Shown here: in pieces, positions 1 to 64,000 of the stretch
Position numbering within the stretch: position 1 is the first letter of the stretch
How the letters are laid out: the number at the start of each line of letters is the position of its first letter
Assembly: GCA_964645705.1 (NCBI GenBank)
Contig: CAZYAB010000001.1
Location: 16,749-80,748, forward strand
DNA from: an uncultured Methanosarcinales archaeon
GTDB taxonomy: Archaea; Nanobdellota; Nanobdellia; Woesearchaeales; CAXGTL01
DNA length: 64,000 nt
Direction: 5' to 3'
Notes under the pieces: model-generated
The model's database searches: none
What the model was told of the DNA's origin: nothing
The model's input: the letters and a program-made list of their open reading frames with translations, nothing else
Translations under genes and position numbers: made by a program

Positions 1-348
1 ATTACTCTAAAAATAGGTGAATTAACACCTGAAAACAGCATAATTCTTACTGTTGCAAAGAATTCATTTTATGTTCATTATTTTGCAAACAGAAAAACAA
101 TAAGCGACATTCATAATCCTAATGAGGATGAAAATGTTATATTTGGTTCGAGAGAATTTTTAACAGTTACTAATTTACTGGATAAAAATAAAGTAGATTA
201 TATCTACATTTCTCCTGATATGAGACAAGAACTTTGGACCTCTGATGAAGACGGACTATTATTCTTACTTCCTTTTGAAGAAAGATTTAGAATGAGATAT
301 AGACAAAAAGGTCACGAAATTTGGAAAGTAATTGACAATAAGAAATAA
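1..348 (+). CDS. 3'-terminal part of a hypothetical protein (5' end outside window)
   Basis: Frame 1 is open from base 1 to TAA at 346-348 (…RFRMRYRQKGHEIWKVIDNKK*). No start codon lies in the window, so the ORF track misses it. No recognisable domain. Confidence 0.35.
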   Translation: MTLKIGELTPENSIILTVAKNSFYVHYFANRKTISDIHNPNEDENVIFGSREFLTVTNLLDKNKVDYIYISPDMRQELWTSDEDGLLFLLPFEERFRMRYRQKGHEIWKVIDNKK

Positions 349-382
349 AAAACTAAAGACTATATATTATCAAAAAACTTAA

Positions 383-1285
383 TCATTTTATTTCTTCTAA
401 GAAATCACTCATAATCTTATTAACTTGTTTAGAATTTAATTTGATTATAAAATGTTCTGCATTTTTCACAATTTTAAGTTTAGAACCTTTAATATATTTG
501 TTCATTTTTATTGACCTTTTTTTTGAAACTAACCAGTCAAATCTCCCCGCAATTATTATTGTAGAAACTTTGATCTTGCTCAATACCTCGGTCCCATTAT
601 AATTAACAGCATATGGAAACATCCTAACAATAGTAAGCCAATGATTTCTAAACTCATAGCATTTTTTTAAAATTTTTGACATTTTATAAGGATTATATTT
701 TATTTCTCTTTTAAATATCCCTTTCAAAAGGTCAAGTAAAAATAATGTTGGTTTTCTTAAAAAATGAGTATTAATATTATACATACTTTTTAACACATGT
801 GCATAATCAGCAGAACAAAATATAAAAGCTTTCACTTTTTTAGAAAACATTTTATAGAATTCCAATGCAACAAGACTTCCATAACAATGTGTGACAAAAA
901 CAATTTGTTCAATTTTTTCCTTTTTTATTATTTCATTTATATCTTTTGCACATGCCACATAACTATAATCTTTTGGAAACCTTTCTGAAGAAAAATGTCC
1001 TCTTAAGTCAGGCGCAATTATCCCAAATCCTTCATCAACCATTTTAGGTATGATTTGATCCCATGAATTATAACTTCCAGTTAAACCATGAATAAACACT
1101 AAATATTTTTTTTTCTTCCTTTTTCCCCTTTTTCTTTTCTTTTGTTTTTCTCTTTTTTCCCAACCTATTTCTTTTCTTTCTTTTTCATTTGGTTTACTAA
1201 ATAAATAAGAAATCTTAGTATTATCAAAACTGATTATTTCTTTTTTACTTATTAAAGATCCCAAATCTATATTTGAATAAATCAT
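383..1285 (-). CDS. alpha/beta-fold hydrolase with Lys-rich N-terminal low-complexity segment
   Basis: YLVFIHGLTGS (HG oxyanion region), HCYGSLVA nucleophile-elbow-like motif, ~250 aa core. The N-terminus is K/R/E-rich and overlaps the 3' end of the neighbouring GT2 gene, so the true start may be internal. Confidence 0.5.
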   Translation of the reverse strand: MIYSNIDLGSLISKKEIISFDNTKISYLFSKPNEKERKEIGWEKREKQKKRKRGKRKKKKYLVFIHGLTGSYNSWDQIIPKMVDEGFGIIAPDLRGHFSSERFPKDYSYVACAKDINEIIKKEKIEQIVFVTHCYGSLVALEFYKMFSKKVKAFIFCSADYAHVLKSMYNINTHFLRKPTLFLLDLLKGIFKREIKYNPYKMSKILKKCYEFRNHWLTIVRMFPYAVNYNGTEVLSKIKVSTIIIAGRFDWLVSKKRSIKMNKYIKGSKLKIVKNAEHFIIKLNSKQVNKIMSDFLEEIK

Positions 1286-1955
1286 TTTTTATATCCCCAA
1301 CAAAGACTCTGTACAAACCCGCACACATTAATTTTAAAGGCAAAATCACTTTACCGTCATGATTAAATCTTCTAATGGAAGTTTTTACTTTAATGTTTGT
1401 TATTAATTTAAAATTAGATGCTTTTAATAATCTTTTAGTATATTCATAATCTTCTGCAAGTATAACTTTTTCATTAAAACCATTTATTTCTTCATGAACT
1501 TTCTTTTTGCTAAAAATAAAGCAGCCATTAACACCATCTAACCTATAAAATACAGTTGTAAATATTCTAAATATTGCATAATATAACTTATACAATGATT
1601 CATTGCTTAATGGATATGTGTGTGATGCACCAGATTCAATCCCTTTACCAAAAACCTGAGAAATCTTGAACAAAACATCTTTTTCAAGTGCAGAGTCAGC
1701 ATCAATAAAAACAATATTGTCATATGATGCCTTTTTCACGCCTAAATTTCTTTGATAAGAAACATTATTTTTTGACTTAAATATTTTTATTTTAAAAAAC
1801 TTAGAAAACTTCTTAAGTATATTTATTGTTTTGTTATTATCACTAGCATCAACTACTATAACTTCATATTTTTTAAAACTCTGATCTTTGATTGAGTTTA
1901 ATAAATTATGAATATATTTTTCTTCATTATATGTTGGCACTATTATTGAAATCAA
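1245..1955 (-). CDS. glycosyltransferase family 2
   Basis: ISIIVPTYNEE...VIVVDASDNNKT...FIDADS are GT2 motifs. The ORF track starts at 2000, but AGGAG sits 7 nt upstream of an in-frame TTG (MISIIVPTYN), so I trim the start to 1955. Confidence 0.7.
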   Translation of the reverse strand: MISIIVPTYNEEKYIHNLLNSIKDQSFKKYEVIVVDASDNNKTINILKKFSKFFKIKIFKSKNNVSYQRNLGVKKASYDNIVFIDADSALEKDVLFKISQVFGKGIESGASHTYPLSNESLYKLYYAIFRIFTTVFYRLDGVNGCFIFSKKKVHEEINGFNEKVILAEDYEYTKRLLKASNFKLITNIKVKTSIRRFNHDGKVILPLKLMCAGLYRVFVGDIKNDLFKYRFGIFNK

Positions 1956-2099
1956 AATGCAGCTCCTAAAATATATTTTCCAATATATATTTTCGCACAA
2001 CCTTTTTGTTTATTTTAATACACATAATAACAAAGTACTTATATAGATTTATGTAACAAACTTTATATATTAATTAAAATCCTTTTCACAAATATAAAA

Positions 2100-3341
2100 A
2101 TGGAAATCATAACTATAGTCTATTTATCTTTTATATTAGTATCTTTGTATTTATCATTTATTTTTCTAATTCTATTTTTTCAAAGAAAGAAAGATCTGTT
2201 CAGAGATCCAATTCCTAAGAAAGAATTACCAAAGATAAGCACATTAACAGCAGCTTATAATGAACAAGACACAATTATTGGAACTATAAAGAACATTCTT
2301 TCAAACAATTATCCTAAGAATAAATTAGAAATAATAGTTGTGGATGACGGATCAACAGATAAAACATTAGAACGAGTAAAAAAATTAAAAAAAGAATTAG
2401 GAATTAGAACATTAAAGATCATATCAAAAAAAAATTCAGGAAAAGCAGATTCATTGAATCAAGCAGCAAAAGTTGCAAAAGGTAAGATATTAGCAGTAAT
2501 AGACGCAGATTCATATATTGATAAAAATGCCTTCCAGAAAATGGCACCATATTTTGAAGATCCTACTGTTGCAGCTGTAACAGCTTCTGTATTGGTTAAA
2601 AATAGGGCAAAGATTTTAGAACAATTACAAGCAATTGAATATACACTTATAGCGTGGGGCAGAAAATTATTACAATTTCTAAGCAGTGTTTACGTAACTC
2701 CTGGCGCACTAAGCATGTACAGAAAAACTACTTTTTTAGCAGTAGGCGGTTTTGATAGAAATAATATAACAGAAGATATTGAATTGGCTTGGCGTCTTCT
2801 AAGACAAGGTTATAAAATCAAAATGTGTTTAAGTGCTTTATCATTTACAGTTGTTCCAAATACATTCAAAAAATGGTGGAAACAAAGAATAAGATGGGAC
2901 ATAGGCGGTTTACAAACAGCATACAAACATAGAGACTTAATATTAAAAAAGATTTATGGAATGATGGGGATGTTTGTTGCCCCATTTTTTATAGGTTCAT
3001 TGATTCTTAGCATATTAGGTTTATCATTAATTGTTTATCTGTTTTCAATGAAAATATTATCTATTTATTTTTTAACAAAGCATTCGATAATAACAAGTAA
3101 CAACCCATTCAATATAAACAAGCTGTACATATTACCAAACAGTTTTACTTTCTTTGCAATCGTATTCATAATAATCACAATTATTATTCTGTATAATGCA
3201 TTGAAAACAATGAAGATTCATACAAAGATTCCTGTAATAAGCTTAAGTTTTTTGATATACCTTTTTATATATGTGACTCTTTTCCCTATCTTATTAATAC
3301 ATTCAATTTATAAGATAATAATAAAAGACATAAAATGGTGA
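2100..3341 (+). CDS. membrane-embedded processive-type GT2 glycosyltransferase (QxxRW)
   Basis: N-terminal TM, then LTAAYNEQD, VVDDGSTD, IDADS and QRIRW (Q-x-x-R-W), then several C-terminal TM helices. This is the cellulose/chitin-synthase-like GT2 architecture. Confidence 0.75.
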   Translation: MEIITIVYLSFILVSLYLSFIFLILFFQRKKDLFRDPIPKKELPKISTLTAAYNEQDTIIGTIKNILSNNYPKNKLEIIVVDDGSTDKTLERVKKLKKELGIRTLKIISKKNSGKADSLNQAAKVAKGKILAVIDADSYIDKNAFQKMAPYFEDPTVAAVTASVLVKNRAKILEQLQAIEYTLIAWGRKLLQFLSSVYVTPGALSMYRKTTFLAVGGFDRNNITEDIELAWRLLRQGYKIKMCLSALSFTVVPNTFKKWWKQRIRWDIGGLQTAYKHRDLILKKIYGMMGMFVAPFFIGSLILSILGLSLIVYLFSMKILSIYFLTKHSIITSNNPFNINKLYILPNSFTFFAIVFIIITIIILYNALKTMKIHTKIPVISLSFLIYLFIYVTLFPILLIHSIYKIIIKDIKW

Positions 3342-3350
3342 TGATTTAAT

Positions 3351-4049
3351 ATGGACATAAATACAAATAATAAAAACAATAATAAAAAAAGTGTTTTTTT
3401 AAAAGCTGCAATTTATACCTTAATAATATTTATGTTAGGTGTTTTTCTAGGATATACTTTGGAAGAATACAGAACTTCTTCTATTGAGGAAAGGTACCAA
3501 GAAATAGAATTTCAATGGCAAGACGCAAGAATTCAAAGTATGTATTTTCAAAATTTAGGATCAGAAGAATGTGAAATTGCTATAAAAGAAAACCTTGCAT
3601 TCTCAGATGAAATTTATGAATTAGGAAAAAACATTGAGGAATACGAACAAGTCAATGCTTTAACAGGAGAATTATTATTAGAAAAAAAAAGATATGCCTT
3701 ATTTAAATCACAGTTTTGGCTCAATAACATGATCTTGAAAAACAGATGTTCCCCAGATTATGTTAATCTTGTTTATTTTTTCAAGAACAAACCAAATCTT
3801 GAAGAAAGACAAAAACAAAATACACAGTCAGACATATTAAAAAAAATAAAAAATGATTATGGTCATAATGTGATGTTGATACCATTACCAATTGATATGA
3901 ACATCTCCATGATTAATATATTTAGAGATCAGTTTCAAATAAATATTGTCCCGACTATTCTTATTAATGAGAAAATAAAATTAGAAGATATAAAAAGTTA
4001 TGAAGAAATAGATAAAATAATTAATTCAACTTCTTTCAATTCTGATTAA
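3351..4049 (+). CDS. hypothetical protein with N-terminal signal anchor
   Basis: One hydrophobic helix (FLKAAIYTLIIFMLGVFLGY) after an N/K-rich start. No recognisable domain. Confidence 0.4.
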   Translation: MDINTNNKNNNKKSVFLKAAIYTLIIFMLGVFLGYTLEEYRTSSIEERYQEIEFQWQDARIQSMYFQNLGSEECEIAIKENLAFSDEIYELGKNIEEYEQVNALTGELLLEKKRYALFKSQFWLNNMILKNRCSPDYVNLVYFFKNKPNLEERQKQNTQSDILKKIKNDYGHNVMLIPLPIDMNISMINIFRDQFQINIVPTILINEKIKLEDIKSYEEIDKIINSTSFNSD

Positions 4050-4063
4050 GAACAATTTTCGAA

Positions 4064-4549
4064 TTAACTCTTTTTTCTTACTTTAATCATATCGCCTATT
4101 GTCAATCCTTCTGAATTACCTTTTGCTTCAATTGCATGATGAATCTCTTCATGTTCTTGAATAAGATCTATTCTGAAGAATCTTTCAAGTTTTTCAGCAA
4201 GTTTGATTGATGGTTTGAATGTTCCTGACTCTATTTTATGAATCACTGATTCTTTTTCATTTATAAGTTTTGCAACTTCTTTTTGTTTTAATCCTTTTCT
4301 TTCCCTTGCATTCTTCACAATATTACTAAAATTAGGGATAATCATTTGAATTATTTCTTTTTCAGGTTTAAGTTTAACTTTAGCAACTGACTCAACGTTT
4401 TTCTTCTTTTCTTTTTTCATAACAGGCATCACTATTTCTTTTACTTTACCAAACAAACTGCACGCTTTACAAACCTTTAGGTCACTCCCTTCTAAAGAAA
4501 TAACATACATTTTTCCAACGTCTGAGCCACACATATTGCATGATGTCAT
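4064..4549 (-). CDS. mbf1: archaeal multiprotein bridging factor 1 (aMBF1): zinc ribbon + HTH XRE-type
   Basis: C-x2-C...C-x2-C zinc ribbon (CNMCGSD...CKAC) followed by a helix-turn-helix (LKQKEVAKLINEKESVIHKIESG). The ORF-track extension to 4621 has no homology and overlaps the tRNA-like element, so the start is taken at MTSCNMCG. Confidence 0.7.
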   Translation of the reverse strand: MTSCNMCGSDVGKMYVISLEGSDLKVCKACSLFGKVKEIVMPVMKKEKKKNVESVAKVKLKPEKEIIQMIIPNFSNIVKNARERKGLKQKEVAKLINEKESVIHKIESGTFKPSIKLAEKLERFFRIDLIQEHEEIHHAIEAKGNSEGLTIGDMIKVRKKS

Positions 4550-4585
4550 TATTTCACCTATCATAAATACAAATATGAATAAAAA

Positions 4586-4761
4586 TGGGGCGGCAACCGA
4601 GACTTTCAAGACATTATCCATTTGAACTCGGCCTAGGGGATATCAACCCACCCATTATAACATAAATATTTGTATAAGTGAATGATAATTTCTAGATGGT
4701 CCACAGTCCCCCGTGCTGTTACCCACCTGTTTGGCAAGTTCCAGGCTACACCATTGCCGCC
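4586..4761 (-). tRNA. candidate tRNA-His(GUG) gene interrupted by up to three introns (D-loop, canonical 37/38, T-loop), encoded CCA
   Basis: GC-rich island in AT-rich DNA. On the minus strand, G-1 (4761) and acceptor GCGGCAA (4760-4754) pair with UUGCCGC (4596-4590), C73 (4589) and CCA (4588-4586). The anticodon stem GGGGA (4711-4707) / UCCCC (4640-4636) is 5/5 bp, and the loop CUGUGG|A holds anticodon GUG (4704-4702). A 59-nt insert follows G37. T-arm CCGAG-UUCAAAU (4631-4620) is completed by CUCGG (4601-4597) after an 18-nt insert. D-stem GUGU (4751-4748) / GCAC (4716-4713) encloses 31 nt. Confidence 0.55.
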
Positions 4762-4809
4762 ATTATTGTAATTATTCTAATTTTTTTATTCTTTTTTTAT
4801 TTTTGTTGT

Positions 4810-5331
4810 TTACTTCCTTTTCTTCATACCAAATGTATAAGGCAACAAAAATACTACTGCATACAATAAACTTATCACTGTTGGACTATGTTGAATGTTC
4901 AGATTAAATAATGCGTCTAATTTGTTTGCAACAACTGTCATCAAAAATAAGTTTATGATTGTTATTAGTGGTATAAATGCAACTGCAAGTATGTGGTGGC
5001 GTCTTTCTATATCAATATCTCTTATTATCAAGTTAAATAATAATCCAAACACCAAAGCAATTGACACAACCAACAAATACATAGGCCATTGAGACAATAT
5101 CATTAAAAACGGCACTAAGAACATTGCAACTAACAAGTTACAGGTTGTGATCACGACAAGTCCAATCCAATAAGTAACTCTGTTTGCTTGTTGTTTATAA
5201 TGTTTAAGCGGTTTCTTTTTAAGCTTAACATTAAAATCACTTTTTACTTTGAACGACTTTCCCATCTTTACTACTTTGGTCTTCTTGCTTTTTTTTTTAT
5301 TTTTCCTCTTTTTTTTTTTATTTTTTTTCAT
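4810..5331 (-). CDS. hypothetical small polytopic membrane protein with poly-Lys N-terminus
   Basis: About 4 TM helices after a K-rich N-terminus. The start may be the internal MGKSF. Confidence 0.4.
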   Translation of the reverse strand: MKKNKKKKRKNKKKSKKTKVVKMGKSFKVKSDFNVKLKKKPLKHYKQQANRVTYWIGLVVITTCNLLVAMFLVPFLMILSQWPMYLLVVSIALVFGLLFNLIIRDIDIERRHHILAVAFIPLITIINLFLMTVVANKLDALFNLNIQHSPTVISLLYAVVFLLPYTFGMKKRK

Positions 5332-5800
5332 TTTTCATCATTTCAAAAGTTATCTGCATATATCTTTTTATTTTCTGGGTATAAATTTCTTGCATATTAT
5401 CAATATCTAGAAGAACTCCTTCTTCTTCTCCATCTTTATTTTTAACTTTTGTAACTAAACCCACATGTCTTTTACCTTCATTAATTTTTTCATACTTCGC
5501 TCTTAAAACTCTTCTTAACCAAAGATAAAAATTACCCATCTCAACAATTTCTTCATTATCAGAAAATGTTTTAATAAGTAATTCTGCCTTAATTGCATTA
5601 TTTTTTGGAATTTCATCTTCAATTAATTTATTTTCTTTAGCATATTTTAATTGTGCATTTATCAAAAAATCTATACAATCAATCATTCTTTTAACAATAT
5701 TTCTTATTACTTCTACAATTCTTGTATATTTTAAAGAAACAAAGATAAGATGGTCTATTCTTTTTAATTCTTCATTCGCATCTGAAAACGATTCAATCAT
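5318..5800 (-). CDS. hypothetical protein (tandem paralog of 5813..6301)
   Basis: 160 aa, soluble, helical. It shares colinear motifs with its neighbour: DHLIF/DHILF, LRRVLRAKY/LFRRKCLLHY, and a basic patch followed by VxxVKxKD. Confidence 0.4.
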   Translation of the reverse strand: MIESFSDANEELKRIDHLIFVSLKYTRIVEVIRNIVKRMIDCIDFLINAQLKYAKENKLIEDEIPKNNAIKAELLIKTFSDNEEIVEMGNFYLWLRRVLRAKYEKINEGKRHVGLVTKVKNKDGEEEGVLLDIDNMQEIYTQKIKRYMQITFEMMKNEKK

Positions 5801-5812
5801 TTTATTATTTCC

Positions 5813-6301
5813 TCATATTTTTATGGTTTGTTTCTCTTTTATTATTATATTTTCTATTCTACCATAAAAAGCTTTTGTTTTTTTTAAGTAATTTTTAACA
5901 TCATCAGCCGTTATTGACCTCATCTTATAATCATTCGAACATATTATGAATTTATCCTTTTTCACGAATTCAACAGGACTTTTCCTGTGTTTTATTATTA
6001 TGTCTTTAACATCTAAAATAAAATTAATATAATTCGCATCAAAATTATAATGAAGCAAACATTTTCTTCTGAATAAGTCTAATTTCGACTCAAAATTATC
6101 TTTAAACTCAGGAACCCTGTTATTCTTTTTTTCATAATACAATAATGCAGCCATAGTATTTGTAATTGCTAAGAACACATTATCCATTATTTTTAATAAT
6201 AATTTAGGATCATTTACTAATGGAAATGTTTTAAATAAAATATGATCTGCTGATTTAATATATCTTCTTGCTTCCTCTTTATATTGCAGATGTTTTTCCA
6301 T
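5813..6301 (-). CDS. hypothetical protein (tandem paralog of 5318..5800)
   Basis: 162 aa. Weak colinear similarity to the downstream ORF. No known domain recognised. Confidence 0.4.
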   Translation of the reverse strand: MEKHLQYKEEARRYIKSADHILFKTFPLVNDPKLLLKIMDNVFLAITNTMAALLYYEKKNNRVPEFKDNFESKLDLFRRKCLLHYNFDANYINFILDVKDIIIKHRKSPVEFVKKDKFIICSNDYKMRSITADDVKNYLKKTKAFYGRIENIIIKEKQTIKI

Positions 6302-6319
6302 TATTCTTTCAACAATTTT

Positions 6320-6664
6320 TTAATTCTTAAGATTCATAATAGCTTTTGCAAGGTCGCCTTCTGCTTCTCTAATTGCATTCATTGCTTCTTCTTCACTACA
6401 ACCACATTGTTCAACAACAACCTTAATATCGTCTTTACTAATTTCTGGTTCAGTATCAATAGATCTTTCTTCAAAACTTCCTGCAACCTGAAAAGTTTCT
6501 TGCCCCATAGCATTGACCTTGCTTACACTAGGGTTTTGAAAAACCAATTCTTTATCTTCTAATCTAATGATAACTTCTTTTGCATCAATTTCTTCTTGCT
6601 TCATACCCATTTTTTTCATAGCTTGCTTCATCATCTTTGGGTTAATATTCATTCCTGGAAACAT
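6320..6664 (-). CDS. nac: nascent polypeptide-associated complex protein (archaeal NAC alpha; NAC domain + C-terminal UBA)
   Basis: MKQAMKKMGMKQEEID...EVIIRLEDKELVF (NAC domain) followed by DIKVVVEQCGCSEEEAMNAIREAEGDLAKAIMNL (UBA-like). The length (~114 aa) fits. Confidence 0.8.
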   Translation of the reverse strand: MFPGMNINPKMMKQAMKKMGMKQEEIDAKEVIIRLEDKELVFQNPSVSKVNAMGQETFQVAGSFEERSIDTEPEISKDDIKVVVEQCGCSEEEAMNAIREAEGDLAKAIMNLKN

Positions 6665-6934
6665 ACAATCATCCCCTCCATATATCTTTGTTTATAATTT
6701 GTATTTCTTTATATATTTTATATAAATTCATATATAGTCATATATAACATAATATAGTAGTTGTATCTTATATTTATAAATTTGCCTATATCTAACCACC
6801 AACATACTTATCCTGCAGTAGTAAAAATAGAAATATTTATATACTATATAATTTTCCTACTTATTGCTATAAAAAATAGGTTGATTTCTGTTAAAAAAAG
6901 GTGTAGACTAATTAATTTGTATAATTAATGTTTT
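6665..6934. promoter_or_regulatory. divergent AT-rich promoter region with multiple TATA-like boxes
   Basis: Intergenic between minus-strand nac and the plus-strand surface-protein block. It contains several TATATA / TTTATA elements and a GGAGGGG SD 6 nt upstream of ATG 6950. Confidence 0.3.
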
Positions 6935-6949
6935 GTGGAGGGGAAATAT

Positions 6950-9103
6950 ATGGCAAAAAAAAAACAAGGATTAGTACGAAGAATAGCTAGTGCAACAGCT
7001 CATAAAGTTGTTTCTTTAGCAAATGAATATGATAGTAGTGCACCAGCTCAAGAAGAAAAACCAAAGGAACCAGAAGAAGAATATGTTTTAAAACCTGAAG
7101 ATGTTTATTTCAAGATTGGCGATTCAGTTTATGGAACAACAGCTGCAACAAGAGATGTAAAGATAGGTTATGGAATGTGTATCAAAGGATTAGTTTATAC
7201 TGACGAGAGTATTGAACATATTAATGAATTAGAAGGTTCTCAAATTCTTAATGATCTAAAATCAAGTGTTATGTATAATTTTGTAGAAAATATTCTAAGA
7301 CATAAATTTTCAGGAGATAAATTAGATCCAACAGGAAGAGTACGTGCATTTCAATTACTAACTTATGGTACAAAAGTGGAAACTCCTTGTAAAGACTCAA
7401 AATTAGTTGATTTTTACAAAAATCAATTAAAGAAGAAAAAAGATACAGGACTTGTAATCATAGACGAAAGAACTGTTTATATGGATTTACTTAGAAAAAC
7501 TTACAGAGACGGATATGTAGAATTAGCTAGAGATAGATTAACAGAGATGTTAAAGGATACAGATTTATTAGATAATGAAGCATCTGTTGACGAAGCAGTT
7601 GCAATGGTCTATTCAGGACTTGATGACTCTCAAAAACAAAAATTAGCTAAAGGATTTAAAGAATCAGGAAAAGGACAAATAACTGAAATTACGCACGCTA
7701 TTGCAAGATTATTTTACATAGATCCTACAAAAGAATCAAAACCAACAAAAGAAATTGAAAGTAGAATAAAATCTAATCTTGTTAATGAAATGATAAGATC
7801 TTCAGTACAACCAACATTTAATGTAAAAGACAGATTACTGGCTCTTGCAAGTCTTTTCAAACAAGAAGAAGATAAAGCAGAGATTGATGCAAAAACATTG
7901 AAGAGATTTACTTCTGAAAAAGAATATCATATATTCGGTAATGAGGAACACTTTGATGCACCAACTTTAGAAGAAATGAGTAATGAAATTAATACTCACG
8001 TAAATCTAAAGATGATGCCTGTTGCAAGACAGATTGCATTACAGCAACAAGAACTCAAACAAAAATTGTTGTCTTATAGTGGAAAATCTGATGAACAATT
8101 GGGTGATCAAGAAAGAAAAGAAAAGCAAAGACTTGATGACGAAGCAAAGAAACTTAATGAACAACTTGAATTTGAAAAGGAAGCATATATTAAAACTCAT
8201 TTGGCTAGACTACAAACATTCATCAATGCAGAAGAAACAGTTGAAGTTAAAGATAAAGTAGAAAAAGGAAGAGCAGAATCAGCAATGGGTTTTAAAGATA
8301 CAAAAAGTAAGCTTAGAAGATACTCAGGACGTGCTGGTTTAGTAACTACATTGATATTATTGGGAGCAAGTGCTTGGTATTCTAAAACAGGCTTAGAATT
8401 AAATGAAACAAAATATATGAAAGGTCTTGGTCGTGCATCACCAACAGAAATCGCGTGGGCAATGTTTAGTGATCCTGAATTACCAGATACAATCAACCAA
8501 TACCTGTTACTTCAAGTTTCAGGCGCAACAGAAGCAATTGCAAGTAAAGTAGATGGTGTTACAACCACAATTGGAGACAAGGTTGACGGCGCAACAATAA
8601 CAATCGGTGAAAAGGTTGAAGGTGTAACAACTACAATTGGCGAGAAAGTAGAGGGTGTTACAACAACAATCGGTGAAAAGGTTGAAGGCGTTACAACCAC
8701 AATTGGAGACAAGGTTGATGGAGTTACAACAACAATCGGTGAAAAAGTTGATGGTGTCACAACTACAATTGGAAGTAAAGTTGATACAGCTGTTTCAGGC
8801 GTAGCAACATCAATTGGTGAAAAAGTAGATGGCGCTGTTTCAGGCGTAGCAACAACAATTGGAGATAAAGTTGATGAATATGCTGGAAGTGTTGAATCAA
8901 TCCAAGATAACATAGAAGCTGAAATACAAGCACAAATGAAAACAGTTGTTGACAGAATATCTGCTCTTGAATCAAAAGCACAATTAACACCTGCTGAAAA
9001 GAGTGAACTAGAAATGCTAAAACAGAATGTTGGTGGTCTTGTAAACACTGTAAACTATCTTAGAGACAAATTAAGACAAGTGAGAAAAGCCAACAGCAGA
9101 TAA
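6950..9103 (+). CDS. membrane-anchored coiled-coil protein with 11-residue tandem repeats (hypothetical)
   Basis: ATG at 6950 is preceded by GGAGGGG. A ~460-aa N-terminal soluble part is followed by one TM (GLVTTLILLGASAWY), then ~10 tandem 11-aa repeats (TIGEKVEGVTT) and a C-terminal coiled coil. No signal peptide. Confidence 0.6.
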   Translation: MAKKKQGLVRRIASATAHKVVSLANEYDSSAPAQEEKPKEPEEEYVLKPEDVYFKIGDSVYGTTAATRDVKIGYGMCIKGLVYTDESIEHINELEGSQILNDLKSSVMYNFVENILRHKFSGDKLDPTGRVRAFQLLTYGTKVETPCKDSKLVDFYKNQLKKKKDTGLVIIDERTVYMDLLRKTYRDGYVELARDRLTEMLKDTDLLDNEASVDEAVAMVYSGLDDSQKQKLAKGFKESGKGQITEITHAIARLFYIDPTKESKPTKEIESRIKSNLVNEMIRSSVQPTFNVKDRLLALASLFKQEEDKAEIDAKTLKRFTSEKEYHIFGNEEHFDAPTLEEMSNEINTHVNLKMMPVARQIALQQQELKQKLLSYSGKSDEQLGDQERKEKQRLDDEAKKLNEQLEFEKEAYIKTHLARLQTFINAEETVEVKDKVEKGRAESAMGFKDTKSKLRRYSGRAGLVTTLILLGASAWYSKTGLELNETKYMKGLGRASPTEIAWAMFSDPELPDTINQYLLLQVSGATEAIASKVDGVTTTIGDKVDGATITIGEKVEGVTTTIGEKVEGVTTTIGEKVEGVTTTIGDKVDGVTTTIGEKVDGVTTTIGSKVDTAVSGVATSIGEKVDGAVSGVATTIGDKVDEYAGSVESIQDNIEAEIQAQMKTVVDRISALESKAQLTPAEKSELEMLKQNVGGLVNTVNYLRDKLRQVRKANSR
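8553..8880 (+). repeat. 33-nt tandem repeat array (about 10 units) inside CDS
   Basis: Near-identical 33-nt units (acaac[at]acaattgg[ac]ga[ag]aa[ag]gt[at]ga[ag]gg[tc]gt…) encode the TIG[ED]KV[ED]GVTT repeats. Confidence 0.85.
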
Positions 9104-9172
9104 AATATTTTTTATTTTTCACTTTTTTATCTTTTTAATTTAAAAAAATGAGATCACCAAAAAACAAAAAAA

Positions 9173-11515
9173 ATGGAACAACAACAAGAACCAAAATTAG
9201 GTAAATATTTGGTTAGTTTTTTAGGTGATTACAAAATAGGGAAAAGTCTTCTTATGGTTTTACTTCTTTCAAAACTAGCACTCAAATCAAAACATCAAAT
9301 AGCAAACATATGTGATGAACATTCTTATTTGGAAAGCTATTATTATAAAGGAAGAAAAAAAATAAAAGAGGGCGCTTTTAAGTTCATTGGATGCGAGATA
9401 GATACTTCTCCTAGTTTTGCAAGATTATTTGGTAATTTCTATGAAAGGGGTAAAACATCAGAAGTAAATATTGAAGGAGCAAAGATTTACATAAATAAAG
9501 GATTAGAACAAGTATTAGACGAAATTGAAAACGGCGTTGTAATTACTAGTTTCAGTGGCGGAACTGCTTATGCAAATTATTTGAAAAAACCAGTCAATAC
9601 TATCAACTATGTTTTTTTAGATAGGGACGGTAAATCAGATGATGCACTTTTAGAATTATTAAATTTTCATTATGATGGTTTTTTGAATAAGATCTCAGAC
9701 ATCAATTCTTACGAACAAGAAGATAAAAAGAGTTTTATAAAGACAACACAAAGACTGATTCATCAAAAGTATGATGACACTTCTAATATAGGTTTTACCC
9801 AAACATTCAATGAAAGATCAAAAACATTGATTCAAGCATTTTTTATTTCAGAGATAAAGAATCATATGAAAATAAATAATAATCATGAACCTTTATCACA
9901 CATTATCAGAGATTATTTAGTAAATATTGATTCTAAAAATCTGAGTGAGAGTTCTGTTTTAACTCTGGACCAACTTCTTTTAAGAAAAGGATATGTGTCT
10001 GATGAATTCTTACATAGAACTTTGTCATCAATAAAAGAAATAAGAAAAAAAATAAAATGTAATGATTCTGTTGTTATAAAAGCGTTATTTGAAATGTCAA
10101 TGTCTCATTCATTATTAGAACAACATTTCGAAAACATATACTCTCATGATTTTAATAGAGTTATAGCAAGAAATACAGTTAGGTGTAATGAAAAATTTCA
10201 AAGATATAATGTGGATAATAGAACTAGAGTAAGTAGTAATGCACACAATCTTGCATTTTTCCTATTAGAAAAATTTCTTCCAAACAGAATTTCAGATATA
10301 TTTGAAATCATGAAACAAAAACATTATCATGATCATATAAAAAAGAATAATTATAATTTTTTAGTAGATGTATCAGAAGCAAATCAGGATTTAAGATATA
10401 TTTTTTCAAACACAATTCCTTTTTTATTAATAAGAGGATATTCAAAGAAAAACATAAGAGATATTGCTATGAAACTAAACATTGGTTTTGCAGATAATGA
10501 AAATAATGGATTTATAGATAAAGTAGGCATCATTAAAAAAAGATTATTTGAGGACCATGATTTTAGAAATCAATTGATTAGAGATTATGAATCACTTAGC
10601 GAAATTATAATGTCACAAATAAAACCATTTGGTGAAAATCAGTCTGCATTAGACCCTAAGTATAAGAAAATAGCCATTGATCATAATTCTTATAGCCTGA
10701 TCCAAACATTAGAATCGCCTGAACTAGAAGGTGAATTAGTATCAAACATCATGCACTTAAGATCTGTATTTGATCCCCACATATTCTTTTTTGGCGGAAA
10801 ATTAGATTTGTCTAAAGGTTCAAAAATCATGGCAAGAGATCTTCTGATTAGTCAATATTCAGAGATAGTGGATAAATTTGATTGGAAACCTAATTACATA
10901 GGAGAATTTGAATTCAATGAGGAATTAGAACTATTAACAGATGGACAAATTCCTATTTTTGAATGGTCGCCTGAGGAAAAAGACAATTTAGTTAAGAAAA
11001 TAGAAAATTACATGAAAACAATAAAGCAACAAGGTCATGAAAACCAAAAACAAGCAAATTATTCAGAAGAACAAAAGAAAACAAAATTAGTTTCTTTTCT
11101 AAAATCTTTTACAAAAAGAAACAAAGAAAAATTAAAACAACTTTCTCCTAGACAAAGGGAAGAAATTCGTATGAGGGCAATTAATCATTATAAAAATAAA
11201 TTAAAATCTATGTGTGATGAATATAAAAAGATTTTTATAGAACTAAATGACCAATTTGAAGAGTTATCTTTTATTCCTAATGTTGAGAATATTTTAGAAA
11301 TATTGTGTGGCACAATATATGAAATACACAATAGAAAAAATAAAATACAAAACCCTGAACAATTTGATTTTGAAACTTTTATTAAAGATCATTTAATAAA
11401 ATACAAAGAATTAGAAATGAGAATAAAACAACACTCTTATTCAAGATCACAAGAACAAAGAACAAAAGGAGTGTTAGGATATTTTAGAAAGACTGCTTCA
11501 CAACAAGCTCCATAA
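9173..11515 (+). CDS. large cytoplasmic hypothetical protein with N-terminal P-loop (Walker A) motif
   Basis: 780 aa, no TM. GDYKIGKS (G-x4-GKS) lies at residues ~18-25, and VFLDRDG could be a Walker B / G3 DxxG. The rest is helical with no known domain. Confidence 0.5.
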   Translation: MEQQQEPKLGKYLVSFLGDYKIGKSLLMVLLLSKLALKSKHQIANICDEHSYLESYYYKGRKKIKEGAFKFIGCEIDTSPSFARLFGNFYERGKTSEVNIEGAKIYINKGLEQVLDEIENGVVITSFSGGTAYANYLKKPVNTINYVFLDRDGKSDDALLELLNFHYDGFLNKISDINSYEQEDKKSFIKTTQRLIHQKYDDTSNIGFTQTFNERSKTLIQAFFISEIKNHMKINNNHEPLSHIIRDYLVNIDSKNLSESSVLTLDQLLLRKGYVSDEFLHRTLSSIKEIRKKIKCNDSVVIKALFEMSMSHSLLEQHFENIYSHDFNRVIARNTVRCNEKFQRYNVDNRTRVSSNAHNLAFFLLEKFLPNRISDIFEIMKQKHYHDHIKKNNYNFLVDVSEANQDLRYIFSNTIPFLLIRGYSKKNIRDIAMKLNIGFADNENNGFIDKVGIIKKRLFEDHDFRNQLIRDYESLSEIIMSQIKPFGENQSALDPKYKKIAIDHNSYSLIQTLESPELEGELVSNIMHLRSVFDPHIFFFGGKLDLSKGSKIMARDLLISQYSEIVDKFDWKPNYIGEFEFNEELELLTDGQIPIFEWSPEEKDNLVKKIENYMKTIKQQGHENQKQANYSEEQKKTKLVSFLKSFTKRNKEKLKQLSPRQREEIRMRAINHYKNKLKSMCDEYKKIFIELNDQFEELSFIPNVENILEILCGTIYEIHNRKNKIQNPEQFDFETFIKDHLIKYKELEMRIKQHSYSRSQEQRTKGVLGYFRKTASQQAP

Positions 11516-11529
11516 TAAGGTGAAAACAA

Positions 11530-12453
11530 ATGCATAAAACAAAAAACACAGATCAAAACAGCAATCAAAATAATAATCAAAACAGCAATCAAAATAATAA
11601 CCAAAATAATAACCAAAACCCTAATCAAAACAATTATTTTCATAAAATGTTGTTGTTAGCAGCAGGTATTGTTGCCGCAGGTTACATGTTTTTATGTCCT
11701 GTAAAATCATCAGCAGAAACAACTGAATCAAAAAAAACAATTGATGATGTTGTCAGAAGATTCACTGTAAAACAATCCCAAAAACAACAACCAAAAAAAC
11801 CAAATTATATTATTTTACGTGAACAAAGATATATTGAACTTTGCAATCTTATTTACCAAAGTTGGGATAAGATTTCAGAAAGAATAAATAGATTAGATAG
11901 AGAAAATAAAACAGATAAAAGAAATGATTCCGCAGCAGTTGATGAGTTGTCACAAGCAGAAGAGTATATTTCATTTGTTTCTAAAGAATCTGAACCAAAT
12001 TTTGATGATTTTAATCAAAGGGAATTAGTAAGAAGATTATTATTATTAGAAAAGGTTTACAATGCAAGACCCAAGGAAAAGAATTATTTTAGAGACAATT
12101 TTAGATTAGGTTATGGTGTTAAATGGAGAGAGGACCAAAATAGATGCATGATTACTTGGGGAAATGATGAATACAAATTCAAGTGGTCTGACAGAGACGG
12201 CAGTTATTTTATGAAGTGGGACACAGATGGCAACCCTATTTTTAGATTTTATAAAAAACAAAAAATTCATAGAAAACCAAAAACAGGATCATCATCTTCA
12301 TCTCAACAATCACAACAACAAGATCCTCAAAATCAAACACAAACACCTGAACAAGAGCCACAGCCAGAACAAGATCAAGAATTTCCTTCAGAAAATGGAT
12401 CAGGAGAAGGAAGTTCTGATGATTACACTGATTATTCGAATTTTGGTTTTTAA
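11530..12453 (+). CDS. secreted or membrane-anchored hypothetical protein with N/Q-rich N-terminus and acidic C-terminal motif
   Basis: AGGTGA lies 6 nt upstream of ATG. The N-terminus has (NQN) repeats, then a hydrophobic segment MLLLAAGIVAAGYMFLCPV. It ends …DQEFPSENGSGEGSSDDYTDYSNFGF. Confidence 0.5.
   Translation: MHKTKNTDQNSNQNNNQNSNQNNNQNNNQNPNQNNYFHKMLLLAAGIVAAGYMFLCPVKSSAETTESKKTIDDVVRRFTVKQSQKQQPKKPNYIILREQRYIELCNLIYQSWDKISERINRLDRENKTDKRNDSAAVDELSQAEEYISFVSKESEPNFDDFNQRELVRRLLLLEKVYNARPKEKNYFRDNFRLGYGVKWREDQNRCMITWGNDEYKFKWSDRDGSYFMKWDTDGNPIFRFYKKQKIHRKPKTGSSSSSQQSQQQDPQNQTQTPEQEPQPEQDQEFPSENGSGEGSSDDYTDYSNFGF
11563..11640 (+). repeat. short tandem nucleotide repeat (aatcaaaa[ct]a[gat]caat…) encoding NQN low-complexity
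   Basis: Repeats of caaaacagcaatcaaaataataa/ccaaaataataac are directly visible. Confidence 0.6.
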
Positions 12454-12671
12454 TCATTGAACCGAAAATATCACAAAAACAACAAAAAATTTAATGACCA
12501 CTATATAATACTAACATTGCGAAAGATTTATATATAATAATAGATTTACACAGTAAAAGTTTACCATAGTATAATAAAAGAGGTTCTAAAAGAGGTTTCA
12601 CAAATTTAATGTTATTAGGGGTGTTTAGATTTAGGTGATAGTGTAGATAGTATCATGTGGAGGGATATAAT

Positions 12672-13778
12672 ATGGAAAATAAAAAAACTTTTAGAACAAT
12701 AGGTGCTCTGGTTTTATCAGGAACAATGCTTTTTAATTCTGCTTTTGGATATGTGTCAAGAGCATTAGGTGTAGAACCATCTGGTGAAACTACAAGAACA
12801 GAACAAACAACTGAATATAGATTAAAAGGAAATGATAATATTGAATCATTTGTTAAAAATACTATAATGATTGAAGAATATAAGGAAACAAAGGATTTAA
12901 GTGGAATTTCTGTTGATTCATACATGGGCGCAATTCTTAATCAAGGTTTACTACCTTATCTTGAAGAAGGAGATGTTTCAGAAATGTATCTTGATGAGAA
13001 CTTAGATGCAACTGGTAATGGCAGATTAATTTTTGTTTCAGAAAGTGGAGCTCCAATATCTCCTATGCCAGTTAGTCCTGTATATTTCCCTGCTATTAGG
13101 CAAGGAATAATAGAATATGCAAAAAAAGCATTAGCACAAAATCAGAAACTAGATCCAGATGAAGCTATTAAAGATCCTAAATTTGTTGCAAAAGTGGAAC
13201 AAGATCTATTAGATTCAGTAGAAGAAACTAGAACAAATGAATCTGTGAAAACAAGACAAGCATTACTTAAAGAATACAATGAAGCTCTTGCTAGAGCAGA
13301 ACCAGTTATGTATAAAGGCGGAACAGCAGAAGAACCTGGAAAAGGTTCAACAAAACACAGAATCCTTAAATTAGATGGGGAAGGAAAACTGTATACAGAT
13401 AAAGCAAAAACACAATTAAATACAGATTATAGACAAGATGTAATTTCATTAGAAGATCTAGCAGATGCTGAAAAATTGATTGCAACAAAACCCAATCCAA
13501 ATAACATGAGTGATGAAGTACTTCAAGAAAACATCATTTTATTGAATGGTTCTCATGATGCAAGTGATACTGTTAATAAAATTTCTGCAGGTGCAATTGG
13601 AGGAGTACTAGGCGGTCTTTACTTCTTAACAAGAGACGGCGGATCAACACCAGGAACACCTGTAGAACAAGTTGATGAACCTCAAGGAGAAGATGATCAA
13701 GAATTCCCTGACAATACAGGAGAAGGAATTTCAGATGACGAAGACAGAACAACACTTGAAGAAGAAATTGGTTTTTAA
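12672..13778 (+). CDS. secreted hypothetical protein sharing a C-terminal motif with the upstream gene
   Basis: ATG 12672 is preceded by GGAGGG. Signal peptide MENKKTFRTIGALVLSGTMLFNSAFG. It ends …DDQEFPDNTGEGISDDEDRTTLEEEIGF. Confidence 0.55.
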   Translation: MENKKTFRTIGALVLSGTMLFNSAFGYVSRALGVEPSGETTRTEQTTEYRLKGNDNIESFVKNTIMIEEYKETKDLSGISVDSYMGAILNQGLLPYLEEGDVSEMYLDENLDATGNGRLIFVSESGAPISPMPVSPVYFPAIRQGIIEYAKKALAQNQKLDPDEAIKDPKFVAKVEQDLLDSVEETRTNESVKTRQALLKEYNEALARAEPVMYKGGTAEEPGKGSTKHRILKLDGEGKLYTDKAKTQLNTDYRQDVISLEDLADAEKLIATKPNPNNMSDEVLQENIILLNGSHDASDTVNKISAGAIGGVLGGLYFLTRDGGSTPGTPVEQVDEPQGEDDQEFPDNTGEGISDDEDRTTLEEEIGF

Positions 13779-13899
13779 TTTTTTTATTTTTTCATATTAA
13801 TAATACTATTATTATAATATAAGAAAAGAAAAAAAGAGGGAAAAAGAGGAAAAGCAAATCAAAATAAAAAATAAAACAAAATTCAGAGGTTATAAAAAA

Positions 13900-16800
13900 A
13901 TGAAAACAAAAAATATTTTATTTTTCATGTTCATAATGATCATGTTAGCATTAACTGCTTCTGGAGTCTTTGCAGCAGAATCAAGATTCACTGTTAAGAC
14001 AGCAGCAGTTGATAGAGATACAAGAGATTATATTAACCCTTGTAATATTAATCTTGGTGGTGTTGAAAAGATAGGTACACCTAATGCTAATTATGAAATC
14101 AATTCCAATACAGTTTATGCTGTTACACATTCAGCAGACGGTTATGAAACAGACACAGATTATATATTTCTTGATGAAAATTTAGATTCATGTGAAGGAG
14201 AAAACACAGGCGATATGTGTTATTTAACATCTTATAGTTCTTCTGATTCAGAATTCAATACTGTTTGCGAATTCAGTGCAGAATATCAAAGCTGGCTATG
14301 CGATGTAACAAATAATGGTAGAACAGAATCATACATCTATGCACAAGAACAAGGAGCTGTTGCATATGTTATCAATACATTATCACCAGTTGACCAAGAA
14401 AATCAACCACCTGTTGTTGATGTTGAAGCAACACCTTTAGAAGGAGAAGCACCTCTAGAAGTAACATTTACAATCGATGTAACAGATGATGAATCAATCA
14501 GCAGAGTAATGGTATTTTTTGGTGACGATACATCAACACTTGCACAAGAACAAAGCATTGTTATACACACTTATGAAAAACCAGGTATATATGAAGCACA
14601 AATAGTTGCTCATGATAATCAAGGTCTTCCAACAGAAGAAATAGTTGAAATAACTGTTTCAGAACAACCAGGAGCAGACACTTTCTTAGTAAAAACAGCT
14701 GCTGTTGATAGAGAAACAGACGAATACATAAATCCTTGTAATATTAATCTTGGAGGTGTTGAAAAAATAGGAACACCAAATGCTAATTATGAAGTAAATT
14801 CAAACACAGTTTACACTGTTACACACTCAGCTTCTGGTTATGAAACAGACACTGATTCTATTTATTTAGATTCTCATTTGATCTTATGTGAAGGAGAAAA
14901 TACAGGTGATGTATGTGAATTATCAAGTTATAGTTCTTCTGATATTAAGTTTGACACTGTTTGTGAATATAGTGCAGAAAGCCAAGGATGGTTATGTGAT
15001 GTAACAGATACAAGTAAGGACAAAACACAGTCATATATTTATGATCCATTCCAAGAAGGCAATGTTGTTTATGTCATAAATACATTAGCACCAGTTGATC
15101 CTGAAAATCAACCACCTGTGGTTAATGCTCAAGTACTTCCTTTAGAAGGAGATGCACCATTAAATGTTGGATTTACAATCGATGTAACAGACGACGAATC
15201 AATTAACCAAGTAATTGTATTTTTCGGAGATGGTTCATCTCAAGAAACAGATCCACAAGACTTTATAATACACACTTATACTCAACCAGGAACATATACA
15301 GCAGAAATAGTTGCTCATGACAATCAAGGTTTACCAACAATAGTTGAATATGAAATAACTGTAAATAGGGTTCAAGCATATCCTATTATTGTCAAAGCAG
15401 AAGCAAATCCGGCTATTGGAACAGCACCATTAGAAGTTACATTTTCAAATGAAGTAACAGATGATGGTTTTTTCAAAAAAGTAGAATGGGATCTTGGTGA
15501 TGGAACAAAAGTTATTGTTGATGCTGTTGCTGAATTCACTTATACTTATGAAAATGATGGAGATTATGTTGCGACTTTAACTGCAACTGATAATGAAGAT
15601 TTAACTGTTCAATCTGATGGAATATTTATTGAAGTTTTAGAATGGAATCCTCAAGCAAATGTTTATCCTTCTGTAACAATCCATTCACCACAACAAGGAG
15701 ATGTTGTGATTGGTGATCTTGATGTTAATGTGCAAATGTTAGATCCAGACGGAACAATTGATGAATATGCAATTGAATTATTAGATGAAAACGATGATTT
15801 TGTTAATTTATTATCTCATGGTCATCCTTATGAACAAGGTGTAATTTATTTTAATTCATTTGATTCAACAATTTTTGCAGATGGAAATTATAAAATAAAA
15901 GTTCATGCATGGGATAATGAAGGTGCACATACATCTGTTACATCAGGGTTGTTTGAGATAGACAATATAGCACCAAGTGAAAACACACCACCAGTACCTA
16001 AAATCTATGAACCTGATGAAGGTGAAGTATTTTCAGGAGATGAATCAATTGTTTTTGAAGTTTATGATGAACAAGGTGGAGACATAGAAATAGCATTAGT
16101 ATTAGAATATGAACCATCAGGTGAAAAAGATACATTATTACAAACAGTTGTAGAACTAGATCCTTATGAAGTTTTTGAATTTGATGAAGTATTCCAAACA
16201 GAATATTATCCAGATGGAATGTATACATTAAGATTATTTGCAACTGATGAAGATTATGAAAGAGAAGATCATGTTTTGTTTGAAATAGACAATTTCGAAG
16301 CAGAAGTTCATGTTGAATTCATACAACCACAAGATGGAGATGTAATCGATGGCATCTATGAAATACAATGGGATGCTTATGAGTATGAAGGAGCAGAACC
16401 AGTTGATGATGAACCTGCAAAAGAAGAAGATGAAGAAATAGATGAAGACGAAGTAGAAGAATTCTTAGAAGAATTAGCAGATGAATTAGAAGATGAATTA
16501 GATGATGAGTTTGGATTATTATTAACAGATGATTTCATAGAAGAAGTTGCAGAATATGTAGTAAATATTATGGAAGAAGTATTATATGATATAGATGATA
16601 TTGATGATCTAGAAGAAGTCTTAGAAGAATTTGCAGAAGAATTCTATGATGATCTAGAAGATGAGTTAGGAGATTTATTACCAGAAGAAACAATAGAAGA
16701 CATGACTAATTTAGTTATGGATGTGATTATTGATACACTTGATGATTATGAAGATATGTTTGATTATTTAGGAACATTTAATTCACCATCAACATATGCA

Positions 16801-17727
16801 ACTTCATCAGGAAGTGGATCAGGAGGATCATCTGGTGGAGGCGGATCAGGTGGTTCAACAATTGATAATTTAAAGATTAGCATATTTTATGTTAACATAG
16901 ACAAAGGACAATGGGGAATGCTTGCTACTGAACTTGATAACACAGGATCATATATCTTTGATACAAATGATTTAATAGATGGTCGTTATATTTTTGAGAT
17001 CTATGCAGAAAGCCCAGAAACTCTTGAGTGGGATTATGATTCAGTTGGTTTAATATATATAGATAATTATGAAAATGAACCAATTGCACATGCTGGTTAT
17101 GATACAGCAGCAGTTGTAGGCGAAACAGTTATTTTAGATGGTTCAAGATCATATGATGTTGACCCATATGATGATCTTAATTTTTATTGGCAACAAATAA
17201 CAGGACCAGTTCCATCTGCAATTATGAACCAATATAGTAGGTTTGCATCATTTGTACCAGCAGCACCAGGAACTTATTTGTTTAATTTATGTGTTGATGA
17301 TGGATATTATGGAGATTGTGATGAAGTTATAATAACAGTAACAGGCGAACCAATGCCTCAAGCATTAAAAATAATGAAACCACAAGAAGAAGAAAAAGAA
17401 CCATTAGTAAGAGACATATTTGTTAGCAGTGTAGAAGCAGATGACAACAAGGTTTATTATGAACCTGGTGAAAGAATGCATCTTAGTGTTTCATTTGCAA
17501 ATGAATTAGAAGAAGACATTGAACAAGCAACTGTTCAAATAATTGCACCAAAACTAAGATTATTAAGAGAATTTGGTCCATTTGAACTAGAAGAAGAAGA
17601 GATGGTTACTAAAGAAGTAGTATTCACAATACCCGAAGATGCAAAACCAGGAACTTATGAAGTAAGGGTAATAATCACAACACCAGAAGATCAAAGAGTA
17701 AAAATAAGAAAGATCAAGATATTATAA
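13900..17727 (+). CDS. large secreted cell-surface protein with PKD-like domains, internal ~230-aa duplication, acidic and Gly/Ser linkers
   Basis: Signal peptide MKTKNILFFMFIMIMLALTASGVFA. Two PKD-like signatures (APLEVTF…DDxxI…HTY, WDLGDGT) and a third Ig-like module near the C-terminus. Also a D/E-rich stretch and an SSGSGSGGSSGGGGSGGS linker. Confidence 0.7.
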   Translation: MKTKNILFFMFIMIMLALTASGVFAAESRFTVKTAAVDRDTRDYINPCNINLGGVEKIGTPNANYEINSNTVYAVTHSADGYETDTDYIFLDENLDSCEGENTGDMCYLTSYSSSDSEFNTVCEFSAEYQSWLCDVTNNGRTESYIYAQEQGAVAYVINTLSPVDQENQPPVVDVEATPLEGEAPLEVTFTIDVTDDESISRVMVFFGDDTSTLAQEQSIVIHTYEKPGIYEAQIVAHDNQGLPTEEIVEITVSEQPGADTFLVKTAAVDRETDEYINPCNINLGGVEKIGTPNANYEVNSNTVYTVTHSASGYETDTDSIYLDSHLILCEGENTGDVCELSSYSSSDIKFDTVCEYSAESQGWLCDVTDTSKDKTQSYIYDPFQEGNVVYVINTLAPVDPENQPPVVNAQVLPLEGDAPLNVGFTIDVTDDESINQVIVFFGDGSSQETDPQDFIIHTYTQPGTYTAEIVAHDNQGLPTIVEYEITVNRVQAYPIIVKAEANPAIGTAPLEVTFSNEVTDDGFFKKVEWDLGDGTKVIVDAVAEFTYTYENDGDYVATLTATDNEDLTVQSDGIFIEVLEWNPQANVYPSVTIHSPQQGDVVIGDLDVNVQMLDPDGTIDEYAIELLDENDDFVNLLSHGHPYEQGVIYFNSFDSTIFADGNYKIKVHAWDNEGAHTSVTSGLFEIDNIAPSENTPPVPKIYEPDEGEVFSGDESIVFEVYDEQGGDIEIALVLEYEPSGEKDTLLQTVVELDPYEVFEFDEVFQTEYYPDGMYTLRLFATDEDYEREDHVLFEIDNFEAEVHVEFIQPQDGDVIDGIYEIQWDAYEYEGAEPVDDEPAKEEDEEIDEDEVEEFLEELADELEDELDDEFGLLLTDDFIEEVAEYVVNIMEEVLYDIDDIDDLEEVLEEFAEEFYDDLEDELGDLLPEETIEDMTNLVMDVIIDTLDDYEDMFDYLGTFNSPSTYATSSGSGSGGSSGGGGSGGSTIDNLKISIFYVNIDKGQWGMLATELDNTGSYIFDTNDLIDGRYIFEIYAESPETLEWDYDSVGLIYIDNYENEPIAHAGYDTAAVVGETVILDGSRSYDVDPYDDLNFYWQQITGPVPSAIMNQYSRFASFVPAAPGTYLFNLCVDDGYYGDCDEVIITVTGEPMPQALKIMKPQEEEKEPLVRDIFVSSVEADDNKVYYEPGERMHLSVSFANELEEDIEQATVQIIAPKLRLLREFGPFELEEEEMVTKEVVFTIPEDAKPGTYEVRVIITTPEDQRVKIRKIKIL
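13978..15364 (+). repeat. intragenic tandem duplication (two ~690-nt copies)
   Basis: Protein segments FTVKTAAVDRDTRDYINPCNINLGGVEKIGTPNANYE… and FLVKTAAVDRETDEYINPCNINLGGVEKIGTPNANYE… are ~70% identical over ~230 aa. Confidence 0.7.
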
Positions 17728-18050
17728 TAATGTCATGATCTTATTTTTTTATTATTTTTACGATAAGATTATCCTAACATTTAAAAAATAATGCTCATTA
17801 TTCATGGAAAACATTAAAAAAAGAGGCAAAATGTGACAAAAATGTCGCACGTGTGTCGTATATAGCCAGGGAGTGATTTATTGACCCTTATAGATAGTAA
17901 AATTTATATATCAATTGTGACTCCCAAATGGTTATTAAAAGTAGTCACTCCAAAATAGAAAACTTTAAATATTGGAACAGATTACTTTGATCATATATGG
18001 CTCGTAAGAGAACCTAAAAATCTTAAAACAATGTAGGAGGGATATTAAAA

Positions 18051-19553
18051 ATGGTTATGAAAAAATTTTTAGGATTAACACTATTAGTTGTACTGATGTT
18101 TAGTGCTTTTGTATCAGCATCTGCATTAGACGAACTAAGATGGGAACAAGAGTATATGCATGAGAGAGGAAGAAAGGTTTTAGTTGTTGACAGAATCGAA
18201 GTAGAAGGCACAGATGTTCTAGAATTTCATCCTGAAAACAGACCTGTTATCGACCTTAATAGAGGAGAAGAATTAGAAGTTGAAGTAACTCTAATGAATA
18301 AGATGACAGATGTTGAAGATGAAGAAGTTTGGGACCCTATCGAAGGATGGGAAACTCAATATGTAGACATCGATGTTGAAGACGCAACAATGTATGTTTC
18401 TTTTTGGTATGAAGATGCAGAAGAAGAAGGTACAATGGATAGAGTAGAAGTTGATCTTGATGCTGGAGCATCAGATTCATATACTGCTAAACTAAAGCTA
18501 CCAAAAGATATGCCACAAGAAGAAGCACAACTATACATAGAAGTAAGAGACAAGTCAGGACAAGTATGGTTAATGTCACACGTATTTGATCCAATGTATG
18601 AAGAACCTGATGATGATTGGTATGAATATGGTGAATGGGTTTATCTGAATGACTTCTTTGATGGTGGAATTCCTCTAACAATAAGAGCTCAAAGTGAACA
18701 CTTAATAGACATTAAGGATATCATGCTACACCCAGAATCTAGAGTTACAGCTGGTGATTTATTAACAGCTCAAGTAAGGCTAGAAAATATTGGTGAAGTG
18801 GATATTGAAGAAGATGATGTTAAGGTTACAGCAAGAGTGCTAGGATTAGACGATGCAATGGATTCAACATATCTATTAAAAGAATTAGAATATGAAGATG
18901 AAGCATCAACAGAACCACTTAGCTTTTACATACCGCTTTGTGCAAAACCAGGAGAATATACTTTAGAAGTTACTGTTGAATATGATGATGGCGACGAAAA
19001 GCAAACTGCAGAAAGAAAAATAACTGTTGTTGGGTCTGGTTCAGACATGTGTGCTGAAAAAGCTCAATCAGGAGAAACATCAGTTAACATAATTAGTGGA
19101 ATGCAAGTTTTAAGTGAAAGTCAAAAAATGGCAACATTCCCAGTTGTAATAACAAACAATGCAGACACATCAAAAGCATTTGTTGTTAGTGCTGACGCAC
19201 TAGGCGATTGGGCATCTGAAGTAAAAGTTCAAGAAACTTCAGTAGTTATTGACGCAGGAAAACAAAAAACAGTTTTAGTACTTGCAACTGCTAAAGATGA
19301 CGCACAAGCTGGTAAACAATTAGTTTCAATAAAAGTTAAAGACTCAGAAGGAAACACAGTTCAAGAAGAAGCAGCTGAACTAAGCATTGCTGGTTCAACA
19401 GGCGGATTTGGAAAGATGTCCTTTAGAAGAGTTTTAGAAGTTGGACTGATTGTATTAGTAATATTGTTAGTGCTTTTAGGCTTAATCATAGGTTTTAACA
19501 AATTAAAAGAAGATGAAGAAGACCTAGAAGAAGAAGACAAAAGCTATTACTAA
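18051..19553 (+). CDS. secreted acidic protein with C-terminal TM anchor (hypothetical)
   Basis: TAGGAGGG SD. Signal peptide MVMKKFLGLTLLVVLMFSAFVSASA. A C-terminal hydrophobic helix VGLIVLVILLVLLGLIIGF is followed by an acidic tail. Confidence 0.55.
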   Translation: MVMKKFLGLTLLVVLMFSAFVSASALDELRWEQEYMHERGRKVLVVDRIEVEGTDVLEFHPENRPVIDLNRGEELEVEVTLMNKMTDVEDEEVWDPIEGWETQYVDIDVEDATMYVSFWYEDAEEEGTMDRVEVDLDAGASDSYTAKLKLPKDMPQEEAQLYIEVRDKSGQVWLMSHVFDPMYEEPDDDWYEYGEWVYLNDFFDGGIPLTIRAQSEHLIDIKDIMLHPESRVTAGDLLTAQVRLENIGEVDIEEDDVKVTARVLGLDDAMDSTYLLKELEYEDEASTEPLSFYIPLCAKPGEYTLEVTVEYDDGDEKQTAERKITVVGSGSDMCAEKAQSGETSVNIISGMQVLSESQKMATFPVVITNNADTSKAFVVSADALGDWASEVKVQETSVVIDAGKQKTVLVLATAKDDAQAGKQLVSIKVKDSEGNTVQEEAAELSIAGSTGGFGKMSFRRVLEVGLIVLVILLVLLGLIIGFNKLKEDEEDLEEEDKSYY

Positions 19554-19661
19554 ACCTTTTTTAATTTAATTTTTTTTCTTTATTTTTTTAACAACAAACA
19601 TAGCAAAAATTAATCAATGAATAAAAAGGGGGATAACAAAAAATAGAAGGTATTGTAAAAA

Positions 19662-22613
19662 ATGCATATAAAGGTTGATAGATCTGAAAAAAAATCAATT
19701 TATGTTTCTCATGTTTCTATAATTTTATTTTTTACGTTCCTATTTATTGTTCTATTGTCATCAAATGTTTTATCAGTAGAGGATTTCACAGCTTACACAG
19801 CAAATCCAGATGATATTTCATTTGATCTTTGTCAATGTTCGCCAAGAATATTAGAATTTAAGATAAAAAACATAGGTTATTTAGATCATTCTTATAATAT
19901 TCATTTTGAAAACACAGCAAAGAACTTTGTCCAACCAAGCAAATCTTCAATATCAGTTGGATCTGGACAAGAAAAAGTATTTTATGCTTTAGTAGGTGCT
20001 CCTTGCAATGAAAAAGGAACATATGTCTTAGACACAATGATAATAGATGATCAGGGCCTTGCAAAAAAGATAACTCATACAATGAACATAAAAAGATGCA
20101 TTAATATTGATGTAGTACCTATTAATCAGAACCAAACAACTTCATCATGTAAAGCATTGGTTTATGAATATAAAATAAAAAATACAGGTGATTTTCAAGA
20201 AACATATGATATAAAAATTAAGCCAGAGTCAAGAAAAATCAAGAAATTTATATCAACTAACAAAAAATCTTTTGTATTAAAGCCAAAAACAGAAGAATCT
20301 TTACTTGTTTATTTTACTCCTGATTGTAATTATTTTGGTCATACTATGAATAAATTGATTATTTATACTGATAATACAGATCTAAAAGCTACTACTTATT
20401 TTGAGATCAATGTTTTGCCTAAATTCGACTTCTTAGCAAATATAGACGAAGAATTCAACCTTTGTGAACAAAAAGATTATATTAAAAACATTTACATAAA
20501 AAATCAAGAAGATAAAGCACAAAAATTTTTATTATCAATTCAGGAACCAAGCTTCGCAGATCTTTCAGCTAAATCAATTACATTAGGCCCTGATACAGAA
20601 TACGACTTGAATTTCACTTTATCTCCTGGAAAAGATTCTAAAGGAGACTATCCTTTATTATTAAAAATTAAGCTAGAAGATGGGCCAGCATTAAAAACAC
20701 TTAGTTCAAATATTACTGTAAATGAATGTTATGATTTTGATATAACTTTGCCTGATAGTCCTAAAGCATGCAATAAGGAACAGTCAAAAATACCAATTAC
20801 TATTATTAATAATGCCGAAACAGATGAAGAATTTGAATTAGAATTTGAATCAGATGATGAAAAGTACAATTCAACTAAATTTGAACAAGAAACAATAACA
20901 GTAACAAAAGATTCTGAAAACAACGCATTTTTATTGATAACTCCTGATGATGATATATTTGTAAGGGGAACTATCATTGCAAGACCAAAATCAAATCCTG
21001 ATTTAGAAATAGAAAAAACAATATTAATAAGAACTGTTTCAGAAGACAAATGTTATGAGATTATAACTTTAGAAGATGAGTTTGTTTTGCCAAAGAATGA
21101 TTCCAGGAAATCTATTGAATTAACATTAAAAAACACAGGCGTCTTAAAAACAGATTATGATCTTGCAATAGAGGACACAGAACAATTATTTTCATTAGAT
21201 ATAGATAAATTAACACTAGAACCAGGTGAAGAATCATCAATTAACTTAAATTATGATATTCCTGAAAATATAAGTAAAATTAGATTTGAAGCACTTTTAT
21301 TAGCTAGCGTCAGTACAGAAAATTACACCTATTCTTCAAAACTAATTCTAAGAAAACAAACCACATTCTCAGATTTATTTAAATATAATAACTTACGTAT
21401 TTTAGGTATATTAATAATATTTATACTTTTAGTTATTATTGCATTTATAATTTACATTCAGAAAACAGAAGGCGCATTTAAATCTAAGAAAAAGAAAGAT
21501 AAAAAAACAAAAGAAAAGGTTAAAAAGAAAGGAGTTAAACACAAAGCAGAGAAAAAAGTAAAAAAAAAGAAAAAGAAAAAGAAGAAAAAACCAAAGAAAT
21601 TCTTTGATGTTGATCTTAAGTTTTCAGATAAACATCTTGAAAAAGGCTATGTGTTTGATTTTGATAGAAAACCTAAAAAAACAACTTCGTTTTGGAAATA
21701 TTTCTGGATAATAATTTGCATTTTAGTGATTATTTTGTTAATAATAGGTGCTTATTATTATATGCCGACTATTAAAACAAAAGTCTCTACAAGTTTTAAT
21801 ATTACATTAGGCGATAAATTGAATAATAAGTTACTTAGTGCTTTTAATTTTTCGTCACTTATTCAGCCAATAGATATAATAACTGATCAACAAGAACCAG
21901 ACCAAACAGATACGCAGGATTTTGTAGAGGAAATAGATGAAGAAGAAAAAATAAAGGATGATGAAGTGGAAGAGGATAAAGATGATGAAGAAGAAATGGA
22001 TGAAGACGAAGAAGAGCCAGAAAAAGTAGAAGAAGAACACACAGATATTGGTAAAGAAATAATGCAAGAATTTGAAAGAAAAAGACAAGAATTAGATAAA
22101 CCAAATAAAACAATTGAACCTAAATTTGATCCGTTATTAATAAAGAGCACAATTCTAAGCTATGGTTCATCTTATTTATATTATTTTTACTATCTTATTT
22201 TTGCTATATTAATATTATTCATTTTAATATTAGTGATAAATCGTTTAAAAAAGGGGGGAGAGAACAAAAAGCCAGAAAAAAAAGCAAAAAAACACAAAGT
22301 AAAAGTAAAAACAAAAAAAGTAAAAGCATCCAAAACCATAAGAAAAGCAAAAAGCAAAAAAACAAGACCCAAATCTAAAAAAGATAAGAAAGTCTCACAA
22401 GAGAGCAAAACAAAGTTTTGGAAAATTCTTTTATGGATTTTATTGATTATGGTGATTGCTTTCCTAATAGTTTATTACATAAACATGATAAGAGAATATC
22501 TTTACTATGTTTTAATAGGAGTAATTATTTTGATAATATTGATAATAATTGATAAAAAAAGGCAAAAACAAGATAACAACACCAATAAAAAGAGTACTAA
22601 TAAAAAGAAATGA
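19662..22613 (+). CDS. large multi-pass membrane protein with alternating poly-Lys and poly-Asp/Glu linkers (hypothetical)
   Basis: N-terminal TM, a ~520-aa Cys-containing ectodomain, then 5 further TM helices. These are separated by K-rich (KKKKDKKTKEKVKKKG…) and D/E-rich (EEIDEEEKIKDDEVEEDKDDEEE…) segments. Confidence 0.5.
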   Translation: MHIKVDRSEKKSIYVSHVSIILFFTFLFIVLLSSNVLSVEDFTAYTANPDDISFDLCQCSPRILEFKIKNIGYLDHSYNIHFENTAKNFVQPSKSSISVGSGQEKVFYALVGAPCNEKGTYVLDTMIIDDQGLAKKITHTMNIKRCINIDVVPINQNQTTSSCKALVYEYKIKNTGDFQETYDIKIKPESRKIKKFISTNKKSFVLKPKTEESLLVYFTPDCNYFGHTMNKLIIYTDNTDLKATTYFEINVLPKFDFLANIDEEFNLCEQKDYIKNIYIKNQEDKAQKFLLSIQEPSFADLSAKSITLGPDTEYDLNFTLSPGKDSKGDYPLLLKIKLEDGPALKTLSSNITVNECYDFDITLPDSPKACNKEQSKIPITIINNAETDEEFELEFESDDEKYNSTKFEQETITVTKDSENNAFLLITPDDDIFVRGTIIARPKSNPDLEIEKTILIRTVSEDKCYEIITLEDEFVLPKNDSRKSIELTLKNTGVLKTDYDLAIEDTEQLFSLDIDKLTLEPGEESSINLNYDIPENISKIRFEALLLASVSTENYTYSSKLILRKQTTFSDLFKYNNLRILGILIIFILLVIIAFIIYIQKTEGAFKSKKKKDKKTKEKVKKKGVKHKAEKKVKKKKKKKKKKPKKFFDVDLKFSDKHLEKGYVFDFDRKPKKTTSFWKYFWIIICILVIILLIIGAYYYMPTIKTKVSTSFNITLGDKLNNKLLSAFNFSSLIQPIDIITDQQEPDQTDTQDFVEEIDEEEKIKDDEVEEDKDDEEEMDEDEEEPEKVEEEHTDIGKEIMQEFERKRQELDKPNKTIEPKFDPLLIKSTILSYGSSYLYYFYYLIFAILILFILILVINRLKKGGENKKPEKKAKKHKVKVKTKKVKASKTIRKAKSKKTRPKSKKDKKVSQESKTKFWKILLWILLIMVIAFLIVYYINMIREYLYYVLIGVIILIILIIIDKKRQKQDNNTNKKSTNKKK

Positions 22614-22642
22614 TTATATACTTTTTCTTTATCCCTTATATT

Positions 22643-23809
22643 ATGCATAAAAATAAAACCAAAAACAAGAAAAACAAGAACATTGCAATAATCGGAGCAG
22701 GACCTGCGGGTTTGTATTCTGCGTACTTATTAGCAAAAAATGATAATAATCTTAACATCATAGTTTTTGAAGAGCATAATAAAATAGGAATTCCTGTAAA
22801 ATGTACTGGCTTAGTGACGAATTCTATCCAAAAAATAATGAAAATTCCAAAAAACATAATTAAAAATAAGATTGAATTTGCAAACATAATTTCACCAAAC
22901 AACCAAACCATTACAATTAAATTAAAAGATCCGAATTTGGTGCTAGATCGTGCTAAATTTGATCAATTCTTAGAGAGAAAAGCCAAAGATTCTGGTGTAA
23001 AAATACAAACAAATCACATATTTTACCGTCTTAAAAATAACAATTCTAATACAATCATTCTAAAGAATAAAAACAAAAATATAGAATATAGAACCCACTT
23101 TCTTATTGGTGCTGATGGACCACAAAGTATGGTCAATAAGTTGATCAATCCAAATACGAGGAATAAATTCTTAGTAGGAATACAAACACGCATTAAAGTA
23201 AAAATAAAGAACAAAAATATATTAGAGTTCTATCCAGTAAAACAAGGTTTTTGCTGGTTTGTTCCTGAATCAGACACAATTGCAAGAATAGGAATAGCTT
23301 GTTACAAAGATCAAAAAAAAACATTCAATGATTTCATAAAAAGAATTGAATCCGCACACAAGATTAAAGTAAGTAAAAAAAACAAGATAGATTATCAAGC
23401 AGGCCTTATTCCAATATATAATTCTAAGATAAAGACATATAAGAAAATCAATAATTTGCCGATTTATATAGTCGGTGATGCAGCAACGCAAGTCAAAGCA
23501 ACAACTGCAGGCGGAATAATACAATCATTATTAGCAGCACAGGCATTATACAGATCAATCAAATATAATGAAAATTATAAAAAACACTTAAGACAAATAT
23601 TAAATAAAGATCTTTTTATTCATTTTCTGATAAGAAAAATACTTGATAATTTTACAAATAAAGATCATGATTACTTATTTAAACTAACAAATCAGAAGAA
23701 AATTAAGAAATTTTTATCAAAAATAGACAGAGACAACATATTGAGATTATCATTTAAAATGCTACTAAATGAGCCAAGATATTTATATTTCATTAAAAGA
23801 ATACTCTAA
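22643..23809 (+). CDS. FAD-dependent geranylgeranyl reductase family oxidoreductase
   Basis: IAIIGAGPAGLYSAYLLA (dinucleotide-binding GxGxxG) and GADGPQSMV. Size ~390 aa. Start taken at MHKNK, inside the longer ORF-track call. Confidence 0.65.
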   Translation: MHKNKTKNKKNKNIAIIGAGPAGLYSAYLLAKNDNNLNIIVFEEHNKIGIPVKCTGLVTNSIQKIMKIPKNIIKNKIEFANIISPNNQTITIKLKDPNLVLDRAKFDQFLERKAKDSGVKIQTNHIFYRLKNNNSNTIILKNKNKNIEYRTHFLIGADGPQSMVNKLINPNTRNKFLVGIQTRIKVKIKNKNILEFYPVKQGFCWFVPESDTIARIGIACYKDQKKTFNDFIKRIESAHKIKVSKKNKIDYQAGLIPIYNSKIKTYKKINNLPIYIVGDAATQVKATTAGGIIQSLLAAQALYRSIKYNENYKKHLRQILNKDLFIHFLIRKILDNFTNKDHDYLFKLTNQKKIKKFLSKIDRDNILRLSFKMLLNEPRYLYFIKRIL

Positions 23810-23866
23810 AAAGCAAACTTTATAAATAAACATCACTTTCATCAGGATAATTTTGGGGGAAAAAAT

Positions 23867-24436
23867 TTGGGAAAAAAAAGATTGATTTTAAGAAAAGAAA
23901 ATGTTGCATTATTTATTCTAATTATAATGGTGTTTAGTGTATTTGGTATGTGGAAAGCTTCTCAAGCAAATACAGTTGAATACAATGGTTTCGAGTTTAT
24001 TTTGACACAAAATGGGTGGCTTACTACAATAAACGATAAACAATATTTTTTCAATTTTCTTCCTAATGAACTTGAACAAATTAATTCAACACCAATTGAT
24101 TTGAATGGACCCAAAGTATACATTGCTTATGATTCTAAGGATAAGGGACTAGAAAAAACAAATACAATTAATTATTTGGGTTCTATTATATTTCAAAAAG
24201 GAATAAGGGTTGTTTTATCTTGTACAGATGAGGAAAATTGTCCTGATGATGAATGGCCCATTGTTAAATGCGATGACGCTTCTGCTGATGTAATTCTACT
24301 TAAAGCTAATCACGAAGATAATGAATCAAAGATATTTAAACAAGATAAATGTTATGTAATTCAAGCAGGCAATAATTTCGATCTTAGTTTATTAAGAGAG
24401 AAATTTGCTTATAGTCTTTTAAAAATAATAGAATAA
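23867..24436 (+). CDS. hypothetical membrane-anchored protein
   Basis: Single N-terminal TM (VALFILIIMVFSVFGMW), then ~160 aa with several Cys. No domain recognised. Confidence 0.4.
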   Translation: MGKKRLILRKENVALFILIIMVFSVFGMWKASQANTVEYNGFEFILTQNGWLTTINDKQYFFNFLPNELEQINSTPIDLNGPKVYIAYDSKDKGLEKTNTINYLGSIIFQKGIRVVLSCTDEENCPDDEWPIVKCDDASADVILLKANHEDNESKIFKQDKCYVIQAGNNFDLSLLREKFAYSLLKIIE

Positions 24437-24451
24437 ATAAAATAATATGAA

Positions 24452-24487
24452 TAATAAATATATAAATATATAAATATATAAATATAT
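24452..24487 (+). promoter_or_regulatory. (TAAATATA)x4 tandem TATA-like repeat upstream of aglB
   Basis: ataaatatataaatatataaatatataaatatat ends 15 nt before the aglB ATG. Confidence 0.3.
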
Positions 24488-24501
24488 GGTGAAAAGATAA
24501 A

Positions 24502-27500
24502 ATGCAAGAACAATCAAATTCAAATGAAAAGATTCAAACGAATCAAATTAAAACAGAACAGACAAAACAGACAGAACAGGTAATACAGCAAACTAATAAA
24601 GAGATTAATAAAGAAACTGATGAACAAAAAATAGATAAGAAAAGAAAAAAAATAATTGAAACATTGAAGAACTTCTTTACACAAGAAGTAGAAGAGGAAA
24701 AACAGAAAACAGAAGATAAAACAAAAACAAGTAAGAAAATAGAAGAGAATAAAATAATAGGCGAAAAAAAAGAAGAGCAGAAAGAAAAATCAGAAGAACA
24801 AATCGAAATAGATATGCAAAGAAAAAGACAAGAATTTATTAATTTTATTAAAAAAAAACCAATTAATTTGCTTTACATTTTATTCATCTTATTAATACCT
24901 ATAGGTTATCTTATGTATAAATCAGGAACAAGCAGTTTCTTTCTTTTAGACATTTTTATACCATTCCCAATTAATAAATATGGGTTTGTTTCATTTTTTT
25001 TAATACTGCCCATAGTTTCATGCACATTATTATATTATAAAAAACAAGCATATATTGCTCTATTGTATATTATTAATTCAGGTTTTGCAATTAGACTACA
25101 AAATTTACCATTATTAAAAGATATTACAACTGGAAAATATGTGCCTCTTGCCTTAGACCCGCATGTTTTTTTAAGATATGCGAAGTATCTTTTAGAGCAT
25201 GGAAAATTTTATGCCATAGATTCTTTGAGGTATCAACCATTTGGAGCTAATATGGAGGGTTATAATTCAACAACGTTTTTGTCAAGATTTATTGTTTTCT
25301 TGCACAAAATATTTAGAATTTTCAACTCAAATCAAACTATTGAATTTACAGATGTAATCTATCCTCCTGTTTGTTTTGCTATTAGTCTAATATTTTTCTT
25401 TTTAATTGTTAAAAATTTATTTAATAAAAAAATAGCAATCATTTCAACTTTTATCCTATGTGTTGTTCCTACTTATTTATATAGAACAATGGCTGGTTTT
25501 TCAGATAAAGAATCATTAGGTCTTATGTTCATGTTTATTACTTTTTATTTTTTTATTTTGAGTTGGAAATCAGAAAAGATTAGAGAGGTAATTTTATTTG
25601 GGTTAATCTCAGGAATAGCGACAGGTTTAATGGGTTTAACTTGGGGTGGTGTAACTTTTGTTTTATTAATATTTGGAATTTTTACATTTACTGAAATACT
25701 TTTAAAGAAATTCAGAAAAACAGACTATTTTTTCTACATTTCTTGGATTATGCCAATGACTTATATTATGGCTTTCACTACAAACCAATTTGGCGGAATA
25801 ATTCCTTTATTAAAATCATTTACCTCTGGGATAGCTTATCTTGCTTTTTTAGTTGCTACGTTTGATTTTTTATTTTTTAAATTAAAGATTTTTAAGTTTA
25901 GGGACAATCTTAGTAAAAAATTACCATTAGGAATTACTAGTACTCTTCTCTCATTATTTTTTGCTTTTATTGGTATATCAATATTCTTTGGTCCATCTTT
26001 TATTCTTAAAAAGATCTCTAGTGTTTTTTCAGATATGATAAATCCTTTTGGAAAAACAAGATGGGCATTAACAGTGGCAGAATCTCACCAACCTTATTTT
26101 ACTAATTGGATTAGTGATTTTCAATGGTCATTTATTATTTTCTTTTTTATAGGTTCAATAATTTTATTTTATTATGCATTAAGGCCTTTATCCAAGAAAG
26201 AGTCATTTTCAACTAATTTAGGAATTTATTCTGCAATTTTTGCATTATTTTTAATATTTTTTTCAATGAGTAGATACAGCAGAGGTAATGCTGTTTGGAA
26301 TGGAGAGACAATCTTATCAAAAACAATTTATATTGGATCTTTTATTTTTTTCCTTTTGGTAATGTTTTTATCATACTTATATCTATTTTATTTTGATAAA
26401 AATACTTTTAGAAAAATTGAATCAATAGAAAAAAAATATATTTTTATCTTGATTTGGTTTATTATTATGCTTGTTGCAGCAAGAAGTGCTTTAAGATTGA
26501 TTTTAATGCTTGCACCAATAACAAGTATACTTACAAGTTATTTTATTGTTTTTTCAATCAAAAAGACACAGAAATTTAGTTTAGTAATGAAAGATAAAGT
26601 ATATAAATATTCTTTGATAGTTTTGATGGTTTTTATCTTAATCATCGCATTCTGGCCTTTTGCATCATTAGTTAATGCAACTCCTTTAATAAATAAAGTA
26701 CCTTTTATTAATAGAAATGGTTTTATCATTAACTATGCTGCTTTAAGTATGAGCCAAGCAAAATATACTGGACCTAGTTATGATCAACAATGGCAATTAG
26801 CAGGTAAATGGATTCGTGAAAATACTTCAGAAGATGCTGTATTTGGTCATTGGTGGGATTATGGTTATTGGGTTCAAACAGGTGGTGAAAGAGCAACAGT
26901 TGGTGATGGTGGTAATTGGATAGGTTATTGGAATCATTTAATGGGCAGACATGCTTTGATGGGTGAAAATCAAACAGAAGCTTTAGAATTTTTAAATATG
27001 CATAATGTAACTCATTTTCTAATTATTGCAGATGAGATTGGAAAAATAGGTGCTTATTCTTCTATTGGTTCTGATGAGAATTATGATAGATATACTTTTA
27101 TTCCAACATTTTCATTAAACAATCAATTAACAAAAGAAACAAGAGAAGGCATGATCCTTATTTATGAAGGCGTAACCCCTGTTGATGAGGATTTTGAATT
27201 TAATGGTGTTAAATATTATGCAAGACAAGCAGCTGTTAAAGATGTTTATATTCCAATTAAGAAAATAACAATAAATATAGGAGAAAATAAAACAAGACAA
27301 GACATGCAAATCATGCAACCATATACTTTGCTTTTCCAACAAAATCAACAACCACTTGAAGTTCCTCTTAAATGTTTATATTACCAAGATCAATTCATTG
27401 AATTTGATAAACCGGGGTTAAACAATTGTTTTATGGTTATTCCAACCATAAATAATCAAGGCTTTGATCCTAACGGAGCAGGTTTATATCTTGGTAATGA

Positions 27501-27783
27501 TGCTATAAATTCTGTGTGGGTTAATTTATTCTTATTTGAACAAAAAAATACAAATTATAAAACAAACAATTTTAAATTGGCCTTAAGTCAACAACATCCT
27601 ATTTTAGATGATGTAGGTAAACAAATAGGTTTTAACATAAACAACGTTGCTTTATACAATGGAAGATTATTTGGTCCTTTGAAAGTATGGGAAGTTAATT
27701 ATCCTGAGAATTTAACATTGTATCCAGAATATCTTCATAAGAGTTATCAAGAGGCAAATATGAGCCATGTTACTGTGATTTGA
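24502..27783 (+). CDS. aglB: archaeal oligosaccharyltransferase AglB (STT3 family) with ~130-aa K/E/Q-rich N-terminal extension
   Basis: WWDYGYW catalytic-site motif (GHWWDYGYWVQTGGERATVGDGGNW). About 13 TM helices precede a large C-terminal soluble domain. Total length 1093 aa. Confidence 0.85.
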   Translation: MQEQSNSNEKIQTNQIKTEQTKQTEQVIQQTNKEINKETDEQKIDKKRKKIIETLKNFFTQEVEEEKQKTEDKTKTSKKIEENKIIGEKKEEQKEKSEEQIEIDMQRKRQEFINFIKKKPINLLYILFILLIPIGYLMYKSGTSSFFLLDIFIPFPINKYGFVSFFLILPIVSCTLLYYKKQAYIALLYIINSGFAIRLQNLPLLKDITTGKYVPLALDPHVFLRYAKYLLEHGKFYAIDSLRYQPFGANMEGYNSTTFLSRFIVFLHKIFRIFNSNQTIEFTDVIYPPVCFAISLIFFFLIVKNLFNKKIAIISTFILCVVPTYLYRTMAGFSDKESLGLMFMFITFYFFILSWKSEKIREVILFGLISGIATGLMGLTWGGVTFVLLIFGIFTFTEILLKKFRKTDYFFYISWIMPMTYIMAFTTNQFGGIIPLLKSFTSGIAYLAFLVATFDFLFFKLKIFKFRDNLSKKLPLGITSTLLSLFFAFIGISIFFGPSFILKKISSVFSDMINPFGKTRWALTVAESHQPYFTNWISDFQWSFIIFFFIGSIILFYYALRPLSKKESFSTNLGIYSAIFALFLIFFSMSRYSRGNAVWNGETILSKTIYIGSFIFFLLVMFLSYLYLFYFDKNTFRKIESIEKKYIFILIWFIIMLVAARSALRLILMLAPITSILTSYFIVFSIKKTQKFSLVMKDKVYKYSLIVLMVFILIIAFWPFASLVNATPLINKVPFINRNGFIINYAALSMSQAKYTGPSYDQQWQLAGKWIRENTSEDAVFGHWWDYGYWVQTGGERATVGDGGNWIGYWNHLMGRHALMGENQTEALEFLNMHNVTHFLIIADEIGKIGAYSSIGSDENYDRYTFIPTFSLNNQLTKETREGMILIYEGVTPVDEDFEFNGVKYYARQAAVKDVYIPIKKITINIGENKTRQDMQIMQPYTLLFQQNQQPLEVPLKCLYYQDQFIEFDKPGLNNCFMVIPTINNQGFDPNGAGLYLGNDAINSVWVNLFLFEQKNTNYKTNNFKLALSQQHPILDDVGKQIGFNINNVALYNGRLFGPLKVWEVNYPENLTLYPEYLHKSYQEANMSHVTVI

Positions 27784-27834
27784 ATAAACATCGTTTTATT
27801 AATAGTAGATATTATTAAATAATAGGTATAAAAA

Positions 27835-28782
27835 ATGCCACATATATCAATTGTAATTCCAGTATATGATGAAGAAAAGAATATATCTCTTTTGTATTCT
27901 TCATTAAAAGACATACTTAAAAAGATAAAAAGGACACATGAAATAATCTTTGTAGATGATGGAAGTAGAGATCAAACATTAGGGAATTTGATAGAAATTA
28001 AAAAAAAAGATAAAAATGTTAAAATTATTAAATTTAGAAGAAACTTTGGTCAATCAGCTGCAATGGATGCTGGATTTAAGCTTGCAAGAGGAAGTATAAT
28101 AATCGCAATGGACGCAGATTTACAGAATGATCCTAATGATATCCCAAGACTAATTACAAAAATAGATCAAGGTTATGATGTTGTGAGTGGTTGGAGATAT
28201 AATAGAAAGGATTCTTTTTCAAAAAGAATGTTTTCAAAATTTGCTAACAAATTATATCGAAAATTGACAGGAATAAGAATACATGATAGTGGTTGTTCAT
28301 TAAAAGCATATAAAAAACAGGCAATAGGAACAATCAATTTGTATGGTGAAATGCACAGACATATTCCTGCATTATTATGTGCACAAGGTTTTAAGATTGG
28401 AGAAATAAAAGTAAAACATAAAAAAAGAAAATTTGGAAAAACAAAATATGGTTATTCGAGATTGTTGAAAGGATTTCTTGATTTACTTTATGTATATTTC
28501 TGGATTAGATATTCGCATAAACCATTGCATTTTTTTGGAAAATGGGGCATTGTACAAATAATCATGGGTGGAGTTATTGGGATATTTAAAGCAATTAATC
28601 TATTTATTAAAATACTTATACAAGATCAGGTTGTATTTGTTGGCCCTCTTTTATTACTTGCTGTATTATTAATAATAAGTGGGACATTATTTATTTTATT
28701 TGGTTTTCTTGCCGAAATGAAAATAAGATTATTTTTCACACAATCAAAAAAAACTTATTATAATATTGAAAAAATAATCTAA
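27835..28782 (+). CDS. dolichyl-phosphate sugar synthase-like GT2 (DPM1/AglD/AglJ-like) with C-terminal TM helices
   Basis: ISIVIPVYDEEKNI, FVDDGSRDQT, AMDADLQNDP, then two C-terminal TM helices. Confidence 0.75.
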   Translation: MPHISIVIPVYDEEKNISLLYSSLKDILKKIKRTHEIIFVDDGSRDQTLGNLIEIKKKDKNVKIIKFRRNFGQSAAMDAGFKLARGSIIIAMDADLQNDPNDIPRLITKIDQGYDVVSGWRYNRKDSFSKRMFSKFANKLYRKLTGIRIHDSGCSLKAYKKQAIGTINLYGEMHRHIPALLCAQGFKIGEIKVKHKKRKFGKTKYGYSRLLKGFLDLLYVYFWIRYSHKPLHFFGKWGIVQIIMGGVIGIFKAINLFIKILIQDQVVFVGPLLLLAVLLIISGTLFILFGFLAEMKIRLFFTQSKKTYYNIEKII

Positions 28783-28814
28783 AAAAAGAGGATTAATTAT
28801 TAATTATTTATTAT

Positions 28815-30140
28815 TTGGGTTTTATTATGTTAAAAAATAGAGTAGTAATACTAGGAGGAGGAATTTGTGGTTTAGCCTTAGCTCATCAATTAAATAAATT
28901 TAATATCAAAAATGTAATTATTGAGAAGAATAAAGAAATAGGCGGTATTGCTGGAAGCTATTTAATAAATGATTTTTATATAGAAAAATGTTATCATCAT
29001 TTGTTTGCAACTGATAAGACATTCTTAAGATTGACAAAAGAGTTAGAGATATATAATAATATAAAATGGTATAAAAGTAGTAACTCATTTTATCACAAAA
29101 ATAAATTTTATAAATTTTCATCACCTATAGATCTTTTATTATTTAAACCACTAAAATTTATAGATAGAATTAGACTTGGTTTTAGTTTACTTAGCATAAA
29201 AAAAACAAAAAATTGGATCATGCTTGATAAAATAGATGCAAAAAGTTGGTTAATAAAAAATTTAGGTAAGAATGCATTTAAAATAATATTTAAGCCATTG
29301 CTTGAAACAAAATTTGGAGTAAATATTAATAAAGCAAGTGCAGCTTTTGTTTTTGGTAGATTAAGTGCGAGGGTTCAATCCAGAACAGGAAATAATACTA
29401 GTGAGAAATTAGGATATTATGATCATGGTTTCCATTATTTTATAAAAACATGGTTCAATAATATTAAACAAAATGGATCTATTATAAAAACAAGTTCTAA
29501 TATAATAAATATCAGAAGATCAAAAAATAAGAAATATATAGTAGAATATAAAGAAAATGGTAAGATAAAATCTATTGAATCAAAATATGTGATAAGCACA
29601 ATTCCTTTAGAATTGTTATCTCAAATTTGTAAGTTTAATTTAAATAGAAAGGTAAAAAATATAAAATATGCATCTGCAATCTGTACTGTGTTTGGGATTA
29701 AGAGAAAATTATCCGATTTTTACTGGACTAATATAATAAATAAGAACAAAATATTTGGAGCATTAATTGAACACACTAATTTAGTGCCTAAAAAATATTA
29801 TAATAATAATCATATTATTTATCTAATTAATTATCTGGATACAAAACATGCTTATTGGAAATTAATGGATAAAAGATTACTTGAGATTTATGTTTCAGAG
29901 TTAAAAAAAATGTTTAAATATTTTAATTACAACGACATAATCTGGTATAAAATTTACAAAGAGCAGTTTGCAACACCTATTTTCTCAATTAATTATAATG
30001 ATAACATCCCTCCATTAGAATGTGCAAAGAATTTCTTTGTTTGCGGAAGTTTTCAAATATACCCTTATAGCAGAAATATGAATAATATTATTAAAATAGG
30101 ACTTAATGTGGCAAAAACATTACAAAATAGGTTAAAATAA
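28815..30140 (+). CDS. FAD/NAD(P)-binding oxidoreductase, UDP-galactopyranose mutase / amine-oxidase-like
   Basis: VVILGGGICGLALA Rossmann motif at the N-terminus. C-terminal CGSFQIYPYSRNMNNII resembles the GRxGxYxYxNMD box of UGM-like flavoenzymes. Confidence 0.45.
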   Translation: MGFIMLKNRVVILGGGICGLALAHQLNKFNIKNVIIEKNKEIGGIAGSYLINDFYIEKCYHHLFATDKTFLRLTKELEIYNNIKWYKSSNSFYHKNKFYKFSSPIDLLLFKPLKFIDRIRLGFSLLSIKKTKNWIMLDKIDAKSWLIKNLGKNAFKIIFKPLLETKFGVNINKASAAFVFGRLSARVQSRTGNNTSEKLGYYDHGFHYFIKTWFNNIKQNGSIIKTSSNIINIRRSKNKKYIVEYKENGKIKSIESKYVISTIPLELLSQICKFNLNRKVKNIKYASAICTVFGIKRKLSDFYWTNIINKNKIFGALIEHTNLVPKKYYNNNHIIYLINYLDTKHAYWKLMDKRLLEIYVSELKKMFKYFNYNDIIWYKIYKEQFATPIFSINYNDNIPPLECAKNFFVCGSFQIYPYSRNMNNIIKIGLNVAKTLQNRLK

Positions 30141-30171
30141 TAAGAAATAGGAAAAAAATAAAAATTTAAAA

Positions 30172-32484
30172 ATGGAAAACATAAAAATAAAAGGAACAAA
30201 AAAAAGAAAAAAAAGAAAAAAAGGAAACAGAACATTACAGTTTATTTTTTTATTATTACTTTTAAGTTTAATCTTCTTTTATAAAATCCCTTTTAATTAT
30301 GATGAAATTTTATATAGTGACCATTCTGATCTTATTGGACAATATTCATACTGGAAATATTTTATTAAATCTTCATTTGAACAATATAAGGAAATTCCTT
30401 TGTGGAATCCTTACAGTTTTTCAGGGCAACCTTTTTTAGGTAATTTACATTATCAGGTTTTTTATCCTCCATTCACATTATTTTTATTAATTAATCCTGA
30501 TTTATTATTTGGATATATGTTTATTTTTCATTGTTTTTTAGCAGGCACCTTTATGTTTTTTCTATTGAGAGAATTCAAACTGAATAATTTTAGTTCATTT
30601 ATAGGTGCTATAACTTATATGATTTCATTTAGATTTATCATGCATGTTTATAGTGGTCATTTAAGTATTCTTCCAACTGTAGTTTGTTTGCCTTTGGCAT
30701 TTTTCTTTACAGAAAAGGCAATTAAAAACAAGAGAATTTATTGGGCATCATTATCCGGATTAACATTAGGAATACAATTTTTAGGTGCACACACACAATA
30801 TTTTTTTTATACTTGTTTTTTTATTTCATGTTATATAATTTTTTCATCACTAACAAGACTTAAAATTAAAAAAATAATTCTATTACTATTAACAACATTT
30901 ATTATAACCACCCTCATAGCTTCTATACAATTAATACCATCATATGAATTTTCAAGATATAGTACAAGGAGCAGTGGTCTTGATACAGAATCAAGTATAA
31001 AATTTTCTCTACCTCCGTATGAGATAATATCTTTTATAATACCCAAATTCTTTGGTGATCCAAGAAATAATACTTATTTTGGTAGGTGGAATATAACCGA
31101 AACTGCGGCATATATTGGCGTCCTTCCTTTTATATTTGCATTGGTTACTATTTTTATTATCAATAGAAAAAATCATTATCAATATAAGGATTATAGAATT
31201 TATAAATATTTCTTCACGTTTTCTACAATTTTTTCATTATTATTTGCATTTGGTAAGTATACTCCATTATTTTGGTTTTTCTATAAATTTATTCCAGGAT
31301 TTAATTTCTTTAGAGGGCCATCTAAGATGTTGTTTTTTTATGTCTTTTTTATGATAATTCTTGCATCAATAGGTTTTGATTGGTTCTTGAAACATAGAAA
31401 TAGTAATCAAATTAAAAGAATAAAAAAGGTTTTAGCAACTATCCTTATTATATCATTATTATGCATTACTGTTTCATTTATATTAAGAGATAGAATAATA
31501 AATTTGGGTGAGGAGCTTGTTTCAAATCTTTATCTAAATAATCCTCAAAGTAACAGAATAGTTGGGGAAAATCTAGATTTTTTTATTAGTAAAGTTCCTC
31601 AAATTTATTACCATATTCTTGTTCAGTTAATTCTTTTTACAATATTACTAATTTTATCGTTTTTAGTTTTTTATAATGCTCTAAAAAATAAGAAGATCTT
31701 TTTTTTGCTTATTTTATTTGTAATTTTATTCGATTTAACATTATTTAGTGCAACATTTATACAAACAAAACCAATAATAGATGTTTTTAAATCAAATGGA
31801 CATTTAAATACAATAAAAATTGATATGGTGGACAATGGTCAAATATTCAGGATATTGGATTTATCTGGTTTATTACCACAGCACATCACCATTAGACATA
31901 ATATACAAAAGACACTTGGCTATGACCCGATGATATTAAATGATTATTATAATTATATTCATGAATTGGGAAATGGTCCTAATAGAAATTTAGAAGTGAT
32001 AAATATAAATAAAGTGAGCAATCATACAATGTTGAATTGGCTTAATGTTAAATATATTATAGATAAAGATAGTAAATTAGTTATGAACAAAGGTTATTTG
32101 CCAAGAGCATTTTTTTCAGAGGATGGATCTAAAGCTGAAATAGAATTTTATTCACCAAATAAAATAATAGTCAATACAAGTGGTAGAATAGGTGAATTAA
32201 TATTGTGCGAAAACTATTTCCCTGGTTGGAAAGCTTATATTAATAATGAATCAGAAAAGAATAATAAAATAAATGTATATAAAGTAAATAGAATTTTTAG
32301 AGCAGTAAACGTAAACAAACCAACTAATAAAGTAATATTTGTTTATGATCCTTTAAGTTATAAAATTGGGAAAATTCTTTCTTTAATAGGAATTATTATT
32401 GTTCTCTTCATCTTTTTTTTAGATAGAAAAAAAATTAAAGAAGCAAATTCAAATGAAATTAAAAAGAAAAATCAAGAAAAGTAG
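30172..32484 (+). CDS. YfhO-like polytopic membrane protein (putative GT-C glycosyltransferase)
   Basis: About 12 N-terminal TM helices, a ~200-aa extracytoplasmic C-domain, a final TM and a K-rich tail. This topology is typical of the YfhO family. Confidence 0.45.
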   Translation: MENIKIKGTKKRKKRKKGNRTLQFIFLLLLLSLIFFYKIPFNYDEILYSDHSDLIGQYSYWKYFIKSSFEQYKEIPLWNPYSFSGQPFLGNLHYQVFYPPFTLFLLINPDLLFGYMFIFHCFLAGTFMFFLLREFKLNNFSSFIGAITYMISFRFIMHVYSGHLSILPTVVCLPLAFFFTEKAIKNKRIYWASLSGLTLGIQFLGAHTQYFFYTCFFISCYIIFSSLTRLKIKKIILLLLTTFIITTLIASIQLIPSYEFSRYSTRSSGLDTESSIKFSLPPYEIISFIIPKFFGDPRNNTYFGRWNITETAAYIGVLPFIFALVTIFIINRKNHYQYKDYRIYKYFFTFSTIFSLLFAFGKYTPLFWFFYKFIPGFNFFRGPSKMLFFYVFFMIILASIGFDWFLKHRNSNQIKRIKKVLATILIISLLCITVSFILRDRIINLGEELVSNLYLNNPQSNRIVGENLDFFISKVPQIYYHILVQLILFTILLILSFLVFYNALKNKKIFFLLILFVILFDLTLFSATFIQTKPIIDVFKSNGHLNTIKIDMVDNGQIFRILDLSGLLPQHITIRHNIQKTLGYDPMILNDYYNYIHELGNGPNRNLEVININKVSNHTMLNWLNVKYIIDKDSKLVMNKGYLPRAFFSEDGSKAEIEFYSPNKIIVNTSGRIGELILCENYFPGWKAYINNESEKNNKINVYKVNRIFRAVNVNKPTNKVIFVYDPLSYKIGKILSLIGIIIVLFIFFLDRKKIKEANSNEIKKKNQEK

Positions 32485-34237
32485 AATTTTAATAGTGTTA
32501 ATTTTATTATCTTTTTTGTTAGGTATATTATTAATCCCCAATTCCCCTACAGAAGGGGATTCTATTGGTTATGCTAATGAACTTAGGTCATTTGTTGAAG
32601 GAAATTATCTTCTTTCAAGTTTCTCATATCATAAACCTCTTTTTATGTTTTTTAATTATATCTCATACAAATTTCTAAACGCTTTTAATAATGTTTCATT
32701 TTTATTTGCCATTGCGTTTACGTCTGTCGTTTTTGGTAGTCTTTCTATTCTTTTGGTGTTTAATTTTGTTAAACATTTAACAAAAAGAGATGATGTTGCA
32801 TTAGTTTCTGTATTTTTATTCTCATTTTCACCTTTTGTTTTGTGGTTTAAGTCTTTTCCACTTAGTGAAATAACTTCACTTTTTTTTGTTCTGTTAAGTT
32901 TTGTTTTGCTCTTCTTTTATGAAGATAATTCCAAAATGATTTATTTAGTTTTATCTTTATTTGTTTGTGGACTTAGCCTTCTTGTAAGATTTTCAAATAT
33001 CTTTTTTATTCCTATGTATTCATTATATTTCTTTTATATTCTCTATATAAAAAAGAAATTAAAACTCTTTCCTTTAATTATTTGTTTTTTATTGCCTATT
33101 GGAATTTACGTGTTTGTAATTAGTACATTTATACGGCCAGATTTTCAAATTATTAATTTTTTTTCAGTCTCTTCCCAGCACATCTCTGGTTTAAAAAATA
33201 TGTTTAATTTTGAAATTTGGATAGCACATTTATTCCAAATTATTAATGGTTTTACATTAACATCTTTTGTATTGGTTTTTGGGGGATTTTTTATTTTATT
33301 AAAAAATGCATTTTACAAAAACACACAAAAAGGAATGCTAACAAAGGAGGATTCTTTAAAGTTAATTTTCTTCTCTTTATTTTGGTGTTTTCCTTCTTTA
33401 TTTTATTATGCTGCTATTATGAATCCTCTCTTAAGATATGAAATTAACCTATTACCAATTTTAATTTTGCTAGCTTCATTATCTATTTTTCATTTTAGAC
33501 AGTTTAATCGTATTTATCTTTATATTCTCTTTTCTTTGTCTATATTATTTGATTTATTAATTAATTACTTACCAATTTCTGAGTATTATTATGGTGGCAG
33601 CACATTACATTCTATATTCTCTTTTTTTGTTTATTTTGATTTAGTTTATGTCATTTTCTCCCTTATTATTATTTTTGTAGTGTATACATATGTTAAAAAG
33701 AAAGTAAAGAAAATAAAAAAGTTATCTTTTATAGTAATTATAATTATTATAATGATTCTTCATGCTTTGCCTGTGTCAATGTTACTAATTAAACAAACAC
33801 ATTATATGCATTCAATAGCTTCATGGTATGGAGAAAATGTGCCATCAGATTCAACCATAATTGCTGGTAAAGAAGCTTCTTTTGACTATTTTTTTATGCC
33901 ATCATCTAATATTATTGAATACAGGGGACTTTTTTATAAATATAGCAGTTCATCTGAAACAGATTTAGAGAAATCTATTGTAATTCAAAATATCTCTTCA
34001 AGTTTAGATTCTAATAAATCAGTTTACATTTCAACAGATGTCTATCTTAAAGATTTAGTTGAGTACCTTAAAAGTAAAAATAATTTTAATTTAAATTTAA
34101 AAAAGATCATTCCTTCTGAGAAAATCAGAAGCCAATACGATCCAGCCGGAGTTTTTATGAATTATGCTAGCTTAATTAAATCAGAAGATATATACATCTA
34201 TGAAATAAATAAAAATGTTAATATAGAAAATATTTGA
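32453..34237 (+). CDS. GT-C fold glycosyltransferase (ArnT/PMT-like) polytopic membrane protein
   Basis: An acidic motif in the first loop (EGDSIGYAN) and HKPLFMF (cf. the (H/K)PPL box of GT39/GT83), with more than 10 TM helices. Overlaps the upstream gene by 32 nt, suggesting an operon. Confidence 0.5.
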   Translation: MKLKRKIKKSRILIVLILLSFLLGILLIPNSPTEGDSIGYANELRSFVEGNYLLSSFSYHKPLFMFFNYISYKFLNAFNNVSFLFAIAFTSVVFGSLSILLVFNFVKHLTKRDDVALVSVFLFSFSPFVLWFKSFPLSEITSLFFVLLSFVLLFFYEDNSKMIYLVLSLFVCGLSLLVRFSNIFFIPMYSLYFFYILYIKKKLKLFPLIICFLLPIGIYVFVISTFIRPDFQIINFFSVSSQHISGLKNMFNFEIWIAHLFQIINGFTLTSFVLVFGGFFILLKNAFYKNTQKGMLTKEDSLKLIFFSLFWCFPSLFYYAAIMNPLLRYEINLLPILILLASLSIFHFRQFNRIYLYILFSLSILFDLLINYLPISEYYYGGSTLHSIFSFFVYFDLVYVIFSLIIIFVVYTYVKKKVKKIKKLSFIVIIIIIMILHALPVSMLLIKQTHYMHSIASWYGENVPSDSTIIAGKEASFDYFFMPSSNIIEYRGLFYKYSSSSETDLEKSIVIQNISSSLDSNKSVYISTDVYLKDLVEYLKSKNNFNLNLKKIIPSEKIRSQYDPAGVFMNYASLIKSEDIYIYEINKNVNIENI

Positions 34238-34259
34238 TTTGTTTTTTTTTAAATTATCT

Positions 34260-34811
34260 TTATTTGTAAGCGATGGTTAAAGTGTTAAATCCTAATTGGA
34301 AGTGTTTTATTTTTATATTTCTAAACTTTGCTTTTTTCAATATTCTATGGAGATGTTTTTTTGAGAAATAGTTTTGATGATCAAAAACAAAATTAGGATC
34401 TACTAATCCTAAAAACGCTAATGTTTCTAAGATAGGTTTTGCTTGTTTTGATGGGGTGGTTATAATTACTTTCCCCTCCTTTTTTAATATTCTATATAGT
34501 TCATTAATTACTTCTTGTGGATAAAACATGTGCTCTAAAACTGCCAACAATATAAAAACTTCAACAGAATTAGATTTTAGAGGAATCTTTTTCTTTATTT
34601 TTTTATTAATTAAAATTAATTTATTATCTTTGTAATTCTCAACTTCTTGATCAATACCAATTCCCTTTTTAATTATATTTTTAAGTTTCTTGAGATATCT
34701 TGCATGGAACCCACAACCTATGTCACATAATATGCAATTTTTAGGGATTTCATTCTTTATAGTTCTTTCCCTTAGTTCTTCAAATAGTCTAACTAAAAAA
34801 GTTTCCTCCAT
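34260..34811 (-). CDS. class I SAM-dependent methyltransferase
   Basis: ILCDIGCGFHARYL (motif I) and a VIITTP motif II-like segment. Confidence 0.6.
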   Translation of the reverse strand: MEETFLVRLFEELRERTIKNEIPKNCILCDIGCGFHARYLKKLKNIIKKGIGIDQEVENYKDNKLILINKKIKKKIPLKSNSVEVFILLAVLEHMFYPQEVINELYRILKKEGKVIITTPSKQAKPILETLAFLGLVDPNFVFDHQNYFSKKHLHRILKKAKFRNIKIKHFQLGFNTLTIAYK

Positions 34812-34829
34812 ATAAGGGGGTATTTATTA

Positions 34830-35486
34830 TTACTTTATAAATCTCTCTTTTATTATTCTAGATAGAATTAGAAATCCATCACTAATTTTAATTTTTGATT
34901 TTCCACCATGCCTTTCCATAAAATTTATTGGCACTTCTTTTATCTTATAATCTTTTTTTAATGCTCTTATTGATATTTGTGCCTCTAAATCAAAGCCTTC
35001 TGCATCAAGCAATCCATAGAATTTATTAACTTTAAGCAATCTCATACCTGAATTAATATCTTTTAATCTTCCATTGAAAATCAAATTTGTTAAGAACGTA
35101 AGAATTTTATTTGGAAATCTATGCAAAGATCTGACTTTTTTGATGCTTCTTTTTCCAGAAATTACATCGTATTCAGGAATGTATTTTAGAAGTTTAGGGA
35201 TTTCTTCAGGAGGGTATGAACCATCACAATCAACTCTAATAACATATTCATATCCTAAATCTTTTGCTATATTAATTGCAGTAATAACTCCTACACCAAA
35301 ACCTTTTCCTTCTCTTTGATAAACAGGAATATTAAGATTTTTTGCTATCTCAGCAGTTCTATCTTCAGATTCTTCATCCACAACAAATATATTACTAAGA
35401 CTAACTTTTCTTAGTTTTGTGATCATGTACTCTACATTTGCCTCTTCATTTTTTGCAACTAATGCAACACATATTTTTTTGTACAT
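34830..35486 (-). CDS. small GT2 glycosyltransferase (dolichyl-phosphate sugar synthase-like)
   Basis: ICVALVAKNEEANV…VVDEESEDRT…VDCDGSY. Confidence 0.65.
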   Translation of the reverse strand: MYKKICVALVAKNEEANVEYMITKLRKVSLSNIFVVDEESEDRTAEIAKNLNIPVYQREGKGFGVGVITAINIAKDLGYEYVIRVDCDGSYPPEEIPKLLKYIPEYDVISGKRSIKKVRSLHRFPNKILTFLTNLIFNGRLKDINSGMRLLKVNKFYGLLDAEGFDLEAQISIRALKKDYKIKEVPINFMERHGGKSKIKISDGFLILSRIIKERFIK

Positions 35487-35527
35487 TTTTTATTTATTTT
35501 TTGCTTATTCTATTCATTATCTATTTT

Positions 35528-36472
35528 TTATTTCCTATTCCTATATACTTCAATTGTTTTTATCAAACCTTTTTCTAGTGAAGTTTTTGTTCTCCATTTT
35601 AATAATTTAAATGCTTTTTTTGTATCTGCTTGATATTCCATTAATTCATTTTTTCTATATGGTAAGGATGTAATTATTTTAGATTTACTTTTAGTTAATT
35701 TAATCACGTTTTCAGCAACATCTATAAGTTTGTGCTGTTTTCCACTACCAATATTTATTATTTCAAAATTGCTTTTTTTATTTTTCAATGTTTTTATAAT
35801 GGCATCAACAGCATCATTTACATAAGTAAATTCTCTTTTTTGTTCGCCTTTTGTCATTATAATATCTTTATTTTTTAGGGCATTGTTTATTATGGCGTGT
35901 ATAAATGTATTTGTATTTTGATTTGGTCCATAAATTAAGAAGAATCTTAATGTTGTTATTGGTTTGTTATATGTTCTTGAGAATAAATTGCAATAAGTTT
36001 CACTACATATTTTAGAAGCTGAATAAGGTGAAACGGGATTTGGTTTCATACCCTCTTTAAAAGGAACCTTATGGCTTGAATATACTTCTGCCGTACTTAT
36101 ATTTATGAATTTATCATAGTTTATATCTTTTGAAGCCACGAGTAAATTTAACGTACCAATAACATTGTTTTCAAAAGTTTCTTCTAAATTTTTAATATCT
36201 CTAGAAGGATCAGCCAAAGCAGCGAGATGGATAATATACTTTGGTTTTATTCTTCTTAATGCTCTAGATAATCTTTTAAAATTTGTAATATCTATTTTTA
36301 GAATTCTCTTAGAATCTAATAATTTTATGTATTTTTTTATTTTTTTTATTTCTTTTCTATTTTTCACAATCCCATAAATTATATAGTCTTCTTTTAGAAG
36401 TTTTTTTATTAGATTTTTACCTATGAACCCCGAGATTCCAGTTATAAGAATTTTTTTACTTGATTTCTCCAT
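35528..36472 (-). CDS. NAD-dependent epimerase/dehydratase (extended SDR)
   Basis: KILITGISGFIGKNL (GxxGxxG) and YSASKICSETYC (YxxxK). Confidence 0.7.
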   Translation of the reverse strand: MEKSSKKILITGISGFIGKNLIKKLLKEDYIIYGIVKNRKEIKKIKKYIKLLDSKRILKIDITNFKRLSRALRRIKPKYIIHLAALADPSRDIKNLEETFENNVIGTLNLLVASKDINYDKFINISTAEVYSSHKVPFKEGMKPNPVSPYSASKICSETYCNLFSRTYNKPITTLRFFLIYGPNQNTNTFIHAIINNALKNKDIIMTKGEQKREFTYVNDAVDAIIKTLKNKKSNFEIINIGSGKQHKLIDVAENVIKLTKSKSKIITSLPYRKNELMEYQADTKKAFKLLKWRTKTSLEKGLIKTIEVYRNRK

Positions 36473-36497
36473 TTGACACTAAACCCCTTATATAATT

Positions 36498-37577
36498 TTA
36501 TTGATTAATATTCTCATAATCTTCTATCTGTTCTATGCATAAATTATAAACTTCTTCATTTTCACTTCTCTTGTACCACTCTGCTGTTTTTTTCATTGTT
36601 TGTTCTATGTTAAATTTATTATACCAATTTAATAGGTTCTTTGATTTTGTATTATCTAGAGAGAGTAATTTTGTTTCTTTCATTTTTTCATTAGGATCAC
36701 TTTTGTCTATCCATTGTCCACTTCCCCAATATTGTATTGCAAAATCTGCTATTTTGTTTACTTGTACGATTGCTTCTTTATCAGGCCCAAAATTCCAAGC
36801 TTCTGCAAATTTATTTTTATTTTGTAATAATTTCACCCCTAATAATAAATATCCATAATTACATTCTAATACGTGTTGCCATGGTCTTACTGCGGAAGGA
36901 TTTCTAATTTCAATAGGGTTATTTTGTTTTAAACGTCTTATACAATCAGGGATCAACCTATCTTTTGACCAATCTCCACCGCCAATAACATTTCCAGCTC
37001 TTGCTGAAGCAACAAGTTTGTTTGAATGATTAAAGAATGATTTCCTGTATGAGTTAATTATTATTTCAGCACAAGCTTTGCTTGCACTATATGGGTCAGA
37101 TCCCCCTAATTCATCAGTTTCTTTGTACCCTTGTTCTTGTTCTTTATTTTTATAACATTTATCAGTTGTAATTATGACTCCTGCTTTAACAAAATCAAAT
37201 ATTTTAATGCATTCAAGAATATTTACTGTTCCAATTATGTTTGTTTTTAATGTATTGACAGGGTCTACAAACGACGTCCTCACTATTGGCTGAGCAGCTA
37301 AATGAAAAACAATCTCTGGTCTATGCTCTTCAAATACTTTTTTTAATTTATTTAGGTCAGTAATATCCCCTCTTATATCAATTACTGAATTCAGTCTAGA
37401 TTTAGAATTTTTAAATATATAATCATTATCCCATTCTGGAAGAGAATAACCAATAACATTTGCACCAAGTTTATCTAACCATATTAAAAGCCAACTACCT
37501 TTAAATCCTGTGTGGCCTGTTATTAAAACTTTTTTTCCCTTGTAAACATCATTTAGTTGGCTATTCATATTAATCAC
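36498..37577 (-). CDS. rfbG: CDP-glucose 4,6-dehydratase
   Basis: KVLITGHTGFKGSWLLIWLDKLGANVIGYSL is the RfbG N-terminal signature. YSASKACAE provides the YxxxK. Length 359 aa. Confidence 0.8.
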   Translation of the reverse strand: MINMNSQLNDVYKGKKVLITGHTGFKGSWLLIWLDKLGANVIGYSLPEWDNDYIFKNSKSRLNSVIDIRGDITDLNKLKKVFEEHRPEIVFHLAAQPIVRTSFVDPVNTLKTNIIGTVNILECIKIFDFVKAGVIITTDKCYKNKEQEQGYKETDELGGSDPYSASKACAEIIINSYRKSFFNHSNKLVASARAGNVIGGGDWSKDRLIPDCIRRLKQNNPIEIRNPSAVRPWQHVLECNYGYLLLGVKLLQNKNKFAEAWNFGPDKEAIVQVNKIADFAIQYWGSGQWIDKSDPNEKMKETKLLSLDNTKSKNLLNWYNKFNIEQTMKKTAEWYKRSENEEVYNLCIEQIEDYENINQ

Positions 37578-37601
37578 ACATATTGTATATTAATCCTAAA
37601 C

Positions 37602-38381
37602 TTAATCCCACATTTTCCACGGCGCGTTTTTTGATTTATAAAGTTCATTTAATAAATTAACTTGACGAATAGTGTCCATACATTGCCAGAAACCATCGTG
37701 TTTATATGCTGTAAATTGTCCGTCTTTTGATAATTTTTTTAATGGTTCTGCTTCAAGCTCACACTTTTCATCAAAACTTAAATAATCAAAAAAATCTTTT
37801 TTAAATGTAAAAAATCCCCCATCAATTCTTCCATTATGAACCAAGTTTTTTTTAGTAAAATCAGTAATCTGATGTCCTTTTTTTTCTATATCTAATAAAC
37901 CAAACCTTGCCACAGGCCTTACAGCAGTAACTGTTCCTATTTTATGGTGCGCTTTGTGAAAGTCTAATAGACTTTTTATGTTAATGTCACTTACCCCATC
38001 CCCATAAGTTAAAAAGAAATTATCTTCATTTACATATTTTTCAATTCTTTTAATTCTGCTTCCTGTAAGTGTATTAAGCCCTGTTTCTGCAAAAATTATA
38101 TTCCAATCTTCAACATTTGAATTATGAATTGTAATTTGTTTTCTTTTTAAATTAAGTGTAAAATCACTACTTTTTTGTTCATAGTTTAAAAAGAAATCCT
38201 TAATCATGTCTCCTTTATAACCTAAACACAAAACAAAATCATTGAATCCATAATGTGAGTATATCTTCATTATATGCCATAAAATAGGCATGCCACCAAC
38301 TCTAACTAAAGGTTTAGGAATAAATTCAGTATGTTCTCTTAACCTTGTTCCGCGTCCACCGCATAAAATTACAGTTTTCAT
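37602..38381 (-). CDS. rfbF: glucose-1-phosphate cytidylyltransferase
   Basis: MKTVILCGGRGTRLREHTEFIPKPLVRVGGMPILWHIMKIYSHYGFNDFVLCLGYKG closely matches the RfbF consensus. Length 259 aa. Confidence 0.85.
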   Translation of the reverse strand: MKTVILCGGRGTRLREHTEFIPKPLVRVGGMPILWHIMKIYSHYGFNDFVLCLGYKGDMIKDFFLNYEQKSSDFTLNLKRKQITIHNSNVEDWNIIFAETGLNTLTGSRIKRIEKYVNEDNFFLTYGDGVSDINIKSLLDFHKAHHKIGTVTAVRPVARFGLLDIEKKGHQITDFTKKNLVHNGRIDGGFFTFKKDFFDYLSFDEKCELEAEPLKKLSKDGQFTAYKHDGFWQCMDTIRQVNLLNELYKSKNAPWKMWD

Positions 38382-38630
38382 TTTTACACCTACGCTCTTA
38401 TTTTTTTAAATCTTTTGAATTTATTTTTTTCTAAGTATTATTTTTTGAAGTACTAATTTATTTATAAATGTTTGCAGATTTTCTGAATTAGTTTTTTATC
38501 AAAAGTTATTTCTATTATGGGACTAAAATTCCATTATTCAATAATAATATTAAATAAATCTAAAATATGGAAAATGGACTAATATTTATAAAGATAAATA
38601 TTTATAAAGAAATAAGTTTTTCTTAAGATT

Positions 38631-40163
38631 ATGAAAGATATTAAAGAAGAGAATAAAGCAGCTGAAGTAATTGTAAAAGGAGCAGGTTATGTGTTTGTGG
38701 GTATGATTGTTTCTAAGTTGTTAACATATATTTATCGGATAATTATTGCAAGAATTGGAACTGAGGAATATGGCATTTTATCTTTAGGCTTAGCTATTTT
38801 AGGAATTATTAGTATTTTCCCTATTTTTGGTCTTGATAGTGGTGTTTTGAGATTTGTATCGGATTGCGTAACTAAAGACAATAAGAACAAAGCAAAACAA
38901 ATTATAATAAATTGTTTAGCAATCATTATACCAATAAGTCTTTTGATTAGTATTTTTTTATTTTTATTTTCTGAAAATATCTCTTACTTTTTTAATGAAC
39001 CAAGGTTAATTAATGTAATAAAATTATTAGCTATTTGTTTACCATTTATAGGGATAGGAAATATCTTTTTGTCAACAATTAGTTCATTTAAAAATACAAA
39101 ACATTTTGTTTTAATAAAAAATATATTAGAAAATATTATTAAAATCTTAGTTACAGCATTTCTTGTTTTTTTGGGATTGAATTATATTGGCGCAACAATA
39201 GGTTATGTTATTTCAATAGTATCTACAGGGATAATAGCATTCTTATTTGTTAATAAAAATATGTTAAGATTTACTTTTTCAAATATTAAAGTACATTTGA
39301 TTGATAAGGCAATTCTAGTTTATTCTGTACCTTTAATGTTTAATATGTTAATCTCACAAGTAATTGGTTGGACAGACGTAATTATGATTGGATTCTTTAG
39401 AACAGGTTCAGAAGTAGGAATTTATAATGCTGCTTTACCAACATCAACACTTATTTATATTATTCCTTCTGGTTTAATTGCTCTTTTTATTCCTGTGATG
39501 AGTAGTTTGTTTCTAAATAAAAATTTTGAACAATTTAGAAGCACTAGCAAAGATATAACAAAGTGGATTTTTTATATTAATTTACCAGTTACTTTATTAA
39601 TTATTGTATTCTCTAAACACATCTTAAAATTCCTTTTTGGAACAGATTATGTTGTAGGTTATTCCTCTTTAATCATATTGGTAGTAGGTTTTTTTATTTA
39701 TCATCTCTTTTTAACTTCATCCAGAACATTAAATATAATTAAAAAATCAGAAATAATAATGTCAAATATGATGATTGCAGCGATATTGAATATAATAATT
39801 AATTTCATATTAATTCCCAAAATAGGAATTCTTGGAGGGGCAATAGCAACAGCATTAAGTATGATAGTGCATGGTTTACTTAATGGTATATATTCTTTTT
39901 ATTATACTAAAATAATTCCTTTTAGTCTAAGCTATTTTAAAGCATTTTTTGCAGCTATTATTTCACTTTTTATTATGGTCTTTATTATTAAAATCTTTTA
40001 TATAGAATCAATTTATTTTCTTTTAGTTTTGGCTTTATTATTTCTTGTCGTATACACAATTTTGATTATTATCTTTAAGTGTTTAAATGATAGGGATTAT
40101 CATTTAATCAATTTAATGAGATTAAAAGCATTTAATAATGTTAGTAAATATTTTAGAAAATAA
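38631..40163 (+). CDS. oligosaccharide flippase, MOP/Wzx (AglR-like) polysaccharide biosynthesis protein
   Basis: 510 aa with ~14 TM helices, typical Wzx size and topology. It sits divergent from the rfb operon. Confidence 0.65.
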   Translation: MKDIKEENKAAEVIVKGAGYVFVGMIVSKLLTYIYRIIIARIGTEEYGILSLGLAILGIISIFPIFGLDSGVLRFVSDCVTKDNKNKAKQIIINCLAIIIPISLLISIFLFLFSENISYFFNEPRLINVIKLLAICLPFIGIGNIFLSTISSFKNTKHFVLIKNILENIIKILVTAFLVFLGLNYIGATIGYVISIVSTGIIAFLFVNKNMLRFTFSNIKVHLIDKAILVYSVPLMFNMLISQVIGWTDVIMIGFFRTGSEVGIYNAALPTSTLIYIIPSGLIALFIPVMSSLFLNKNFEQFRSTSKDITKWIFYINLPVTLLIIVFSKHILKFLFGTDYVVGYSSLIILVVGFFIYHLFLTSSRTLNIIKKSEIIMSNMMIAAILNIIINFILIPKIGILGGAIATALSMIVHGLLNGIYSFYYTKIIPFSLSYFKAFFAAIISLFIMVFIIKIFYIESIYFLLVLALLFLVVYTILIIIFKCLNDRDYHLINLMRLKAFNNVSKYFRK

Positions 40164-40226
40164 ACATTTTGAATGTAAAATGTGAACAAATACTGTTAAT
40201 GTACTACTTATTTAAATAAGTTTAAT

Positions 40227-41039
40227 TTAGTAATAATGTTCTTTACTTATTATTCTTGCTGCTTCTTTTTCTTGATAATCCATAAATCTTTCAAGTCCCC
40301 CATAATATATATTAATTAAACTAAATACAAATATGCTAGGAAACAAAATTCCATACAAATAAAGAATAATGTCCAATCTATTAATAATGGCAAATACACA
40401 AATAACATTCATCATTGCTGGGGTTTTAGTTATGATAAATATTTTCCTTAATATTTGCATCAATTTATCAGATAAAATCCCTTTTGTTTTTTCTTTACCA
40501 GTCTCTTTAGTTTTCTTTTTTTGTTTAATAGTATAATTCATTTTTCTTTTAATGACTCTGTAATCTGTGAAAGATGCATATTTAGTATACATTGTTACTA
40601 AATTTAAACCTTGGAATGCAATAGCAGATAACCCAAAATATAATAGTGTTTTATCTCCTGTGGAATTAAATACGCCAATGGTTAATCCAACAAATACAAG
40701 TACACTCATTGTAAAGTTATTCATGTTGTCAATATAACTCCCTCTTGGAGATGATTGTTTTTTAAATCTTGCAATATTCCCATCTACCGAGTCAAAAATA
40801 TGCCAAAGTTGATAAAATACTACGGCTAATAGAGAATAATAATAGTTCCCTAATGAGAACAAAAATATATAGATCACTCCTATTATCATAGCAAAGAGGG
40901 TTGCTTGTGTTGCCGTAATTGAGGTGTGTAATAATAACCATGCAATTCTTATTGCAATTCTTCTAGTAACTAAATAAGAATAATAAGGTCTTTTGTTCTT
41001 TTTAACACTTATTTCTTTAAGTTCTTTGAATTTGATCAT
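40227..41039 (-). CDS. CDP-alcohol phosphatidyltransferase family protein
   Basis: DSVDGNIARFKKQSSPRGSYIDNMNNF matches D-x2-DG-x2-AR…G…D. About 6 TM helices. Confidence 0.65.
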   Translation of the reverse strand: MIKFKELKEISVKKNKRPYYSYLVTRRIAIRIAWLLLHTSITATQATLFAMIIGVIYIFLFSLGNYYYSLLAVVFYQLWHIFDSVDGNIARFKKQSSPRGSYIDNMNNFTMSVLVFVGLTIGVFNSTGDKTLLYFGLSAIAFQGLNLVTMYTKYASFTDYRVIKRKMNYTIKQKKKTKETGKEKTKGILSDKLMQILRKIFIITKTPAMMNVICVFAIINRLDIILYLYGILFPSIFVFSLINIYYGGLERFMDYQEKEAARIISKEHYY

Positions 41040-41041
41040 TT

Positions 41042-41875
41042 TTACATTCTTATACTATGCATAGCATTATTATTATAATTATTATTTTTACTATTGTTAT
41101 TTGGAGTATCATTTTCCTCTTTCTCAATCATTTTTATTTTAACTTGTGCATCCCTGTAGTCCCCCAAATCATCTACTTCACACCACAACATAGTTGAAGA
41201 AACAACTTTATAATCATGATCTTTTATCATTCTTTGCAATGCTTTTAAATAAAATACATTTATGACATTATCATCAACTAATTTCTTAATTTCACTAAAG
41301 AATCTTTGTGAACCTAGTTTACCAAATTTGTATATTCCTATTGCATCACCGTGTGTTTGTTCATCTTCGATTGTCTTTCCTATATCTATTATTTTATCAT
41401 TGCTAATACTTACTCTCATTGCATCTCCTCTATCTTTAGTTGTTTTATCAATTATTGCTGCGTCTTCATGAGGTGATATAATCAAGTTATGCAATATTTT
41501 ATAATTAAATATATCATCACCATTAATTAAAATAAATTCATTACCATCTAAATGCTCTTTAGCAAGCCATACAGAATATATATTATTTGTGGAGTTATAT
41601 ACAGGACTATGCACATAAGTTATTTGTAGACCTTTATAGTTATTACCTATTAACTGTCTTACTGCACCGGCAGCATGACCTGTAACAAGCACAGCTTCAT
41701 TTATAATTTGATTATGTACATTACATCTTATGATTCTATCAAGTATGTGTTCTATTATACTTTTTCCACCTACAGTCAAGAGTCCTTTAGGTATATTCTC
41801 AGTTAATGGGTGTAATCTTTTTCCCTGTCCTGCTAATAATATTAATGCTTTCATTGATTTTCCCTCAATAGGCAA
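41042..41875 (-). CDS. sugar/alcohol-phosphate nucleotidyl(cytidylyl)transferase (LicC/IPCT-like)
   Basis: MKALILLAGQGKRLHPLTENIPKGLLTVGGKSII is an NTP-transferase G-rich loop. It lies 3 nt upstream of the CDP-alcohol PT gene. The C-terminus is N-rich low complexity. Confidence 0.65.
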   Translation of the reverse strand: MPIEGKSMKALILLAGQGKRLHPLTENIPKGLLTVGGKSIIEHILDRIIRCNVHNQIINEAVLVTGHAAGAVRQLIGNNYKGLQITYVHSPVYNSTNNIYSVWLAKEHLDGNEFILINGDDIFNYKILHNLIISPHEDAAIIDKTTKDRGDAMRVSISNDKIIDIGKTIEDEQTHGDAIGIYKFGKLGSQRFFSEIKKLVDDNVINVFYLKALQRMIKDHDYKVVSSTMLWCEVDDLGDYRDAQVKIKMIEKEENDTPNNNSKNNNYNNNAMHSIRM

Positions 41876-41895
41876 AAGAGTTGGATAACTATTTA

Positions 41896-43767
41896 TTAAT
41901 TTTTCGTTTTATCTATAAATATTCTAAACCAAAGCTCTAAATTTATCAATCTCCAGACATATTCTGTTTTTGAATAAGGTGATTCTATAAGTTTGATTAT
42001 TTCATTTTTATTAAAATATCCTCTATTAAGACATTTTTTACTTAATAAAATCTTCCTTGCATAATCTTTTAAAGGCCCTTCAATCCATTTTTCTATGGGT
42101 GTTCTAAAACCTACTTTTTTTCTATTTATTATTTTCTTTGGGATAATACCTTTTAAAGATTCTTTTAAAAGATATTTATTTGTCCTGTATCTCTTTTTAT
42201 AATTATAGGGCATTTGTGTTATAAATTCAAAAACTTCATGATCAAGAAAAGGGACTCTTCCTTCTACAGAGGCGGCCATCGTCATTTTATCAATTCTCAT
42301 AAGAAGAGATACAAGATGATTTTTCGCATCATAATAAAGCAGTCTATCAATTACTTTCATTTGATTTAGCTTTTTGAAGGAATTAAGAAAATCTTTTTTG
42401 ATAGGGGATTCTTTTATGATATGTTTCATTTTATTTGTCAATAATCTTAAAGTAATATCATCATTGAAATATAAATGATAAAAAAATTCACTTGATTTGT
42501 TATTTAGTAGGTTTTCAATTACTCTTGAAAAAGTATGTCCTCTTCCAGTTTTTTTTGATATTAATTTTATAGATCTGAGAACTATCTTATTAGGTAAAAA
42601 TCTAAGTAATTTATTTAGAATGTAATATAATTTATATCTATCATATTTAGGATATCCTGCAAATAGTTCATCAGCCCCTTCTCCAGATAAAACAACAGTA
42701 AAATATTTTTTTAATTCTTTTGACATAAAATAAATAGCAATTTCATTAGGAACTTCTAAAGGTCCATCTCTATGCCAAATGAGTTTTTTTATTGTGTTTG
42801 TATAATCTTTTATATTTAAAATAGATTCATGATGATCTGTTTTAAATTTCTTTACGATTAAGTTAGCATATTTTCGTTCGTCATATTTATTTCCTTCTGA
42901 AAATGCAATGGTGAATGTTTTTACTTTCTTGTTATATTTACTTAAAAAAGCAACAATAGCACTAGAATCAAGTCCGCCACTTAAAAAAGCACCAATTGCA
43001 ACATCTGAAATCATTCTTTTTTTAATTGAACTATCAAGTATAAAATTAAACTTTTTTTTTGCACTTGAAAAAGAAATTCTTTTCTTTTGTGTAGACAAAC
43101 TCCAATATCTCTTTTTAATTATCTTTTTTTCAGAGATAATCATATATGTTCCTGGCAATATCTTTTTTACATTTGATAAGAGAGTTTTTTCACTAAGAGT
43201 ATACCTTAAAGAAATGTATTCATATACTGCAATTTTTTCTATTGATTTATCTATTTTTGGGTATTCTAATATAGATTTTATTTCAGATGCAAAGACTAAT
43301 TTTTTTTTATCTAAATAATAATAAAGTGGTTTTATACCTAATCTATCTCTTGCTAAAAATAATCTTTTTTTATTCGAATCATAAACACAAAAAGCAAACA
43401 TACCATTAAATAGTTTCAAACATTTTTCTCCAAACTCTTCATAAGCATGGATTATAACCTCAGAATCAGTATTGGATCTGAATTTATGTCCTTTAAATTC
43501 TAGTTGTTTTTTAATATCTTTATAATTATATATTTCTCCATTATAAGTAATCCATATTGTTTTATCTTCATTACACATTGGTTGTTTTGCTTTTTTACTT
43601 AGATCAATAATACTTAATCTTCTATGACCCAGTCCCACATTCTTATCGATAAAAATACCTCTATCATCTGGACCTCTATGTTTCATTATGTCAGTTATTT
43701 TATTGAGGATTTTTCTATTAATTTTTTTATTTTTATCAAATTTATATATCCCACAGATTCCACACAT
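41896..43767 (-). CDS. asnB: asparagine synthetase (glutamine-hydrolysing), AsnB family amidotransferase
   Basis: MCGICGIY (Ntn Cys2), SGGLDSS PP-loop. Length 623 aa. Confidence 0.85.
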   Translation of the reverse strand: MCGICGIYKFDKNKKINRKILNKITDIMKHRGPDDRGIFIDKNVGLGHRRLSIIDLSKKAKQPMCNEDKTIWITYNGEIYNYKDIKKQLEFKGHKFRSNTDSEVIIHAYEEFGEKCLKLFNGMFAFCVYDSNKKRLFLARDRLGIKPLYYYLDKKKLVFASEIKSILEYPKIDKSIEKIAVYEYISLRYTLSEKTLLSNVKKILPGTYMIISEKKIIKKRYWSLSTQKKRISFSSAKKKFNFILDSSIKKRMISDVAIGAFLSGGLDSSAIVAFLSKYNKKVKTFTIAFSEGNKYDERKYANLIVKKFKTDHHESILNIKDYTNTIKKLIWHRDGPLEVPNEIAIYFMSKELKKYFTVVLSGEGADELFAGYPKYDRYKLYYILNKLLRFLPNKIVLRSIKLISKKTGRGHTFSRVIENLLNNKSSEFFYHLYFNDDITLRLLTNKMKHIIKESPIKKDFLNSFKKLNQMKVIDRLLYYDAKNHLVSLLMRIDKMTMAASVEGRVPFLDHEVFEFITQMPYNYKKRYRTNKYLLKESLKGIIPKKIINRKKVGFRTPIEKWIEGPLKDYARKILLSKKCLNRGYFNKNEIIKLIESPYSKTEYVWRLINLELWFRIFIDKTKN

Positions 43768-43792
43768 TTTATCTTTTCCCTTTTATGTTTTC

Positions 43793-44407
43793 TTATATTT
43801 TATCTTCGTTTAATTTATAACAATGATAAATTAATCTACCATTTCTATTTTTTAAATTCTTAATTTTTTTCTCATTTAAATCTGCATAATGCCATGGTTT
43901 TTCAATTAAGTCTTTAGGAAATGTTTTAGGGTAAGAAAGAACCCCTTTCTTAAGATTTTTTAACCAGTTACGTATGTAAATTAATTTATTCCATTTTTTC
44001 AATTGCTTCTCTTGAATTGATGAGTCGAATAATCCATATTTTACTAATATTTTTAATTGATTATTTCTAAAACTTAAACCAGGAAATCTCCAACCAACAA
44101 TCTTTATTCTATGTTTGTTGAATACATCTATTGTTTTTTTTATTATTTTTTTGGCTTTTCTATAATTCAGTTTTGCAAAATCCTCATGATAATAACCATG
44201 CCCCCCAATAATATGTCCTAATTTTTCAATTTGTTTAACCTTTTCAGGATATTTCTCAACTAAATAACCACAAATATAGAACTCACCAATCACTTGTTTC
44301 TTAATTAATAACTTTGCGAATTTAACACCATTATCAATACGTTTTTCAACATCCATTGTAAAGATCTTTTCATTTTTGTTTGTAATTTTATTTTTCATCT
44401 TAATCAT
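43793..44407 (-). CDS. polysaccharide deacetylase (CE4)-like protein
   Basis: TMDVE (cf. TFDDG), HGYYHED (HxxxH) and WRFPG (RxPY-like), in the order expected for CE4. The match is weak. Confidence 0.4.
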   Translation of the reverse strand: MIKMKNKITNKNEKIFTMDVEKRIDNGVKFAKLLIKKQVIGEFYICGYLVEKYPEKVKQIEKLGHIIGGHGYYHEDFAKLNYRKAKKIIKKTIDVFNKHRIKIVGWRFPGLSFRNNQLKILVKYGLFDSSIQEKQLKKWNKLIYIRNWLKNLKKGVLSYPKTFPKDLIEKPWHYADLNEKKIKNLKNRNGRLIYHCYKLNEDKI

Positions 44408-44505
44408 CTTATTTAAAATATATTTTCCATCACTTGCTTATTTAAATCAATCATCATCAAATTTAGTAATATTTTTAAAGATATTGGTGTTTCTTAACAA
44501 CCTAG

Positions 44506-45177
44506 GTGGAAAAAATGTCTAAATTCAAAAAGCATTATGAAGGATTTTATAGTGAGTTTACAGATATAGATAAAAAAGAATTTAAAAGAATGTTTAAAAA
44601 TGGGATTCTTAAGAACAGATTGATTAAAAATATATTAAGAATTTTTAAAGAAAGGAACATAAAGACAATCTGTGATATTGGTTGTGGTTATGGATATATT
44701 ACTTCATTTTTTAGTAAAAAAGGTTTTAATGTAGATGGTTTAGATATTTGCGAAGTTAGAATTAAAAGAGCTAAAAAATTGAACCCAGGCCCTAATTATT
44801 ATTTACACGATGCTGAAAATAAGAAACTTAAGAAAAAATACGATGCAATATATGCTTTTAATTTGATAGAACATATATATGAATACGATGAGTTTTTAAA
44901 AAATATATATAAACATCTTAATAAAAATGGTTTAGTTATAATTTCAACACCCAATGCTTTAGCACCAAGAATAAGATTTAGAGTTCTTTTTGGTATTGAG
45001 AAATGTTTTGTCTCTAAAACTCACATCCATTTCTTTACAATTAAGAATTTAAAGGAAATATTTCATAATAATGGATTTAAAATATATCGAATTTTTGGTT
45101 ATGGGAAGCTAGCATTTCTAAGTAAAAATTTATCTGGTAATTTATGCATGATTGGAATAAAGAATAAGTTAGATTAA
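44506..45177 (+). CDS. class I SAM-dependent methyltransferase
   Basis: ICDIGCGYGYITSFF (motif I), IYAFNLIEHI, LVIISTPN. Confidence 0.65.
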   Translation: MEKMSKFKKHYEGFYSEFTDIDKKEFKRMFKNGILKNRLIKNILRIFKERNIKTICDIGCGYGYITSFFSKKGFNVDGLDICEVRIKRAKKLNPGPNYYLHDAENKKLKKKYDAIYAFNLIEHIYEYDEFLKNIYKHLNKNGLVIISTPNALAPRIRFRVLFGIEKCFVSKTHIHFFTIKNLKEIFHNNGFKIYRIFGYGKLAFLSKNLSGNLCMIGIKNKLD

Positions 45178-46059
45178 TCAAAGTTTATGTTCTATTTTTT
45201 TGTTTTCCAAATATTTTTCCAATACCTTCAAATATTTTTTAGATTGTTCTTCCCAAGTTCCTGAATTTTTTTTATACCATTTATAACAATCATTTGCAAC
45301 TTTATCTGCTATTTTTTTATTTTTCAACAAAAACCTAATTCCTTTTCCTAAATCTTTGGAATAATAAGCAGGATAACCAATATCTTGTGAGTAATTTGGT
45401 TTGATTGCAACAACTGGTTTTTTCATTGCTGCATAATCATACATTTTTATGCTTGAATCCCATGAAATAGGATAAACACATAATTTTGATTTAGCAATCA
45501 TCTCTGGTAATTGTTCAACACGTAATCCAGACATAATTTTTAATTTGATATTATCTCTTTTACATTCCTTAACAAGTTTTGGAAGATTATATATGGGGTG
45601 AACTTGCCCGATATAACAAACATCATATTCAAATTCATTATTCCCAACTTTAATCGGTAGAAAGTTGCTTCCATTGCAAATATAATCATCACAACCATAC
45701 TTTCTAAAATTACAATAACTAGATGAAGTCATATAATCGTGATTATTTCTAAAGAACCAAATTATCCTTTCTAATTTATACAAAGCAAAATGATCAGTTA
45801 AATCATGCACAAAAATACATTTGCCAGAATAGACTATGTGGTGCAAACTAGTTATAATACCAGCAATTTTTCCTATAGAAATAATAATGTCGGGTTTAAA
45901 TTTTGCAAATATATACAAATATTTCCACCAATCTTGTTTATAGATATATTTAACATTGTGGCCTAATGTTTTAAATAAATAAGGTAACCTAGTCCACCTA
46001 TGTTTAGATTTATGTAAATGATAAGGTACAGAATCATGACTTATAATTAATATTTTCAT
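45178..46059 (-). CDS. putative GT-B fold glycosyltransferase (divergent)
   Basis: MKILIISHDS start and a C-terminal region typical of GT4-like enzymes (KLCVYPIS…KPVVA), but no clean E-x7-E. Confidence 0.35.
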   Translation of the reverse strand: MKILIISHDSVPYHLHKSKHRWTRLPYLFKTLGHNVKYIYKQDWWKYLYIFAKFKPDIIISIGKIAGIITSLHHIVYSGKCIFVHDLTDHFALYKLERIIWFFRNNHDYMTSSSYCNFRKYGCDDYICNGSNFLPIKVGNNEFEYDVCYIGQVHPIYNLPKLVKECKRDNIKLKIMSGLRVEQLPEMIAKSKLCVYPISWDSSIKMYDYAAMKKPVVAIKPNYSQDIGYPAYYSKDLGKGIRFLLKNKKIADKVANDCYKWYKKNSGTWEEQSKKYLKVLEKYLENKKIEHKL

Positions 46060-46251
46060 TTTGGATTCAACGATTTCAAATTAGTTTCAAAATGGAAACT
46101 ACAAACAATAGTGAGCATGTTTTCATTTTGCCCCCTATAAACTATAGTTTTTATTATCTCTTTTTAAAAATACAATTATCAAAATTATTATACTGGAACA
46201 AAGCAATATTTTTAAACATATTGGTATTCCTTTATATAGGTGTGATTAACA

Positions 46252-47388
46252 ATGAACAATAATAAAGAAATGAAAAGAAATATACAAAATACAAAAAAAC
46301 CAAGAATCTTGATTATCACACGTTTTTTTCCACAAGATTATAAAGGTGGGGGGGAATATGTTATTTACAATATTTGGAAAAATGCTAGCTTATATTACGA
46401 TGTAAAGCTTGTTTCTGGTTGGGTCAATGATCTTAAATTACTTCCACCAGGAACTCATGCTGTTGACCTAAGATCAAAAAATAGGTTTATTAGGTACTTA
46501 AAACTATATTTTGCAGTAAAGAGATATGCAAATAAGATTAAACCAGACCTAATACACAGCAATGCAATAGAAGTTCCTAAATTAAGATATCCTATGATTG
46601 TTACATCACATCATCTAGGTCATTTGCTAGGTAGATTAAAAGAAAATCCACTCAATCGAATTAGAGCAAAAATACAAAAGATTTTATTAAAAAGAAGATA
46701 TAAACAATTTAAAAAAATACTTGCAGTTAGTAATTCAACAAAAAATGATCTTATAGAGCTTGGTATTAATCCAAAGAAGATAAAAGTAATATACAATGGA
46801 ATTGAAACAAACAAATTCACAACAAAATCAAAAAAAACAAAACAAGAAAAAAACAAGTTTATAATTCTTTATCAATCAAGAATAAGCAAAGAAAAAGGTC
46901 AACATATTGCAATAAAAGCTTTGGCCCACTTACCTAAAGAAATGCTAGATAAAATAAAATTATACTTAGTTGGGTTTATGTCTGATAAAAAATATTTTAA
47001 TTATTTAAAGAATATATCAAAAGGTCTTCCTGTCGAATTTCATATTAATGTTCCAAATAAAGAAGAATATTTTCATAGATGTGATTTATTTGTATTCCCA
47101 ACACTTATGACAGAAGGTTTTGGTTTAGTATCAGCAGAAGCTTTTTGTTGTAATGTACCAGTTATTGCATCAGATTTTCCAGCAATAAGAGAAGTTGTAA
47201 GAGATAATGGAATACTTATTCCGTCGAATAATGCAAAATTATTAGCAGATGCAATAATAAAGCTTTACAAAAATCCAAAATTAAGAAAAAAAATGGGAAT
47301 AAATGGTAGAAAGTTTGTTCTAAATAATTTTACATGGGAAATTGCTTTTAAGAAGTATAAAGAAGTTTATGATTGCATTCTTAAATAA
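46252..47388 (+). CDS. glycosyltransferase family 4
   Basis: EGFGLVSAEAFCCNVPVIASD (E-x7-E GT4 motif). Confidence 0.8.
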   Translation: MNNNKEMKRNIQNTKKPRILIITRFFPQDYKGGGEYVIYNIWKNASLYYDVKLVSGWVNDLKLLPPGTHAVDLRSKNRFIRYLKLYFAVKRYANKIKPDLIHSNAIEVPKLRYPMIVTSHHLGHLLGRLKENPLNRIRAKIQKILLKRRYKQFKKILAVSNSTKNDLIELGINPKKIKVIYNGIETNKFTTKSKKTKQEKNKFIILYQSRISKEKGQHIAIKALAHLPKEMLDKIKLYLVGFMSDKKYFNYLKNISKGLPVEFHINVPNKEEYFHRCDLFVFPTLMTEGFGLVSAEAFCCNVPVIASDFPAIREVVRDNGILIPSNNAKLLADAIIKLYKNPKLRKKMGINGRKFVLNNFTWEIAFKKYKEVYDCILK

Positions 47389-47419
47389 TAATTAAAAAAT
47401 AATTAATGAGTAATAAACT

Positions 47420-48457
47420 TTAAAAAAGTCTGTCTTTCCAAGTTCTAGGAGTTTGATCATTTATGATTTCCAAAGCTAAGTGATATCTAAATGGTCTTAC
47501 TCCTCTATTCCTTATATACCCTATTATTTGCTTTAGACCATCTGTCAAAGAAATTTGAGTGTTGTATCCTAATAATTTCCTTGCCCTATTTGCAGAGCAT
47601 GTTGCGAGTTTTACTTCTTTAGGTCTATCTGCCATGTGAATAGGTTTAACATTGAAATTAAGAATATCACCAATTTTATAAGCAAGCTCATTGATAGTTA
47701 TGAATTCTTCATCAGGACCCACGTTTATAACTTTTCCAACGACATTATCTCTGAACGCTAGTTTTTCCATTGGATTTAGGACATCTTGTACAAATGAAAA
47801 ACATCTTTTCTGTTCACCATCACCATATATTACTGGTTGTCTTTTTTGCATCATTAGATTAGCAAATATGCTCGCAACATTTCTATATGGGTCATCATAT
47901 TTTTGTCTTGGTCCTACTATATTGTGTGGCACAGCTATAACAAACTCCATTCCGTGAGCTTCTGCTAAACATTTTAATAATTGTTCACCGCATACTTTAC
48001 CAATGCCATATGGGTCTTCTGGTTTGGGTTTCATATCTTCTGTAAAAGGCACTTCTTGTGCACCATATCTTGCCATGCTTGAACAGTATACAAATCTTTT
48101 TACGCCTGCATCAATTGCAGCAGTTATAGTAGAGACTGATGCTTGCACAATATTTTCAGTTACAAGATGTGGTGAAAACACAGACAAACCTTCATATGCA
48201 GTTGCAGCACAATGATAAACAATATCGTGCCCTGCAATTTGTTTTTTCATAGTATTTAAAAATTTACAATCTGTTTGAATAAAATCTACTCTATGATTAA
48301 TATTATCTTCATAACCACCAATCATGTTGTCACAACCACTAACCTTATGTCCTTTATCTAGAAATCTATCTGCTAAATGACTACCTAAAAAACCGGCAGC
48401 ACCAGTAATATATATTTTTTTTTTATCTTTAGATCCATCATCAATTTTCATTTTCAA
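47420..48457 (-). CDS. NAD-dependent sugar-nucleotide epimerase/dehydratase (extended SDR)
   Basis: KIYITGAAGFLGSHLADRFL (GxxGxxG) and YGIGKVCGEQ (YxxxK). Confidence 0.7.
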   Translation of the reverse strand: MKMKIDDGSKDKKKIYITGAAGFLGSHLADRFLDKGHKVSGCDNMIGGYEDNINHRVDFIQTDCKFLNTMKKQIAGHDIVYHCAATAYEGLSVFSPHLVTENIVQASVSTITAAIDAGVKRFVYCSSMARYGAQEVPFTEDMKPKPEDPYGIGKVCGEQLLKCLAEAHGMEFVIAVPHNIVGPRQKYDDPYRNVASIFANLMMQKRQPVIYGDGEQKRCFSFVQDVLNPMEKLAFRDNVVGKVINVGPDEEFITINELAYKIGDILNFNVKPIHMADRPKEVKLATCSANRARKLLGYNTQISLTDGLKQIIGYIRNRGVRPFRYHLALEIINDQTPRTWKDRLF

Positions 48458-48630
48458 TCACCTTTCTTTTTTTGATATCAACCCAGGCCTATTTATAAAA
48501 CTTTCTATGTTGTAAAGTATGCCTTTTTGTTATATAATGCTAATTGATCATTATTAATTATTATAAATCAATAATTATATTAGAGTTTAGTTAATTATAT
48601 AAAAGTAATAAAAATCTTAAATTTAAAATC

Positions 48631-49800
48631 TTGTTAATGAATATGAAAAAGCTAAAAATCATTCAAATGACACCATTCTTTTTTCCAGTCCAAGGGGGAA
48701 TGGAGATTCATGTATTTGAAACATCTAAGATGTTGAAAAAATTAGGATATGGTGTAGAAGTATTTTCATCAAATAAATTAAGAAAAGGAAAAATAAAAAA
48801 CAAAACAGATATGTATGATGGAATTCCTGTAAGACGTTTTAATTCATTATTTCATGTAACTAAATTAGCACCAATATGGCCCGGAGTATTGTTCAGAATA
48901 ATGTTTGAGAAATTTGATATCTTGCACATGCATTCATACAGACACCAACATAATCTGTGCGGGCTAATTGCAAAATTAAGAAGAAAAAAAGTAATCCTTA
49001 CACCACATTGGCCAGAATATCCTATGGAATTAAGAAATAAAATTGTGAGGAACATAATACCTCTATTTGATAAAGTGCTTGGCAAACTAATCTTTGCATC
49101 ATGCGACATGATATTTGCAGATACTGGTTCAGAAAAAAAATGGCTAATAAAAAGATTCAATATTAACTCAAATAAAATAAAAGTTATTACACCAGGAATA
49201 TCAAAAACTGAATTTAGAAAAGTAAATTCTGAAAGTTTTAAAAAAAAATATAAAATAGGAAAAAATAAATTAGTGGTATCAGTTGGAAGATTACATAGAA
49301 GCAAAGGGCATGAACAAATAGTAAAAATAGCTAACAAGTTTCCAAACACTAAGTTCGTGTTTGTGGGCAATGACGGCGGTGAAAAAAAGTATTTAGTAAA
49401 ATTAATAAAAAAATTAAATGCAAAAAATGTCATAATAGCAGAAAATGTGCCTGATTCAGAAAGACCAAAAGCATTAAAAGCAGCAGACGTGTTTTGTTCA
49501 GGAACCCAGTATGAGGGTTTTGGTATAATGTTTGCAGAAGCAATGGCACAAGGCACGCCAGTAGTAGCCACTGATGTTGCAGCAGTATCATGGGTAATAA
49601 AAGGCTGCGGTTATACATTTAAGAATCATGATTCAAAAGATTTAGAAAATAAGCTAAGAAATATATTAAACAATCCAAAACTTAAAAAAGAATTAGGAAA
49701 CAATGCTTTAAAAAGAGCAAAACTTTTTACTTTTGACAATATAATAAAAGAATTGAAAAAATCATATAAAGAATTATTGAGGGGCAATAAGCGAGAATGA
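48631..49800 (+). CDS. glycosyltransferase family 4
   Basis: EGFGIMFAEAMAQGTPVVATD (E-x7-E). Confidence 0.8.
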   Translation: MLMNMKKLKIIQMTPFFFPVQGGMEIHVFETSKMLKKLGYGVEVFSSNKLRKGKIKNKTDMYDGIPVRRFNSLFHVTKLAPIWPGVLFRIMFEKFDILHMHSYRHQHNLCGLIAKLRRKKVILTPHWPEYPMELRNKIVRNIIPLFDKVLGKLIFASCDMIFADTGSEKKWLIKRFNINSNKIKVITPGISKTEFRKVNSESFKKKYKIGKNKLVVSVGRLHRSKGHEQIVKIANKFPNTKFVFVGNDGGEKKYLVKLIKKLNAKNVIIAENVPDSERPKALKAADVFCSGTQYEGFGIMFAEAMAQGTPVVATDVAAVSWVIKGCGYTFKNHDSKDLENKLRNILNNPKLKKELGNNALKRAKLFTFDNIIKELKKSYKELLRGNKRE

Positions 49801-50432
49801 AAAAAGGCGTTTATGAAGGAAGAATAAGTGCTGTTGAAGATATGCTTAGAAAAACCAAGCCCGGTTTTGTGCTAGATGTTGGTTGCAGAGCAGGTTTACA
49901 AGATAAATTGTATAAATATATTAAAAAAGTTATAGGATTGGATGTTGATTTAGAAACACTAAAAAAAGCAAAAACCAATTCAACTATTCTTTACAAAGTT
50001 GGTGGCGATGGTTGTAGATTATGTTTTAAAAAAAATAGATTTGATGCAATAATAAACACAGAAGTAATTGAACATGTTCAAGATCCTGTTGCTATGTTAA
50101 AAGAATTTAGTTTTGTTTTGAAAAAGGGTGGTTATCTTATGTTAACAACACCTAATAGGAATAGAATAGCGAATTATATAAGAAAGACAATTGGAAAAGA
50201 ATTTAAATTTCCTTATTATATTCATTCAGGTCCTGGTGGATATCATTTACGAGAATACACAAGGCAAGAATTAACAGATGATTTGAAAAAAGCAGGATTC
50301 AATGTTATAAAATTTTATCCTACTTATTTAGGAATAAGTTTTCATGATAAATTGCCTATAGGCACAAACACATATGCAAAATTGTTTCCTAAGTATCAAG
50401 TTAGTCTAGCTGTATTAGCACAAAAAATATGA
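49797..50432 (+). CDS. class I SAM-dependent methyltransferase
   Basis: VLDVGCRAG (motif I), INTEVIEHVQDP, YLMLTTPN. The start overlaps the upstream GT4 stop (ATGA). Confidence 0.65.
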   Translation: MKKGVYEGRISAVEDMLRKTKPGFVLDVGCRAGLQDKLYKYIKKVIGLDVDLETLKKAKTNSTILYKVGGDGCRLCFKKNRFDAIINTEVIEHVQDPVAMLKEFSFVLKKGGYLMLTTPNRNRIANYIRKTIGKEFKFPYYIHSGPGGYHLREYTRQELTDDLKKAGFNVIKFYPTYLGISFHDKLPIGTNTYAKLFPKYQVSLAVLAQKI

Positions 50433-50447
50433 TTAGGTGAAAAATAT

Positions 50448-51857
50448 ATGACAAAGATACTTTTAATCTATCCAAACATTGTAGAATCCCCTAAAGATAT
50501 ATCATTAGGTTTAGCCACAATATCAGCACTGCTTAAAAAACATAAACATGATGTGCAGCTTCTTGACTCAACGTTCTCGCCAATAACAAAAAATCAAATA
50601 AAACAAAAACTATATTCATTCAGACCAGATTTAGTAGGAATAACAGCTGCAACTAATGATTTTCATTATGCAATACACATTTGTAAACAAATAAAGCACA
50701 TAAATCCTAAAATATCAATCATATGCGGCGGATATCATGCAACTATTGCGCCTGATGATATTATTAAACAGGACTGTTTTGACATGTGTTGTATTGGTGA
50801 AGGTGAATATCCTTTTCTTGAATTAGCTAATAGTATTAGTAGGGGAAAAGTGAATAAAAATATTAAGAATATTTGGTTTAAAGTTGGTAATAGAATAAAA
50901 AAAAATAAACTACGTCCACTAGTAAAAGATCTAGACAAATTACCTTTTCCAGATAGAGTATTATTTGATTTCAGCACATATCTTGATTATAATAAAGGAA
51001 TTGCAACATTTATGGCTTCAAAAGGATGTCCTTTTGCATGTGCACATTGTATTAATAATTTTTTGATTAAAAAGTATAAAGGTTTAGGAAAATATTTAAG
51101 GTTTAGAACAGCTGATTCAATAATTAAAGAGATCAAACAAGTGCTTCAAAAATTTGGTGGAATTATAAAAGAAATAGAATTTTATGATGATACTTTTACT
51201 CTGAATAAACGACTTGTAAAAGAATTTAGTAAAAAATATAAAAATGAAATTGGAATTCCATTTAATATTAATATTAGGGCAGGAAGTGTTACAAAAAAAG
51301 ACCTTATCCATCTAAAGCAAGCTGGTTGTGTTCGCGTTTCTATTGGTTTGGAATCCGGTGACGGATTCATAAGAAATAAAATATTAAAAAGATACCAAAC
51401 AGAAAATCAAATAATAGATACATTTAAATGGGCACGTGAATCCGGATTACAAACATATTCTTTTAATATGGTTGGTATTCCTTATGAAACAAAAGAAACA
51501 ATAAAAAGAACAATAGAGTTGAATAAAAAATGCAAACCCGATTTTGTTGGTGTTTCAATATTCAATGCATATAAAGGAACAGAACTTTATGATTTGTGTG
51601 AAAAGAATGGTTGGTTAATAAAAGACATTGCTGCAAAGTCTTATTTCCAATCAACAAATGTAAAACTGCCAACAGTTTCTATAAAGCAATTAAAAAAAAT
51701 AAGAGATAAATTTGGATTTTTAGTATACAAAGATTCAAGACCACTCAGAGCATATTTAGATTTATTTGACAAAACCTTTATAAAAATACCAGGATATCTG
51801 AAATCAAGATCCTTCATAACAAAATTAGGCATGAAAAAATTATTAAAAAAATTATAA
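50448..51857 (+). CDS. B12-binding domain radical SAM protein (class B radical SAM)
   Basis: N-terminal B12-binding domain (ILLIYPN…VGITAATND…CGGYHAT) and CPFACAHC (CxxxCxxC). Confidence 0.8.
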   Translation: MTKILLIYPNIVESPKDISLGLATISALLKKHKHDVQLLDSTFSPITKNQIKQKLYSFRPDLVGITAATNDFHYAIHICKQIKHINPKISIICGGYHATIAPDDIIKQDCFDMCCIGEGEYPFLELANSISRGKVNKNIKNIWFKVGNRIKKNKLRPLVKDLDKLPFPDRVLFDFSTYLDYNKGIATFMASKGCPFACAHCINNFLIKKYKGLGKYLRFRTADSIIKEIKQVLQKFGGIIKEIEFYDDTFTLNKRLVKEFSKKYKNEIGIPFNINIRAGSVTKKDLIHLKQAGCVRVSIGLESGDGFIRNKILKRYQTENQIIDTFKWARESGLQTYSFNMVGIPYETKETIKRTIELNKKCKPDFVGVSIFNAYKGTELYDLCEKNGWLIKDIAAKSYFQSTNVKLPTVSIKQLKKIRDKFGFLVYKDSRPLRAYLDLFDKTFIKIPGYLKSRSFITKLGMKKLLKKL

Positions 51858-51858
51858 G

Positions 51859-54252
51859 GTGGTAAAAATTCAAGAAAATAATGGAAATATCCAAGAAGAT
51901 AAAAATATAGATACTCAAAAGGAACCAGGTGAGTCTATTGATAAATCTAAAGAATTTGAAAATAAAGTAAAAAAAGAAGAAATAGAACAAAAAATTGAAA
52001 CAACAGACTCAAAACAAAAAAAACTAAAATTTAATTTAAATTCATTTAAAAGAGTAACTATAGCTTGGTTTAAAAATCCTTGGAATTTAGCTTTTTTATT
52101 TTTGCTTATTGTTGTGTTTTTTATTTATTGGAATAATTTATTTGTTGATAGTATTTGGTTAGATGAAACTGCTTATGATTGGGATGCTCAGTTGCTTAAA
52201 CATGATTTATCACATTTTTCAAATATAAAAAATTGGGGCTCTATATTCCCAGTTACTGTTATTTCATTCTTTAATATTTTTACAACAAGCTTTAATGCAG
52301 GAAGGTTAATGGCTTTATTTTTTGGTCTTTTAGGCATAGTATTTACATATTTTGTTGGAAAAGAGATAAAAAATGAATTTGTTGGTTTATCTGCAGCATT
52401 TTTATTAGGGATACATCATTGGTATCGGTTTTTATCAATGAAAGCTTTATTAGATGTCCCATTAGCAACCATGACTATTATTTCTGCCTTTTTTTTAATT
52501 AAATGTTTTAATGATTTTAATTTTAAATGGTTAATCTTATTATTAATTTCAGCAACATTAGCAACTCTTACAAAGTTATCAGGATTTATTATTTGGTTAA
52601 TGATTTTTATTTGTTTAGTGGTATTTTTAATAGTACATAAACTCTCATTAATAAAAAAATATTCAAAAACTAAATATTTGGTTCCTGGTTTAATATTATT
52701 AATCATTTTGACATTTTTAATAATAAAAAGCCCTATAGGGGAATTTGTAATCTTTTCATTTTTAACAAGAGTAACTTTTCAATATGTTATTGCGACATAT
52801 AAAACAATGGGCGGTTTTTTAAGTGGGATTATTGTTTTATTAATGATTATTGGTTCTTTACTAACTTTTTTTTATAATAAGATAGAATATTATGTTTTAT
52901 TTATTATGAGTCATTTATATTTATTTTTATCAGCAATTTCAGGACAAAGTTTGGGTGTTCCTGAATTGAGATATTTGCTCCCTGTTTTGCCTTTCTTTTA
53001 TATTCTTTCAGTTGTATCTCTGGAAGAAATAAAACATTTTATTTTAATTTTTTTTAAAGATAGAAAAATGATAAAAATTTCATTAGTTGTGTTACAAATA
53101 ATAATTTTACTTTTTGTTGCAAACACATATTACAAGACTGGTAGTATGATTCTAGACCAAAAGAATGTTGCATATTCTGGTTATGTTGAAGCTATGGATT
53201 GGGTCAATGAAAATATACCTCCCGGTAATAATAATATCACTGGTTATCATGCTAAGGATTATTCATATGATCCAGATAATTATGTGGATGATCTTTATAT
53301 TAAGAATTATTTTTCATGCTGTAGTTATAATGTTGGTTTAAATAATGATGATATAAGAAGAGTAACAAGTTTTAATAAATTTAAAACAATAGACAATTTT
53401 ACAGACCATATATCTTCTAATAATTTTTCTGTAGTATTTCTTAATCCAGATATGTGGGAACCTGGTCAACCAAAATGGGTTAATATGGGTACATGGCCTT
53501 TTTTGATATTGTTTGACCCAAACACACAGCAAGCAATACAACAAATAGATTATAAACAATTTCCTCAATATAAAGCAATCATTGATTTAGGATTTGAAGA
53601 AGTAAGAGTAATAAAGAGAAAAGCACTTCTTCCTGTTATAGACATAACAAATAATAATTTCCTTGGTCAACAATATATGGATGATGTTCCTGTTAATATC
53701 CTTTTTAAGATGGAAATAGAAAAACAAGAACAAGGTAAAAACATGAAAGAAGAATTAAAAGATGAAATAAAAGAAGAAAATAAAGTAACCAATAAATTAT
53801 CTATAATTGAAACGAACTTAGGAAATATAACAATTGAACTAGCACAAGATAAAGCACCAATAACAACAAAGAATTTTATAAATTTAATAGAAAAAGATTT
53901 TTACAATAATTTAACATTTCATAGAGTTATCAAAGATTTTATGATACAAGGTGGCGATCCTAATGGCGACGGAACTGGTGGTCCTGGTTATACAATAGAA
54001 GATGAATTTCATCCAGATCTTAAGCATGATAAAGGCGTTATATCAATGGCAAATTCAGGGCCAAATACTGGTGGAAGTCAATTTTTTATCACTGTTGTTG
54101 AAACACCTTGGTTAGATAATAAGCACAGTGTATTTGGGAAAGTTGTTGAAGGAATTGGTGTTGTAGAGAATATATCAAAAATTGAAACTGGTGCAAATGA
54201 TAAACCTATTGAAGATGTTGTAATTAAATCAATAAAAATATTAGATAAGTAA
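51859..54252 (+). CDS. fusion protein: GT-C (PMT/ArnT-like) polytopic membrane glycosyltransferase + C-terminal cyclophilin-type peptidyl-prolyl isomerase
   Basis: N-terminal ~550 aa with more than 10 TM helices and SIWLDETAYDWD (first-loop DE motif). C-terminal ~165 aa: FHRVIKDFMIQGGDP…GGPGYTIEDEF…ISMANSGPNTGGSQFFIT…HSVFGKV is a cyclophilin signature. Confidence 0.75.
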   Translation: MVKIQENNGNIQEDKNIDTQKEPGESIDKSKEFENKVKKEEIEQKIETTDSKQKKLKFNLNSFKRVTIAWFKNPWNLAFLFLLIVVFFIYWNNLFVDSIWLDETAYDWDAQLLKHDLSHFSNIKNWGSIFPVTVISFFNIFTTSFNAGRLMALFFGLLGIVFTYFVGKEIKNEFVGLSAAFLLGIHHWYRFLSMKALLDVPLATMTIISAFFLIKCFNDFNFKWLILLLISATLATLTKLSGFIIWLMIFICLVVFLIVHKLSLIKKYSKTKYLVPGLILLIILTFLIIKSPIGEFVIFSFLTRVTFQYVIATYKTMGGFLSGIIVLLMIIGSLLTFFYNKIEYYVLFIMSHLYLFLSAISGQSLGVPELRYLLPVLPFFYILSVVSLEEIKHFILIFFKDRKMIKISLVVLQIIILLFVANTYYKTGSMILDQKNVAYSGYVEAMDWVNENIPPGNNNITGYHAKDYSYDPDNYVDDLYIKNYFSCCSYNVGLNNDDIRRVTSFNKFKTIDNFTDHISSNNFSVVFLNPDMWEPGQPKWVNMGTWPFLILFDPNTQQAIQQIDYKQFPQYKAIIDLGFEEVRVIKRKALLPVIDITNNNFLGQQYMDDVPVNILFKMEIEKQEQGKNMKEELKDEIKEENKVTNKLSIIETNLGNITIELAQDKAPITTKNFINLIEKDFYNNLTFHRVIKDFMIQGGDPNGDGTGGPGYTIEDEFHPDLKHDKGVISMANSGPNTGGSQFFITVVETPWLDNKHSVFGKVVEGIGVVENISKIETGANDKPIEDVVIKSIKILDK

Positions 54253-54264
54253 TTATTAGGTAGA

Positions 54265-55170
54265 ATGGATATGAAAAATAAAATATCAATTTTAATAGCA
54301 GCATACAGAGAACCTAAAACAATTGGAAAAGCTATAGAATCATTTCTTTCTCAGTTAACTAATTTAAAATGGGAAATGTTATTGATTGCGCCTGATAAAG
54401 AAACATTGGAAGTGATGAAATCGTATTCGAAAAAAGACAGGAACATAAAAGTATTCAAAGACCCAAGAAAAGGAAAACCTGTTGCTCTTAATATTCTTTT
54501 TAAAAAAGCAAAAGGGGATATTTTTATTTTAAGTGATGGTGACGTTTATGTTAGTAAAAATGCCATATTTGAATTATTAAAAAAATTAGAAAATCCTAAA
54601 ATAGGGGCAGTCACAGGAAGACCTGTTTCTATTTCACAAAAAAACAAGATGCTTGGTTATTGGTCACATCTTTTGACAGATGTTGGCGCACATAAAACTA
54701 GATTAATAAGAACAAAGCAAGGCAAGTTCATACTTGTATCTGGTTATTTATTTGCAATGCGAAAACTATTCACAAAAATCCCCGAAGATGCACTTAGTGA
54801 TGATGCTGTTATGGCTCATATGGTGTGGCAGAGAGGATACAAAATCGACTATGCACCAAAAGCAAAGGTTTTTGTCAAATATCCAACAACATTTGATGAT
54901 TGGATATTACAAAAAAGGAGATCAACTGGTGGTTACGTACAAATAGAACACTATTTTAAGGATCCTCCAAGAATGAGAACATTTTTCAGGGAATTATTAT
55001 ATGGTAGCATGTGGGTTTGGTTTTATCCAAATAGTATAAGAGAAATATGGTATACATTGATGTTGTTTCCTGCAAAACTTTATCTCTGGTATAAGATCAA
55101 AAAAGAGGTAAAAAAAGATCAAACAAAGACATTGTTAGAAATCTGGAAACCTATTGAGAGCACTAAGTAA
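54265..55170 (+). CDS. glycosyltransferase family 2
   Basis: ISILIAAYREPKTI…LIAPDKE…LSDGDVYV. A QKRRSTGG region sits where QxxRW is expected. Confidence 0.7.
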   Translation: MDMKNKISILIAAYREPKTIGKAIESFLSQLTNLKWEMLLIAPDKETLEVMKSYSKKDRNIKVFKDPRKGKPVALNILFKKAKGDIFILSDGDVYVSKNAIFELLKKLENPKIGAVTGRPVSISQKNKMLGYWSHLLTDVGAHKTRLIRTKQGKFILVSGYLFAMRKLFTKIPEDALSDDAVMAHMVWQRGYKIDYAPKAKVFVKYPTTFDDWILQKRRSTGGYVQIEHYFKDPPRMRTFFRELLYGSMWVWFYPNSIREIWYTLMLFPAKLYLWYKIKKEVKKDQTKTLLEIWKPIESTK

Positions 55171-56673
55171 ATTTTTTGATCCTTTTTAAAGATTGTGAAG
55201 TTAATAATAATAATCTAGTTGTTAGTTTGTTATCAAAGGTTGTTAGAAACAAATCACAACTTAAAATTTTAAATATAATTAAAACAATTTGTTTTGGTAA
55301 TTTTTTATTTAAATTATAAATAAAATATAAAAGGAATGTTGCATAATTATTTTCAACCCATCTATTACTTGACCAGGTTTTCAAATAAACATCTTTGATA
55401 TCATTTCTTATTAAACCATTGTTTTTTCCACGTTCATATAATTTTGTTCCTGGATATAATACTAGAGGGAAATAAATTATTTGAAAAGGTTTTGGCAATT
55501 TAAGTATGAGGTCTATTGTTTCAATAATATTTTTATTTTTTTCAAAGGGATTATTAACAATAATATGATATATTGGAGGTATTTGAAGATATTTTGTGAA
55601 TGAATTAATAATCTCGGCTGCTTCTAATATTTTTTTATTACTTGTGTATCTTTCATAAATTTTAAAATTAGTAGATTCACTTCCACTTTGAATTCCCATA
55701 CTTACTTCAATAAGACCCGTTTCTATTAATATTTTGAGCTTTTCTTTGTTTATAATTAGAGGACTTATAGATGCTTTGAATGGCAATCCTATTTTCTTTT
55801 TATATTCACTGCTAAATTTCTTAAGATCGTCTATACTACGTATTAAGAATTCCTCATCAGTAAAACGTATTAATCTTATAAAATCATATTGTTTAGTAAT
55901 GTTAACTAATTCATCAATAATGTGCTTTATACTTCTTTTTCTTATATATGTCCCCTTGTTTTTGTATAATTGTCTTAGTTTAAAATTACAACAAAAAGTG
56001 CATTTATAAGGACAACCTCTTGTTGTATGGATGTAATATTCGTATATTCTTTTTCCATTAGAATCAACTCTATAGGGCATTATCTTTTTTAATATTTTGG
56101 GAGTTACTTTTACTATTCTTCCTTCATCAATAACATAATGTGTTTTTATATCATAATCTTGCGTCGGATACTTATCAAGATTACTTGTTAAGTTTTTTAT
56201 AGGGTTTATGATAATTTTGTTATTTTTCTTAAAACCTAAATTATTAATTTTATGTAACCTTTCCTTTTTTTCTAATTTATTTATAAAATCAAGAAGAGAC
56301 TCCTCACATTCACCGATCATAATATAATCAGCATATTTTAAACACTCTTCTGGCCTCATTGTCGGATGACTCCCCCCCACATGATTGGGATCTTTAAATG
56401 ATGTTTTAAATACTGGGTGATCTGTACACTCTTCATGAAATAGTTAGTCATAAGAGAAATACCAATTAATTTTGAATCTTTACATATTTGCATTAGATCT
56501 TTAAGAATATTTTTATTATATTTTTCATCATAGTTTTGTTTATATGTACCAGGAGACAAAAATACTAAGTTAACTTTGTGCCCTTTTGATTTTAAATAAG
56601 AAGATAATTTTCTTAATCCATATGCTACGTTTAAATCATATGGAGATATTAGAGTTATTTTTATTTTAAACAC
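55163..56673 (-). pseudogene. B12-binding radical SAM gene split by a frameshift in a C7/G7 homopolymer (56372-56378)
   Basis: Upstream ORF (56356..56673) encodes the B12-binding N-domain ending …IPIMWGGVIRQ*. Downstream ORF (55163..56380) starts (GTG)GGSHPTM… and contains CPYKCTFC (CxxxCxxC). One extra G would give a continuous …IMWGGGSHPTMRPEE with the GGxHxT box. Confidence 0.65.
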
Positions 56674-56814
56674 CTTTTTTATTTATTATCTTTTTAAATA
56701 GGAAATTCACATTTTATAAGCTTTTGTATACTTAAAGATAATAGTTTTATTAATAGGTAATAATTAACTATAATATAATAATATTTATATAATGATGTTT
56801 ATTCCCAGATACTC

Positions 56815-57771
56815 ATGGCTAAAAATAGAGTTAAGGAAAAACAAAATAAAAGTGAGAAAAAAAAGAATAAAAGTAGATCATTTATAGTAAAGTTTATTAT
56901 AACAATTCTTATCTTCACATTTATCTTTATGAAGATAGATTTTCACAAAATTTTAAGTATTATAAAAAATATAAATTTGTTTATTTTATTTCTCTCTGCG
57001 CCATTTTTATTTCTTTTTTATGGAATTAAAACCACAAAATGGAATTTATTACTTAGAGCATTAGATGAGAAAACAGATTTTATTAAAAATTATGTAATTA
57101 TAATAATTTCAACTTTTTATTGTTTAGTAACTCCTGGTAAAGCTGGTGAATTAACAAGAGCTTTGTACTTGAAAGCAGATAAAGCAAAGATTGTTTCAAC
57201 TGTTATTTGGGATAAAATAATTGATGTATTTGTATTAATTGTACTATCAGATATATTGGTTTTTACACTTTTTAGAAATATAATCTTACAATTCTTAATG
57301 CTTATAATTTCTTTTGGATTTATTGTATTTGTTTTTATACTGTTTAATGAAAAAATAACACATTTTGTATTAAAATTAATAAAAATAAAAGAGGATACAA
57401 TATCTAATTATATCATTAATTTGAACAAAATTAAAAAAAATAAGAAAATTGTTATTAAGAATACAATTTATACTTTTCTCTTCTACACTGTTGGGTTTAT
57501 TATCACCTATTTTGTGTTAATTTCATTGCAAAAAAACGCAAGTTATATTTTCTCTTTAAGTTATCCATTATTTGCACTCTTAGGGAACATTCCTATAACT
57601 TTGTCAGGGTTAGGAACAAGGGAATATGTAAACATGGTTTGTTTTGAAACATTGGGATCTAGTCCAGATTTAGGTTTCACAGTTTCATTTGTCTTTTTTA
57701 TAATATCTGTATTAATTCCAGGAATTTTGGGAGGGATTTTAAGTCTTAAGGCTAAAATAAGAATAAAATAA
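56815..57771 (+). CDS. polytopic membrane protein, UPF0104/LPG-synthase-TM-like (putative flippase partner of GT2)
   Basis: About 8 TM helices, a K-rich N-terminus, and a GKAGELTRAL loop. Immediately upstream of a DPM-like GT2. Confidence 0.4.
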   Translation: MAKNRVKEKQNKSEKKKNKSRSFIVKFIITILIFTFIFMKIDFHKILSIIKNINLFILFLSAPFLFLFYGIKTTKWNLLLRALDEKTDFIKNYVIIIISTFYCLVTPGKAGELTRALYLKADKAKIVSTVIWDKIIDVFVLIVLSDILVFTLFRNIILQFLMLIISFGFIVFVFILFNEKITHFVLKLIKIKEDTISNYIINLNKIKKNKKIVIKNTIYTFLFYTVGFIITYFVLISLQKNASYIFSLSYPLFALLGNIPITLSGLGTREYVNMVCFETLGSSPDLGFTVSFVFFIISVLIPGILGGILSLKAKIRIK

Positions 57772-57778
57772 AAATAAA

Positions 57779-58639
57779 ATGAATAAAGTATCAGTATTAA
57801 TACCAGCATATAATGAAGAAAAATCAATAGTAGATACTATTAAAAGGATAAAAAAAGTATTTCTTGAAATTAAAGAAAGTTATGAAATCATTGTAATAAA
57901 TGATGGAAGCAAAGACAATACTAATTATTTATTGAGTAAGATTAAAGGAATCAAAGTAATAAATAATCCTTATAATTTAGGATATGGAGCTTCATTAAAA
58001 AGAGGTTTAATTGAATCAAATGGGGAATTTATATTAATTACTGATGCAGATGGGACTTATCCTATAGATGATATACCAAGATTATTGAAACACATAAATA
58101 ATTATGATATGGTTATTGGTGCAAGAATAGGGAAAAATACATATATTCCTTTATTAAGAAGACCTGCGAAGAAAATATTAGGTATTTTTGCAAACCTTTT
58201 GACTAAGAGAAAAATTTATGATTTAAATTCAGGGTTAAGAGTCTTTAGAAAAGATATGGCGATGAAATTCTATAGACTATATCCTTCTGGGTTTTCTTTT
58301 ACAACAACAATTACTTTAGCAGCATTAACTAATGATTATACTGTTAAGCATATTTCCATTAATTATTTTAAAAGAAAAGGTAAATCAACTATTCACCCTA
58401 TAAAGGATTTTATTGGATTCAATGCATTAATACTCAGGATTGTTTTATATTTTAAACCACTTAAATTTTTTTTAACACCAGGGATAATCTTAATCTTATC
58501 TGGTTTTATTTTCGGTTTGTATCAGATTATGTCAACTGGGATGGGTTTAGGTCAACTTCCAATAATATTAATTTTAGGAGGAATTCAAATTTGTTTTATT
58601 GGTTTATTAGCTGAAGTTATTATACATAAGGATAAATAA
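57779..58639 (+). CDS. dolichyl-phosphate sugar synthase-like GT2 with C-terminal TM helices
   Basis: VSVLIPAYNEEKSI, VINDGSKDNT, ITDADGTY, plus two C-terminal TM helices. Confidence 0.75.
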   Translation: MNKVSVLIPAYNEEKSIVDTIKRIKKVFLEIKESYEIIVINDGSKDNTNYLLSKIKGIKVINNPYNLGYGASLKRGLIESNGEFILITDADGTYPIDDIPRLLKHINNYDMVIGARIGKNTYIPLLRRPAKKILGIFANLLTKRKIYDLNSGLRVFRKDMAMKFYRLYPSGFSFTTTITLAALTNDYTVKHISINYFKRKGKSTIHPIKDFIGFNALILRIVLYFKPLKFFLTPGIILILSGFIFGLYQIMSTGMGLGQLPIILILGGIQICFIGLLAEVIIHKDK

Positions 58640-58697
58640 AAAAACAAGTAAATAAAAAATAAAAAGTAAAAAATAAAAAATTTATATAAATAAAAAT

Positions 58698-59342
58698 ATG
58701 GATTTAGATAAAGCTATAAAAGGAAGAAGAAGTATAAGAAAATTTTCTGATAAAAAAGTAGATGAAAAAACAATAAAATTGATTATTGAAGCAGGAATTT
58801 GGGCACCAAGCGCATGTAATTTTCAGGATTGGAAATTTATTGTGTTGGACAATAAAAAGTTAATTAACAAAATTATAGATTTAGGAGGATCAGTTGTGAT
58901 TGGTAATGCTCCTGTAGGAATCTTGGTTCTTTACAATAACCAAACTGATAATTTAGAGTATTTAGACTATATACAGAGTGCTTCTGCATGTATCCAAAAT
59001 ATGTTACTTAAAATTTATTCATTAAGATTAGGTGGTTGTTGGTTGTGTCATTTACCTGATAAAAAAGATCTTAGGAAATTATTAAAAATTCCTAATCATT
59101 ATGATCCTATTGCTTATATCGCTTTAGGTTATCCTCTGGTCCAACCTAAACCAAATAAAAGAAAGGCCCCTTTACAGGAATTAATCTTTTATAATAGGTT
59201 TAATTTTATAACAAAAAAAAAGGATAATTTAAGATTAATATTTAGAAGAATGTTGCGCAGATTATATTTCAAAATACCTTTATCAATAAAAAAAATTTTA
59301 AGATCATATATTGAGAAAAAACATGTAAAAAAATTTAATTAA
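58698..59342 (+). CDS. nitroreductase family protein
   Basis: RRSIRKFSDKKVDEKTIKLIIEAGIWAPSACNFQDWKFIV is the canonical nitroreductase N-terminal signature. Confidence 0.75.
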   Translation: MDLDKAIKGRRSIRKFSDKKVDEKTIKLIIEAGIWAPSACNFQDWKFIVLDNKKLINKIIDLGGSVVIGNAPVGILVLYNNQTDNLEYLDYIQSASACIQNMLLKIYSLRLGGCWLCHLPDKKDLRKLLKIPNHYDPIAYIALGYPLVQPKPNKRKAPLQELIFYNRFNFITKKKDNLRLIFRRMLRRLYFKIPLSIKKILRSYIEKKHVKKFN

Positions 59343-59344
59343 AA

Positions 59345-60136
59345 ATGTCGGCAACTTTATTTAGAAAATTTAAAAAGGAAATTAATTATGTAACTAGAAA
59401 GGATTGGAATTTTGAAGATGTGGGGAAATTTTGGAATACTGTTAAAGATTATGATGAGATAGATGATGAAACATATGCATACAAAAGGAGATTTTATGAT
59501 AGTATGAGGATGTTTGATAGTATAAGAATGTCAAATCTTCCTAAAAAAGGTAGGTGTTTAGATATAGATTGTAGAACTGGAAATGGGACTGTTTTTTATA
59601 GTAAAAACAAAAAAATAAACAAAGCAGTTTGTATTACTCCTTCTTCAGATTTTCTTAATGTTTGCAAAAAGAGATTAAAGAAATATAATATTAAAGCAAA
59701 AGTAATGCTTTTAAGAGAACTTCCTTTAAAATTAAAATCAAATTATTTTGATCTTATACTTTGTTTAGAAACAATTGAACACATTTCACCTAAAAGGCGT
59801 TTAGATTTTTTAAAAGAATTAAATAGATTAATAAAAGATAGAGGAAAAATGGTTCTAAGTATGCCTAATATTTTATGGGAACCAGTTCATTGGGGTGTTG
59901 CAATTTTTGGAATCCACCATAGCGAGGGACCACATAAGTTTTTATCAAGAAGAGAGATAAAAAGATTATTTGAACAATCAAATTTCAAGATAATCAAACA
60001 GGAAACAACAGTTTTAATTCCTGTTGGATCTAAATGGTTAACATCGTTTGGTGAAATTCTAGAAAAGTCTTTTAAAAACACATTGATGCCTTTGATTGGA
60101 TTAAGAAGGATATATATTTGTGAAAAAATTAAGTAA
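59345..60136 (+). CDS. putative SAM-dependent methyltransferase
   Basis: GRCLDIDCRTGNG is a degenerate motif I. DLILCLETIEHI and MVLSMPN motifs follow. Confidence 0.5.
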   Translation: MSATLFRKFKKEINYVTRKDWNFEDVGKFWNTVKDYDEIDDETYAYKRRFYDSMRMFDSIRMSNLPKKGRCLDIDCRTGNGTVFYSKNKKINKAVCITPSSDFLNVCKKRLKKYNIKAKVMLLRELPLKLKSNYFDLILCLETIEHISPKRRLDFLKELNRLIKDRGKMVLSMPNILWEPVHWGVAIFGIHHSEGPHKFLSRREIKRLFEQSNFKIIKQETTVLIPVGSKWLTSFGEILEKSFKNTLMPLIGLRRIYICEKIK

Positions 60137-60195
60137 GTTCATTTTCTTTTTTAGTTAAGACACTTATTATTGATTCTTATTTTAATTAACAATTT

Positions 60196-61677
60196 TTATT
60201 CTAATTTATATATCCTTAGGAGATAAGGTTCATTTGCTTCGTATAATATAGAATGTTTATATTTATTTAGTATTTTATTTTCAAATTCAGAAAAATCTTT
60301 ACTAACATATGAATCATCTGGTTTGTGATTAGCAAATAGTCCATAGTCTGGTTTTCCTGCTAATTCAAGATAATCAATCCATGTAGGCTCATTATAATTA
60401 ATAAATTTTTTATTCCCTAAGTATTCATTAAAATAAATAAGATTAAAACCATCACCTATAACTATGGTATCTTCTTCTATTCTTTTGTGTATATTGCTTG
60501 CAACTCCATATAAATTATTAGTATAATCATTTTGGATTTTTGATAAACAAATAGTAGAAAAACAGAGAATTATTATTATAATCAACATTAGTACCTTATA
60601 ATTTAATTTGAATCTTTTTATTATTTTTTCAATCAACGAGGAATAAGGAATTATTAAAAATGGAACTAAGGGAAACAAATATCTTGCTCCTATTAATAAA
60701 TTTCTTATAAAATCATAATGGAATATTTTTGGGTTAAGATAACTAAAAGCAGGAAACAAAAGAGCTACCAATATTATTATTTCTAATTTTAATTTCTTTT
60801 TATATGTTATTGGGGAAATTAGCAATCCAGGATAGACAATAAGAAATATTATTATGTAATAAATAAATGTTTTACTAATTTGAACAATTCCTCTATTTAA
60901 ATTAATCATATTTCCATAACCAGTACTAAATAAATTACCATATATGAAAAAATTAAGTAGAAAGATGATTATTGCTATAGGAACAAAACCTAATATTAAA
61001 TTATAAAATCTTTTTCTATTTTTAAAAAGAGAAACAATTAAAAAGGGGCCAAAAAATAAAACATTTGTATATCTTATCATGCAAGAAATACTAAAAAAAA
61101 TCCCAGAATAAATACTATTCTTTTCTATTCCAATAATATTCTTTTTTTCATATCCTTGTTTATTTTTGTTCTCATTTGCTAAAATATAGTAATATAATCC
61201 TAATAAAATAAAAGTAATTGATGATACTTCAGTCATTATAGTCCTACTGTAAAATACTAATCCAGGATAAAATAAGTAAAGTATTGAATAGATGGGTTTA
61301 ATTTTTAGTTTAACCAATACTTTTGCAATTACTAGAACATTAATTAAGTGGAAAACTAAACCAAATAAAAAAATAGATTTCAAACCTAAAAAAATAAATG
61401 GGAATAATAAAAGATTTTGTCCAATTGGATAATATGGTGCAAAATTTTCATCTATTTTAACATATTTATAAGACATCAATGGATCATCTATAAATAATTT
61501 ACCTTTAGATAAAAGATAGGTAGTTCTAAAATATTCATTTTCATCAGAATATGTGAAATATTTTGGATAAAAAATTAAATAAAGTATTATAAAGAATATA
61601 ACACTAATTAATATTATATTTATATTGAATTTCGCAATATTCTTCTTAATTTTTCTACTTTTGATATTGTTTTTCAT
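60196..61677 (-). CDS. polytopic membrane protein, probable GT-C glycosyltransferase
   Basis: More than 11 TM helices. First loop has YSDENEY and YYPIGQ (DE and PPL-like). Confidence 0.45.
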   Translation of the reverse strand: MKNNIKSRKIKKNIAKFNINIILISVIFFIILYLIFYPKYFTYSDENEYFRTTYLLSKGKLFIDDPLMSYKYVKIDENFAPYYPIGQNLLLFPFIFLGLKSIFLFGLVFHLINVLVIAKVLVKLKIKPIYSILYLFYPGLVFYSRTIMTEVSSITFILLGLYYYILANENKNKQGYEKKNIIGIEKNSIYSGIFFSISCMIRYTNVLFFGPFLIVSLFKNRKRFYNLILGFVPIAIIIFLLNFFIYGNLFSTGYGNMINLNRGIVQISKTFIYYIIIFLIVYPGLLISPITYKKKLKLEIIILVALLFPAFSYLNPKIFHYDFIRNLLIGARYLFPLVPFLIIPYSSLIEKIIKRFKLNYKVLMLIIIIILCFSTICLSKIQNDYTNNLYGVASNIHKRIEEDTIVIGDGFNLIYFNEYLGNKKFINYNEPTWIDYLELAGKPDYGLFANHKPDDSYVSKDFSEFENKILNKYKHSILYEANEPYLLRIYKLE

Positions 61678-61822
61678 ATTAACTTCTTAATTATGTAGTT
61701 TACATAATATAATTTGAATAATATATTTTATATAAAGGGTCTCTAAATATTTTAACTCAAATTAATATTTTTTTACTGGTTAAACAGTTAACTATTTAAA
61801 TTATTTGTATTTTTACATTTAA

Positions 61823-63541
61823 ATGAAATTTATTAATAAGAAAAAAGATTTAATAGTATTGTTTTTATTCTTATTTGTAATTGTAACTAGATTTATTCCA
61901 ATAAATAATCTATATAGTGAGGATGAAATGAACATACCATTGATTCTTGAAAGTAATCCTGATTATTTTGTAAATACTAAGTTACACGCACATCCACCGT
62001 TAGGAGAAATAATCTTTTATTTTCATTCATACATCTTTGGTACATCTTTGGTGTTTATAAGACTTTTACCAATTTTATTTTCTATTTTTAATATATTTTT
62101 TCTATATTACATAACGAAGAAGTTTTATGGTGAAAAAGTTGCATTCTTTTCATTATTATTGTCCTCAATTTCATTTCATTGGTTAGTTACATCTGCCATA
62201 GTTTCTATAGATCAATTCGCAGTAACAATTTTCTTACTTTTTTTATATCTAATATTAAATAAAGAAAACATAAAAGAGAGATTTTCTATTTATATGGGAA
62301 TATTGTTGGGTATATCTATTTTATTAAAATACCAGTTTATTATTTTATACTTGATCTTATTCATATATTTGTTAATAACTTCATATAGATTAAAATATAC
62401 ACTTATTTCCTTTTTTAAATCTTGTATTGTTTCTTTAATACTTTTTTCTTTTTATCCTGTTTTTTCATATTTCACTGATTTTAATTTATTTTTAGATACA
62501 TTAAGATTCATAATGGATTATGCAAGCACTGTTAATGGTGTTAATTTGCCATTCGGGACAATATTTACCATCTTAGCATTGTATAGTACACCATTACTGA
62601 TAGGATTAGCTTTTTTAAGATTAATAAGTTTTATGAAACTAAAAAAACAAAAACAGAATTTTAGACAAAAAGAGGTTGTAGGACAAGATATTATTCACAT
62701 TATAATTATAATAATAAATCTCTTATTTTTCTTATTTGTAGTAAAACGTGGGGACTATAGCAGGTATTTAATGATAATATTGCCTTCTTTAACTATTCTT
62801 TCATCTCAATATCTTTCTAAAATAAAATTTAATAAAGCTTTATTATTTTTAACTTCTTTCTTTGCTCTCATTGTCTTTTCATTTAGTCATGTTTTTTCTT
62901 ATATTAAACTCTCCGAGGATATTTTTGTTTTACAAAATGTTAATTTTTATATGCAATCTATAAAAAATCTAAATTTCAATTTCTTTTTTCCATTTCATAT
63001 AGATCATGGCCACTGGGTTGGAGCTAATTTTCTATTAATCTTTTTAATTTATTTGTTTTCTTTGGTAATCTTCATTTCTTTATTTTTAATTAAAAATAAA
63101 AAATTACAATTGTTAGTTATTGTTTTATTTATTGGTTTTGGTTTTGGTTATAATTCTTATCTTAGTTCAGAGCATTTGTTTCATCTATCTCAACCTGACC
63201 CAAACCCTGTTATAAATGAAATGATTGATTTTTTTAATGATAATAATTTGGATAGGCCTATTTATGTAACAGACAAGGCTTTCTTATATAAACTGAATAC
63301 TTTTGATATTCCTCATGGGAAAAATGAGAAATTAATTATAAGGGATGAGTCATTTAGAATAGATGATATTGATTTTCTTAAAAAAAAGATTTCTCAAAAT
63401 GGTGGCACAATAATTTTCTTAAACTTTGGACCACACGTTGAAAAGGATAAAATAATTAGCCTGGAAAATTGTAATTTGATCAAACGTTTCAGTTCAAAAG
63501 AGATAGAAATGGGCTATATTTTAACTTGTGAATCAGATTAA
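61823..63541 (+). CDS. GT-C glycosyltransferase (PMT/ArnT-like, GT39/GT83-type)
   Basis: First loop has YSEDEMN and HAHPPLGE (DE and HPPL boxes). About 12 TM helices, then a ~150-aa C-terminal soluble domain. Confidence 0.55.
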   Translation: MKFINKKKDLIVLFLFLFVIVTRFIPINNLYSEDEMNIPLILESNPDYFVNTKLHAHPPLGEIIFYFHSYIFGTSLVFIRLLPILFSIFNIFFLYYITKKFYGEKVAFFSLLLSSISFHWLVTSAIVSIDQFAVTIFLLFLYLILNKENIKERFSIYMGILLGISILLKYQFIILYLILFIYLLITSYRLKYTLISFFKSCIVSLILFSFYPVFSYFTDFNLFLDTLRFIMDYASTVNGVNLPFGTIFTILALYSTPLLIGLAFLRLISFMKLKKQKQNFRQKEVVGQDIIHIIIIIINLLFFLFVVKRGDYSRYLMIILPSLTILSSQYLSKIKFNKALLFLTSFFALIVFSFSHVFSYIKLSEDIFVLQNVNFYMQSIKNLNFNFFFPFHIDHGHWVGANFLLIFLIYLFSLVIFISLFLIKNKKLQLLVIVLFIGFGFGYNSYLSSEHLFHLSQPDPNPVINEMIDFFNDNNLDRPIYVTDKAFLYKLNTFDIPHGKNEKLIIRDESFRIDDIDFLKKKISQNGGTIIFLNFGPHVEKDKIISLENCNLIKRFSSKEIEMGYILTCESD

Positions 63542-63579
63542 AGTAATTGTTTAATCCAAATTAATTTTTTAATCCATAT

Positions 63580-63984
63580 TCAATCCACTATTCTATACTC
63601 ATTGAATTTATTCTTTACTTTCTTCCATTCATTCATAGAGCCTTTATTTAAGAAGTGTTTTGCAAATAATTTCCCCATATCCATACAATGATCTATATTA
63701 TTGTAATTGAATAATCCAAACCGCCCTAAGGTTATAATTCCTTTATTTTCTATAAAGTTGATAATTTGATTTAAATTTGCTTTATAATCTAGATCATATA
63801 TTGGGTAAATTCCTTTTAATTTAATAAAATGCTTTTTTATGATTAAATTTGCATCAGTTTTAGAGATTATTTTTGCTTTAATAAGATCTTTTATTGCGAT
63901 TTCGATTATATCATGTTCATTTAATCCATTAATTTTAGGATTAGTTATTTCAAGACAAAGTACTGTTTTATTTTTAGGGATCAT
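63580..63984 (-). CDS. short ORF resembling the C-terminal region of UGM-like FAD oxidoreductases (possible gene remnant)
   Basis: GRFGLFNYNNIDHCMDMG matches the GRxGxYxYxNMD box. Only 134 aa, with in-frame stops (TAA, TAG) immediately upstream of the ATG. The full-length paralog is at 28815..30140. Confidence 0.4.
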   Translation of the reverse strand: MIPKNKTVLCLEITNPKINGLNEHDIIEIAIKDLIKAKIISKTDANLIIKKHFIKLKGIYPIYDLDYKANLNQIINFIENKGIITLGRFGLFNYNNIDHCMDMGKLFAKHFLNKGSMNEWKKVKNKFNEYRIVD

Positions 63985-64000
63985 ATATTTACTAAAACCT

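Follow-up and report, generated by a model that had tools for sequence, protein, structure and literature searches.

A tRNA-His(GUG) gene probably interrupted by three BHB introns in a marine DPANN archaeon

The window analysed here is a 64,000-nucleotide stretch of DNA. One GC island stands out in it, at 60% GC over a background of 27%; it is the strongest in the window and the only intergenic one, and approximately 10 kb on either side of the window (about 20 kb in total) held no further intergenic or tRNA-like GC islands. The island lies on the minus strand at 4761-4586 within the gene order NAC, three small ORFs, tRNA-His, aMBF1, and the same gene is found in the same place and order in four other lineages (L007, L097/L098, L010 and L099). 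The neighbouring NAC and aMBF1 genes are archaeal. The closest named relatives are Woesearchaeota/Nanoarchaeota MAGs, and no species-representative genome has an aMBF1 more than 50% identical to the window's. The host is an uncultured, AT-rich (27% GC) marine DPANN archaeon that is Woesearchaeota/Nanoarchaeota-like.

Read directly, the minus strand of the island contains four exons and three inserts, together with an encoded G-1:C73 pair and an encoded CCA (Table 1). G-1 is at 4761, the C73 discriminator at 4589, and the CCA at 4588-4586; the acceptor stem pairs GCGGCAA (4760-4754) with UUGCCGC (4596-4590). The strands of the D-stem, GUGU (4751-4748) and GCAC (4716-4713), are separated by 31 nt in the raw sequence. 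The anticodon arm pairs GGGGA (4711-4707) with UCCCC (4640-4636) around the loop CUGUGG^A (carets mark predicted splice sites), which is broken by 59 nt, and the T-arm consists of CCGAG (4631-4627), UUCAAAU and CUCGG (4601-4597) with an 18-nt interruption. All the stems and loops described in an earlier, sequence-only reading of this DNA, including the 31-nt D-arm span and the 59-nt anticodon interruption, were reproduced on the minus strand, and its claim that G-1:C73 and CCA are encoded was borne out. The variable loop in exon 3 is the 4-nt UAGG, and GC content is 65% in the exons but 27% in the genome. A T5-T6 run follows the CCA in 5/5 lineages and is likely an archaeal transcription terminator.

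Table 1. Exons, introns and adjoining oligo-T run of the tRNA-His locus (window coordinates)
Feature	Position	Strand	Description
Exon 1	4741-4761	-	G-1, acceptor 5' strand, U8, G9, D-stem 5' strand, D-loop A14-G19 (AGCCUGG)
Intron 1, D-loop	4740-4719	-	22 nt, AACUUGCCAAACAGGUGGGUAA, between G19 and C20
Exon 2	4701-4718	-	C20, A21, D-stem 3' strand, G26, anticodon stem 5' strand, C32 U33 G34 U35 G36 G37
Intron 2, canonical 37/38	4700-4642	-	59 nt, after G37
Exon 3	4621-4641	-	A38, anticodon stem 3' strand, T-stem 5' strand, U54 U55 C56 A57 A58 A59
Intron 3, T-loop	4620-4603	-	18 nt, UGGAUAAUGUCUUGAAAG, at 59/60
Exon 4	4586-4602	-	U60, T-stem 3' strand, acceptor 3' strand, C73, CCA
Oligo-T run (TTTTT)	4581-4585	-	Directly 3' of CCA

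Excision of the three introns in Table 1, with predicted exon-exon junctions GCCUGG^CAGCAC, CUGUGG^AUCCCC and UUCAAA^UCUCGG, yields a sequence that ARAGORN calls as a perfect tRNA-His(gtg) cloverleaf; when only two inserts were removed, the 5' half was drawn wrongly. The spliced product is 77 nt long (a 76-nt cloverleaf plus G-1) and has a 7-bp acceptor stem, a 4-bp D-stem, 5-bp anticodon and T-stems and loops of standard size, the acceptor helix being extended to 8 bp by G-1:C73. All of the conserved tRNA nucleotides are present after splicing (U8, A14, G18G19, U33, G37, G53-U54-U55-C56-A57-A58 and C61). Both elements of histidine identity, the anticodon G34 U35 G36 (4704-4702) and G-1 opposite C73, occur in 5/5 lineages and in an intron-less homologue, L093. 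This homologue, a tRNA-His from another metagenome on a contig of 46% GC, was one of four matches in a metagenome scan with the internal exon; the others were one known lineage and two fortuitous matches within coding DNA of high GC. L093 matches the predicted spliced product almost fully, differing only by a compensated 6:67 pair (A-U to C-G), by nt 26, and by the lack of an encoded CCA. It scores 54.9 bits on RF00005 (threshold 29), a value that belongs to L093 itself and bears on the window's spliced sequence only indirectly. The window gene resembles intron-less archaeal tRNA-His genes of the L093 type in its 8-bp acceptor helix with G-1:C73, its GUG anticodon, its 4-nt variable loop and the D-loop AGCCUGGCA, but differs from them in taking three splicing events and in encoding CCA.

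The raw locus gave no relevant match with ARAGORN (default, intron mode and relaxed score) or with Rfam (gathering threshold and E<=10), RF00005 included, confirming for these two tools the earlier expectation that standard finders miss the gene. Several assemblies (L001, L003, L005) instead call a 185-aa ORF (4064-4621) across the 3' exon, as would be expected if the island coded for 23 additional N-terminal aa of the downstream aMBF1. However, the aMBF1 homologue consensus begins MxCxMCGS, which fits an ATG at 4552 with a GGTGA Shine-Dalgarno sequence upstream, and the shorter form is called in other assemblies (L002). Readings of the island as another structured RNA or as a self-splicing group I/II arrangement meet with no Rfam family at gathering or permissive thresholds. 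A group I/II ribozyme core exceeds about 200 nt and has a conserved P3-P9 or domain V structure, whereas the inserts, at 18, 22 and 59 nt, are far too short and matched no Rfam intron family at E<=10. It is therefore exceedingly improbable that the locus is anything but a tRNA gene. Features of a split or permuted tRNA gene were also looked for and not found, the four exons following one another in order on a single strand within 176 nt.

Each of the three inserts sits in a BHB motif at exactly the junction that the cloverleaf dictates. Scanned without regard to these junctions, the precursor yielded 212 loose BHB candidates, indicating that BHB geometry alone is unspecific in AT-rich sequence; the scan was replaced by a junction-conditioned test in which the intron sequences were shuffled and BHB pairing was scored at the fixed cloverleaf junctions. 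The joint probability for the three inserts is approximately 3e-11, if they are independent. The precursor fold has a modest z-score (-2.18), and the structure combining the cloverleaf with the three BHB motifs has an energy of -42.6 kcal/mol versus -58.6 kcal/mol for the predicted global minimum. The intron bases that pair with the exons are GGGU in the D-loop and UGAA in the T-loop, both invariant; the anticodon partner co-varies one-sidedly, keeping at least 3/4 pairs with CUGU.

The T-loop motif is a full strict hBHBh', in which a central helix UUCA (54-57)/UGAA with 4/4 Watson-Crick pairs is flanked by 3-nt bulges (AA^U and AG^U) and the T-stem forms the outer helix. The inner helix comprises 4 contiguous pairs by pairing count; as drawn by hand it has 3 bp (GGA/UCU). 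Shuffled introns reach this pairing with a frequency of 1.8e-3 at the fixed junction, and the centroid fold of the precursor recovers the motif. The sequence-only reading had described the motif as a relaxed BHB/hBH, which does not hold for the window but does for some relatives, where the inner helix is relaxed. It had also placed the intron at 4619-4602; the 18-nt insert stands, and its position is shifted by 1 nt to 4620-4603 with the spliced product unchanged. Placement at 59/60 follows because the BHB geometry requires that junction, and also because the first intron base in L007 and L010 is A, not U, so that no other junction yields the conserved mature sequence. The site is occupied in four relatives by introns of 13-40 nt, every one of which ends in UGAAAG.

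At the anticodon loop the central helix CUGU (32-35)/GUUG forms 3/4 pairs, two of them G.U, the remaining position being a U33.U mismatch, and is bordered by bulges GG^A and AU^A, an inner helix CCAUCUA/UGGGUGG (7 bp) and the anticodon stem as outer helix, the flanking helices measuring 6 bp and 7 bp. Shuffled introns attain the observed pairing with a frequency of 4e-4 at the fixed junction. The intron-side partner of C32-U35 is GUUG in the window and AUAG, AUUG, ACAG or GCAG in the relatives, always with 3-4/4 pairs. The relatives' introns are 15-17 nt long versus 59 nt in the window, which exceeds them by approximately 42 nt because of an AU-rich hairpin. This extra 42-nt hairpin has perfect BHB geometry itself, which 0.6% of shuffles also reach, and it may, as the smaller possibility, be a nested intron within the intron. 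No C/D-box motifs were found in the 59-nt intron.

The D-loop motif has a central helix GCCU (15-17a)/GGGU with 4/4 pairs, 2 of them G.U, bulges GG^A and AA^C, and a 5-bp inner helix ACUUG/CAGGU. It is relaxed on its outer side because an A14.A21 mismatch interrupts the outer helix formed by the D-stem. Shuffled introns match the observed geometry (4/4 + 5 bp) at the fixed junction with a frequency of 4.5e-5. The earlier claim of an intron here was upheld as to its existence; the boundaries, previously left undefined, are now 4740-4719. Homologous D-loop introns of 27-39 nt are present in L007, L097 and L010, and the junction is fixed by L099 and L093, both of which lack the insert and read GCCUGG^CAGCAC.

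A genuine tRNA-His could nevertheless retain the D-arm insert as an expanded D-loop, or have it cut in the register 4739-4720, giving the D-loop AGCCUGGAACA. By hand analysis the BHB can be drawn in two registers that have three central-helix pairs in common, with energies of -32.65 and -27.95 kcal/mol taken from a hand-built structure whose T-arm helix was one nucleotide off; the A.A mismatch in the outer helix and the acceptance by ARAGORN of many D-loop variants point the same way. Against this, excision of 4740-4719 leaves a 9-nt D-loop, AGCCUGGCA, which no other register produces and which is exactly what L099 and L093 carry, so that the register 4739-4720 is ruled out. A retained insert would make a 31-nt D-loop, breaking the tertiary contacts between G18G19 and the T-loop, and the low shuffle frequency also argues against alternative processing, which we regard as very improbable overall. 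The first base of the D-loop intron is polymorphic among lineages (A or G); the register 4740-4719 puts this base inside the intron, and the mature tRNAs of all lineages are therefore identical there. Separately, when all D-arm deletions were enumerated, ARAGORN accepted almost any deletion of 19-27 nt and was not discriminating.

Comparison of the five lineages bears on whether the gene is functional. Their exons vary at 1/77 positions (76-77/77 nucleotides shared), the sole variable position being nt 26, which is G in the window and A in the others; exon 1 is the same in 5/5 lineages, and exon 3 in 5/5 lineages and L093. The introns range over 22-39 nt (D-loop), 15-59 nt (anticodon) and 13-40 nt (T-loop), and their interiors are largely unrelated. 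A decaying tRNA-His pseudogene with three random insertions, its role taken by a working tRNA-His elsewhere in the genome, would account for the rejection of the raw locus by standard detectors and for an anticodon insert far longer than in the relatives, and our view of the genome (64 kb plus about 20 kb) leaves room for a second, intron-less tRNA-His. Such a pseudogene would not be expected to keep its exons nearly invariant next to an aMBF1 that is only 56-68% identical between the window and the four other lineages, while its inserts diverge freely. Nor would it be expected to hold exon GC far above that of the genome, to place BHB geometry at the exact junction of every insert, or to conserve or co-vary the pairing bases inside the inserts, and we consider decay highly improbable, even more so than alternative D-arm processing. 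The excised cloverleaf, the BHB geometry and the conserved orthologues thus uphold the original proposal of a tRNA-His(GUG) with D-loop, canonical 37/38 and T-loop introns, and we conclude, with a probability of about 0.93, that the island functions as a tRNA-His(GUG) gene and contains three BHB introns.

The pre-tRNA would be a transcript of approximately 176 nt from the minus strand carrying introns after G19, at 37/38 and at 59/60. The 3' part of each intron would pair with a run of four exon bases just before its 5' splice site, creating two 3-nt bulges separated by a 4-bp helix. EndA, the archaeal splicing endonuclease, would then cut each strand behind the second nucleotide of its bulge, and an RtcB-type ligase would join the four exons into a 77-nt tRNA with encoded CCA. 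G-1 would be retained during 5' processing, and the product would presumably be aminoacylated. Each of the three BHB motifs is local and does not depend on the others, so that the introns would not have to be removed in a set order. Two non-canonical sites and several relaxed motifs imply an EndA of broad specificity; no EndA or RtcB domains were found in the 40 window ORFs scanned. DPANN lineages carry an EndA with an L3 loop, which is associated with more tRNA gene disruption (PMC5829648), and by inference from the same work the (alpha-beta)2 EndA, which bears the Crenarchaea-specific L1 loop, is unlikely to be the enzyme here.

The D-loop intron is present in 4/5 lineages and precisely absent in the fifth, L099, whose two-intron gene lacks it exactly at the predicted junction. 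Between close relatives, intron length changes by up to four-fold. That BHB introns in this clade of marine DPANN archaea are still turning over is a tentative and rather unlikely interpretation of this pattern. A neighbour-joining tree of aMBF1, meant to polarise gain versus loss of the D-loop intron, had a topology that gave no resolution. Among 80 species-representative Woesearchaeota/Nanoarchaeota genomes, none had a tRNA-His within 1.5 kb of aMBF1, indicating that the synteny of the two genes is clade-specific; this survey added no orthologues beyond those above. The five-lineage series, with its common sites, variable introns and one exact absence, offers a way into the BHB needs of the DPANN endonuclease and into intron gain and loss. 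If the gain was recent and the host's EndA is of the alpha4 type and bears the L3 loop alone, the clade would be a natural system in which to watch BHB intron insertion; if true, a 'simple' homotetrameric EndA would handle three sites in a single tRNA, strict and relaxed motifs alike.

Multi-intron tRNA genes with up to three BHB introns are known from Crenarchaeota (Thermoproteales: Pyrobaculum, Thermofilum) and Thaumarchaeota (Sugahara et al., 2007/2008; PMC8450103). As in the present gene, canonical 37/38 introns are combined there with non-canonical D- and T-loop introns, strict and relaxed BHB motifs stand side by side, and standard tRNA finders miss the genes; the host here differs in being a 27% GC marine DPANN archaeon, not a member of TACK. 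Outside Thermoproteales, multi-intron tRNAs also occur in mesophilic Thaumarchaeota and in the DPANN members N. equitans and ARMAN-1/2 (PMC4033280; PMC8450103). In Nanoarchaeum equitans some tRNAs are split, tRNA-His among them, and some carry multiple introns; in ARMAN-1/2 an epsilon2 EndA cuts the multi-intron tRNAs (PMC4033280; PMC3239211; PMC5829648). These organisms share with the window's host their superphylum, small AT-rich genomes, and non-canonical and multiple introns that need a broad-specificity EndA; the split tRNAs of N. equitans differ from the present gene, whose exons follow one another in a single locus. The 59/60 position is a listed non-canonical intron site (PMC4090602), and no earlier record of the exact D-loop site after G19 was found in the literature searched, nor was this lineage with its three-intron tRNA-His. 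Given the precedents in Thaumarchaeota and DPANN (PMC4033280; PMC8450103; PMC5829648), the novelty that the sequence-only reading saw in a three-intron tRNA from a mesophile-like, AT-rich genome was overstated.

The literature thus already records tRNAs interrupted by as many as three introns, the use of the 59/60 site, and disrupted tRNAs hidden in DPANN genomes; what is new is a well-supported further example of a known gene type that reveals no new mechanism. With it, the record of three-intron tRNAs reaches a marine Woesearchaeota/Nanoarchaeota-like lineage that is mesophilic and AT-rich, and its occurrence in a DPANN lineage supports the published expectation that the genomes of Woesearchaeota and Pacearchaeota hold 'unidentified disrupted tRNA genes' (Kaneta et al., 2018; PMC5829648). 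Pipelines of the ARAGORN/Rfam type would list tRNA-His as missing from these DPANN genomes. Since apparent tRNA gaps feed claims about DPANN completeness and host dependence, recognising such genes corrects those inferences; in several assemblies the tRNA-His gap is taken up by the adjacent aMBF1 gene, spuriously extended at its N-terminus.

Reading of the minus strand from 4761 to 4586 gave exactly the elements that had been described for it from sequence alone, namely those of a tRNA-His(GUG) gene in four exons with three inserts. The locus is the strongest GC island of the window (60% over 187 nt, in DNA of 27% GC); none of the three weaker ones is intergenic, as all lie within long ORFs. 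Excision of the three inserts yields a 77-nt product, GGCGGCAAUGGUGUAGCCUGGCAGCACGGGGGACUGUGGAUCCCCUAGGCCGAGUUCAAAUCUCGGUUGCCGCCCCA, which ARAGORN folds as a perfect tRNA-His(gtg) cloverleaf and in which the universal nucleotides are all present (U8, A14, G18G19, U33, G37, G53-U54-U55-C56-A57-A58, and C61). ARAGORN called no tRNA on the raw locus in default, intron, or relaxed mode, and Rfam returned no match to it at the gathering threshold or at E ≤ 10; the lack of Rfam matches contradicts assignment to another RNA family. Self-splicing introns are likewise contradicted by the sizes of the inserts.

Elements of the tRNA-His locus (by direct reading of the strand), the excised inserts, and flanking genes, in window coordinates
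Feature	Position	Strand	Description
G-1 of acceptor stem	4761	minus	opposite C73
Acceptor stem	4760-4754 / 4596-4590	minus	GCGGCAA paired with UUGCCGC
U8 and G9		minus	
D-stem	4751-4748 / 4716-4713	minus	GUGU / GCAC, enclosing 31 nt
D-loop insert	4740-4719	minus	excised
Anticodon stem	4711-4707 / 4640-4636	minus	GGGGA / UCCCC
Anticodon loop		minus	C32 U33 G34 U35 G36 G37, 59-nt insert, A38
Anticodon insert	4700-4642	minus	excised
T-arm		minus	CCGAG / CUCGG, loop UUCAAAU with 18-nt insert
T-loop insert	4620-4603	minus	excised
Discriminator C73	4589	minus	
Encoded CCA	4588-4586	minus	
aMBF1	4064-4552		flanking gene, archaeal
NAC	6320-6664		flanking gene, archaeal

[quoted passage not shown] In the established BHB model cleavage occurs after the second bulge nucleotide, and the 37/38 geometry of the locus agrees with this. 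All three inserts fit the motif at exactly the junctions that the cloverleaf requires. The T-loop intron forms a strict hBHBh' motif, with the T-stem as outer helix, a central helix UUCA(54-57)/UGAA of four Watson-Crick pairs, bulges AA/U and AG/U (slash, cleavage), and an inner helix of four contiguous pairs by pairing count, or 3 bp when drawn by hand (GGA/UCU). The anticodon intron is near-strict: its central helix CUGU(32-35)/GUUG has three of four pairs and a U.U mismatch, and it is flanked by bulges GG/A and AU/A, a 7-bp inner helix (CCAUCUA/UGGGUGG), and the anticodon stem as outer helix. The D-loop motif is relaxed, with four central pairs including two G.U (GCCU(15-17a)/GGGU), bulges GG/A and AA/C, a 5-bp inner helix (ACUUG/CAGGU), and the D-stem beyond an A14.A21 mismatch as outer helix. 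Since a scan lacking the junction constraint is unspecific in AT-rich sequence (212 loose candidates in the precursor), the meaningful test is one in which the intron is shuffled while exons and junctions are held fixed; pairing at least as good as observed then arose at frequencies of 1.8e-3 (T-loop), 4e-4 (anticodon), and 4.5e-5 (D-loop). The cloverleaf with all three BHBs is feasible at -42.6 kcal/mol, but the predicted global minimum is a different fold at -58.6 kcal/mol; the T-loop BHB and the hairpin of the D-intron are both present in the centroid fold, and the precursor has a fold z-score of -2.18.

The 176-nt locus is identical in six strain-level contigs, and the gene order NAC, three small ORFs, tRNA-His, and aMBF1 is common to the window and four more distant lineages, whose aMBF1 proteins are 68% (contig L007), 59% (L097/L098), 59% (L099), and 56% (L010) identical to that of the window. 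Their tRNA-His exons match the window at 76-77 of 77 nt, the sole difference being G versus A at nt 26, whereas the introns differ widely. The D-loop intron measures 22 nt in the window, 39 nt in L007 and L097, and 27 nt in L010, and is absent from L099; the anticodon intron has 17 nt in L007, L097, and L010 and 15 nt in L099; and the T-loop intron ranges from 13 nt (L097) through 18 nt (window) and 34 nt (L007, L099) to 40 nt (L010). With its poor resolution, the aMBF1 tree gives no direction for gain versus loss of the D-loop intron. The BHB pairing bases are retained: H' is GGGU in the D-loop and UGAA in the T-loop throughout, and the intron partner of C32-U35 (GUUG, AUAG, AUUG, ACAG, or GCAG) varies by substitutions on one side only, with no fewer than three of four pairs kept in each case. 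The T-loop motif has a relaxed hBH/BHL-like form in L097, L099, and L010, where its inner helix comprises just 0-1 bp. At the level of sequence comparison, these data show purifying selection on the exons and BHB bases. A pseudogene is contradicted by this conservation of BHB bases and by exons that are near-invariant beside a protein only 56-68% identical.

The D-loop junction could not be fixed by ARAGORN alone, which tolerated nearly any deletion of 19-27 nt there. In L099, which lacks this insert, the corresponding sequence is GUAGCCUGG directly followed by CAGCAC. Use of the internal exon as query in a metagenome scan also yielded L093, a contig of 46% GC with an intron-less tRNA-His that scores 54.9 bits on Rfam RF00005 (threshold 29) and equals the predicted product except for a compensatory change of 6:67 from A-U to C-G, nt 26, and the lack of an encoded CCA. 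These two sequences single out the register 4740-4719 in preference to 4739-4720; they also contradict the alternative that the D-arm insert is kept in the mature tRNA or spliced differently. For the T-loop, L007 and L010 begin the intron with A rather than the U of the window, which places the site at 59/60 and therefore the window's intron at 4620-4603. The sequence-only reading was right about the presence of this insert and the resulting product, but its coordinates (4619-4602) were one base off; its interpretation as a real tRNA-His gene with three introns was correct in all essentials.

The window's anticodon intron (4642-4700, minus strand, and especially 4653-4671) is ~42 nt longer than those of its relatives (59 versus 15-17 nt); an AU-rich hairpin, inserted into the ancestral intron's loop, accounts for the difference. 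The hairpin shows perfect BHB geometry in two registers, which only 0.6% of shuffles achieve; its excision would not restore the short form, and no C/D boxes were found in the intron. It may be a nested intron, or the geometry may have arisen by chance.

In each of the five lineages the CCA is directly followed by five or six T residues, which would fit an archaeal terminator. The DNA upstream is rich in AT and contains TATA-like boxes, and its alignment across lineages revealed no convincing shared promoter. The lineage of L007 and L098 carries a G-rich stretch upstream of the gene (2280-2345 and 1220-1275, respectively; GAGUGGGUGGAGGGGAAGUGGGUUUGGUGGG), unusual in a ~27% GC genome and not in the window. 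In L010, which belongs to the Tara lineage (2693-2790; also L011, L012, and L095), the first 13 nt of tRNA-His are duplicated ~100 nt upstream (GGCGGCAAUGGUG), and after this copy comes a segment of ~70 nt that is GC-rich and folds strongly (MFE -34.1 kcal/mol, z = -3.2). This element has no Rfam match and is missing from the window and remaining lineages; candidate explanations are an unknown small RNA, a scar left by recombination or integration, and a disrupted-gene remnant.

In several assemblies aMBF1 is called as a 185-aa ORF (window 4064-4621, minus strand) that overruns the tRNA 3' exon and T-loop intron. The ATG at 4552 agrees with the start consensus of homologues, MxCxMCGS, and has a GGTGA Shine-Dalgarno sequence upstream. 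The longer call is an annotation artefact, arising because the tRNA gene was undetected, with 4552 as the true start; the start consensus contradicts an aMBF1 coding extension. The best match of aMBF1 among species-representative genomes is only 50% identical, and its nearest named homologues come from MAGs of Woesearchaeota, Nanoarchaeota, and Nanoarchaeia, from which the host is taken to be a DPANN lineage without a representative genome. One sister lineage was recorded from a Tara mesopelagic sample.

By analogy with established archaeal tRNA splicing and processing, the splicing endonuclease EndA would cut the precursor at each BHB, an RtcB-type ligase would join the four exons, RNase P would leave the encoded G-1 in place, and HisRS would recognize G-1:C73 and GUG. 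Two non-canonical sites and some relaxed motifs imply that the host probably has a broad-specificity EndA; a scan of 40 window ORFs found neither EndA nor RtcB. Kaneta et al. (PMC5829648), whose study analysed one Woesearchaeota and one Pacearchaeota genome, report an association of DPANN EndAs, often of the alpha4 type with an L3 loop, with increased disruption of tRNA genes. Multi-intron tRNAs have been tabulated for Crenarchaeota, N. equitans, M. kandleri, Korarchaeum, and ARMAN-1/2 (PMC4033280) and occur in Thaumarchaeota (PMC8450103), and recorded non-canonical sites include 20/21, 22/23, and 59/60 (PMC4090602). Our literature search found no description of this gene or of a three-intron tRNA-His in Woesearchaeota-like archaea, and did not confirm an earlier record of an intron site directly after G19. 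The ~84 kb of genome examined (window and flanks) yielded no further tRNA. The gene kind and mechanism are well known; the sequence evidence supports the locus well as a genuine further example, whose value lies mainly in annotation and in comparing BHB introns among DPANN archaea, and it indicates no new mechanism.

Elsewhere in the window, a 722-aa ORF (6935-9103, plus strand) with 11-residue tandem repeats (GEKVEGVTTTI / GDKVDGVTTTI) and a weak Apolipoprotein-like Pfam match has varying lengths or split calls in strain-level contigs (L001 1562-3715, L004 1308-3462), and may be a variable repeat protein. Most of the window (~27800-63500) resembles a large island for surface-glycan biosynthesis, with densely clustered glycosyltransferases, sugar epimerases/dehydratases, nucleotidyltransferases, and PMT/STT3-like transferases, together with SAM methyltransferases, B12/radical-SAM enzymes, and a flippase. 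Within it, 51859-54252 encodes a PMT-like membrane domain fused, unusually, to a cyclophilin domain.

Follow-up and report, generated by a model that had tools for sequence, protein, structure and literature searches.

The Woesearchaeota, an abundant group of uncultured archaea, have small genomes and probably depend on contact with other cells. One system with which the locus presented here can be compared is the two-component S-layer of the Sulfolobales. Its subunits SlaA and SlaB are heavily N-glycosylated proteins of Ig-like build, and both their sizes and their gene order (a large unanchored secreted protein, then a smaller C-terminally anchored one) are similar to those of two genes of the present locus, P5 and P6 (1275 and 500 amino acids). 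Closer to P6 in sequence is NCBIfam family NF033506 (PACE-CTERM-PROT, 'putative S-layer protein'). Note that no S-layer protein of the DPANN archaea has been determined experimentally (bioRxiv 10.1101/2023.10.27.564410), and for this reason 'S-layer', where it is applied to P6, is an annotation rather than a fact. In a lake metatranscriptome, S-layer protein genes were among the ten most expressed Woesearchaeotal genes (PMC11606122).

The stretch of DNA analysed here (64,000 nucleotides, referred to as the window) comes from a Woesearchaeote of ~27% GC, and its sequence is 100% identical in three metagenomes. We found that a block of genes within it is made up of two layers: Layer A, comprising P5 to P7 (13900-22613), and Layer B, comprising P1 to P4 (6950-13778). 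The block is thus a known kind of locus together with an uncharacterised accessory set, for which we infer a function below.

The initial annotation had counted six genes, in a list that itself names seven items; the ORF calls give seven, all on the plus strand as had been claimed, and public gene calls on identical contigs match them (Table 1). From P1 to P7 the intergenic gaps are, in order, 69, 14, 218, 121, 323 and 108 bp. SD-like leaders, which had been ascribed to the block as a whole, are of the GGAGG type 5' of P1, P4 and P6 and weaker 5' of P3 (GGTGA), P5 (GAGGT) and P7 (AAGGT); P2 has none. T-runs immediately 3' of the P1, P4, P5 and P6 stops make it likely that the region comprises several transcription units rather than one operon.

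Table 1. Positions of the block genes and of their downstream neighbours in the window.
Feature	Position	Strand	Remarks
P1	6950-9103	+	717 aa from ATG; upstream GTG at 6935
P2	9173-11515	+	780 aa
P3	11530-12453	+	307 aa
P4	12672-13778	+	368 aa; upstream GTG at 12657
P5	13900-17727	+	1275 aa
P6	18051-19553	+	500 aa
P7	19662-22613	+	983 aa
Geranylgeranyl-reductase-family flavoprotein	22610-23809	+	Pfam; NCBIfam TIGR02032, 150 bits vs cutoff 158.8
Conserved 189-aa protein	23867-24436	+	conserved neighbour
Oligosaccharyltransferase AglB/STT3	24502-27783	+	Pfam; NCBIfam archaeo_STT3

The initial descriptions of the individual proteins were all confirmed: a TM-anchored coiled-coil protein with 11-mer repeats (P1), a cytoplasmic P-loop protein (P2), two proteins sharing a C-terminal tag (P3 and P4), a PKD protein (P5), a C-terminally anchored secreted protein (P6) and a multi-pass protein (P7). 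The same is true of the envelope or secreted character of the block and of its having no recognisable enzymes. None of the seven proteins shows homology to a well-characterised cytoplasmic family, and a synteny search in relatives found the gene order conserved. The label 'low-complexity' is apt for the P1 repeats, an N/Q run in P3, an acidic linker in P5 and Lys-rich loops in P7, and not for the rest of the block. What had to be given up is the idea of a single uniform and novel surface module, since the genes are of two kinds and P5 to P7 stand in an already catalogued family context. By the same token, a family-less status can be upheld (almost) for P1 to P4, but not for P5 to P7, whose family context is widespread and includes the P6 match to the NCBIfam 'putative S-layer protein'.

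In P6 a signal peptide is followed by three beta-sandwich domains and a C-terminal TM helix, with NKLK and an acidic tail that ends in YY on the cytoplasmic side. In its signal peptide, Ig-like domains and entire C-terminal arrangement it resembles the NF033506 family. P6 differs from that family, however, in that its score of 104.4 bits (E = 6.3e-30) narrowly misses the curated cutoff of 110, and in that the alignment spans model positions 276-615 of 627, the N-terminal 275 positions being missing from P6. A homology search returned 140 homologues, down to E ~1e-32, many of them at 85-100% query coverage and several named putative S-layer protein, and at least 274 relatives, labelled Woesearchaeota or Nanoarchaeota, were confirmed in GTDB representative genomes. 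The AF2 model (pLDDT 80.4) contains three beta-sandwich domains and the TM helix; searched with Foldseek, it matched generic Ig-like arrays only, and nothing specific to S-layers. The best-conserved part of the family is the C-terminal anchor with its YY end: the invariant alignment columns are G477, L478, G481, F482, L485, Y499 and Y500, and 74 of 75 family members from the fetched loci end in YY. P6 is present in one copy per fetched locus, and its five closest relatives differ from it by an additional acidic insert.

P5 is secreted and unanchored, and 22% of its residues are D or E. It is built from two copies of a ~260-aa module, three PKD domains, Big_7-like domains, an acidic linker, a K319L-like PKD domain and, at the C-terminus, a CARDB/MG2-like domain, and the Pfam matches of its PKD and K319L-like PKD domains all lie above the gathering scores (PKD_4, 115.6 bits over three stretches against a cutoff of 27; PKD, 97.1; K319L-like_PKD, 42.8). 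Among close relatives the P5 orthologues range from 565 to 1275 aa. P5 exchanges modules with P6-like proteins, and P5, P6 and P7 fall into one cluster via shared Ig modules. N-x-S/T sequons are absent from both P5 (0 vs ~7.6 expected) and P6 (0 vs 1.1 expected), and the P5 orthologues have 1 in total vs 24 expected. This depletion, which is unlike the known archaeal S-layer glycoproteins, weakens a functional link to AglB; AglB is encoded next to them, yet the main surface proteins of the locus avoid N-glycosylation sites.

In P7 a signal peptide and ~540 aa of Ig-like array precede a multi-pass region of about five TM segments, in which the inside loops are Lys-rich and an outside loop is acidic. 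The P7 stop and the start of the geranylgeranyl-reductase-family gene overlap by 4 nt. The glycosylation island that had been noted as adjoining the block is indeed there, and encodes AglB, GT2, GT4, a flippase, epimerases and others over 24.5-64 kb.

To place Layer A in a wider context we used 77 distant Woesearchaeal loci, for which the denominators vary by feature. A P7-like gene of the same architecture lies directly downstream of P6 in 47 of 70 loci, and in 34 of 48 the gene directly upstream encodes a large protein (median 885 aa) that has a signal peptide but no anchor; in 26 of 61 a P5-like gene can be recognised upstream by homology. The reductase is present within 10 kb of P6 in 40/77 loci and AglB in 21/77. 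The P5-P6-P7 core is conserved across Woesearchaeota, and the locus represents a phylum-wide candidate envelope set, in which P6, whose cytoplasmic YY tail is invariant, is accompanied by P7 and by an outer protein that varies.

The likeness of P5 and P6 to SlaA and SlaB is one of gene order and size only, with no sequence similarity between the pairs. No SlaA/SlaB chain occurred among the best 50 of the 1,802 PDB matches that Foldseek gave for P6, and there was no Pfam match either. Moreover, the P6 model passes from a beta domain straight into the TM helix without a coiled-coil stalk, P7, a conserved third partner, is without a counterpart in Sulfolobus, and P5 and P6 lack the sequons that the heavy N-glycosylation of SlaA and SlaB would lead one to expect.

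Turning to Layer B, P1 has an N-domain of ~470 aa, a single weakly hydrophobic TM segment (residues 474-489 from the ATG, 479-494 in GTG numbering), 11-residue repeats and a coiled-coil C-terminus. The positive-inside rule, applied to four orthologues, predicts that the N-domain is cytoplasmic and the C-terminus outside the cell. The repeat is a tandem 33-bp unit (GEKVEGVTTTI, DNA 8535-8876, about 10 copies) and in this respect P1 resembles the 11-mers of apolipoproteins and alpha-synuclein, with weak matches to Pfam Apolipoprotein (PF01442, 37 bits, E = 3.8e-9) and to alpha-synuclein in the PDB. The Pfam score is, however, below the gathering cutoff of 90, and the repeat units of the P1 orthologues are of 14, 18 or ~8 residues. 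Orthologues in loci L004, L009 and L012 have the same architecture at 24-27% identity, and it is periodic helical character, as predicted for these sequences, that is conserved among them and not the repeat family. A word-index search with P1 returned no homologue besides the query itself, and a PDB sequence search yielded nothing useful.

P2 begins with a putative alpha/beta region of ~175 aa that carries a Walker A motif (GDYKIGKS, residues 18-25), followed by ~600 aa of predicted helices. Among four orthologues, the Walker A pattern GD-x3-GK[ST] is invariant despite 24-30% identity, as is D77, which follows a hydrophobic stretch; the strand at 122-130 ends S/P-G-G without an acidic residue, and Asp149 is Lys in one orthologue. 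P2 matches no Pfam, NCBIfam, PHROG or PADLOC family, a word-index search returned the query alone, and PDB sequence searches with the full-length protein and the family profile gave nothing useful. An exhaustive HMMER search of 1.84 billion representatives found at least 2 homologues, a lower bound given that the library misses the L004 orthologue, and a metagenome scan with the P2 profile re-found the Tara loci and nothing else. (Note that the AF2 model of P2, made from a three-sequence alignment, had a pLDDT of 39.5 and was unusable.)

In its N-terminal Walker A after a beta-strand, and in the hydrophobic strand with P/S-G-G ~105 residues further on, at the position of their Walker B, P2 resembles the MinD/ParA (SIMIBI) proteins. 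It differs from them in having GDxxxGKS instead of the deviant KGGxGK[ST], so that the signature Lys is missing, in having neither a clearly conserved Walker B Asp nor a match to CbiA, ParA or AAA_31, and in its helical extension of ~600 residues. A comparison by hhalign of the P2 family with two canonical MinD proteins gave a probability of 16.5% and a confident alignment at Walker A only. The sole PDB match of the N-terminal profile was FlaH (4YDS, E = 0.074), again at Walker A. P2 shares the Walker A context GD-x-G-x-GKS with FlaH/ArlH, the KaiC/RecA-like archaellum ATP-binding protein, but the two align over ~60 residues at that E value, P2 is three times longer, and no archaellum genes are nearby. 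Single P2 orthologues have weak matches to GvpD_P-loop (0.02) and NPHP3_N (0.013). An ABC-type assignment, which would take SGG as the signature motif ahead of a Walker B-like strand, was dropped as it had no profile support, and a BY-kinase assignment was dropped as P2 has no Tyr cluster and no Walker A'.

P3 and P4 share the tag EPQxExDQEFP..N.GEG.SDD...GF-COOH, which occurs nowhere else in the window. P3 has an N/Q-rich N-terminus, a TM segment or signal-anchor at 37-59, a domain of ~200 aa and a Q/S/E/P-rich tail ending in DQEFPSENGSGEGSSDDYTDYSNFGF, whereas P4 combines a signal peptide with a hydrophobic, Gly-rich segment close to the C-terminus (AGAIGGVLGGLYFL) and an acidic tail that ends DQEFPDNTGEGISDD...EEEIGF. 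A strong match over the tag is confined to P3 and P4 of this species; what persists across orthologues is the Gly-rich hydrophobic patch and the terminal Phe, both of which are kept in the P4 orthologues of L004 (233 aa, ...KYPF) and L009 (264 aa, ...DANF). The P4 counterpart in L008 (172 aa) ends in ...GDGQSR, in a locus without P1 and P2. Profile searches of related loci gave no counterpart of P3 beyond the P4 orthologues, and P3 is restricted to this species; neither P3 nor P4 matched anything in PHROGs or PADLOC.

The hydrophobic Gly-rich segment plus tail of P4 and its orthologues, and the tag common to P3 and P4, are reminiscent of archaeosortase signals (PGF-CTERM and relatives). The tails are, however, 40-50 residues long, acidic and Phe-ended rather than short and basic, nothing like a PGF motif is present, and P3 lacks a hydrophobic segment before its tail. 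No NCBIfam sorting-signal model was matched by P3 or P4, and no archaeosortase turned up in the scanned ORFs of the window. (We also considered whether the YY tail of P6 might be linked to the tails of P3 and P4 that end in Phe, but dropped the idea, the YY end being phylum-wide and P1 to P4 clade-specific.)

The genes of Layer B are confined to four closely related lineages, in which the orthologues are 24-32% identical as compared with 60-81% for the flanking genes. The order NAC, P1, P2, P4-like gene, PKD protein, P6, P7, reductase, 189-aa gene, AglB has been retained by L004/L015 and L009/L010/L016, and partly by L012, whereas L008, the locus of the closest P6 relative, has no P1 or P2 and keeps the core. 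Synteny of Layer B among close relatives proves little, because the housekeeping flanks are equally syntenic. Profiles of P1, P2 and P3/P4 had no match in the 77 other Woesearchaeal loci. Two distant loci, L088 and L090, have architecturally analogous triads (a bitopic coiled-coil protein, a large P-loop protein and a secreted protein) at the same position. The L088 ATPase matches Pfam CbiA/MinD/ParA (51 bits vs a cutoff of 25.4), the L090 ATPase carries GKGGSGKS, and the L088 protein at the P4 position carries PG_binding_1; beyond Walker A (hhalign for the ATPases) these analogues have no detectable sequence homology to P1 to P4. In some lineages, insertions immediately upstream of the envelope genes encode a cytoplasmic nucleotide-binding protein together with a membrane-spanning coiled-coil protein. 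It is by their position and architecture that P1 to P4 may be tied functionally to the rest.

Building on the observed gene content, P5 and P6 family membership, gene order and motif conservation, we propose that Layer A is a putative S-layer locus that lies beside a fast-evolving accessory set with a membrane-spanning tether, a reading on which our own judgement is evenly divided. P5, P6 and P7 would be exported via Sec by their N-terminal signal peptides. P6 would be held by its C-terminal helix with the three Ig-like domains outside and the conserved acidic YY tail inside, and P7, anchored by its multi-pass domain, would display a longer Ig array. By analogy with SlaA on SlaB, P5 may sit atop the P6 and P7 anchors as an outer, contact-making layer. 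That a lattice forms, which proteins bind each other and any role in host contact are inferred; the locus itself is linked to the polyprenyl-reductase-type gene and AglB. Layer B would provide the membrane-spanning tether, limited to a small marine or saline clade. In it P2, as a cytoplasmic nucleotide-binding protein with, most likely, a degenerate MinD/ParA-type domain and a long helical region, would organise the cytoplasmic domain of P1; the periodic coiled coil of P1 (~200 residues) would bridge the space beneath the surface layer; and P4 and its paralogue-by-tail P3 would be exported partners, held by the Gly-rich hydrophobic segment and the Phe-ended acidic tail.

A more specific proposal, which we regard as rather unlikely, is that P1, P2 and P4 (with P3) are an undescribed envelope apparatus, driven or positioned by a nucleotide-binding protein. 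In it a degenerate MinD/ParA-like protein would position a bitopic coiled-coil stalk and its exported partner at a defined site of the surface layer, as a host tether or contact point. With very fast evolution, sequence would then have been lost and architecture kept between lineages (the W clade, L090 and L088, and partly L049, L041 and L067). If P1 to P4 were a true apparatus of this kind, they would give a lead into the organisation of host-contact sites in Woesearchaeota.

The proposed assignment of Layer A to a surface layer has to be weighed against the idea that the block is a host-adhesion island, in which P5 to P7 would be adhesins that an ectosymbiotic DPANN cell uses to hold its host, with the true S-layer encoded at another locus or missing. 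PKD and Ig arrays are typical of adhesins, P5 varies in length and exchanges modules with P6-like proteins, the P6 ectodomain (~420 aa) is small for a lattice protein, and both the absence of sequons and the PG_binding_1 domain at the P4 position in L088 would fit. We consider adhesion decidedly unlikely as an explanation of the block, however, because a single P6 per fetched locus, present across the phylum and strongly conserved in its anchor, is more in keeping with a structural housekeeping protein than with a host-specific adhesin, and because the NCBIfam curators assign the family to the S-layer. The pairing of P1 with P2 invites comparison with a polysaccharide co-polymerase split from a MinD-like kinase, in the manner of CapA/CapB or Wzc, that would serve the adjacent glycosylation island by controlling the export or chain length of a surface glycan: a membrane protein with an extracellular coiled coil accompanies a cytoplasmic and possibly SIMIBI P-loop protein, the L088 analogue is a true MinD/ParA-family protein, and a glycan-synthesis island of ~40 kb with a Wzx-type flippase is close by. 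Yet P1 has one TM segment rather than two flanking an outer domain, P2 lacks a C-terminal tyrosine cluster, Walker A' and a clear Walker B and matches no Wzz or BY-kinase family, and envelope genes separate the pair from the island, all of which makes this role very improbable.

Extremely improbable, in our estimate, is a mobile-element remnant or a defence/conflict system, even though P1 to P4 evolve fast, their orthologues diverging very rapidly, an ATPase with membrane proteins would fit, and GC content is slightly raised over 8-20 kb of the window. The coiled-coil part of P1 does match ZorA weakly, and phage tape-measure proteins are among its PHROG matches (best E = 1.2e-05), but these PHROG matches are confined to the repeat and coiled-coil region, and in PADLOC no P1 match passed E = 0.001 (the best was a cyclase model, E = 0.004, 14.5 bits). 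Furthermore, 2.9 million viral contigs scanned with the P1 and P2 profiles yielded no relative of either, searches for an integrase, a tRNA or flanking repeats were negative, Rfam and tRNA models matched nothing in the window, and the genes occupy an identical chromosomal position in four species. Doubtful, though by no means far-fetched, is that P1 to P4 are unrelated orphans that lie by chance between NAC and the envelope locus, with P5 to P7 as the sole functional unit. The equal synteny of the housekeeping flanks in the same relatives, the retention of the core without P1 and P2 in L008, the failure of the P1, P2 and P3/P4 profiles in the 77 other loci, and the separate transcripts suggested by the T-runs after the P1 and P4 stops are all in keeping with chance. 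Against it stand the kept co-orientation, the short gap between P2 and P3, the survival of specific motifs at ~25% identity, the recurrence of the coiled-coil/P-loop/secreted triad at the same position in distant L088 and L090, and an enrichment of P1-like architecture upstream of P6. With a rule-based and crude filter, which misses P1 itself and the manually recognised L041 and L067, P1-like bitopic proteins made up 4 of 95 ORFs upstream of P6 and 0 of 253 elsewhere.

The initial annotation proposed that this region holds six co-oriented surface-protein genes forming a candidate novel cell-surface module. We found seven plus-strand open reading frames in 6935–22613 rather than six (the annotation's own list also contained seven items), here called P1 to P7, with intergenic gaps of 14–323 bp across the block and a 4-nt overlap between the stop codon of P7 and the next gene. 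Three public metagenome assemblies contain the DNA of this region, either identical throughout (100%) or with one mismatch, and independent gene calls on the matching metagenome contigs give the same block genes. P1 starts at the ATG at 6950 and P4 at the ATG at 12672, and GTGGAGGG is found 5' of both. Because T-runs lie 3' of the stop codons of P1, P4, P5, and P6, the block likely contains several transcription units. The window is AT-rich (GC content of approximately 27%) and, because it contains a NAC-domain gene and AglB/STT3, it is archaeal. The closest relatives of the block proteins are found in genomes labelled Candidatus Woesearchaeota or Nanoarchaeota, and the 'Methanosarcinales' label on some third-party assemblies is apparently wrong. 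(Note that the window species is not among the GTDB representatives, the nearest of which, L015, has a P6 protein 54% identical to that of the window; as global identity, the figure is 60%.)

The proposal of a novel module was partly correct: the block is real and P1–P4, a candidate functional unit added on to the core, may be new; the P5–P7 core adds a further member to a family context that had been catalogued before. P6 scored 104.4 bits against NCBIfam NF033506 ('putative S-layer protein'), slightly below the cutoff of 110. Its homologues in the protein collection number 140, and reference genomes contain at least 274 confirmed relatives. AlphaFold2, supplied with an alignment of 33 family members, modelled P6 as three beta-sandwich domains plus a TM helix (residues 458–493; pLDDT 80.4), and the best 50 of 1,802 Foldseek matches of this model to the PDB were generic Ig-like arrays only, with the bacterial S-layer protein SbsB at rank 26. 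In the alignment, P6 is most conserved towards its C-terminus, where the TM helix leads into NKLK, an acidic stretch, and a terminal YY that is invariant. This YY is present in 74 of 75 family members from the fetched loci, each locus having exactly one member. (Within this region the cytoplasmic tail, from NKLK to YY, is the best conserved part of the family, which suggests that it may have a cytoplasmic binding partner or undergo a processing step.)

To either side of P6, up to 10 kb was analyzed in 77 distant P6-bearing Woesearchaeal loci. A P7 homologue lies immediately 3' of P6 in 47 of the 70 loci with room, and a P5-related protein with detectable homology lies immediately 5' in 26/61; when homology was not required, a large signal-peptide protein was found immediately 5' in 34/48 (median 885 aa, with a further strong TM segment in 1 of these 34). 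A geranylgeranyl-reductase-family gene occurs within 10 kb of P6 in 40 of the 77 loci and AglB in 21. PKD domains in P5, a C-terminal anchor in P6, and a multi-pass region in P7, all of which had been annotated initially, were each recovered, and P7 homologues have the same plan of signal peptide, Ig array, and multi-pass Lys-rich membrane region. Since Ig modules are common to P5, P6, and P7, the three form one cluster. In L008, the locus of a close relative, a P5-like protein (L008 1612–3708) has a segment 45% identical to residues 212–391 of P6; Ig modules therefore appear to have been exchanged between outer and anchored proteins. On the basis of signal peptides, anchors, and conserved order, we infer that P5, P6, and P7 would leave the cell through Sec, and that the membrane would keep P6 and P7, with P5 outside, on top of both. 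Like SlaA/SlaB, P5 and P6 are a large unanchored protein followed by a smaller anchored one; they lack sequence or stalk similarity to that pair, however, and nothing in Sulfolobus corresponds to P7. Of the woesearchaeotal genes expressed in one lake, those for the S-layer rank among the highest (PMC11606122). For no DPANN archaeon has an S-layer protein been determined by experiment (bioRxiv 10.1101/2023.10.27.564410).

Synteny of the block was borne out not only by the P6–P7 order in the distant loci; the full order of NAC, P1, P2, P4-like gene, PKD protein, P6, P7, reductase, 189-aa gene, and AglB was found in two other lineages, one represented by L004/L015 and the other by L009/L010/L016 from Tara Oceans (only the Tara lineage has a 487-aa gene between NAC and P1). 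A partial contig from a third Tara lineage (L012–L014) contains P1 and P2. Word-index searches with P1 and with P2 found no relatives; when P2 was compared exhaustively with 1.84 billion representatives by HMMER, two were found, at 30% and 28% identity, and an extra P2 orthologue, that of L004, was found via synteny. Profile scans of metagenomes and viral contigs added no P1 or P2 relatives, and profiles of P1, P2, and P3/P4 matched nothing in the 77 other loci. The locus with the closest P6 relative, L008 (60% identity by BLAST and 67% in the 33-member alignment), has the order NAC, 172-aa P4-like gene, PKD protein, P6, P7, with P1 and P2 absent. Orthologue identity drops steeply across the region (see table), and P1–P4, as judged from sequence comparison, are clade-restricted and fast-evolving. 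Adjoining the NAC gene are three small genes (173, 160, and 162 aa) that matched no family in Pfam, NCBIfam, PHROG, or PADLOC; their order is kept (loci L040, L083, L009, and L015), even among distant Woesearchaeota, one of which is the complete genome GW2011_AR15.

Features of the window, with global identity of orthologues to the window protein in L015 and in Tara locus L009 or L016
Feature	Position	Strand	L015 (%)	Tara (%)
Three small family-less genes	4810–6301	minus		
NAC-domain gene	6320–6664	minus	81	77
P1	6950–9103	plus	27	24
Antisense ORF in P1 repeats	8512–9048	minus		
A to T difference (P1 codon 555)	8612			
P2	9173–11515	plus	26	30
P3	11530–12453	plus		
N/Q-rich repeat of P3	11543–11634			
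P4	12672–13778	plus	32	29
P5	13900–17727	plus	46	43
P6	18051–19553	plus	60	64
P6 cytoplasmic tail	19470–19553			
P7	19662–22613	plus	48	43
Reductase			70	68
AglB/STT3	24502–27783		64	62
Glycosylation island	24.5–64 kb			
B12-binding radical SAM gene	50448–51857			
PMT_2-cyclophilin fusion	51859–54252			
Second radical SAM gene	55163–56380			

The plan of P1 is identical in all four orthologues, namely a region of approximately 470–500 aa, one TM segment, and a C-terminal part of 150–220 residues with periodic charged repeats and coiled coil. Because of the positive-inside rule and the absence of a signal peptide, P1 is predicted to be N-in/C-out, with the 470–500-aa region in the cytoplasm. 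The 11-mer repeats reported previously correspond to a 33-bp tandem repeat, the unit of which varies from species to species and the copy number of which differs between two Tara strains (669 vs 655 aa). In metagenome assembly ERZ23499057 (L001), codon 555 of P1, within the second 11-mer repeat, is TAG instead of AAG. This change, the sole difference in 21.5 kb, would delete most of the predicted extracellular part of P1; it reflects either variation within the population or a faulty assembly. The repeats also contain a 178-aa antisense ORF, most likely an artefact of repeat codon periodicity (one public annotation has a 133-aa minus-strand gene there).

In P2 the annotated P-loop proved to be a Walker A motif, and GD-x3-GK[ST], D77, G129-G130, R151, H166-Y167, and several motifs of the helical region are invariant. 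P2 matched no family HMM, the sole PDB match of its profile was FlaH (E = 0.074), hhalign gave a 16% probability for MinD, and AlphaFold2 gave no usable model (pLDDT 39.5). P4 orthologues retain the signal peptide and, close to the C-terminus, a hydrophobic patch rich in Gly, and their tails end in Phe; the counterpart in L008, where P1 and P2 are missing, has no terminal Phe (a single case). The C-terminal tag said to be common to P3 and P4 is indeed shared and occurs nowhere else in the window. P3 was found in the window species only, its likeness to P4 is limited to the tail, and a 282-aa variant shares a 90% cluster with the 307-aa protein. (An N/Q-rich repeat of 12 and 36 bp opens P3, and its length probably varies among strains.)

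A scan for N-terminal Walker A motifs in large same-strand proteins 5' of P6 identified exactly two loci, L088 and L090; of the distant loci, these two also have the P5 and P7 most like those of the window. L090 encodes, in this order, a bitopic protein of 421 aa whose TM segment is followed by 18-residue repeats, a 797-aa protein that contains GKGGSGKS, and a secreted protein of 279 aa (Gly-rich hydrophobic patch at the C-terminus; Pro/Thr tail), followed by P5-like, P6, and P7 genes. In L088, a bitopic coiled-coil protein, itself partial, comes first, then a membrane protein of 394 aa and an 884-aa protein that matched Pfam CbiA/MinD/ParA (51 bits vs a cutoff of 25.4). The P4 position of L088 (4817–7090) is occupied by a secreted protein of 757 aa that has peptidoglycan-binding PG_binding_1 repeats (38 bits, above cutoff) and a Gly-rich C-terminal TM segment; P5-like, P6, P7, reductase, and AglB genes follow. 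(Such repeats are unexpected in an archaeon, and they may point to attachment to another organism's cell wall.) Except for Walker A, no sequence homology was detected between the L088 and L090 proteins and P1, P2, or P4. Three further loci (L049, L041, and L067) have P1-like and P4-like genes without a P-loop gene, and by a crude rule-based filter the P1-like architecture was found in 4 of 95 same-strand upstream ORFs versus 0 of 253 other ORFs. These observations are suggestive of a recurrent accessory set upstream of P6, the sequences of which have diverged beyond recognition.

Our best guess, though less likely than not to be right, is that P1–P4 form a membrane-spanning tether, in which P2 would bind nucleotide and organize the cytoplasmic domain of P1, the P1 coiled coil of approximately 200 residues could reach approximately 30 nm at full extension (0.15 nm per residue), and P4 and P3 would be external partners of P1. 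It is almost as likely that P1–P4 are unrelated orphans. That P1–P4 are a mobile or defence element is poorly supported: viral relatives and an integrase were not found, there were no PADLOC matches at E = 0.001, PHROG matches fell only in the repeat and coiled-coil region of P1, and the position of P1–P4 is fixed in four species. With respect to the block as a whole, it is improbable that it is an adhesin island and not an S-layer locus, and P1 and P2 are very unlikely to be a co-polymerase/kinase-like pair serving the glycan island.

The adjoining glycosylation island was itself correctly recognized at the outset. Among the 1275 residues of P5 there is not one N-x-S/T sequon, versus approximately 7.6 expected from its own composition, and the three P5 orthologues have 0, 0, and 1 versus 5.6, 6.0, and 5.1 expected; summed over the four proteins (window, L015, L016, and L008), there is 1 sequon versus 24 expected. 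Sequons are likewise absent from P6 and from the four proteins most closely related to it, and the 33-member P6 family has 22 versus 66 expected. P7 has 11 versus 6.6 expected and is not depleted. From these counts, the acidic secreted P5 and P6 seem to avoid N-glycosylation even though they are encoded beside AglB, which lies 2 kb downstream of P7, and this avoidance weakens the case that the island exists to glycosylate P5 and P6. Putative DPANN S-layer proteins have been described as sequon-rich (bioRxiv 10.1101/2023.10.27.564410). The island also contains two radical SAM genes, the first of them B12-binding, and a gene for a 797-aa fusion in which the membrane domain of a PMT_2-type (dolichyl-phosphate-dependent) glycosyltransferase is joined to a cyclophilin peptidyl-prolyl isomerase at the C-terminus (184 bits), an unusual pairing.

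What the first reader, a model, noticed from the sequence alone, without database searches (positions are those of the whole stretch)
9173..11515. Orphan 780-aa cytoplasmic protein with an N-terminal Walker A (GDYKIGKS) embedded in the surface-protein block
It is the only predicted cytoplasmic, non-membrane protein in the block, and it carries a P-loop at residues ~18-25 and a possible DxxG (FLDRDG) ~125 aa later. Nothing else is recognisable. It could be the NTPase that powers assembly or secretion of the neighbouring proteins, or a divergent GTPase. This is the kind of gene a novel system would hinge on.
Basis: partly seen in the sequence, partly recalled or inferred. Interest (0 to 1): 0.55.

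Follow-up and report, generated by a model that had tools for sequence, protein, structure and literature searches.

The report
Lineage-restricted putative P-loop protein, class unresolved
A real, fast-evolving 780-aa cytoplasmic protein found in only three marine Woesearchaeota lineages keeps a canonical nucleotide-binding P-loop at its N-terminus, but it fits no known NTPase family and nothing shows that it powers its surface-protein neighbours.

Summary
The ORF (9173-11515, +, 780 aa) and its Walker A (GDYKIGKS, aa 18-25) are real. An exhaustive search of 1.84 billion cluster representatives found only two other homologue clusters (809 and 823 aa, 25-30% identical), both from marine Woesearchaeota metagenomes and both at the same syntenic position. 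GDxxxGKS is invariant and ties for the most conserved 8-residue window. A column-shuffle control shows that the flanking strand and helix also look P-loop-like, not just the motif. No member has NKxD or a conserved hhhhDE. Pfam, NCBIfam, PHROGs, PADLOC and PDB sequences give nothing above threshold. Both AlphaFold runs failed (pLDDT 33-40). Calibrated profile-profile tests reject ParA/MinD membership and give only a generic P-loop-length match to KaiC/GvpD. The gene always follows a single-pass membrane protein with a repeat-rich tail, inside a segment that evolves far faster than its flanks. Best reading: founding member of a small, uncharacterised P-loop protein family, probably a nucleotide-dependent cytoplasmic partner of that membrane protein. 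A role in assembly or secretion is untested. Interest is modest.

The parts
9173..11515 (+). 780-aa ORF. Predicted cytoplasmic protein and the window's member of a three-cluster family (P0001, P0002, P0003).
   Evidence: no transmembrane segment
9203..9286 (+). aa 11-38: hydrophobic strand (KYLVSFL), then Walker A, then an amphipathic helix (LLMVLLLSKLALKS). The first 40 residues are the most conserved block of the protein (32% invariant columns against 15% overall).
9224..9247 (+). Walker A / P-loop GDYKIGKS (aa 18-25). G18, D19, G23, K24 and S25 are invariant in all three members.
9383..9433 (+). aa 71-87: conserved hhGxExD...F..LFG block (G73, E75, D77, F82, L85, F86, G87 invariant). It is an alternative Walker B / switch candidate about 50 aa after K24.
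   Evidence: invariant columns; the role is inferred
9533..9580 (+). aa 121-136: conserved strand plus GG..Y..Y (G121, G129, G130, Y133, Y136 invariant).
R151, G153 and S155 are invariant. D150 is D, D, K.
10760..10891 (+). aa 530-573: second conserved block, R..(Y/F)DP(N/H)IFF ... V..F.W.P. DPxIFF ties with the P-loop as the most conserved 8-residue window. Function unknown.
10973..11242 (+). aa 601-690: K/E-rich, indel-rich helical segment, likely coiled coil. It has 0% invariant columns in aa 641-680 and only coiled-coil-type sub-threshold Pfam hits.
11243..11452 (+). aa 691-760: conserved C-terminal helical block (F695, L698, F700, L708, C712, R721, F731, F736, D739, I742, Y744, R750 invariant).
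9104..9172 (+). Upstream intergenic region: oligo-T tracts (about 9106-9136), then TTTAAAAAAA (9139-9148) about 30 nt before the ATG. The same layout occurs upstream of both homologues. It reads as an archaeal terminator followed by a TATA box with a very short leader (inference).
11516..11529 (+). 14-nt spacer to the next gene, containing GGTGA (11519-11523) 6 nt before the ATG at 11530. This suggests co-transcription of the target with the 307-aa gene in this lineage only.
   Evidence: in L004 the gap is 408 nt
6935..9103 (+). Upstream neighbour (722 aa): about 465-aa N-terminal region, hydrophobic anchor GLVTTLILLGASAWY (aa 467-481), then a C-terminal tail of 11-aa tandem repeats (GEKVEGVTTTI). 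Positional and architectural counterpart of the 669-aa and 648-aa genes that precede the two homologues.
11530..12453 (+). Downstream neighbour (307 aa): N/Q-rich N-terminus, one hydrophobic segment (aa 40-58) and an acidic C-terminal tail ending ...EFPSENGSGEG...NFGF.

Best explanation
The gene encodes a real cytoplasmic protein. It founds a very small, fast-evolving family restricted to a few marine Woesearchaeota (DPANN) lineages. Its N-terminus carries a genuine P-loop: a strand, then GDxxxGKS, then a helix. It most likely binds a nucleotide, ATP rather than GTP because no guanine-specificity motif exists. The remaining roughly 540 residues are mostly helical. They include a second conserved block (aa 530-573), a variable charged coiled-coil spacer (aa 601-690) and a conserved C-terminal block. 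I infer that it acts as a nucleotide-dependent switch or assembly factor on the cytoplasmic side of the single-pass membrane protein encoded just upstream. That protein's large N-terminal region is predicted to be cytoplasmic and its repeat-rich tail extracellular. Shown: the gene is real; the P-loop and its context are conserved; the synteny and the pairing with a similarly built upstream protein are conserved; the protein belongs to no family model tested. Inferred: nucleotide binding, hydrolysis, and the functional link to the upstream protein.
For: The ORF is real and conserved. phmmer against 1.84 billion representatives finds P0002 (E 6e-29) and P0003 (E 9e-13) and nothing else. GDxxxGKS is invariant, it ties for the most conserved 8-residue window, and the first 40 aa form the most conserved block. 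The context test supports a true P-loop: the 3-sequence N-terminal profile scores 44.4 against a KaiC/GvpD profile over aa 7-34. One hundred column shuffles that keep only the eight motif columns score 22.0 +/- 6.3 with a maximum of 37.1. Seven of ten sub-threshold PDB hits to the aa 7-60 profile are P-loop NTPases, with the P-loop in register in the alignments shown. Four of the five sub-threshold Pfam hits on the P0002 N-domain are P-loop families. The synteny HTH / three small genes / NAC | membrane-repeat protein | target | ... PKD / FixG_C-like / Cep192-like / FAD / STT3 is shared. The gap between the upstream gene and the target is 58-69 nt in all three lineages, each with an oligo-T tract followed by a TTTAAA-type element. 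The upstream proteins share the layout of a long N-terminal region, one transmembrane segment and a repeat tail. q669 and r648 are demonstrably homologous (E 7e-33). There is no NKxD in any member.
Against: Only about 30 residues around the P-loop resemble known NTPases. No family model reaches threshold. Calibrated hhalign shows that single sequences of real NTPases produce 75-240-column matches to the same profiles, whereas the target gives 24-27 columns. The best Walker B candidate, D150, is K in P0003, and there is no conserved hhhhDE. Structure prediction failed (pLDDT 33.5 and 39.7), so the fold is unverified. Only three sequences exist, so 'invariant' has limited statistical weight. Homology of the window's upstream protein p722 to q669/r648 is not statistically supported (hhalign probability 1.3%, BLASTP E 0.88). 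The T-tract and TATA-like element suggest the target has its own promoter, so operonic coupling with the upstream gene is not shown.
Confidence: 0.45

Rival explanations
1. Pseudo-NTPase or scaffold. The P-loop is retained for nucleotide or phosphate binding, or for structural reasons, but the protein does not hydrolyse NTP. It would act as a helical, coiled-coil scaffold under the membrane.
For: The Walker B aspartate candidate D150 is replaced by K in P0003, and no conserved hhhhD[DE] or catalytic Glu is evident. About 70% of the protein is predicted helical or coiled coil, with no enzymatic signature.
Against: K24 and S25, the residues that contact the beta/gamma phosphates and Mg2+ in P-loop NTPases (established knowledge), are invariant while the protein has diverged to 25-30% identity. 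Other invariant acidic residues (E75, D77, D176) could serve as Walker B.
Confidence: 0.2
2. Conflict or defence-type NTPase (STAND/AAA-like or similar) sitting in a hypervariable locus. It would be functionally unrelated to the neighbouring surface proteins.
For: The architecture, an N-terminal P-loop followed by a long helical region, resembles STAND-type proteins. There are sub-threshold Pfam hits to NPHP3_N, nSTAND3 and RNA_helicase on P0002. The segment evolves much faster than its flanks: 25-30% identity against 56-76%.
Against: PADLOC finds no match for the target. The STAND hits cover only the P-loop (about 30 residues) and appear in one of three members. The locus is syntenic in three lineages rather than patchy. 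No homologue was found in IMG/VR or in phage records. No effector domain is recognisable.
Confidence: 0.12
3. One reading: it is the energising ATPase of a secretion or assembly machine for the neighbouring surface proteins.
For: It is the only Walker A ORF in the 64-kb window and the only protein without a hydrophobic anchor in the 6935-22613 block. It is followed after 14 nt, with a GGTGA, by a gene for a protein with an N-terminal hydrophobic segment.
Against: It resembles no known secretion or assembly ATPase family (PilT/VirB11, FtsK/HerA, SecA, ABC) in Pfam or NCBIfam. The tight coupling to the downstream gene is not conserved, since the gap is 408 nt in L004. The downstream surface proteins with recognisable domains (PKD, FixG_C-like, Cep192-like) are well conserved (42-59% identity), unlike the target, which argues against co-evolution as one machine.
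Confidence: 0.08
4. The GxxxxGKS is not a nucleotide-binding site at all, and the N-terminal region adopts a non-P-loop fold.
For: The motif occurs by chance in 2.4% of shuffles. Nothing beyond about 30 residues matches any NTPase. The AF2 models are uninformative.
Against: The motif is invariant, its flanks score as P-loop-like well above the motif-only shuffles (0 of 100 reach the real score), and it sits at the canonical N-terminal strand-loop-helix position in all three members.
Confidence: 0.15

Closest known systems
KaiC / GvpD / RecA-like ATPases (Pfam GvpD_P-loop PF07088, KaiC)
   Same: This is the best sub-threshold Pfam hit: GvpD_P-loop on the isolated P0002 N-domain, E 0.0033, 17.8 bits, residues 6-84. 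It also gives the best hhalign score, to a 16-sequence KaiC/GvpD profile over aa 7-34 ('P...hhhhSG-xxx-GK[ST]-helix'). A low-confidence greedy alignment places G73-x-E-x-D on the family's 'fG.D' motif.
   Different: The confident alignment stops after the P-loop helix. The same profile gives equally good P-loop-only matches to MinD, NifH, Ras, Adk and Ffh, while the more closely related RecA and RuvB give 75-145-column matches. There is no hhhhDS Walker B in register. Only one of three members hits Pfam, and below the gathering score. The 780-aa architecture with a helical C-terminus is unlike KaiC or GvpD.
ParA / MinD / NifH (SIMIBI class)
   Same: By eye: a Walker A immediately after an N-terminal strand ending in S-G, an hhGxExD block, an LPGG block and hhhhDxxG. 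This was a lead from memory.
   Different: It was tested and failed. hhalign against an 82-sequence ParA/Soj/MinD profile gives probability 1.9% over 24 columns. That profile recovers single MinD (100%, 241 columns), NifH (99%, 227 columns) and Ffh (95%, 144 columns). The signature lysine of the deviant Walker A (KGGxxGK[ST]) is Asp here.
Dynamin-like / GBP / atlastin large GTPases
   Same: The overall layout is similar: an N-terminal GxxxxGKS domain followed by several hundred helical residues, next to a membrane protein. A DxxG-like element is present.
   Different: No member has a G4 [NT]KxD or RD motif. The D of DxxG is not invariant. hhalign to the GBP1 LG domain gives only 25 P-loop columns at 4.4%. 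No Pfam dynamin or GBP hit was found.
STAND / AAA+ NTPases (NACHT-like NPHP3_N, nSTAND3)
   Same: An N-terminal P-loop followed by a long helical region, with sub-threshold Pfam hits on P0002.
   Different: The hits cover about 30 residues, fall below the cutoffs (16.7 against 24.8 bits; 13.1 against 27.2 bits) and occur in one member only. There is no conserved hhhhD[DE].

Membership tests
P-loop NTPase superfamily | Walker A motif GxxxxGK[ST] | tested here: met
   GDYKIGKS / GDPKTGKS / GDNTVGKS. G, D, G, K and S are invariant.
P-loop NTPase superfamily | Walker A embedded between a hydrophobic beta-strand and an alpha-helix (the sequence context of true P-loops) | tested here: met
   The hhalign score is 44.4 against 22.0 +/- 6.3 (maximum 37.1) for 100 column shuffles that keep only the motif. 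Seven of ten sub-threshold PDB hits are P-loop NTPases, in register in the alignments shown.
P-loop NTPase superfamily | Walker B: a hydrophobic strand ending in a conserved Asp (or Asp-Glu) | tested here: inconclusive
   YVFLD150 is D, D, K across members. E75, D77 and D176 are invariant and follow hydrophobic stretches, so they are alternatives. There is no conserved hhhhDE.
P-loop NTPase superfamily | Three-layer alpha/beta fold with a parallel sheet | tested here: inconclusive
   AF2 gave pLDDT 33.5 (full length, single sequence) and 39.7 (aa 1-236, 3 sequences). Foldseek on the latter model gave no hit with E <= 0.001.
P-loop NTPase superfamily | Binds and hydrolyses NTP | not testable with these tools
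   Requires biochemistry.
ParA/MinD (SIMIBI) | Deviant Walker A with signature lysine (xKGGxxGK[ST]) | tested here: not met
   The signature-lysine position is Asp19 in all three members.
ParA/MinD (SIMIBI) | Domain-wide profile similarity | tested here: not met
   hhalign gives 1.9% over 24 columns. The same profile gives 95-100% over 144-241 columns to MinD, NifH and Ffh.
KaiC/RecA/GvpD-like ATPases | Profile similarity extending beyond the P-loop (catalytic Glu after strand 2, hhhhDS Walker B) | tested here: not met
   hhalign gives 65.7-85.9%, but over only 26-27 columns. That is the same as for NTPases of other classes, whereas RecA gives 145 columns at 98%. Pfam GvpD_P-loop scores 17.8 bits against a cutoff of 24, in one of three members.
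TRAFAC GTPases (Ras-like, dynamin, GBP) | G4 guanine-specificity motif [NT]KxD | tested here: not met
   Absent from all three members.
TRAFAC GTPases (Ras-like, dynamin, GBP) | G3 DxxG | tested here: inconclusive
   DRDG / DRIG / KRSG: the G is invariant and the D is not. The motif lies 125 aa after G1, far more than in Ras-like GTPases.
AAA+/STAND NTPases | Family HMM match and an hhhhD[DE] Walker B | tested here: not met
   NPHP3_N, nSTAND3 and RNA_helicase match only below their cutoffs, over about 30 residues, on P0002 alone. There is no conserved hhhhDE.
Secretion/assembly ATPases (PilT/VirB11, FtsK/HerA, SecA, ABC) | Family HMM match | tested here: not met
   No Pfam or NCBIfam hit to these families at E <= 10 and E <= 1 respectively.
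Known anti-phage defence systems (PADLOC-DB) | HMM match to a component | tested here: not met
   No hit for the target. The weak ZorA hits on the upstream protein fall in its repeat tail only.

The most novel reading that the evidence does not exclude
The conserved pair, a bitopic membrane protein with a large cytoplasmic region and an extracellular repeat tail plus this P-loop/coiled-coil protein, could be a previously undescribed two-component transmembrane module of marine Woesearchaeota. Nucleotide turnover in the cytoplasm would remodel or signal to a rapidly evolving surface structure used for host attachment.
Probability: 0.1. Interest if true: 0.6.

Novelty: new variant of a known kind. 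Interest (0 to 1): 0.3.

Why it matters
DPANN archaea such as Woesearchaeota are thought to live attached to other cells, and most of their surface-related genes have no known function. In Nanoarchaeota, hypothetical cell-surface proteins carry the highest densities of non-synonymous SNPs (PMC6142677). This protein is the only Walker A protein in a 64-kb stretch rich in cell-surface and glycosylation genes. It is also the only detectably conserved gene inside the hypervariable part of that stretch. If it does couple nucleotide turnover to the adjacent membrane protein, it would give an experimental handle on how these cells build or regulate their contact surface. If it does not, it is one more lineage-specific hypothetical protein with a P-loop, which is common.

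Tried and rejected
1. Word-indexed homologue searches with the protein, with the full alignment A1 and with the N-terminal alignment A2 returned only the query or nothing. The exhaustive phmmer search was the only one that found relatives.

2. Scans of GTDB genomes, JGI metagenomes and IMG/VR with A1 found only the same two relatives, and none in viral contigs. tblastn against phage records found no match.

3. AlphaFold2 on the full length (single sequence) and on aa 1-236 (3-sequence alignment) gave pLDDT 33.5 and 39.7. Foldseek against the PDB with the second model gave no hit with E <= 0.001 (best 0.62), with unrelated folds at the top. I discarded it.

4. PDB sequence searches with the protein and with the A2 profile found nothing relevant.

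5. My own eye-based reading of the N-terminal domain as ParA/MinD/NifH-like was tested with an 82-sequence profile and rejected.

6. The KaiC/RecA reading is suggested by the GvpD_P-loop sub-threshold hit. I tested it with a 16-sequence profile built from plasmid KaiC/GvpD homologues. It produced only a generic P-loop-length match, as shown by calibration with nine reference NTPases.

7. Single-sequence hhalign comparisons with nine reference NTPases aligned only the P-loop in eight cases and an unrelated segment in Ffh, so they do not discriminate.

8. IMG/VR scans seeded with Soj alone, and with the two KaiC domains, found nothing usable.

9. An integrated-element explanation for the GC rise at 8-20 kb was rejected. 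The locus is syntenic in three lineages, the target's own stretch has the GC of the rest of the window (0.267), and nothing here has a phage or viral-contig relative.

10. The bacterial promoter and terminator scan is not applicable to an archaeon.
Full report
**Observation.** The ORF at 9173-11515 (+) is present exactly as described: ATG start, 780 aa. It contains one Walker A pattern, GDYKIGKS, at aa 18-25. YVFLDRDG lies at aa 146-153, and there is no [NT]KxD. A Walker A pattern arises in 2.4% of composition-preserving shuffles of this protein, so the motif alone is weak evidence. It is nevertheless the only ORF of at least 60 codons in the 64-kb window that carries one. A hydropathy scan finds no transmembrane segment in the target. 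Its neighbours from 6935 to 22613 carry signal peptides or hydrophobic anchors. Pfam, NCBIfam, PHROGs, PADLOC and PDB sequences recognise nothing in it.

**Organism and locus.** The window has 22-33% GC and no tRNA or Rfam hit. It carries archaeal markers: NAC at 6320-6664 (-), an HTH_3 protein at 4064-4621 (-), and at 24502-27783 the counterpart of a gene that hits Pfam STT3 in relative L005. The identical protein occurs on at least three metagenome contigs from different samples. The closest relative's contig belongs to a MAG titled Candidatus Woesearchaeota, from a TARA Oceans run.

**Family size.** phmmer against 1.84 billion cluster representatives found only two other clusters: P0002 (809 aa, E 6e-29) and P0003 (823 aa, E 9e-13). 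Pattern scans of GTDB genomes, JGI metagenomes and IMG/VR recovered only these two, and none in viral contigs. Phage records gave no match. The protein is therefore a near-orphan with three known lineages.

**Conservation.**
- Pairwise identity is 25-29% between the window protein and the others, and 40% between P0002 and P0003.
- 120 of 780 columns are invariant.
- G18, D19, G23, K24 and S25 are all invariant.
- GDxxxGKS ties with DPxIFF (aa 534-539) as the most conserved 8-residue window.
- The first 40 residues form the most conserved block, with 32% invariant columns.
R151, G153 and S155 are invariant but D150 is not.
- Other invariant acidic residues that follow hydrophobic stretches are E75/D77 and D176.
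- No member has NKxD or a conserved hhhhDE.

**Is the P-loop more than a motif?** I built a 16-sequence KaiC/GvpD-like profile from plasmid homologues. The three-sequence N-terminal profile aligns to it over aa 7-34 with score 44.4. One hundred column shuffles that keep only the eight motif columns score 22.0 +/- 6.3, with a maximum of 37.1. The strand before the loop and the helix after it therefore look like those of true P-loops. Two further observations agree. Seven of ten sub-threshold PDB hits to the aa 7-60 profile are P-loop NTPases, in register in the alignments shown. Four of the five sub-threshold Pfam hits on the isolated P0002 N-domain are P-loop families, namely GvpD_P-loop, NPHP3_N, RNA_helicase and nSTAND3.

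**Which class?** This could not be resolved.
- Both AlphaFold jobs failed (pLDDT 33.5 and 39.7), and Foldseek on the second model returned nothing with E <= 0.001.
- By eye, the N-terminal domain can be read as ParA/MinD/NifH-like. I tested that with an 82-sequence ParA/Soj/MinD profile from IMG/VR. The result was probability 1.9% over 24 columns. The same profile recovers single MinD, NifH and Ffh sequences at 95-100% over 144-241 columns. That reading is rejected.
- The KaiC/GvpD profile gives 66-86% probability but only 26-27 columns. The same profile gives 60-88% P-loop-only matches to MinD, NifH, Ras, Adk and Ffh, while RecA (98%, 145 columns) and RuvB (95%, 75 columns) extend much further. 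The match is therefore generic, and KaiC/RecA membership is not shown.
- A canonical GTPase is disfavoured by the missing G4 motif.

**Context.** The order HTH / three small genes / NAC on the minus strand, then membrane-repeat protein, target, small secreted protein(s), PKD protein, FixG_C-like, Cep192-like, FAD enzyme and STT3 is shared with the P0002 lineage. The short P0003 contigs preserve the upstream pair.

Flanking genes are 56-77% identical between the window and L004. The domain-bearing surface proteins downstream are 42-59% identical. The target is only about 25% identical, and its immediate neighbours (722, 307 and 373 aa) have no detectable counterparts. The target is thus the one recognisably conserved gene in a hypervariable segment. 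Rapid evolution of hypothetical surface proteins has been reported for Nanoarchaeota (PMC6142677).

The upstream proteins of the three lineages share an architecture: about 465-505 N-terminal residues, one hydrophobic segment and a repeat-rich charged tail. In the window this tail is an 11-aa repeat encoded by 33-nt tandem repeats. q669 and r648 are homologous (E 7e-33). p722 aligns colinearly with them but not significantly.

In all three lineages the 58-69-nt spacer before the target holds oligo-T tracts followed by a TTTAAA-type element about 30 nt before the ATG. From what is known of archaeal promoters, I read this as a terminator followed by a TATA box with a near-leaderless start. This is inference. 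The next gene follows after 14 nt with a GGTGA, but this coupling is not conserved, since the gap is 408 nt in L004.

**Interpretation.** The best-supported statement is that this is a genuine, lineage-restricted protein with a functional-looking P-loop. It is probably an ATP-binding protein of an undescribed family. I infer that it works on the cytoplasmic side of the upstream bitopic protein. The rivals are a non-hydrolysing scaffold, a conflict-type NTPase, a true secretion or assembly motor, and a non-nucleotide-binding motif. They are ranked in the report sections, and none is excluded.

**Verdict.** This is a new small family within a known kind (P-loop proteins), and its class is unresolved. 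Interest is modest at 0.3, because orphan P-loop proteins are common in DPANN genomes and no distinctive mechanism can yet be attached to this one.

Noticed in passing
window 8535-8876 (within ORF 6935-9103): Tandem repeats of 33 nt (also scored as 66, 99 and 45 nt) encode about 11 copies of an 11-aa unit, GEKVEGVTTTI, in the C-terminal tail of the 722-aa membrane protein. They produce weak apolipoprotein, tape-measure and ZorA-tail hits. The antisense ORF at 8512-9048 is an artefact of these repeats.
   Followed up: partly
window 12370-12453 and 13690-13778; L004 13520-13633: The 307-aa and 373-aa proteins, and the 264-aa protein at the equivalent place in L004, are otherwise dissimilar. They share an acidic, glycine-rich C-terminal tail with an (E/G)FPxxxG.G motif that ends in an aromatic residue (...NFGF, ...EIGF, ...DANF). 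The 373-aa and 264-aa proteins also share S(T/S)PGTP. This could be a sorting or interaction signal.
   Followed up: partly
window 6935-13778 versus L004 6311-13633: The segment between NAC and the PKD protein is hypervariable. Its flanks are 56-77% identical between lineages, the target is about 25% identical, and its immediate neighbours are undetectable. L004 and L008 also carry an extra 487/414-aa gene that is absent from the window.
   Followed up: yes
window 4810-6301 (- strand): Three small genes (173, 160 and 162 aa) lie between the HTH_3 gene and NAC. They are 64-77% identical to their L004 counterparts but have no Pfam family on record.
   Followed up: no
window 11543-11634: 12-nt (also scored as 36-nt) tandem repeats encode an N/Q-rich low-complexity N-terminus (NQNNNQN...) in the 307-aa protein.
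   Followed up: no
window 13900-17727: The 1275-aa PKD-domain surface protein has an internal duplication: L004's 565-aa counterpart matches both roughly aa 4-253 and aa 258-488. It also has a long D/E-rich acidic insert, around aa 815-935 by eye.
   Followed up: no
window 8001-20000: GC is 0.31-0.33 in most 2-kb windows here, against about 0.25 in the rest of the window. The exception is 10001-12000, which covers most of the target and has GC 0.267. The rise coincides with the G/V/T/D/E-rich surface proteins, and the locus is syntenic in relatives. It therefore reflects composition rather than a foreign island.
   Followed up: partly
L004 12431-12838: A 408-nt gap downstream of the P0002 gene has no ORF in any forward frame. 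I did not check it for RNA structure.
   Followed up: no
window 1-64000: Only one ORF in 64 kb carries a Walker A motif. The part of the window examined (1-30 kb) is dominated by glycosyltransferases, an STT3-type gene and surface or membrane proteins.
   Followed up: partly

Follow-up and report, generated by a model that had tools for sequence, protein, structure and literature searches.

A shared acidic C-terminal motif on two adjacent orphan proteins of a DPANN archaeon is a candidate docking peptide

Two adjacent genes in the 64,000-nucleotide stretch of DNA analysed here (the window) encode orphan proteins, A (307 aa) and B (368 aa), of an uncultured low-GC archaeon, probably of DPANN or Pacearchaeota-like affiliation, that share an acidic C-terminal element of about 27 residues, EPQxExDQEFP-x3-5-GEG-x-SDD-x7-10-[FI]-G-F-COOH. 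This shared peptide is a genuine, non-random short linear motif, and it appears to be selectively maintained; judged from the sequence, docking is its most likely role, ahead of secretion or sorting. Pairwise BLASTP aligned EPQPEQDQEFPSENGSGEGSSDD in A with EPQGEDDQEFPDNTGEGISDD in B, the latter carrying a two-residue gap between DQEFP and DNT, with 15 of 23 positions identical (E=6e-5), while all other HSPs between A and B, outside the tail patch, had E>0.5. A Smith-Waterman alignment of the two tails scored 70 versus 29.4 ± 5.7 for shuffled tails, and a single one of 20,000 composition-preserving shuffles reached 70. The terminal G-F found in both proteins has a composition-derived probability of about 0.004 and 0.008 per tail.

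The motif core occupies residues 276-298 of A (12355-12423) and residues 336-356 of B (13677-13739); all features given here are on the + strand. The distance of DQEFP to the C-terminus is 26 and 27 residues in the two proteins, and the extreme C-termini, as read from the sequence, are N-F-G-F-COOH in A (12439-12450) and E-I-G-F-COOH in B (13764-13775), each with a TAA stop codon directly after the final GF. A preliminary description had noted that A and B end alike and are otherwise dissimilar, which was borne out, since BLASTP aligned the tail patch alone. The regular expression offered with it, DQEFP.{2,4}G.GEG.SDD, did not hold, as it misses B, whose DNT-GEG needs a two-residue indel; likewise the spacer between SDD and GF, given there as 8-14 residues, is in fact 7 and 10 residues long, and its residues differ, with indels that compensate. 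A glycosylation-site reading of the motif was rejected: A has an N-G-S sequon, but the N-T-G of B is no sequon.

The gene for protein A (11530-12453) is an open reading frame for a lineage-specific orphan, with no homologue and no family match; its ribosome-binding site, GGTGA, lies at 11517-11523. In a full-length search of 1.84 billion protein representatives A found only itself or its own fragments (one assembly-end artefact and one fragment), and it matched no family in Pfam, NCBIfam or PADLOC. A borderline Zot-like match (E=0.009; PADLOC/PHROGs) over the transmembrane (TM) segment and the Q/P-rich linker was set aside as compositional. An N/Q-rich N-terminal extension (residues 8-35, 11551-11634), encoded by a 12-nt tandem repeat, precedes a single hydrophobic anchor helix, MLLLAAGIVAAGYMFLCPV (residues 40-58, 11647-11703), with Kyte-Doolittle values of up to 2.14 in a 19-residue window; the AF2 model, at low confidence, places a helix at residues 31-54. 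Lys and Arg are more numerous after this helix than before it. The C-terminal tail of A (residues 243-307, 12256-12450), defined from the AF2 model and from composition, is coil-predicted and Q/S/P/E/D-rich, with 13 Q, 11 S and 11 D+E among its 65 residues. An alternative reading of the N-terminus is a signal peptide with a long n-region and a cleavage site between SSA and E, which would place A outside the cell.

Protein B is likewise a lineage-specific orphan. As listed, it starts at a GTG at 12657 (12657-13778, 373 aa); the ATG at 12672, with a GGAGG ahead of it, is almost certainly the true start and gives the gene at 12672-13778. A full-length search of a database of 5.8 billion protein clusters returned only B's own cluster, and no Pfam, NCBIfam or PADLOC family matched. 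B begins with a signal-peptide-like N-terminus, MENKKTFRTIGALVLSGTMLFNSAFGYVSRALG (12672-12770), in which a basic n-region is followed by a hydrophobic stretch, and its AF2 model has a low-confidence helix at residues 5-31. A second hydrophobic segment, ISAGAIGGVLGGLYFLT (residues 304-320, 13581-13631), is a Gly-zipper (GxxxGxxxG) and a marginal candidate for a TM helix before the tail. Its Kyte-Doolittle value of 1.25 is below the usual TM threshold, and summing by hand on the Hessa and Wimley-White scales speaks against TM insertion; the AF2 model has a short helix at residues 306-317. We treat this segment as a possible TM helix. It was absent from the preliminary description.

Both tails are 50-65 residues long and carry the motif at their extreme end. 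In both AF2 models they are coil, and P, Q, S, E, D and G abound in them, a composition of the disorder type; among their last 45 residues, 11-16 are acidic and 0-1 basic. The pLDDT is 39-40 throughout, which is due to the absence of alignment depth, so only the secondary structure was taken from these models, and the tails may be disordered. Coil-predicted, flexible tails of this kind are the usual setting for linear docking motifs. As a reference for compartments, cytoplasmic proteins of this genome have a K+R content of 17.3 ± 2.8% and a pI of about 9, and extracellular domains 7.9 ± 2.7% and a pI of about 4.8. The body of A (K+R 20.1%, pI 9.05) falls into the cytoplasmic class and exceeds the extracellular K+R mean by 4.5 SD, and that of B (K+R 11.2%, pI 4.58) into the extracellular class. 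With the body of A cytoplasmic in class, and that of B extracellular and followed by a candidate TM segment before the tail, the cytoplasm is the sole compartment that the two tails can share, and on the simplest reading both tails face it. If the Gly-zipper does not span the membrane, the tails lie in different compartments and a shared partner is unlikely.

Searches for further carriers returned only A and B. The motif was found nowhere else in a six-frame translation of the window. A profile HMM of the tail, built from a hand alignment of the two tails, was run against all six-frame open reading frames of about 84 kb (the window plus 10 kb on each side), and it scored A at 67 bits, B at 72 and the next best at 2.2. 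At the DNA level we used a degenerate pattern (D-Q-[DE]-F-P...G-[DE]-G-x-x-[DE]-[DE], with GAT fixed for the first Asp), which matched twice in the window versus 0 expected. Among GTDB species representatives the same pattern gave 10 matches, all due to chance (in high-GC bacteria, internal or out of frame), among JGI metagenome contigs 10 chance matches, and in IMG/VR 0; these scanned collections lack the source lineage, and two large ones are without the source contig. Full-length protein searches are insensitive to other tail carriers, as a tail-only match (about 30 bits) falls below significance there. A search of the 5.8-billion-cluster database with the tail alone gave no candidate with three 5-residue words in common, but it also missed A and B themselves and is therefore uninformative. 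PDB sequence searches with the A tail and with the B tail found no match. The sequences of A and B are identical in about eight independent assemblies, and when A, B, NAC and the genes at either end of the window were looked up by exact sequence, every record belonged to that one clonal population (99.99-100% identical), leaving neither orthologues nor polymorphism for a dN/dS estimate. A tag family, such as the preliminary description envisaged, would extend beyond these two proteins; as far as testable it does not, the motif being confined to A and B within the 84 kb and present in no scanned collection.

The same description allowed that the motif might stem from a recent partial duplication, which the DNA contradicts. 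Of the codons for the 17 identical residues, 11 are the same, versus 10.4 expected from codon bias, so that synonymous sites differ as far as codon bias allows and the motif is not a recent DNA copy. DNA similarity is confined to two patches, one of 33 nt (76%) and one of 22 nt (91%), with an indel between them, and a repeat search of the DNA found no extended repeat linking the two genes. The retention of 15 of 23 identities in a coil-predicted tail, with no detectable similarity in the remaining protein, suggests constraint. The codon test rests on 17 codons and may still be compatible with a copy that is intermediate in age (dS about 0.5-1).

The strongest challenge to a maintained function is a neutral relic, in which an old tandem gene duplication, or a duplication or gene conversion of about 70 nt at the 3' end between neighbours, left a functionless likeness. 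The adjacent, co-directional arrangement of the genes and the restriction of the motif to A and B favour it, as do a small in-frame ETTE/QTTE patch after both N-terminal hydrophobic segments, which could hint at collinear paralogy, and the small codon sample with which an intermediate age agrees. We nevertheless consider a relic rather unlikely: synonymous sites look saturated, yet the identities persist in a type of region that normally diverges fastest; the bodies of A and B retain no similarity at all; GF at the end and the spacing of 26/27 residues are kept despite a divergent stretch from SDD to GF; and an extended DNA repeat is absent. Chance resemblance between two low-complexity acidic tails is extremely improbable. 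Both tails are compositionally biased, and the pairwise E of 6e-5 fails if corrected for all protein pairs of the whole genome, but the composition-preserving shuffles, which allow for such bias, give a P of about 5e-5, and neither gene adjacency nor the equal distance of the motifs from the C-terminus nor the common GF end would be expected.

The idea that A and B carry a tag was in part upheld: they do share a short conserved C-terminal module, for which docking is plausible, but a sorting tag on secreted proteins is disfavoured. "Secreted" suits B, with its signal-peptide-like N-terminus and extracellular-type body, and is doubtful for A, whose body has a cytoplasmic composition. Were both proteins exported, the tail could act outside the cell as a sorting, anchoring or docking tag toward a processing enzyme, the S-layer, cations or a host surface. 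Besides the features of B, this is suggested by the hydrophobic segment of A, followed by a plausible signal peptidase site, and by the location of both genes within a cell-envelope/glycosylation island, beside PKD and S-layer-like proteins. We regard it as unlikely all the same, because the motif is followed by neither a hydrophobic segment nor a basic cluster, no CTERM model matches, and Pfam annotations of the 84 kb include no archaeosortase, exosortase, rhombosortase or dedicated peptidase, so that the check for co-occurring processing enzymes suggested earlier found none there. Moreover, the three clear surface proteins immediately downstream (a PKD protein of 1275 aa, an S-layer-like protein of 500 aa and a protein of 983 aa) are without the motif, the K+R content of the A body argues against export, and the Gly-zipper, if it is a TM helix, puts the tail of B in the cytoplasm.

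The tail also differs from known C-terminal sorting signals. Signals of the PGF-CTERM type are tripartite, according to one published account (PMC5744192, citing Abdul Halim 2015), with a signature motif, a TM helix and a basic cluster, and are cleaved by a dedicated sortase with attachment of a lipid. The A/B tail resembles the PGF-CTERM/ArtA, PEF-, PEP- and GlyGly-CTERM systems in being a short conserved C-terminal element, with G-F, on envelope-associated archaeal proteins; unlike those signals, it is strongly acidic, ends freely in GF and has no tripartite structure. The earlier remark that the motif does not resemble PGF- or PEF-CTERM signals therefore stands, as no hydrophobic segment follows and no NCBIfam model matches. 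No NCBIfam family was returned for A or B at E<=1, although the speed filters of HMMER may discard weak matches when a model is very short, and a search for Pfam docking modules of the dockerin/cohesin type at E<=10 gave only noise (CSG2, 1.8; DUF7691, 0.14), none of it in the tail. The putative S-layer family NF033506 (PACE-CTERM-PROT) is represented nearby by the 500-aa protein encoded two genes downstream (18051-19553; E=6e-30), which scores 104 bits versus a cut-off of 110 and is a family member in all but score. This protein also ends in a TM helix and an acidic tail with an aromatic end (...EDEEDLEEEDKSYY), but it lacks DQEFP...GEG.SDD...GF, and A and B do not match the family at E<=1. 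A literature search found no paper on PACE-CTERM and nothing specific on C-terminal signals in DPANN archaea.

These considerations led us to a docking peptide that is maintained, faces the cytoplasm in both proteins and binds one common partner, for which a 780-aa orphan would be the prime candidate; as a combined reading we hold this to be plausible but tentative. The flexible tail would present its acidic, Pro-kinked aromatic core (DQEFP) to a binding groove of the partner, and the free hydrophobic C-terminal carboxylate, Phi-G-F, would be offered to the same groove. In this model the N-terminal helix would tether A to the membrane, leaving its body in the cytoplasm, and B would be of type I, its body outside the cell and its cytoplasmic tail preceded by a weak Gly-zipper TM helix. 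The partner would be the basic, P-loop-like 780-aa orphan, possibly together with a coiled-coil protein of 722 aa. Both the docking role of the tail and the identity of the partner are suggested by sequence features.

The 780-aa protein (9173-11515) is the candidate because its stop codon lies 14 nt before the ATG of A, with the ribosome-binding site between, and because it is basic (pI 8.7) and has no TM segment; it also has no signal peptide. By motif alone, it contains a Walker-A-like GDYKIGKS (9224-9247) and YVFLDRD (9608-9628), from which it may be P-loop/NTPase-like, and its composition reveals a very basic patch at residues 635-674 (11075-11194), with +11 in 40 residues. A full-length database search returned only itself and a PDB sequence search no relative; NCBIfam gave no match at E<=1, and Pfam at E<=10 only sub-threshold noise (KIP1, 0.066; NUMOD1, 0.22). 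The coiled-coil orphan (717/722 aa, 6950-9103), which heads the co-directional block and has neither a signal peptide nor a TM segment, might conceivably be a further component of the docking system. Its only matches are to apolipoprotein-like, tape-measure-like and ZorA-tail-like helical repeats, and those from PADLOC/PHROGs were rejected as coiled-coil noise.

A different partner is implied if the C-terminus is a signal for a PDZ-type protease or regulator that controls turnover or signalling of A and B. Phi-x-Phi/YxF-COOH is the classical PDZ ligand, and YxF-COOH activates DegS; A and B end in hydrophobic-Gly-Phe-COOH, and FGF-COOH and IGF-COOH fit the class II ligand Phi-x-Phi-COOH, although this is only a pattern match and a very permissive one. 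We give this little credence, as no PDZ-domain protein is among the Pfam-annotated proteins of the 84 kb and the 20 conserved upstream residues, DQEFP...GEG.SDD, have no counterpart in PDZ ligands; in any case it would be a special case of docking. At the other extreme, the motif could be the recognition tag of an undescribed, lineage-specific membrane machine of a Pacearchaeota-like DPANN archaeon in which the 780-aa and 722-aa proteins grip the tails of A and B. This is a long shot; if it were true, A would be an N-anchored adaptor and B a type I receptor-like surface protein, the cell surface would be coupled to a cytoplasmic NTPase, and further tagged clients would be found elsewhere in the genome.

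Docking by such a tail would have parallels in known systems. Several different proteins, or several copies, dock onto one partner in the case of the bacterial SSB C-terminal tip (DDDIPF) and of the ribosomal stalk P1/P2 tail (...SDDDMGFGLFD), which recruits translational GTPases. The A and B tails resemble both in having a linker, here possibly disordered, an acidic run (SDD) and a hydrophobic or aromatic end with G-F or P-F. They differ in lacking sequence homology to either system as well as an OB fold and a stalk domain, and in that their carriers are membrane proteins. Cross-species conservation is the normal proof of a functional motif; here there are two carriers, and A, B and the 780-aa protein have no homologues in the billions of proteins searched. 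Since two carriers in one clonal population define no new sorting system, the general significance is small, and the motif stays a local curiosity. To our knowledge, essentially nothing is known of the cell-surface biology of this DPANN archaeon. Should the tail prove to be a docking peptide, it would physically connect two uncharacterised membrane proteins with each other, and probably with the orphan NTPase-like neighbour, and would provide a handle on a four-gene block without homologues anywhere; it would also mean that one genome is enough to recognise short linear motifs, provided that adjacent genes have them in common.

The 218-nt spacer between A and B contains a putative BRE/TATA-like element, GCGAAAGATTTATATATAA (12519-12537), which would give B its own promoter. 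Immediately 3' of the B stop codon is an oligo-T run (13779-13792) that resembles an archaeal terminator.

The C-terminal short linear motif common to the two adjacent orphan membrane proteins, A (11530-12453, + strand; 307-aa ORF) and B, is real and non-random. The ORFs are co-directional and together fill the interval 11530-13778; B is listed at 12657-13778 (+ strand) but almost certainly begins at the ATG at 12672; this codon is preceded by GGAGG, is the start chosen by gene callers, and yields 368 aa. BLASTP of A against B paired EPQPEQDQEFPSENGSGEGSSDD (A residues 276-298) with EPQGEDDQEFP--DNTGEGISDD (B residues 336-356 in the 368-aa numbering; 15/23 identities, E=6e-5); outside the motif no part of the two proteins aligned, and in both a stop codon directly follows G-F. 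DQEFP and GEG.SDD were confined to A and B in a six-frame translation of the window, where a degenerate DNA pattern of the motif had exactly two matches, A and B, against an expectation of 0 from shuffling. Q, S, P, E, D and G are abundant in both tails; in shuffles preserving this composition the Smith-Waterman score of tail against tail was 29.4 +/- 5.7, compared with 70 observed, and 1 of 20,000 shuffled pairs reached the observed score. The chance of a tail ending in GF from composition was ~0.004 for A and ~0.008 for B, and chance resemblance of the tails is extremely improbable. The preliminary description of a common C-terminal module ending in GF on otherwise dissimilar proteins is thus borne out, whereas two of its details are not: its pattern DQEFP.{2,4}G.GEG.SDD does not fit B, and the spacer from SDD to GF measures 7 and 10 residues rather than 8-14. 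DQEFP is 26 and 27 residues away from the respective C-termini, distances that are nearly equal because -2 and +3 indels compensate.

AF2 models of both proteins had a pLDDT of ~40, so secondary-structure calls alone were used. A begins with 39 N/Q-rich residues, followed by one good hydrophobic helix (residues 40-58), a body that is first helical and then rich in beta structure, and a C-terminal tail of 65 residues called as coil. Its N/Q-rich N-terminus is encoded by ~six copies of a 12-nt tandem repeat (AATCAAAAYAAY, N-Q-N-N; 11539-11632, + strand), which looks like a microsatellite-type expansion within the coding region. B has a signal-peptide-like N-terminus, an alpha/beta body, a weakly hydrophobic Gly-zipper segment (ISAGAIGGVLGGLYFLT, residues 304-320; Kyte-Doolittle 1.25) and, after it, a tail of ~48 residues predicted as coil. 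Against PHROGs, A residues 40-281 gave a borderline match to positions 232-428 of 486 in phrog_197, "Zot-like toxin" (E=0.009), which is probably compositional. The matched region is the TM and C-terminal part of the profile, the N-terminus of phrog_197 is a P-loop ATPase, and a P-loop-like gene lies immediately upstream of A.

Twenty cytoplasmic proteins had a K+R content of 17.3 +/- 2.8% and a pI of about 9.0, and four extracellular domains 7.9 +/- 2.7% and about 4.8. Over the whole window the proteome is sharply split by charge, cytoplasmic proteins having a pI of about 9-10 with about 17-20% K+R and extracellular domains a pI of about 4-5 with about 4-11% K+R, and composition alone appears to predict compartment in this genome. 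The body of A (K+R 20.1%, pI 9.05) falls in the cytoplasmic class, ~4.5 SD from the extracellular mean, and Lys/Arg are more numerous after its anchor helix than before, so A is probably not secreted, and its body and tail more likely lie in the cytoplasm. The body of B (K+R 11.2%, pI 4.58) falls in the extracellular class. The earlier description as secreted is doubtful for A. B's tail would be cytoplasmic only if the Gly-zipper segment, marginal as a TM helix, spans the membrane. Our working model places both tails in the cytoplasm, as the sole arrangement that would put them in one compartment.

An extracellular sorting or docking tag on secreted proteins, as first proposed, appears quite improbable. 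PGF-CTERM-type signals, as outlined in PMC5744192, combine a signature motif, a TM helix and a basic tail with ArtA-dependent cleavage, and these defining features are not seen in the A/B motif. As noted previously, no TM helix follows the motif: neither a hydrophobic segment nor a basic cluster was found C-terminal to it in A or B, GF being the free C-terminus, and neither protein matched NCBIfam, which includes curated CTERM sorting models, at E<=1, or Pfam. The expected processing enzymes were likewise not seen, with no archaeosortase, exosortase, rhombosortase or dedicated peptidase found in ~84 kb (the window plus 10 kb on each side). A hand-aligned tail HMM scored A at 67 bits and B at 72 bits, and all else in the ~84 kb at <=2.2 bits; the motif is likewise missing from the three clear surface proteins encoded immediately downstream (PKD, 1275 aa; S-layer-like, 500 aa; 983 aa). 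The 500-aa protein (18051-19553, + strand) matched NCBIfam NF033506, "PACE-CTERM-PROT putative S-layer protein", at E=6e-30 and 104 bits (cut-off 110), and we found no literature on PACE-CTERM. The family name hints that the organism may be a Pacearchaeota-like member of DPANN. The 500-aa protein finishes with a strong TM helix and then an acidic tail whose last residues are aromatic (...NKLKEDEEDLEEEDKSYY); this is the cluster's second pairing of a TM helix with an acidic, aromatic-tipped tail, but DQEFP is absent from it.

The motif might instead survive from an old local duplication as a neutral relic. At the DNA level only two patches are alike, one of 33 nt (76%) and one of 22 nt (91%), with an indel between, and no flanking DNA repeats were found around them. 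Codons were identical at 11 of the 17 identical residues, compared with 10.4 predicted by chance from window codon usage, and therefore synonymous sites are effectively randomised, although a test on 17 codons is also compatible with a copy of intermediate age. The recent partial duplication raised in the preliminary description, or gene conversion, would give nearly 17/17. Because A and B are otherwise without detectable similarity, the persistence of the peptide in what is normally the fastest-evolving region argues for constraint; the motif is probably under constraint, and a relic seems unlikely. We tentatively propose that the motif is a tethered docking peptide for a partner shared by A and B, probably in the cytoplasm. 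Acidic C-terminal docking tips occur elsewhere, in SSB-Ct, the ribosomal stalk tail and PDZ ligands. By analogy the A/B motif may work like these, although it belongs to none of these families, and a PDZ-type C-terminal signal is very doubtful. An in-frame 18-nt patch (16/18 identical; 11711-11728 in A, AETTES; 12799-12816 in B, EQTTEY; + strand) sits just past the N-terminal hydrophobic segment in both; it may be coincidental, or it may faintly reflect collinear paralogy of the two proteins.

No family of the motif's own was found, A and B being its two carriers in the collections and ~84 kb scanned. Homologues of A, B and the 780-aa protein encoded upstream were absent from 5.8 billion clusters and 1.84 billion representatives. 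The motif's DNA pattern gave chance matches only in 185,579 GTDB species genomes and in JGI metagenome contigs, and 0 matches in IMG/VR; these negatives are weaker than they look, as the three collections lack the source lineage and the genome and metagenome DNA sets do not include the source contig, even though it has been assembled at JGI. The locus was clonal in all assemblies, which come from ~eight samples.

The orphan genes for a 722-aa protein, the 780-aa protein, A and B lie together in one co-directional block, and the first two products lack both a signal peptide and a TM segment. The 780-aa protein (9173-11515, + strand) is basic (pI 8.7), with a very basic patch of +11 in 40 residues (635-674), and is an obvious, if unproven, candidate binder of the acidic tails. 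With a Walker-A-like GDYKIGKS (residues 18-25) past a hydrophobic strand and a Walker-B-like YVFLD motif, it could represent a new P-loop NTPase; it had no match at E<=1 in NCBIfam or PDB, and Pfam at E<=10 returned sub-threshold noise only (KIP1 0.066, NUMOD1 0.22). Its stop codon lies 14 nt from A's ATG with GGTGA in between, and A appears to be coupled to it. The A-B spacer holds a BRE/TATA-like element (GCGAAAGATTTATATATAA, 12519-12537, + strand) and an oligo-T run (13779-13792, + strand) directly follows B's stop; therefore B appears to be its own transcription unit.

The 722-aa coiled-coil orphan (6935-9103, + strand) has helical repeats resembling apolipoproteins, tape-measure proteins and ZorA tails, and its gene contains internal repeats that have diverged (~96 nt long, 87% identical, ~131 nt apart). 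The gene is split in some assemblies (L001/L005, L037) into 554+55 aa and 375+337 aa, yet the locus shows <=1 SNP in 10.9 kb, which points either to a nonsense mutation that is polymorphic or to assemblies that differ because of the repeats. The window, from an archaeon, is low in GC (24-33%), carries genes for NAC, AglB/STT3 and an HVO_2718-like HTH protein, and gave no matches in a tRNA and Rfam search. The ~84 kb combine housekeeping genes with an island devoted to glycosylation and the envelope, where GT2/GT4 enzymes, methyltransferases and radical-SAM enzymes are numerous. The island is unusually rich in STT3/AglB- and PMT_2-like glycosyltransferase paralogues (window 24502-27783, 32453-34237, 51859-54252 and 61823-63541; 16160-17893 in L034), and one is a 797-aa PMT_2 fused to a C-terminal cyclophilin-type peptidyl-prolyl isomerase.
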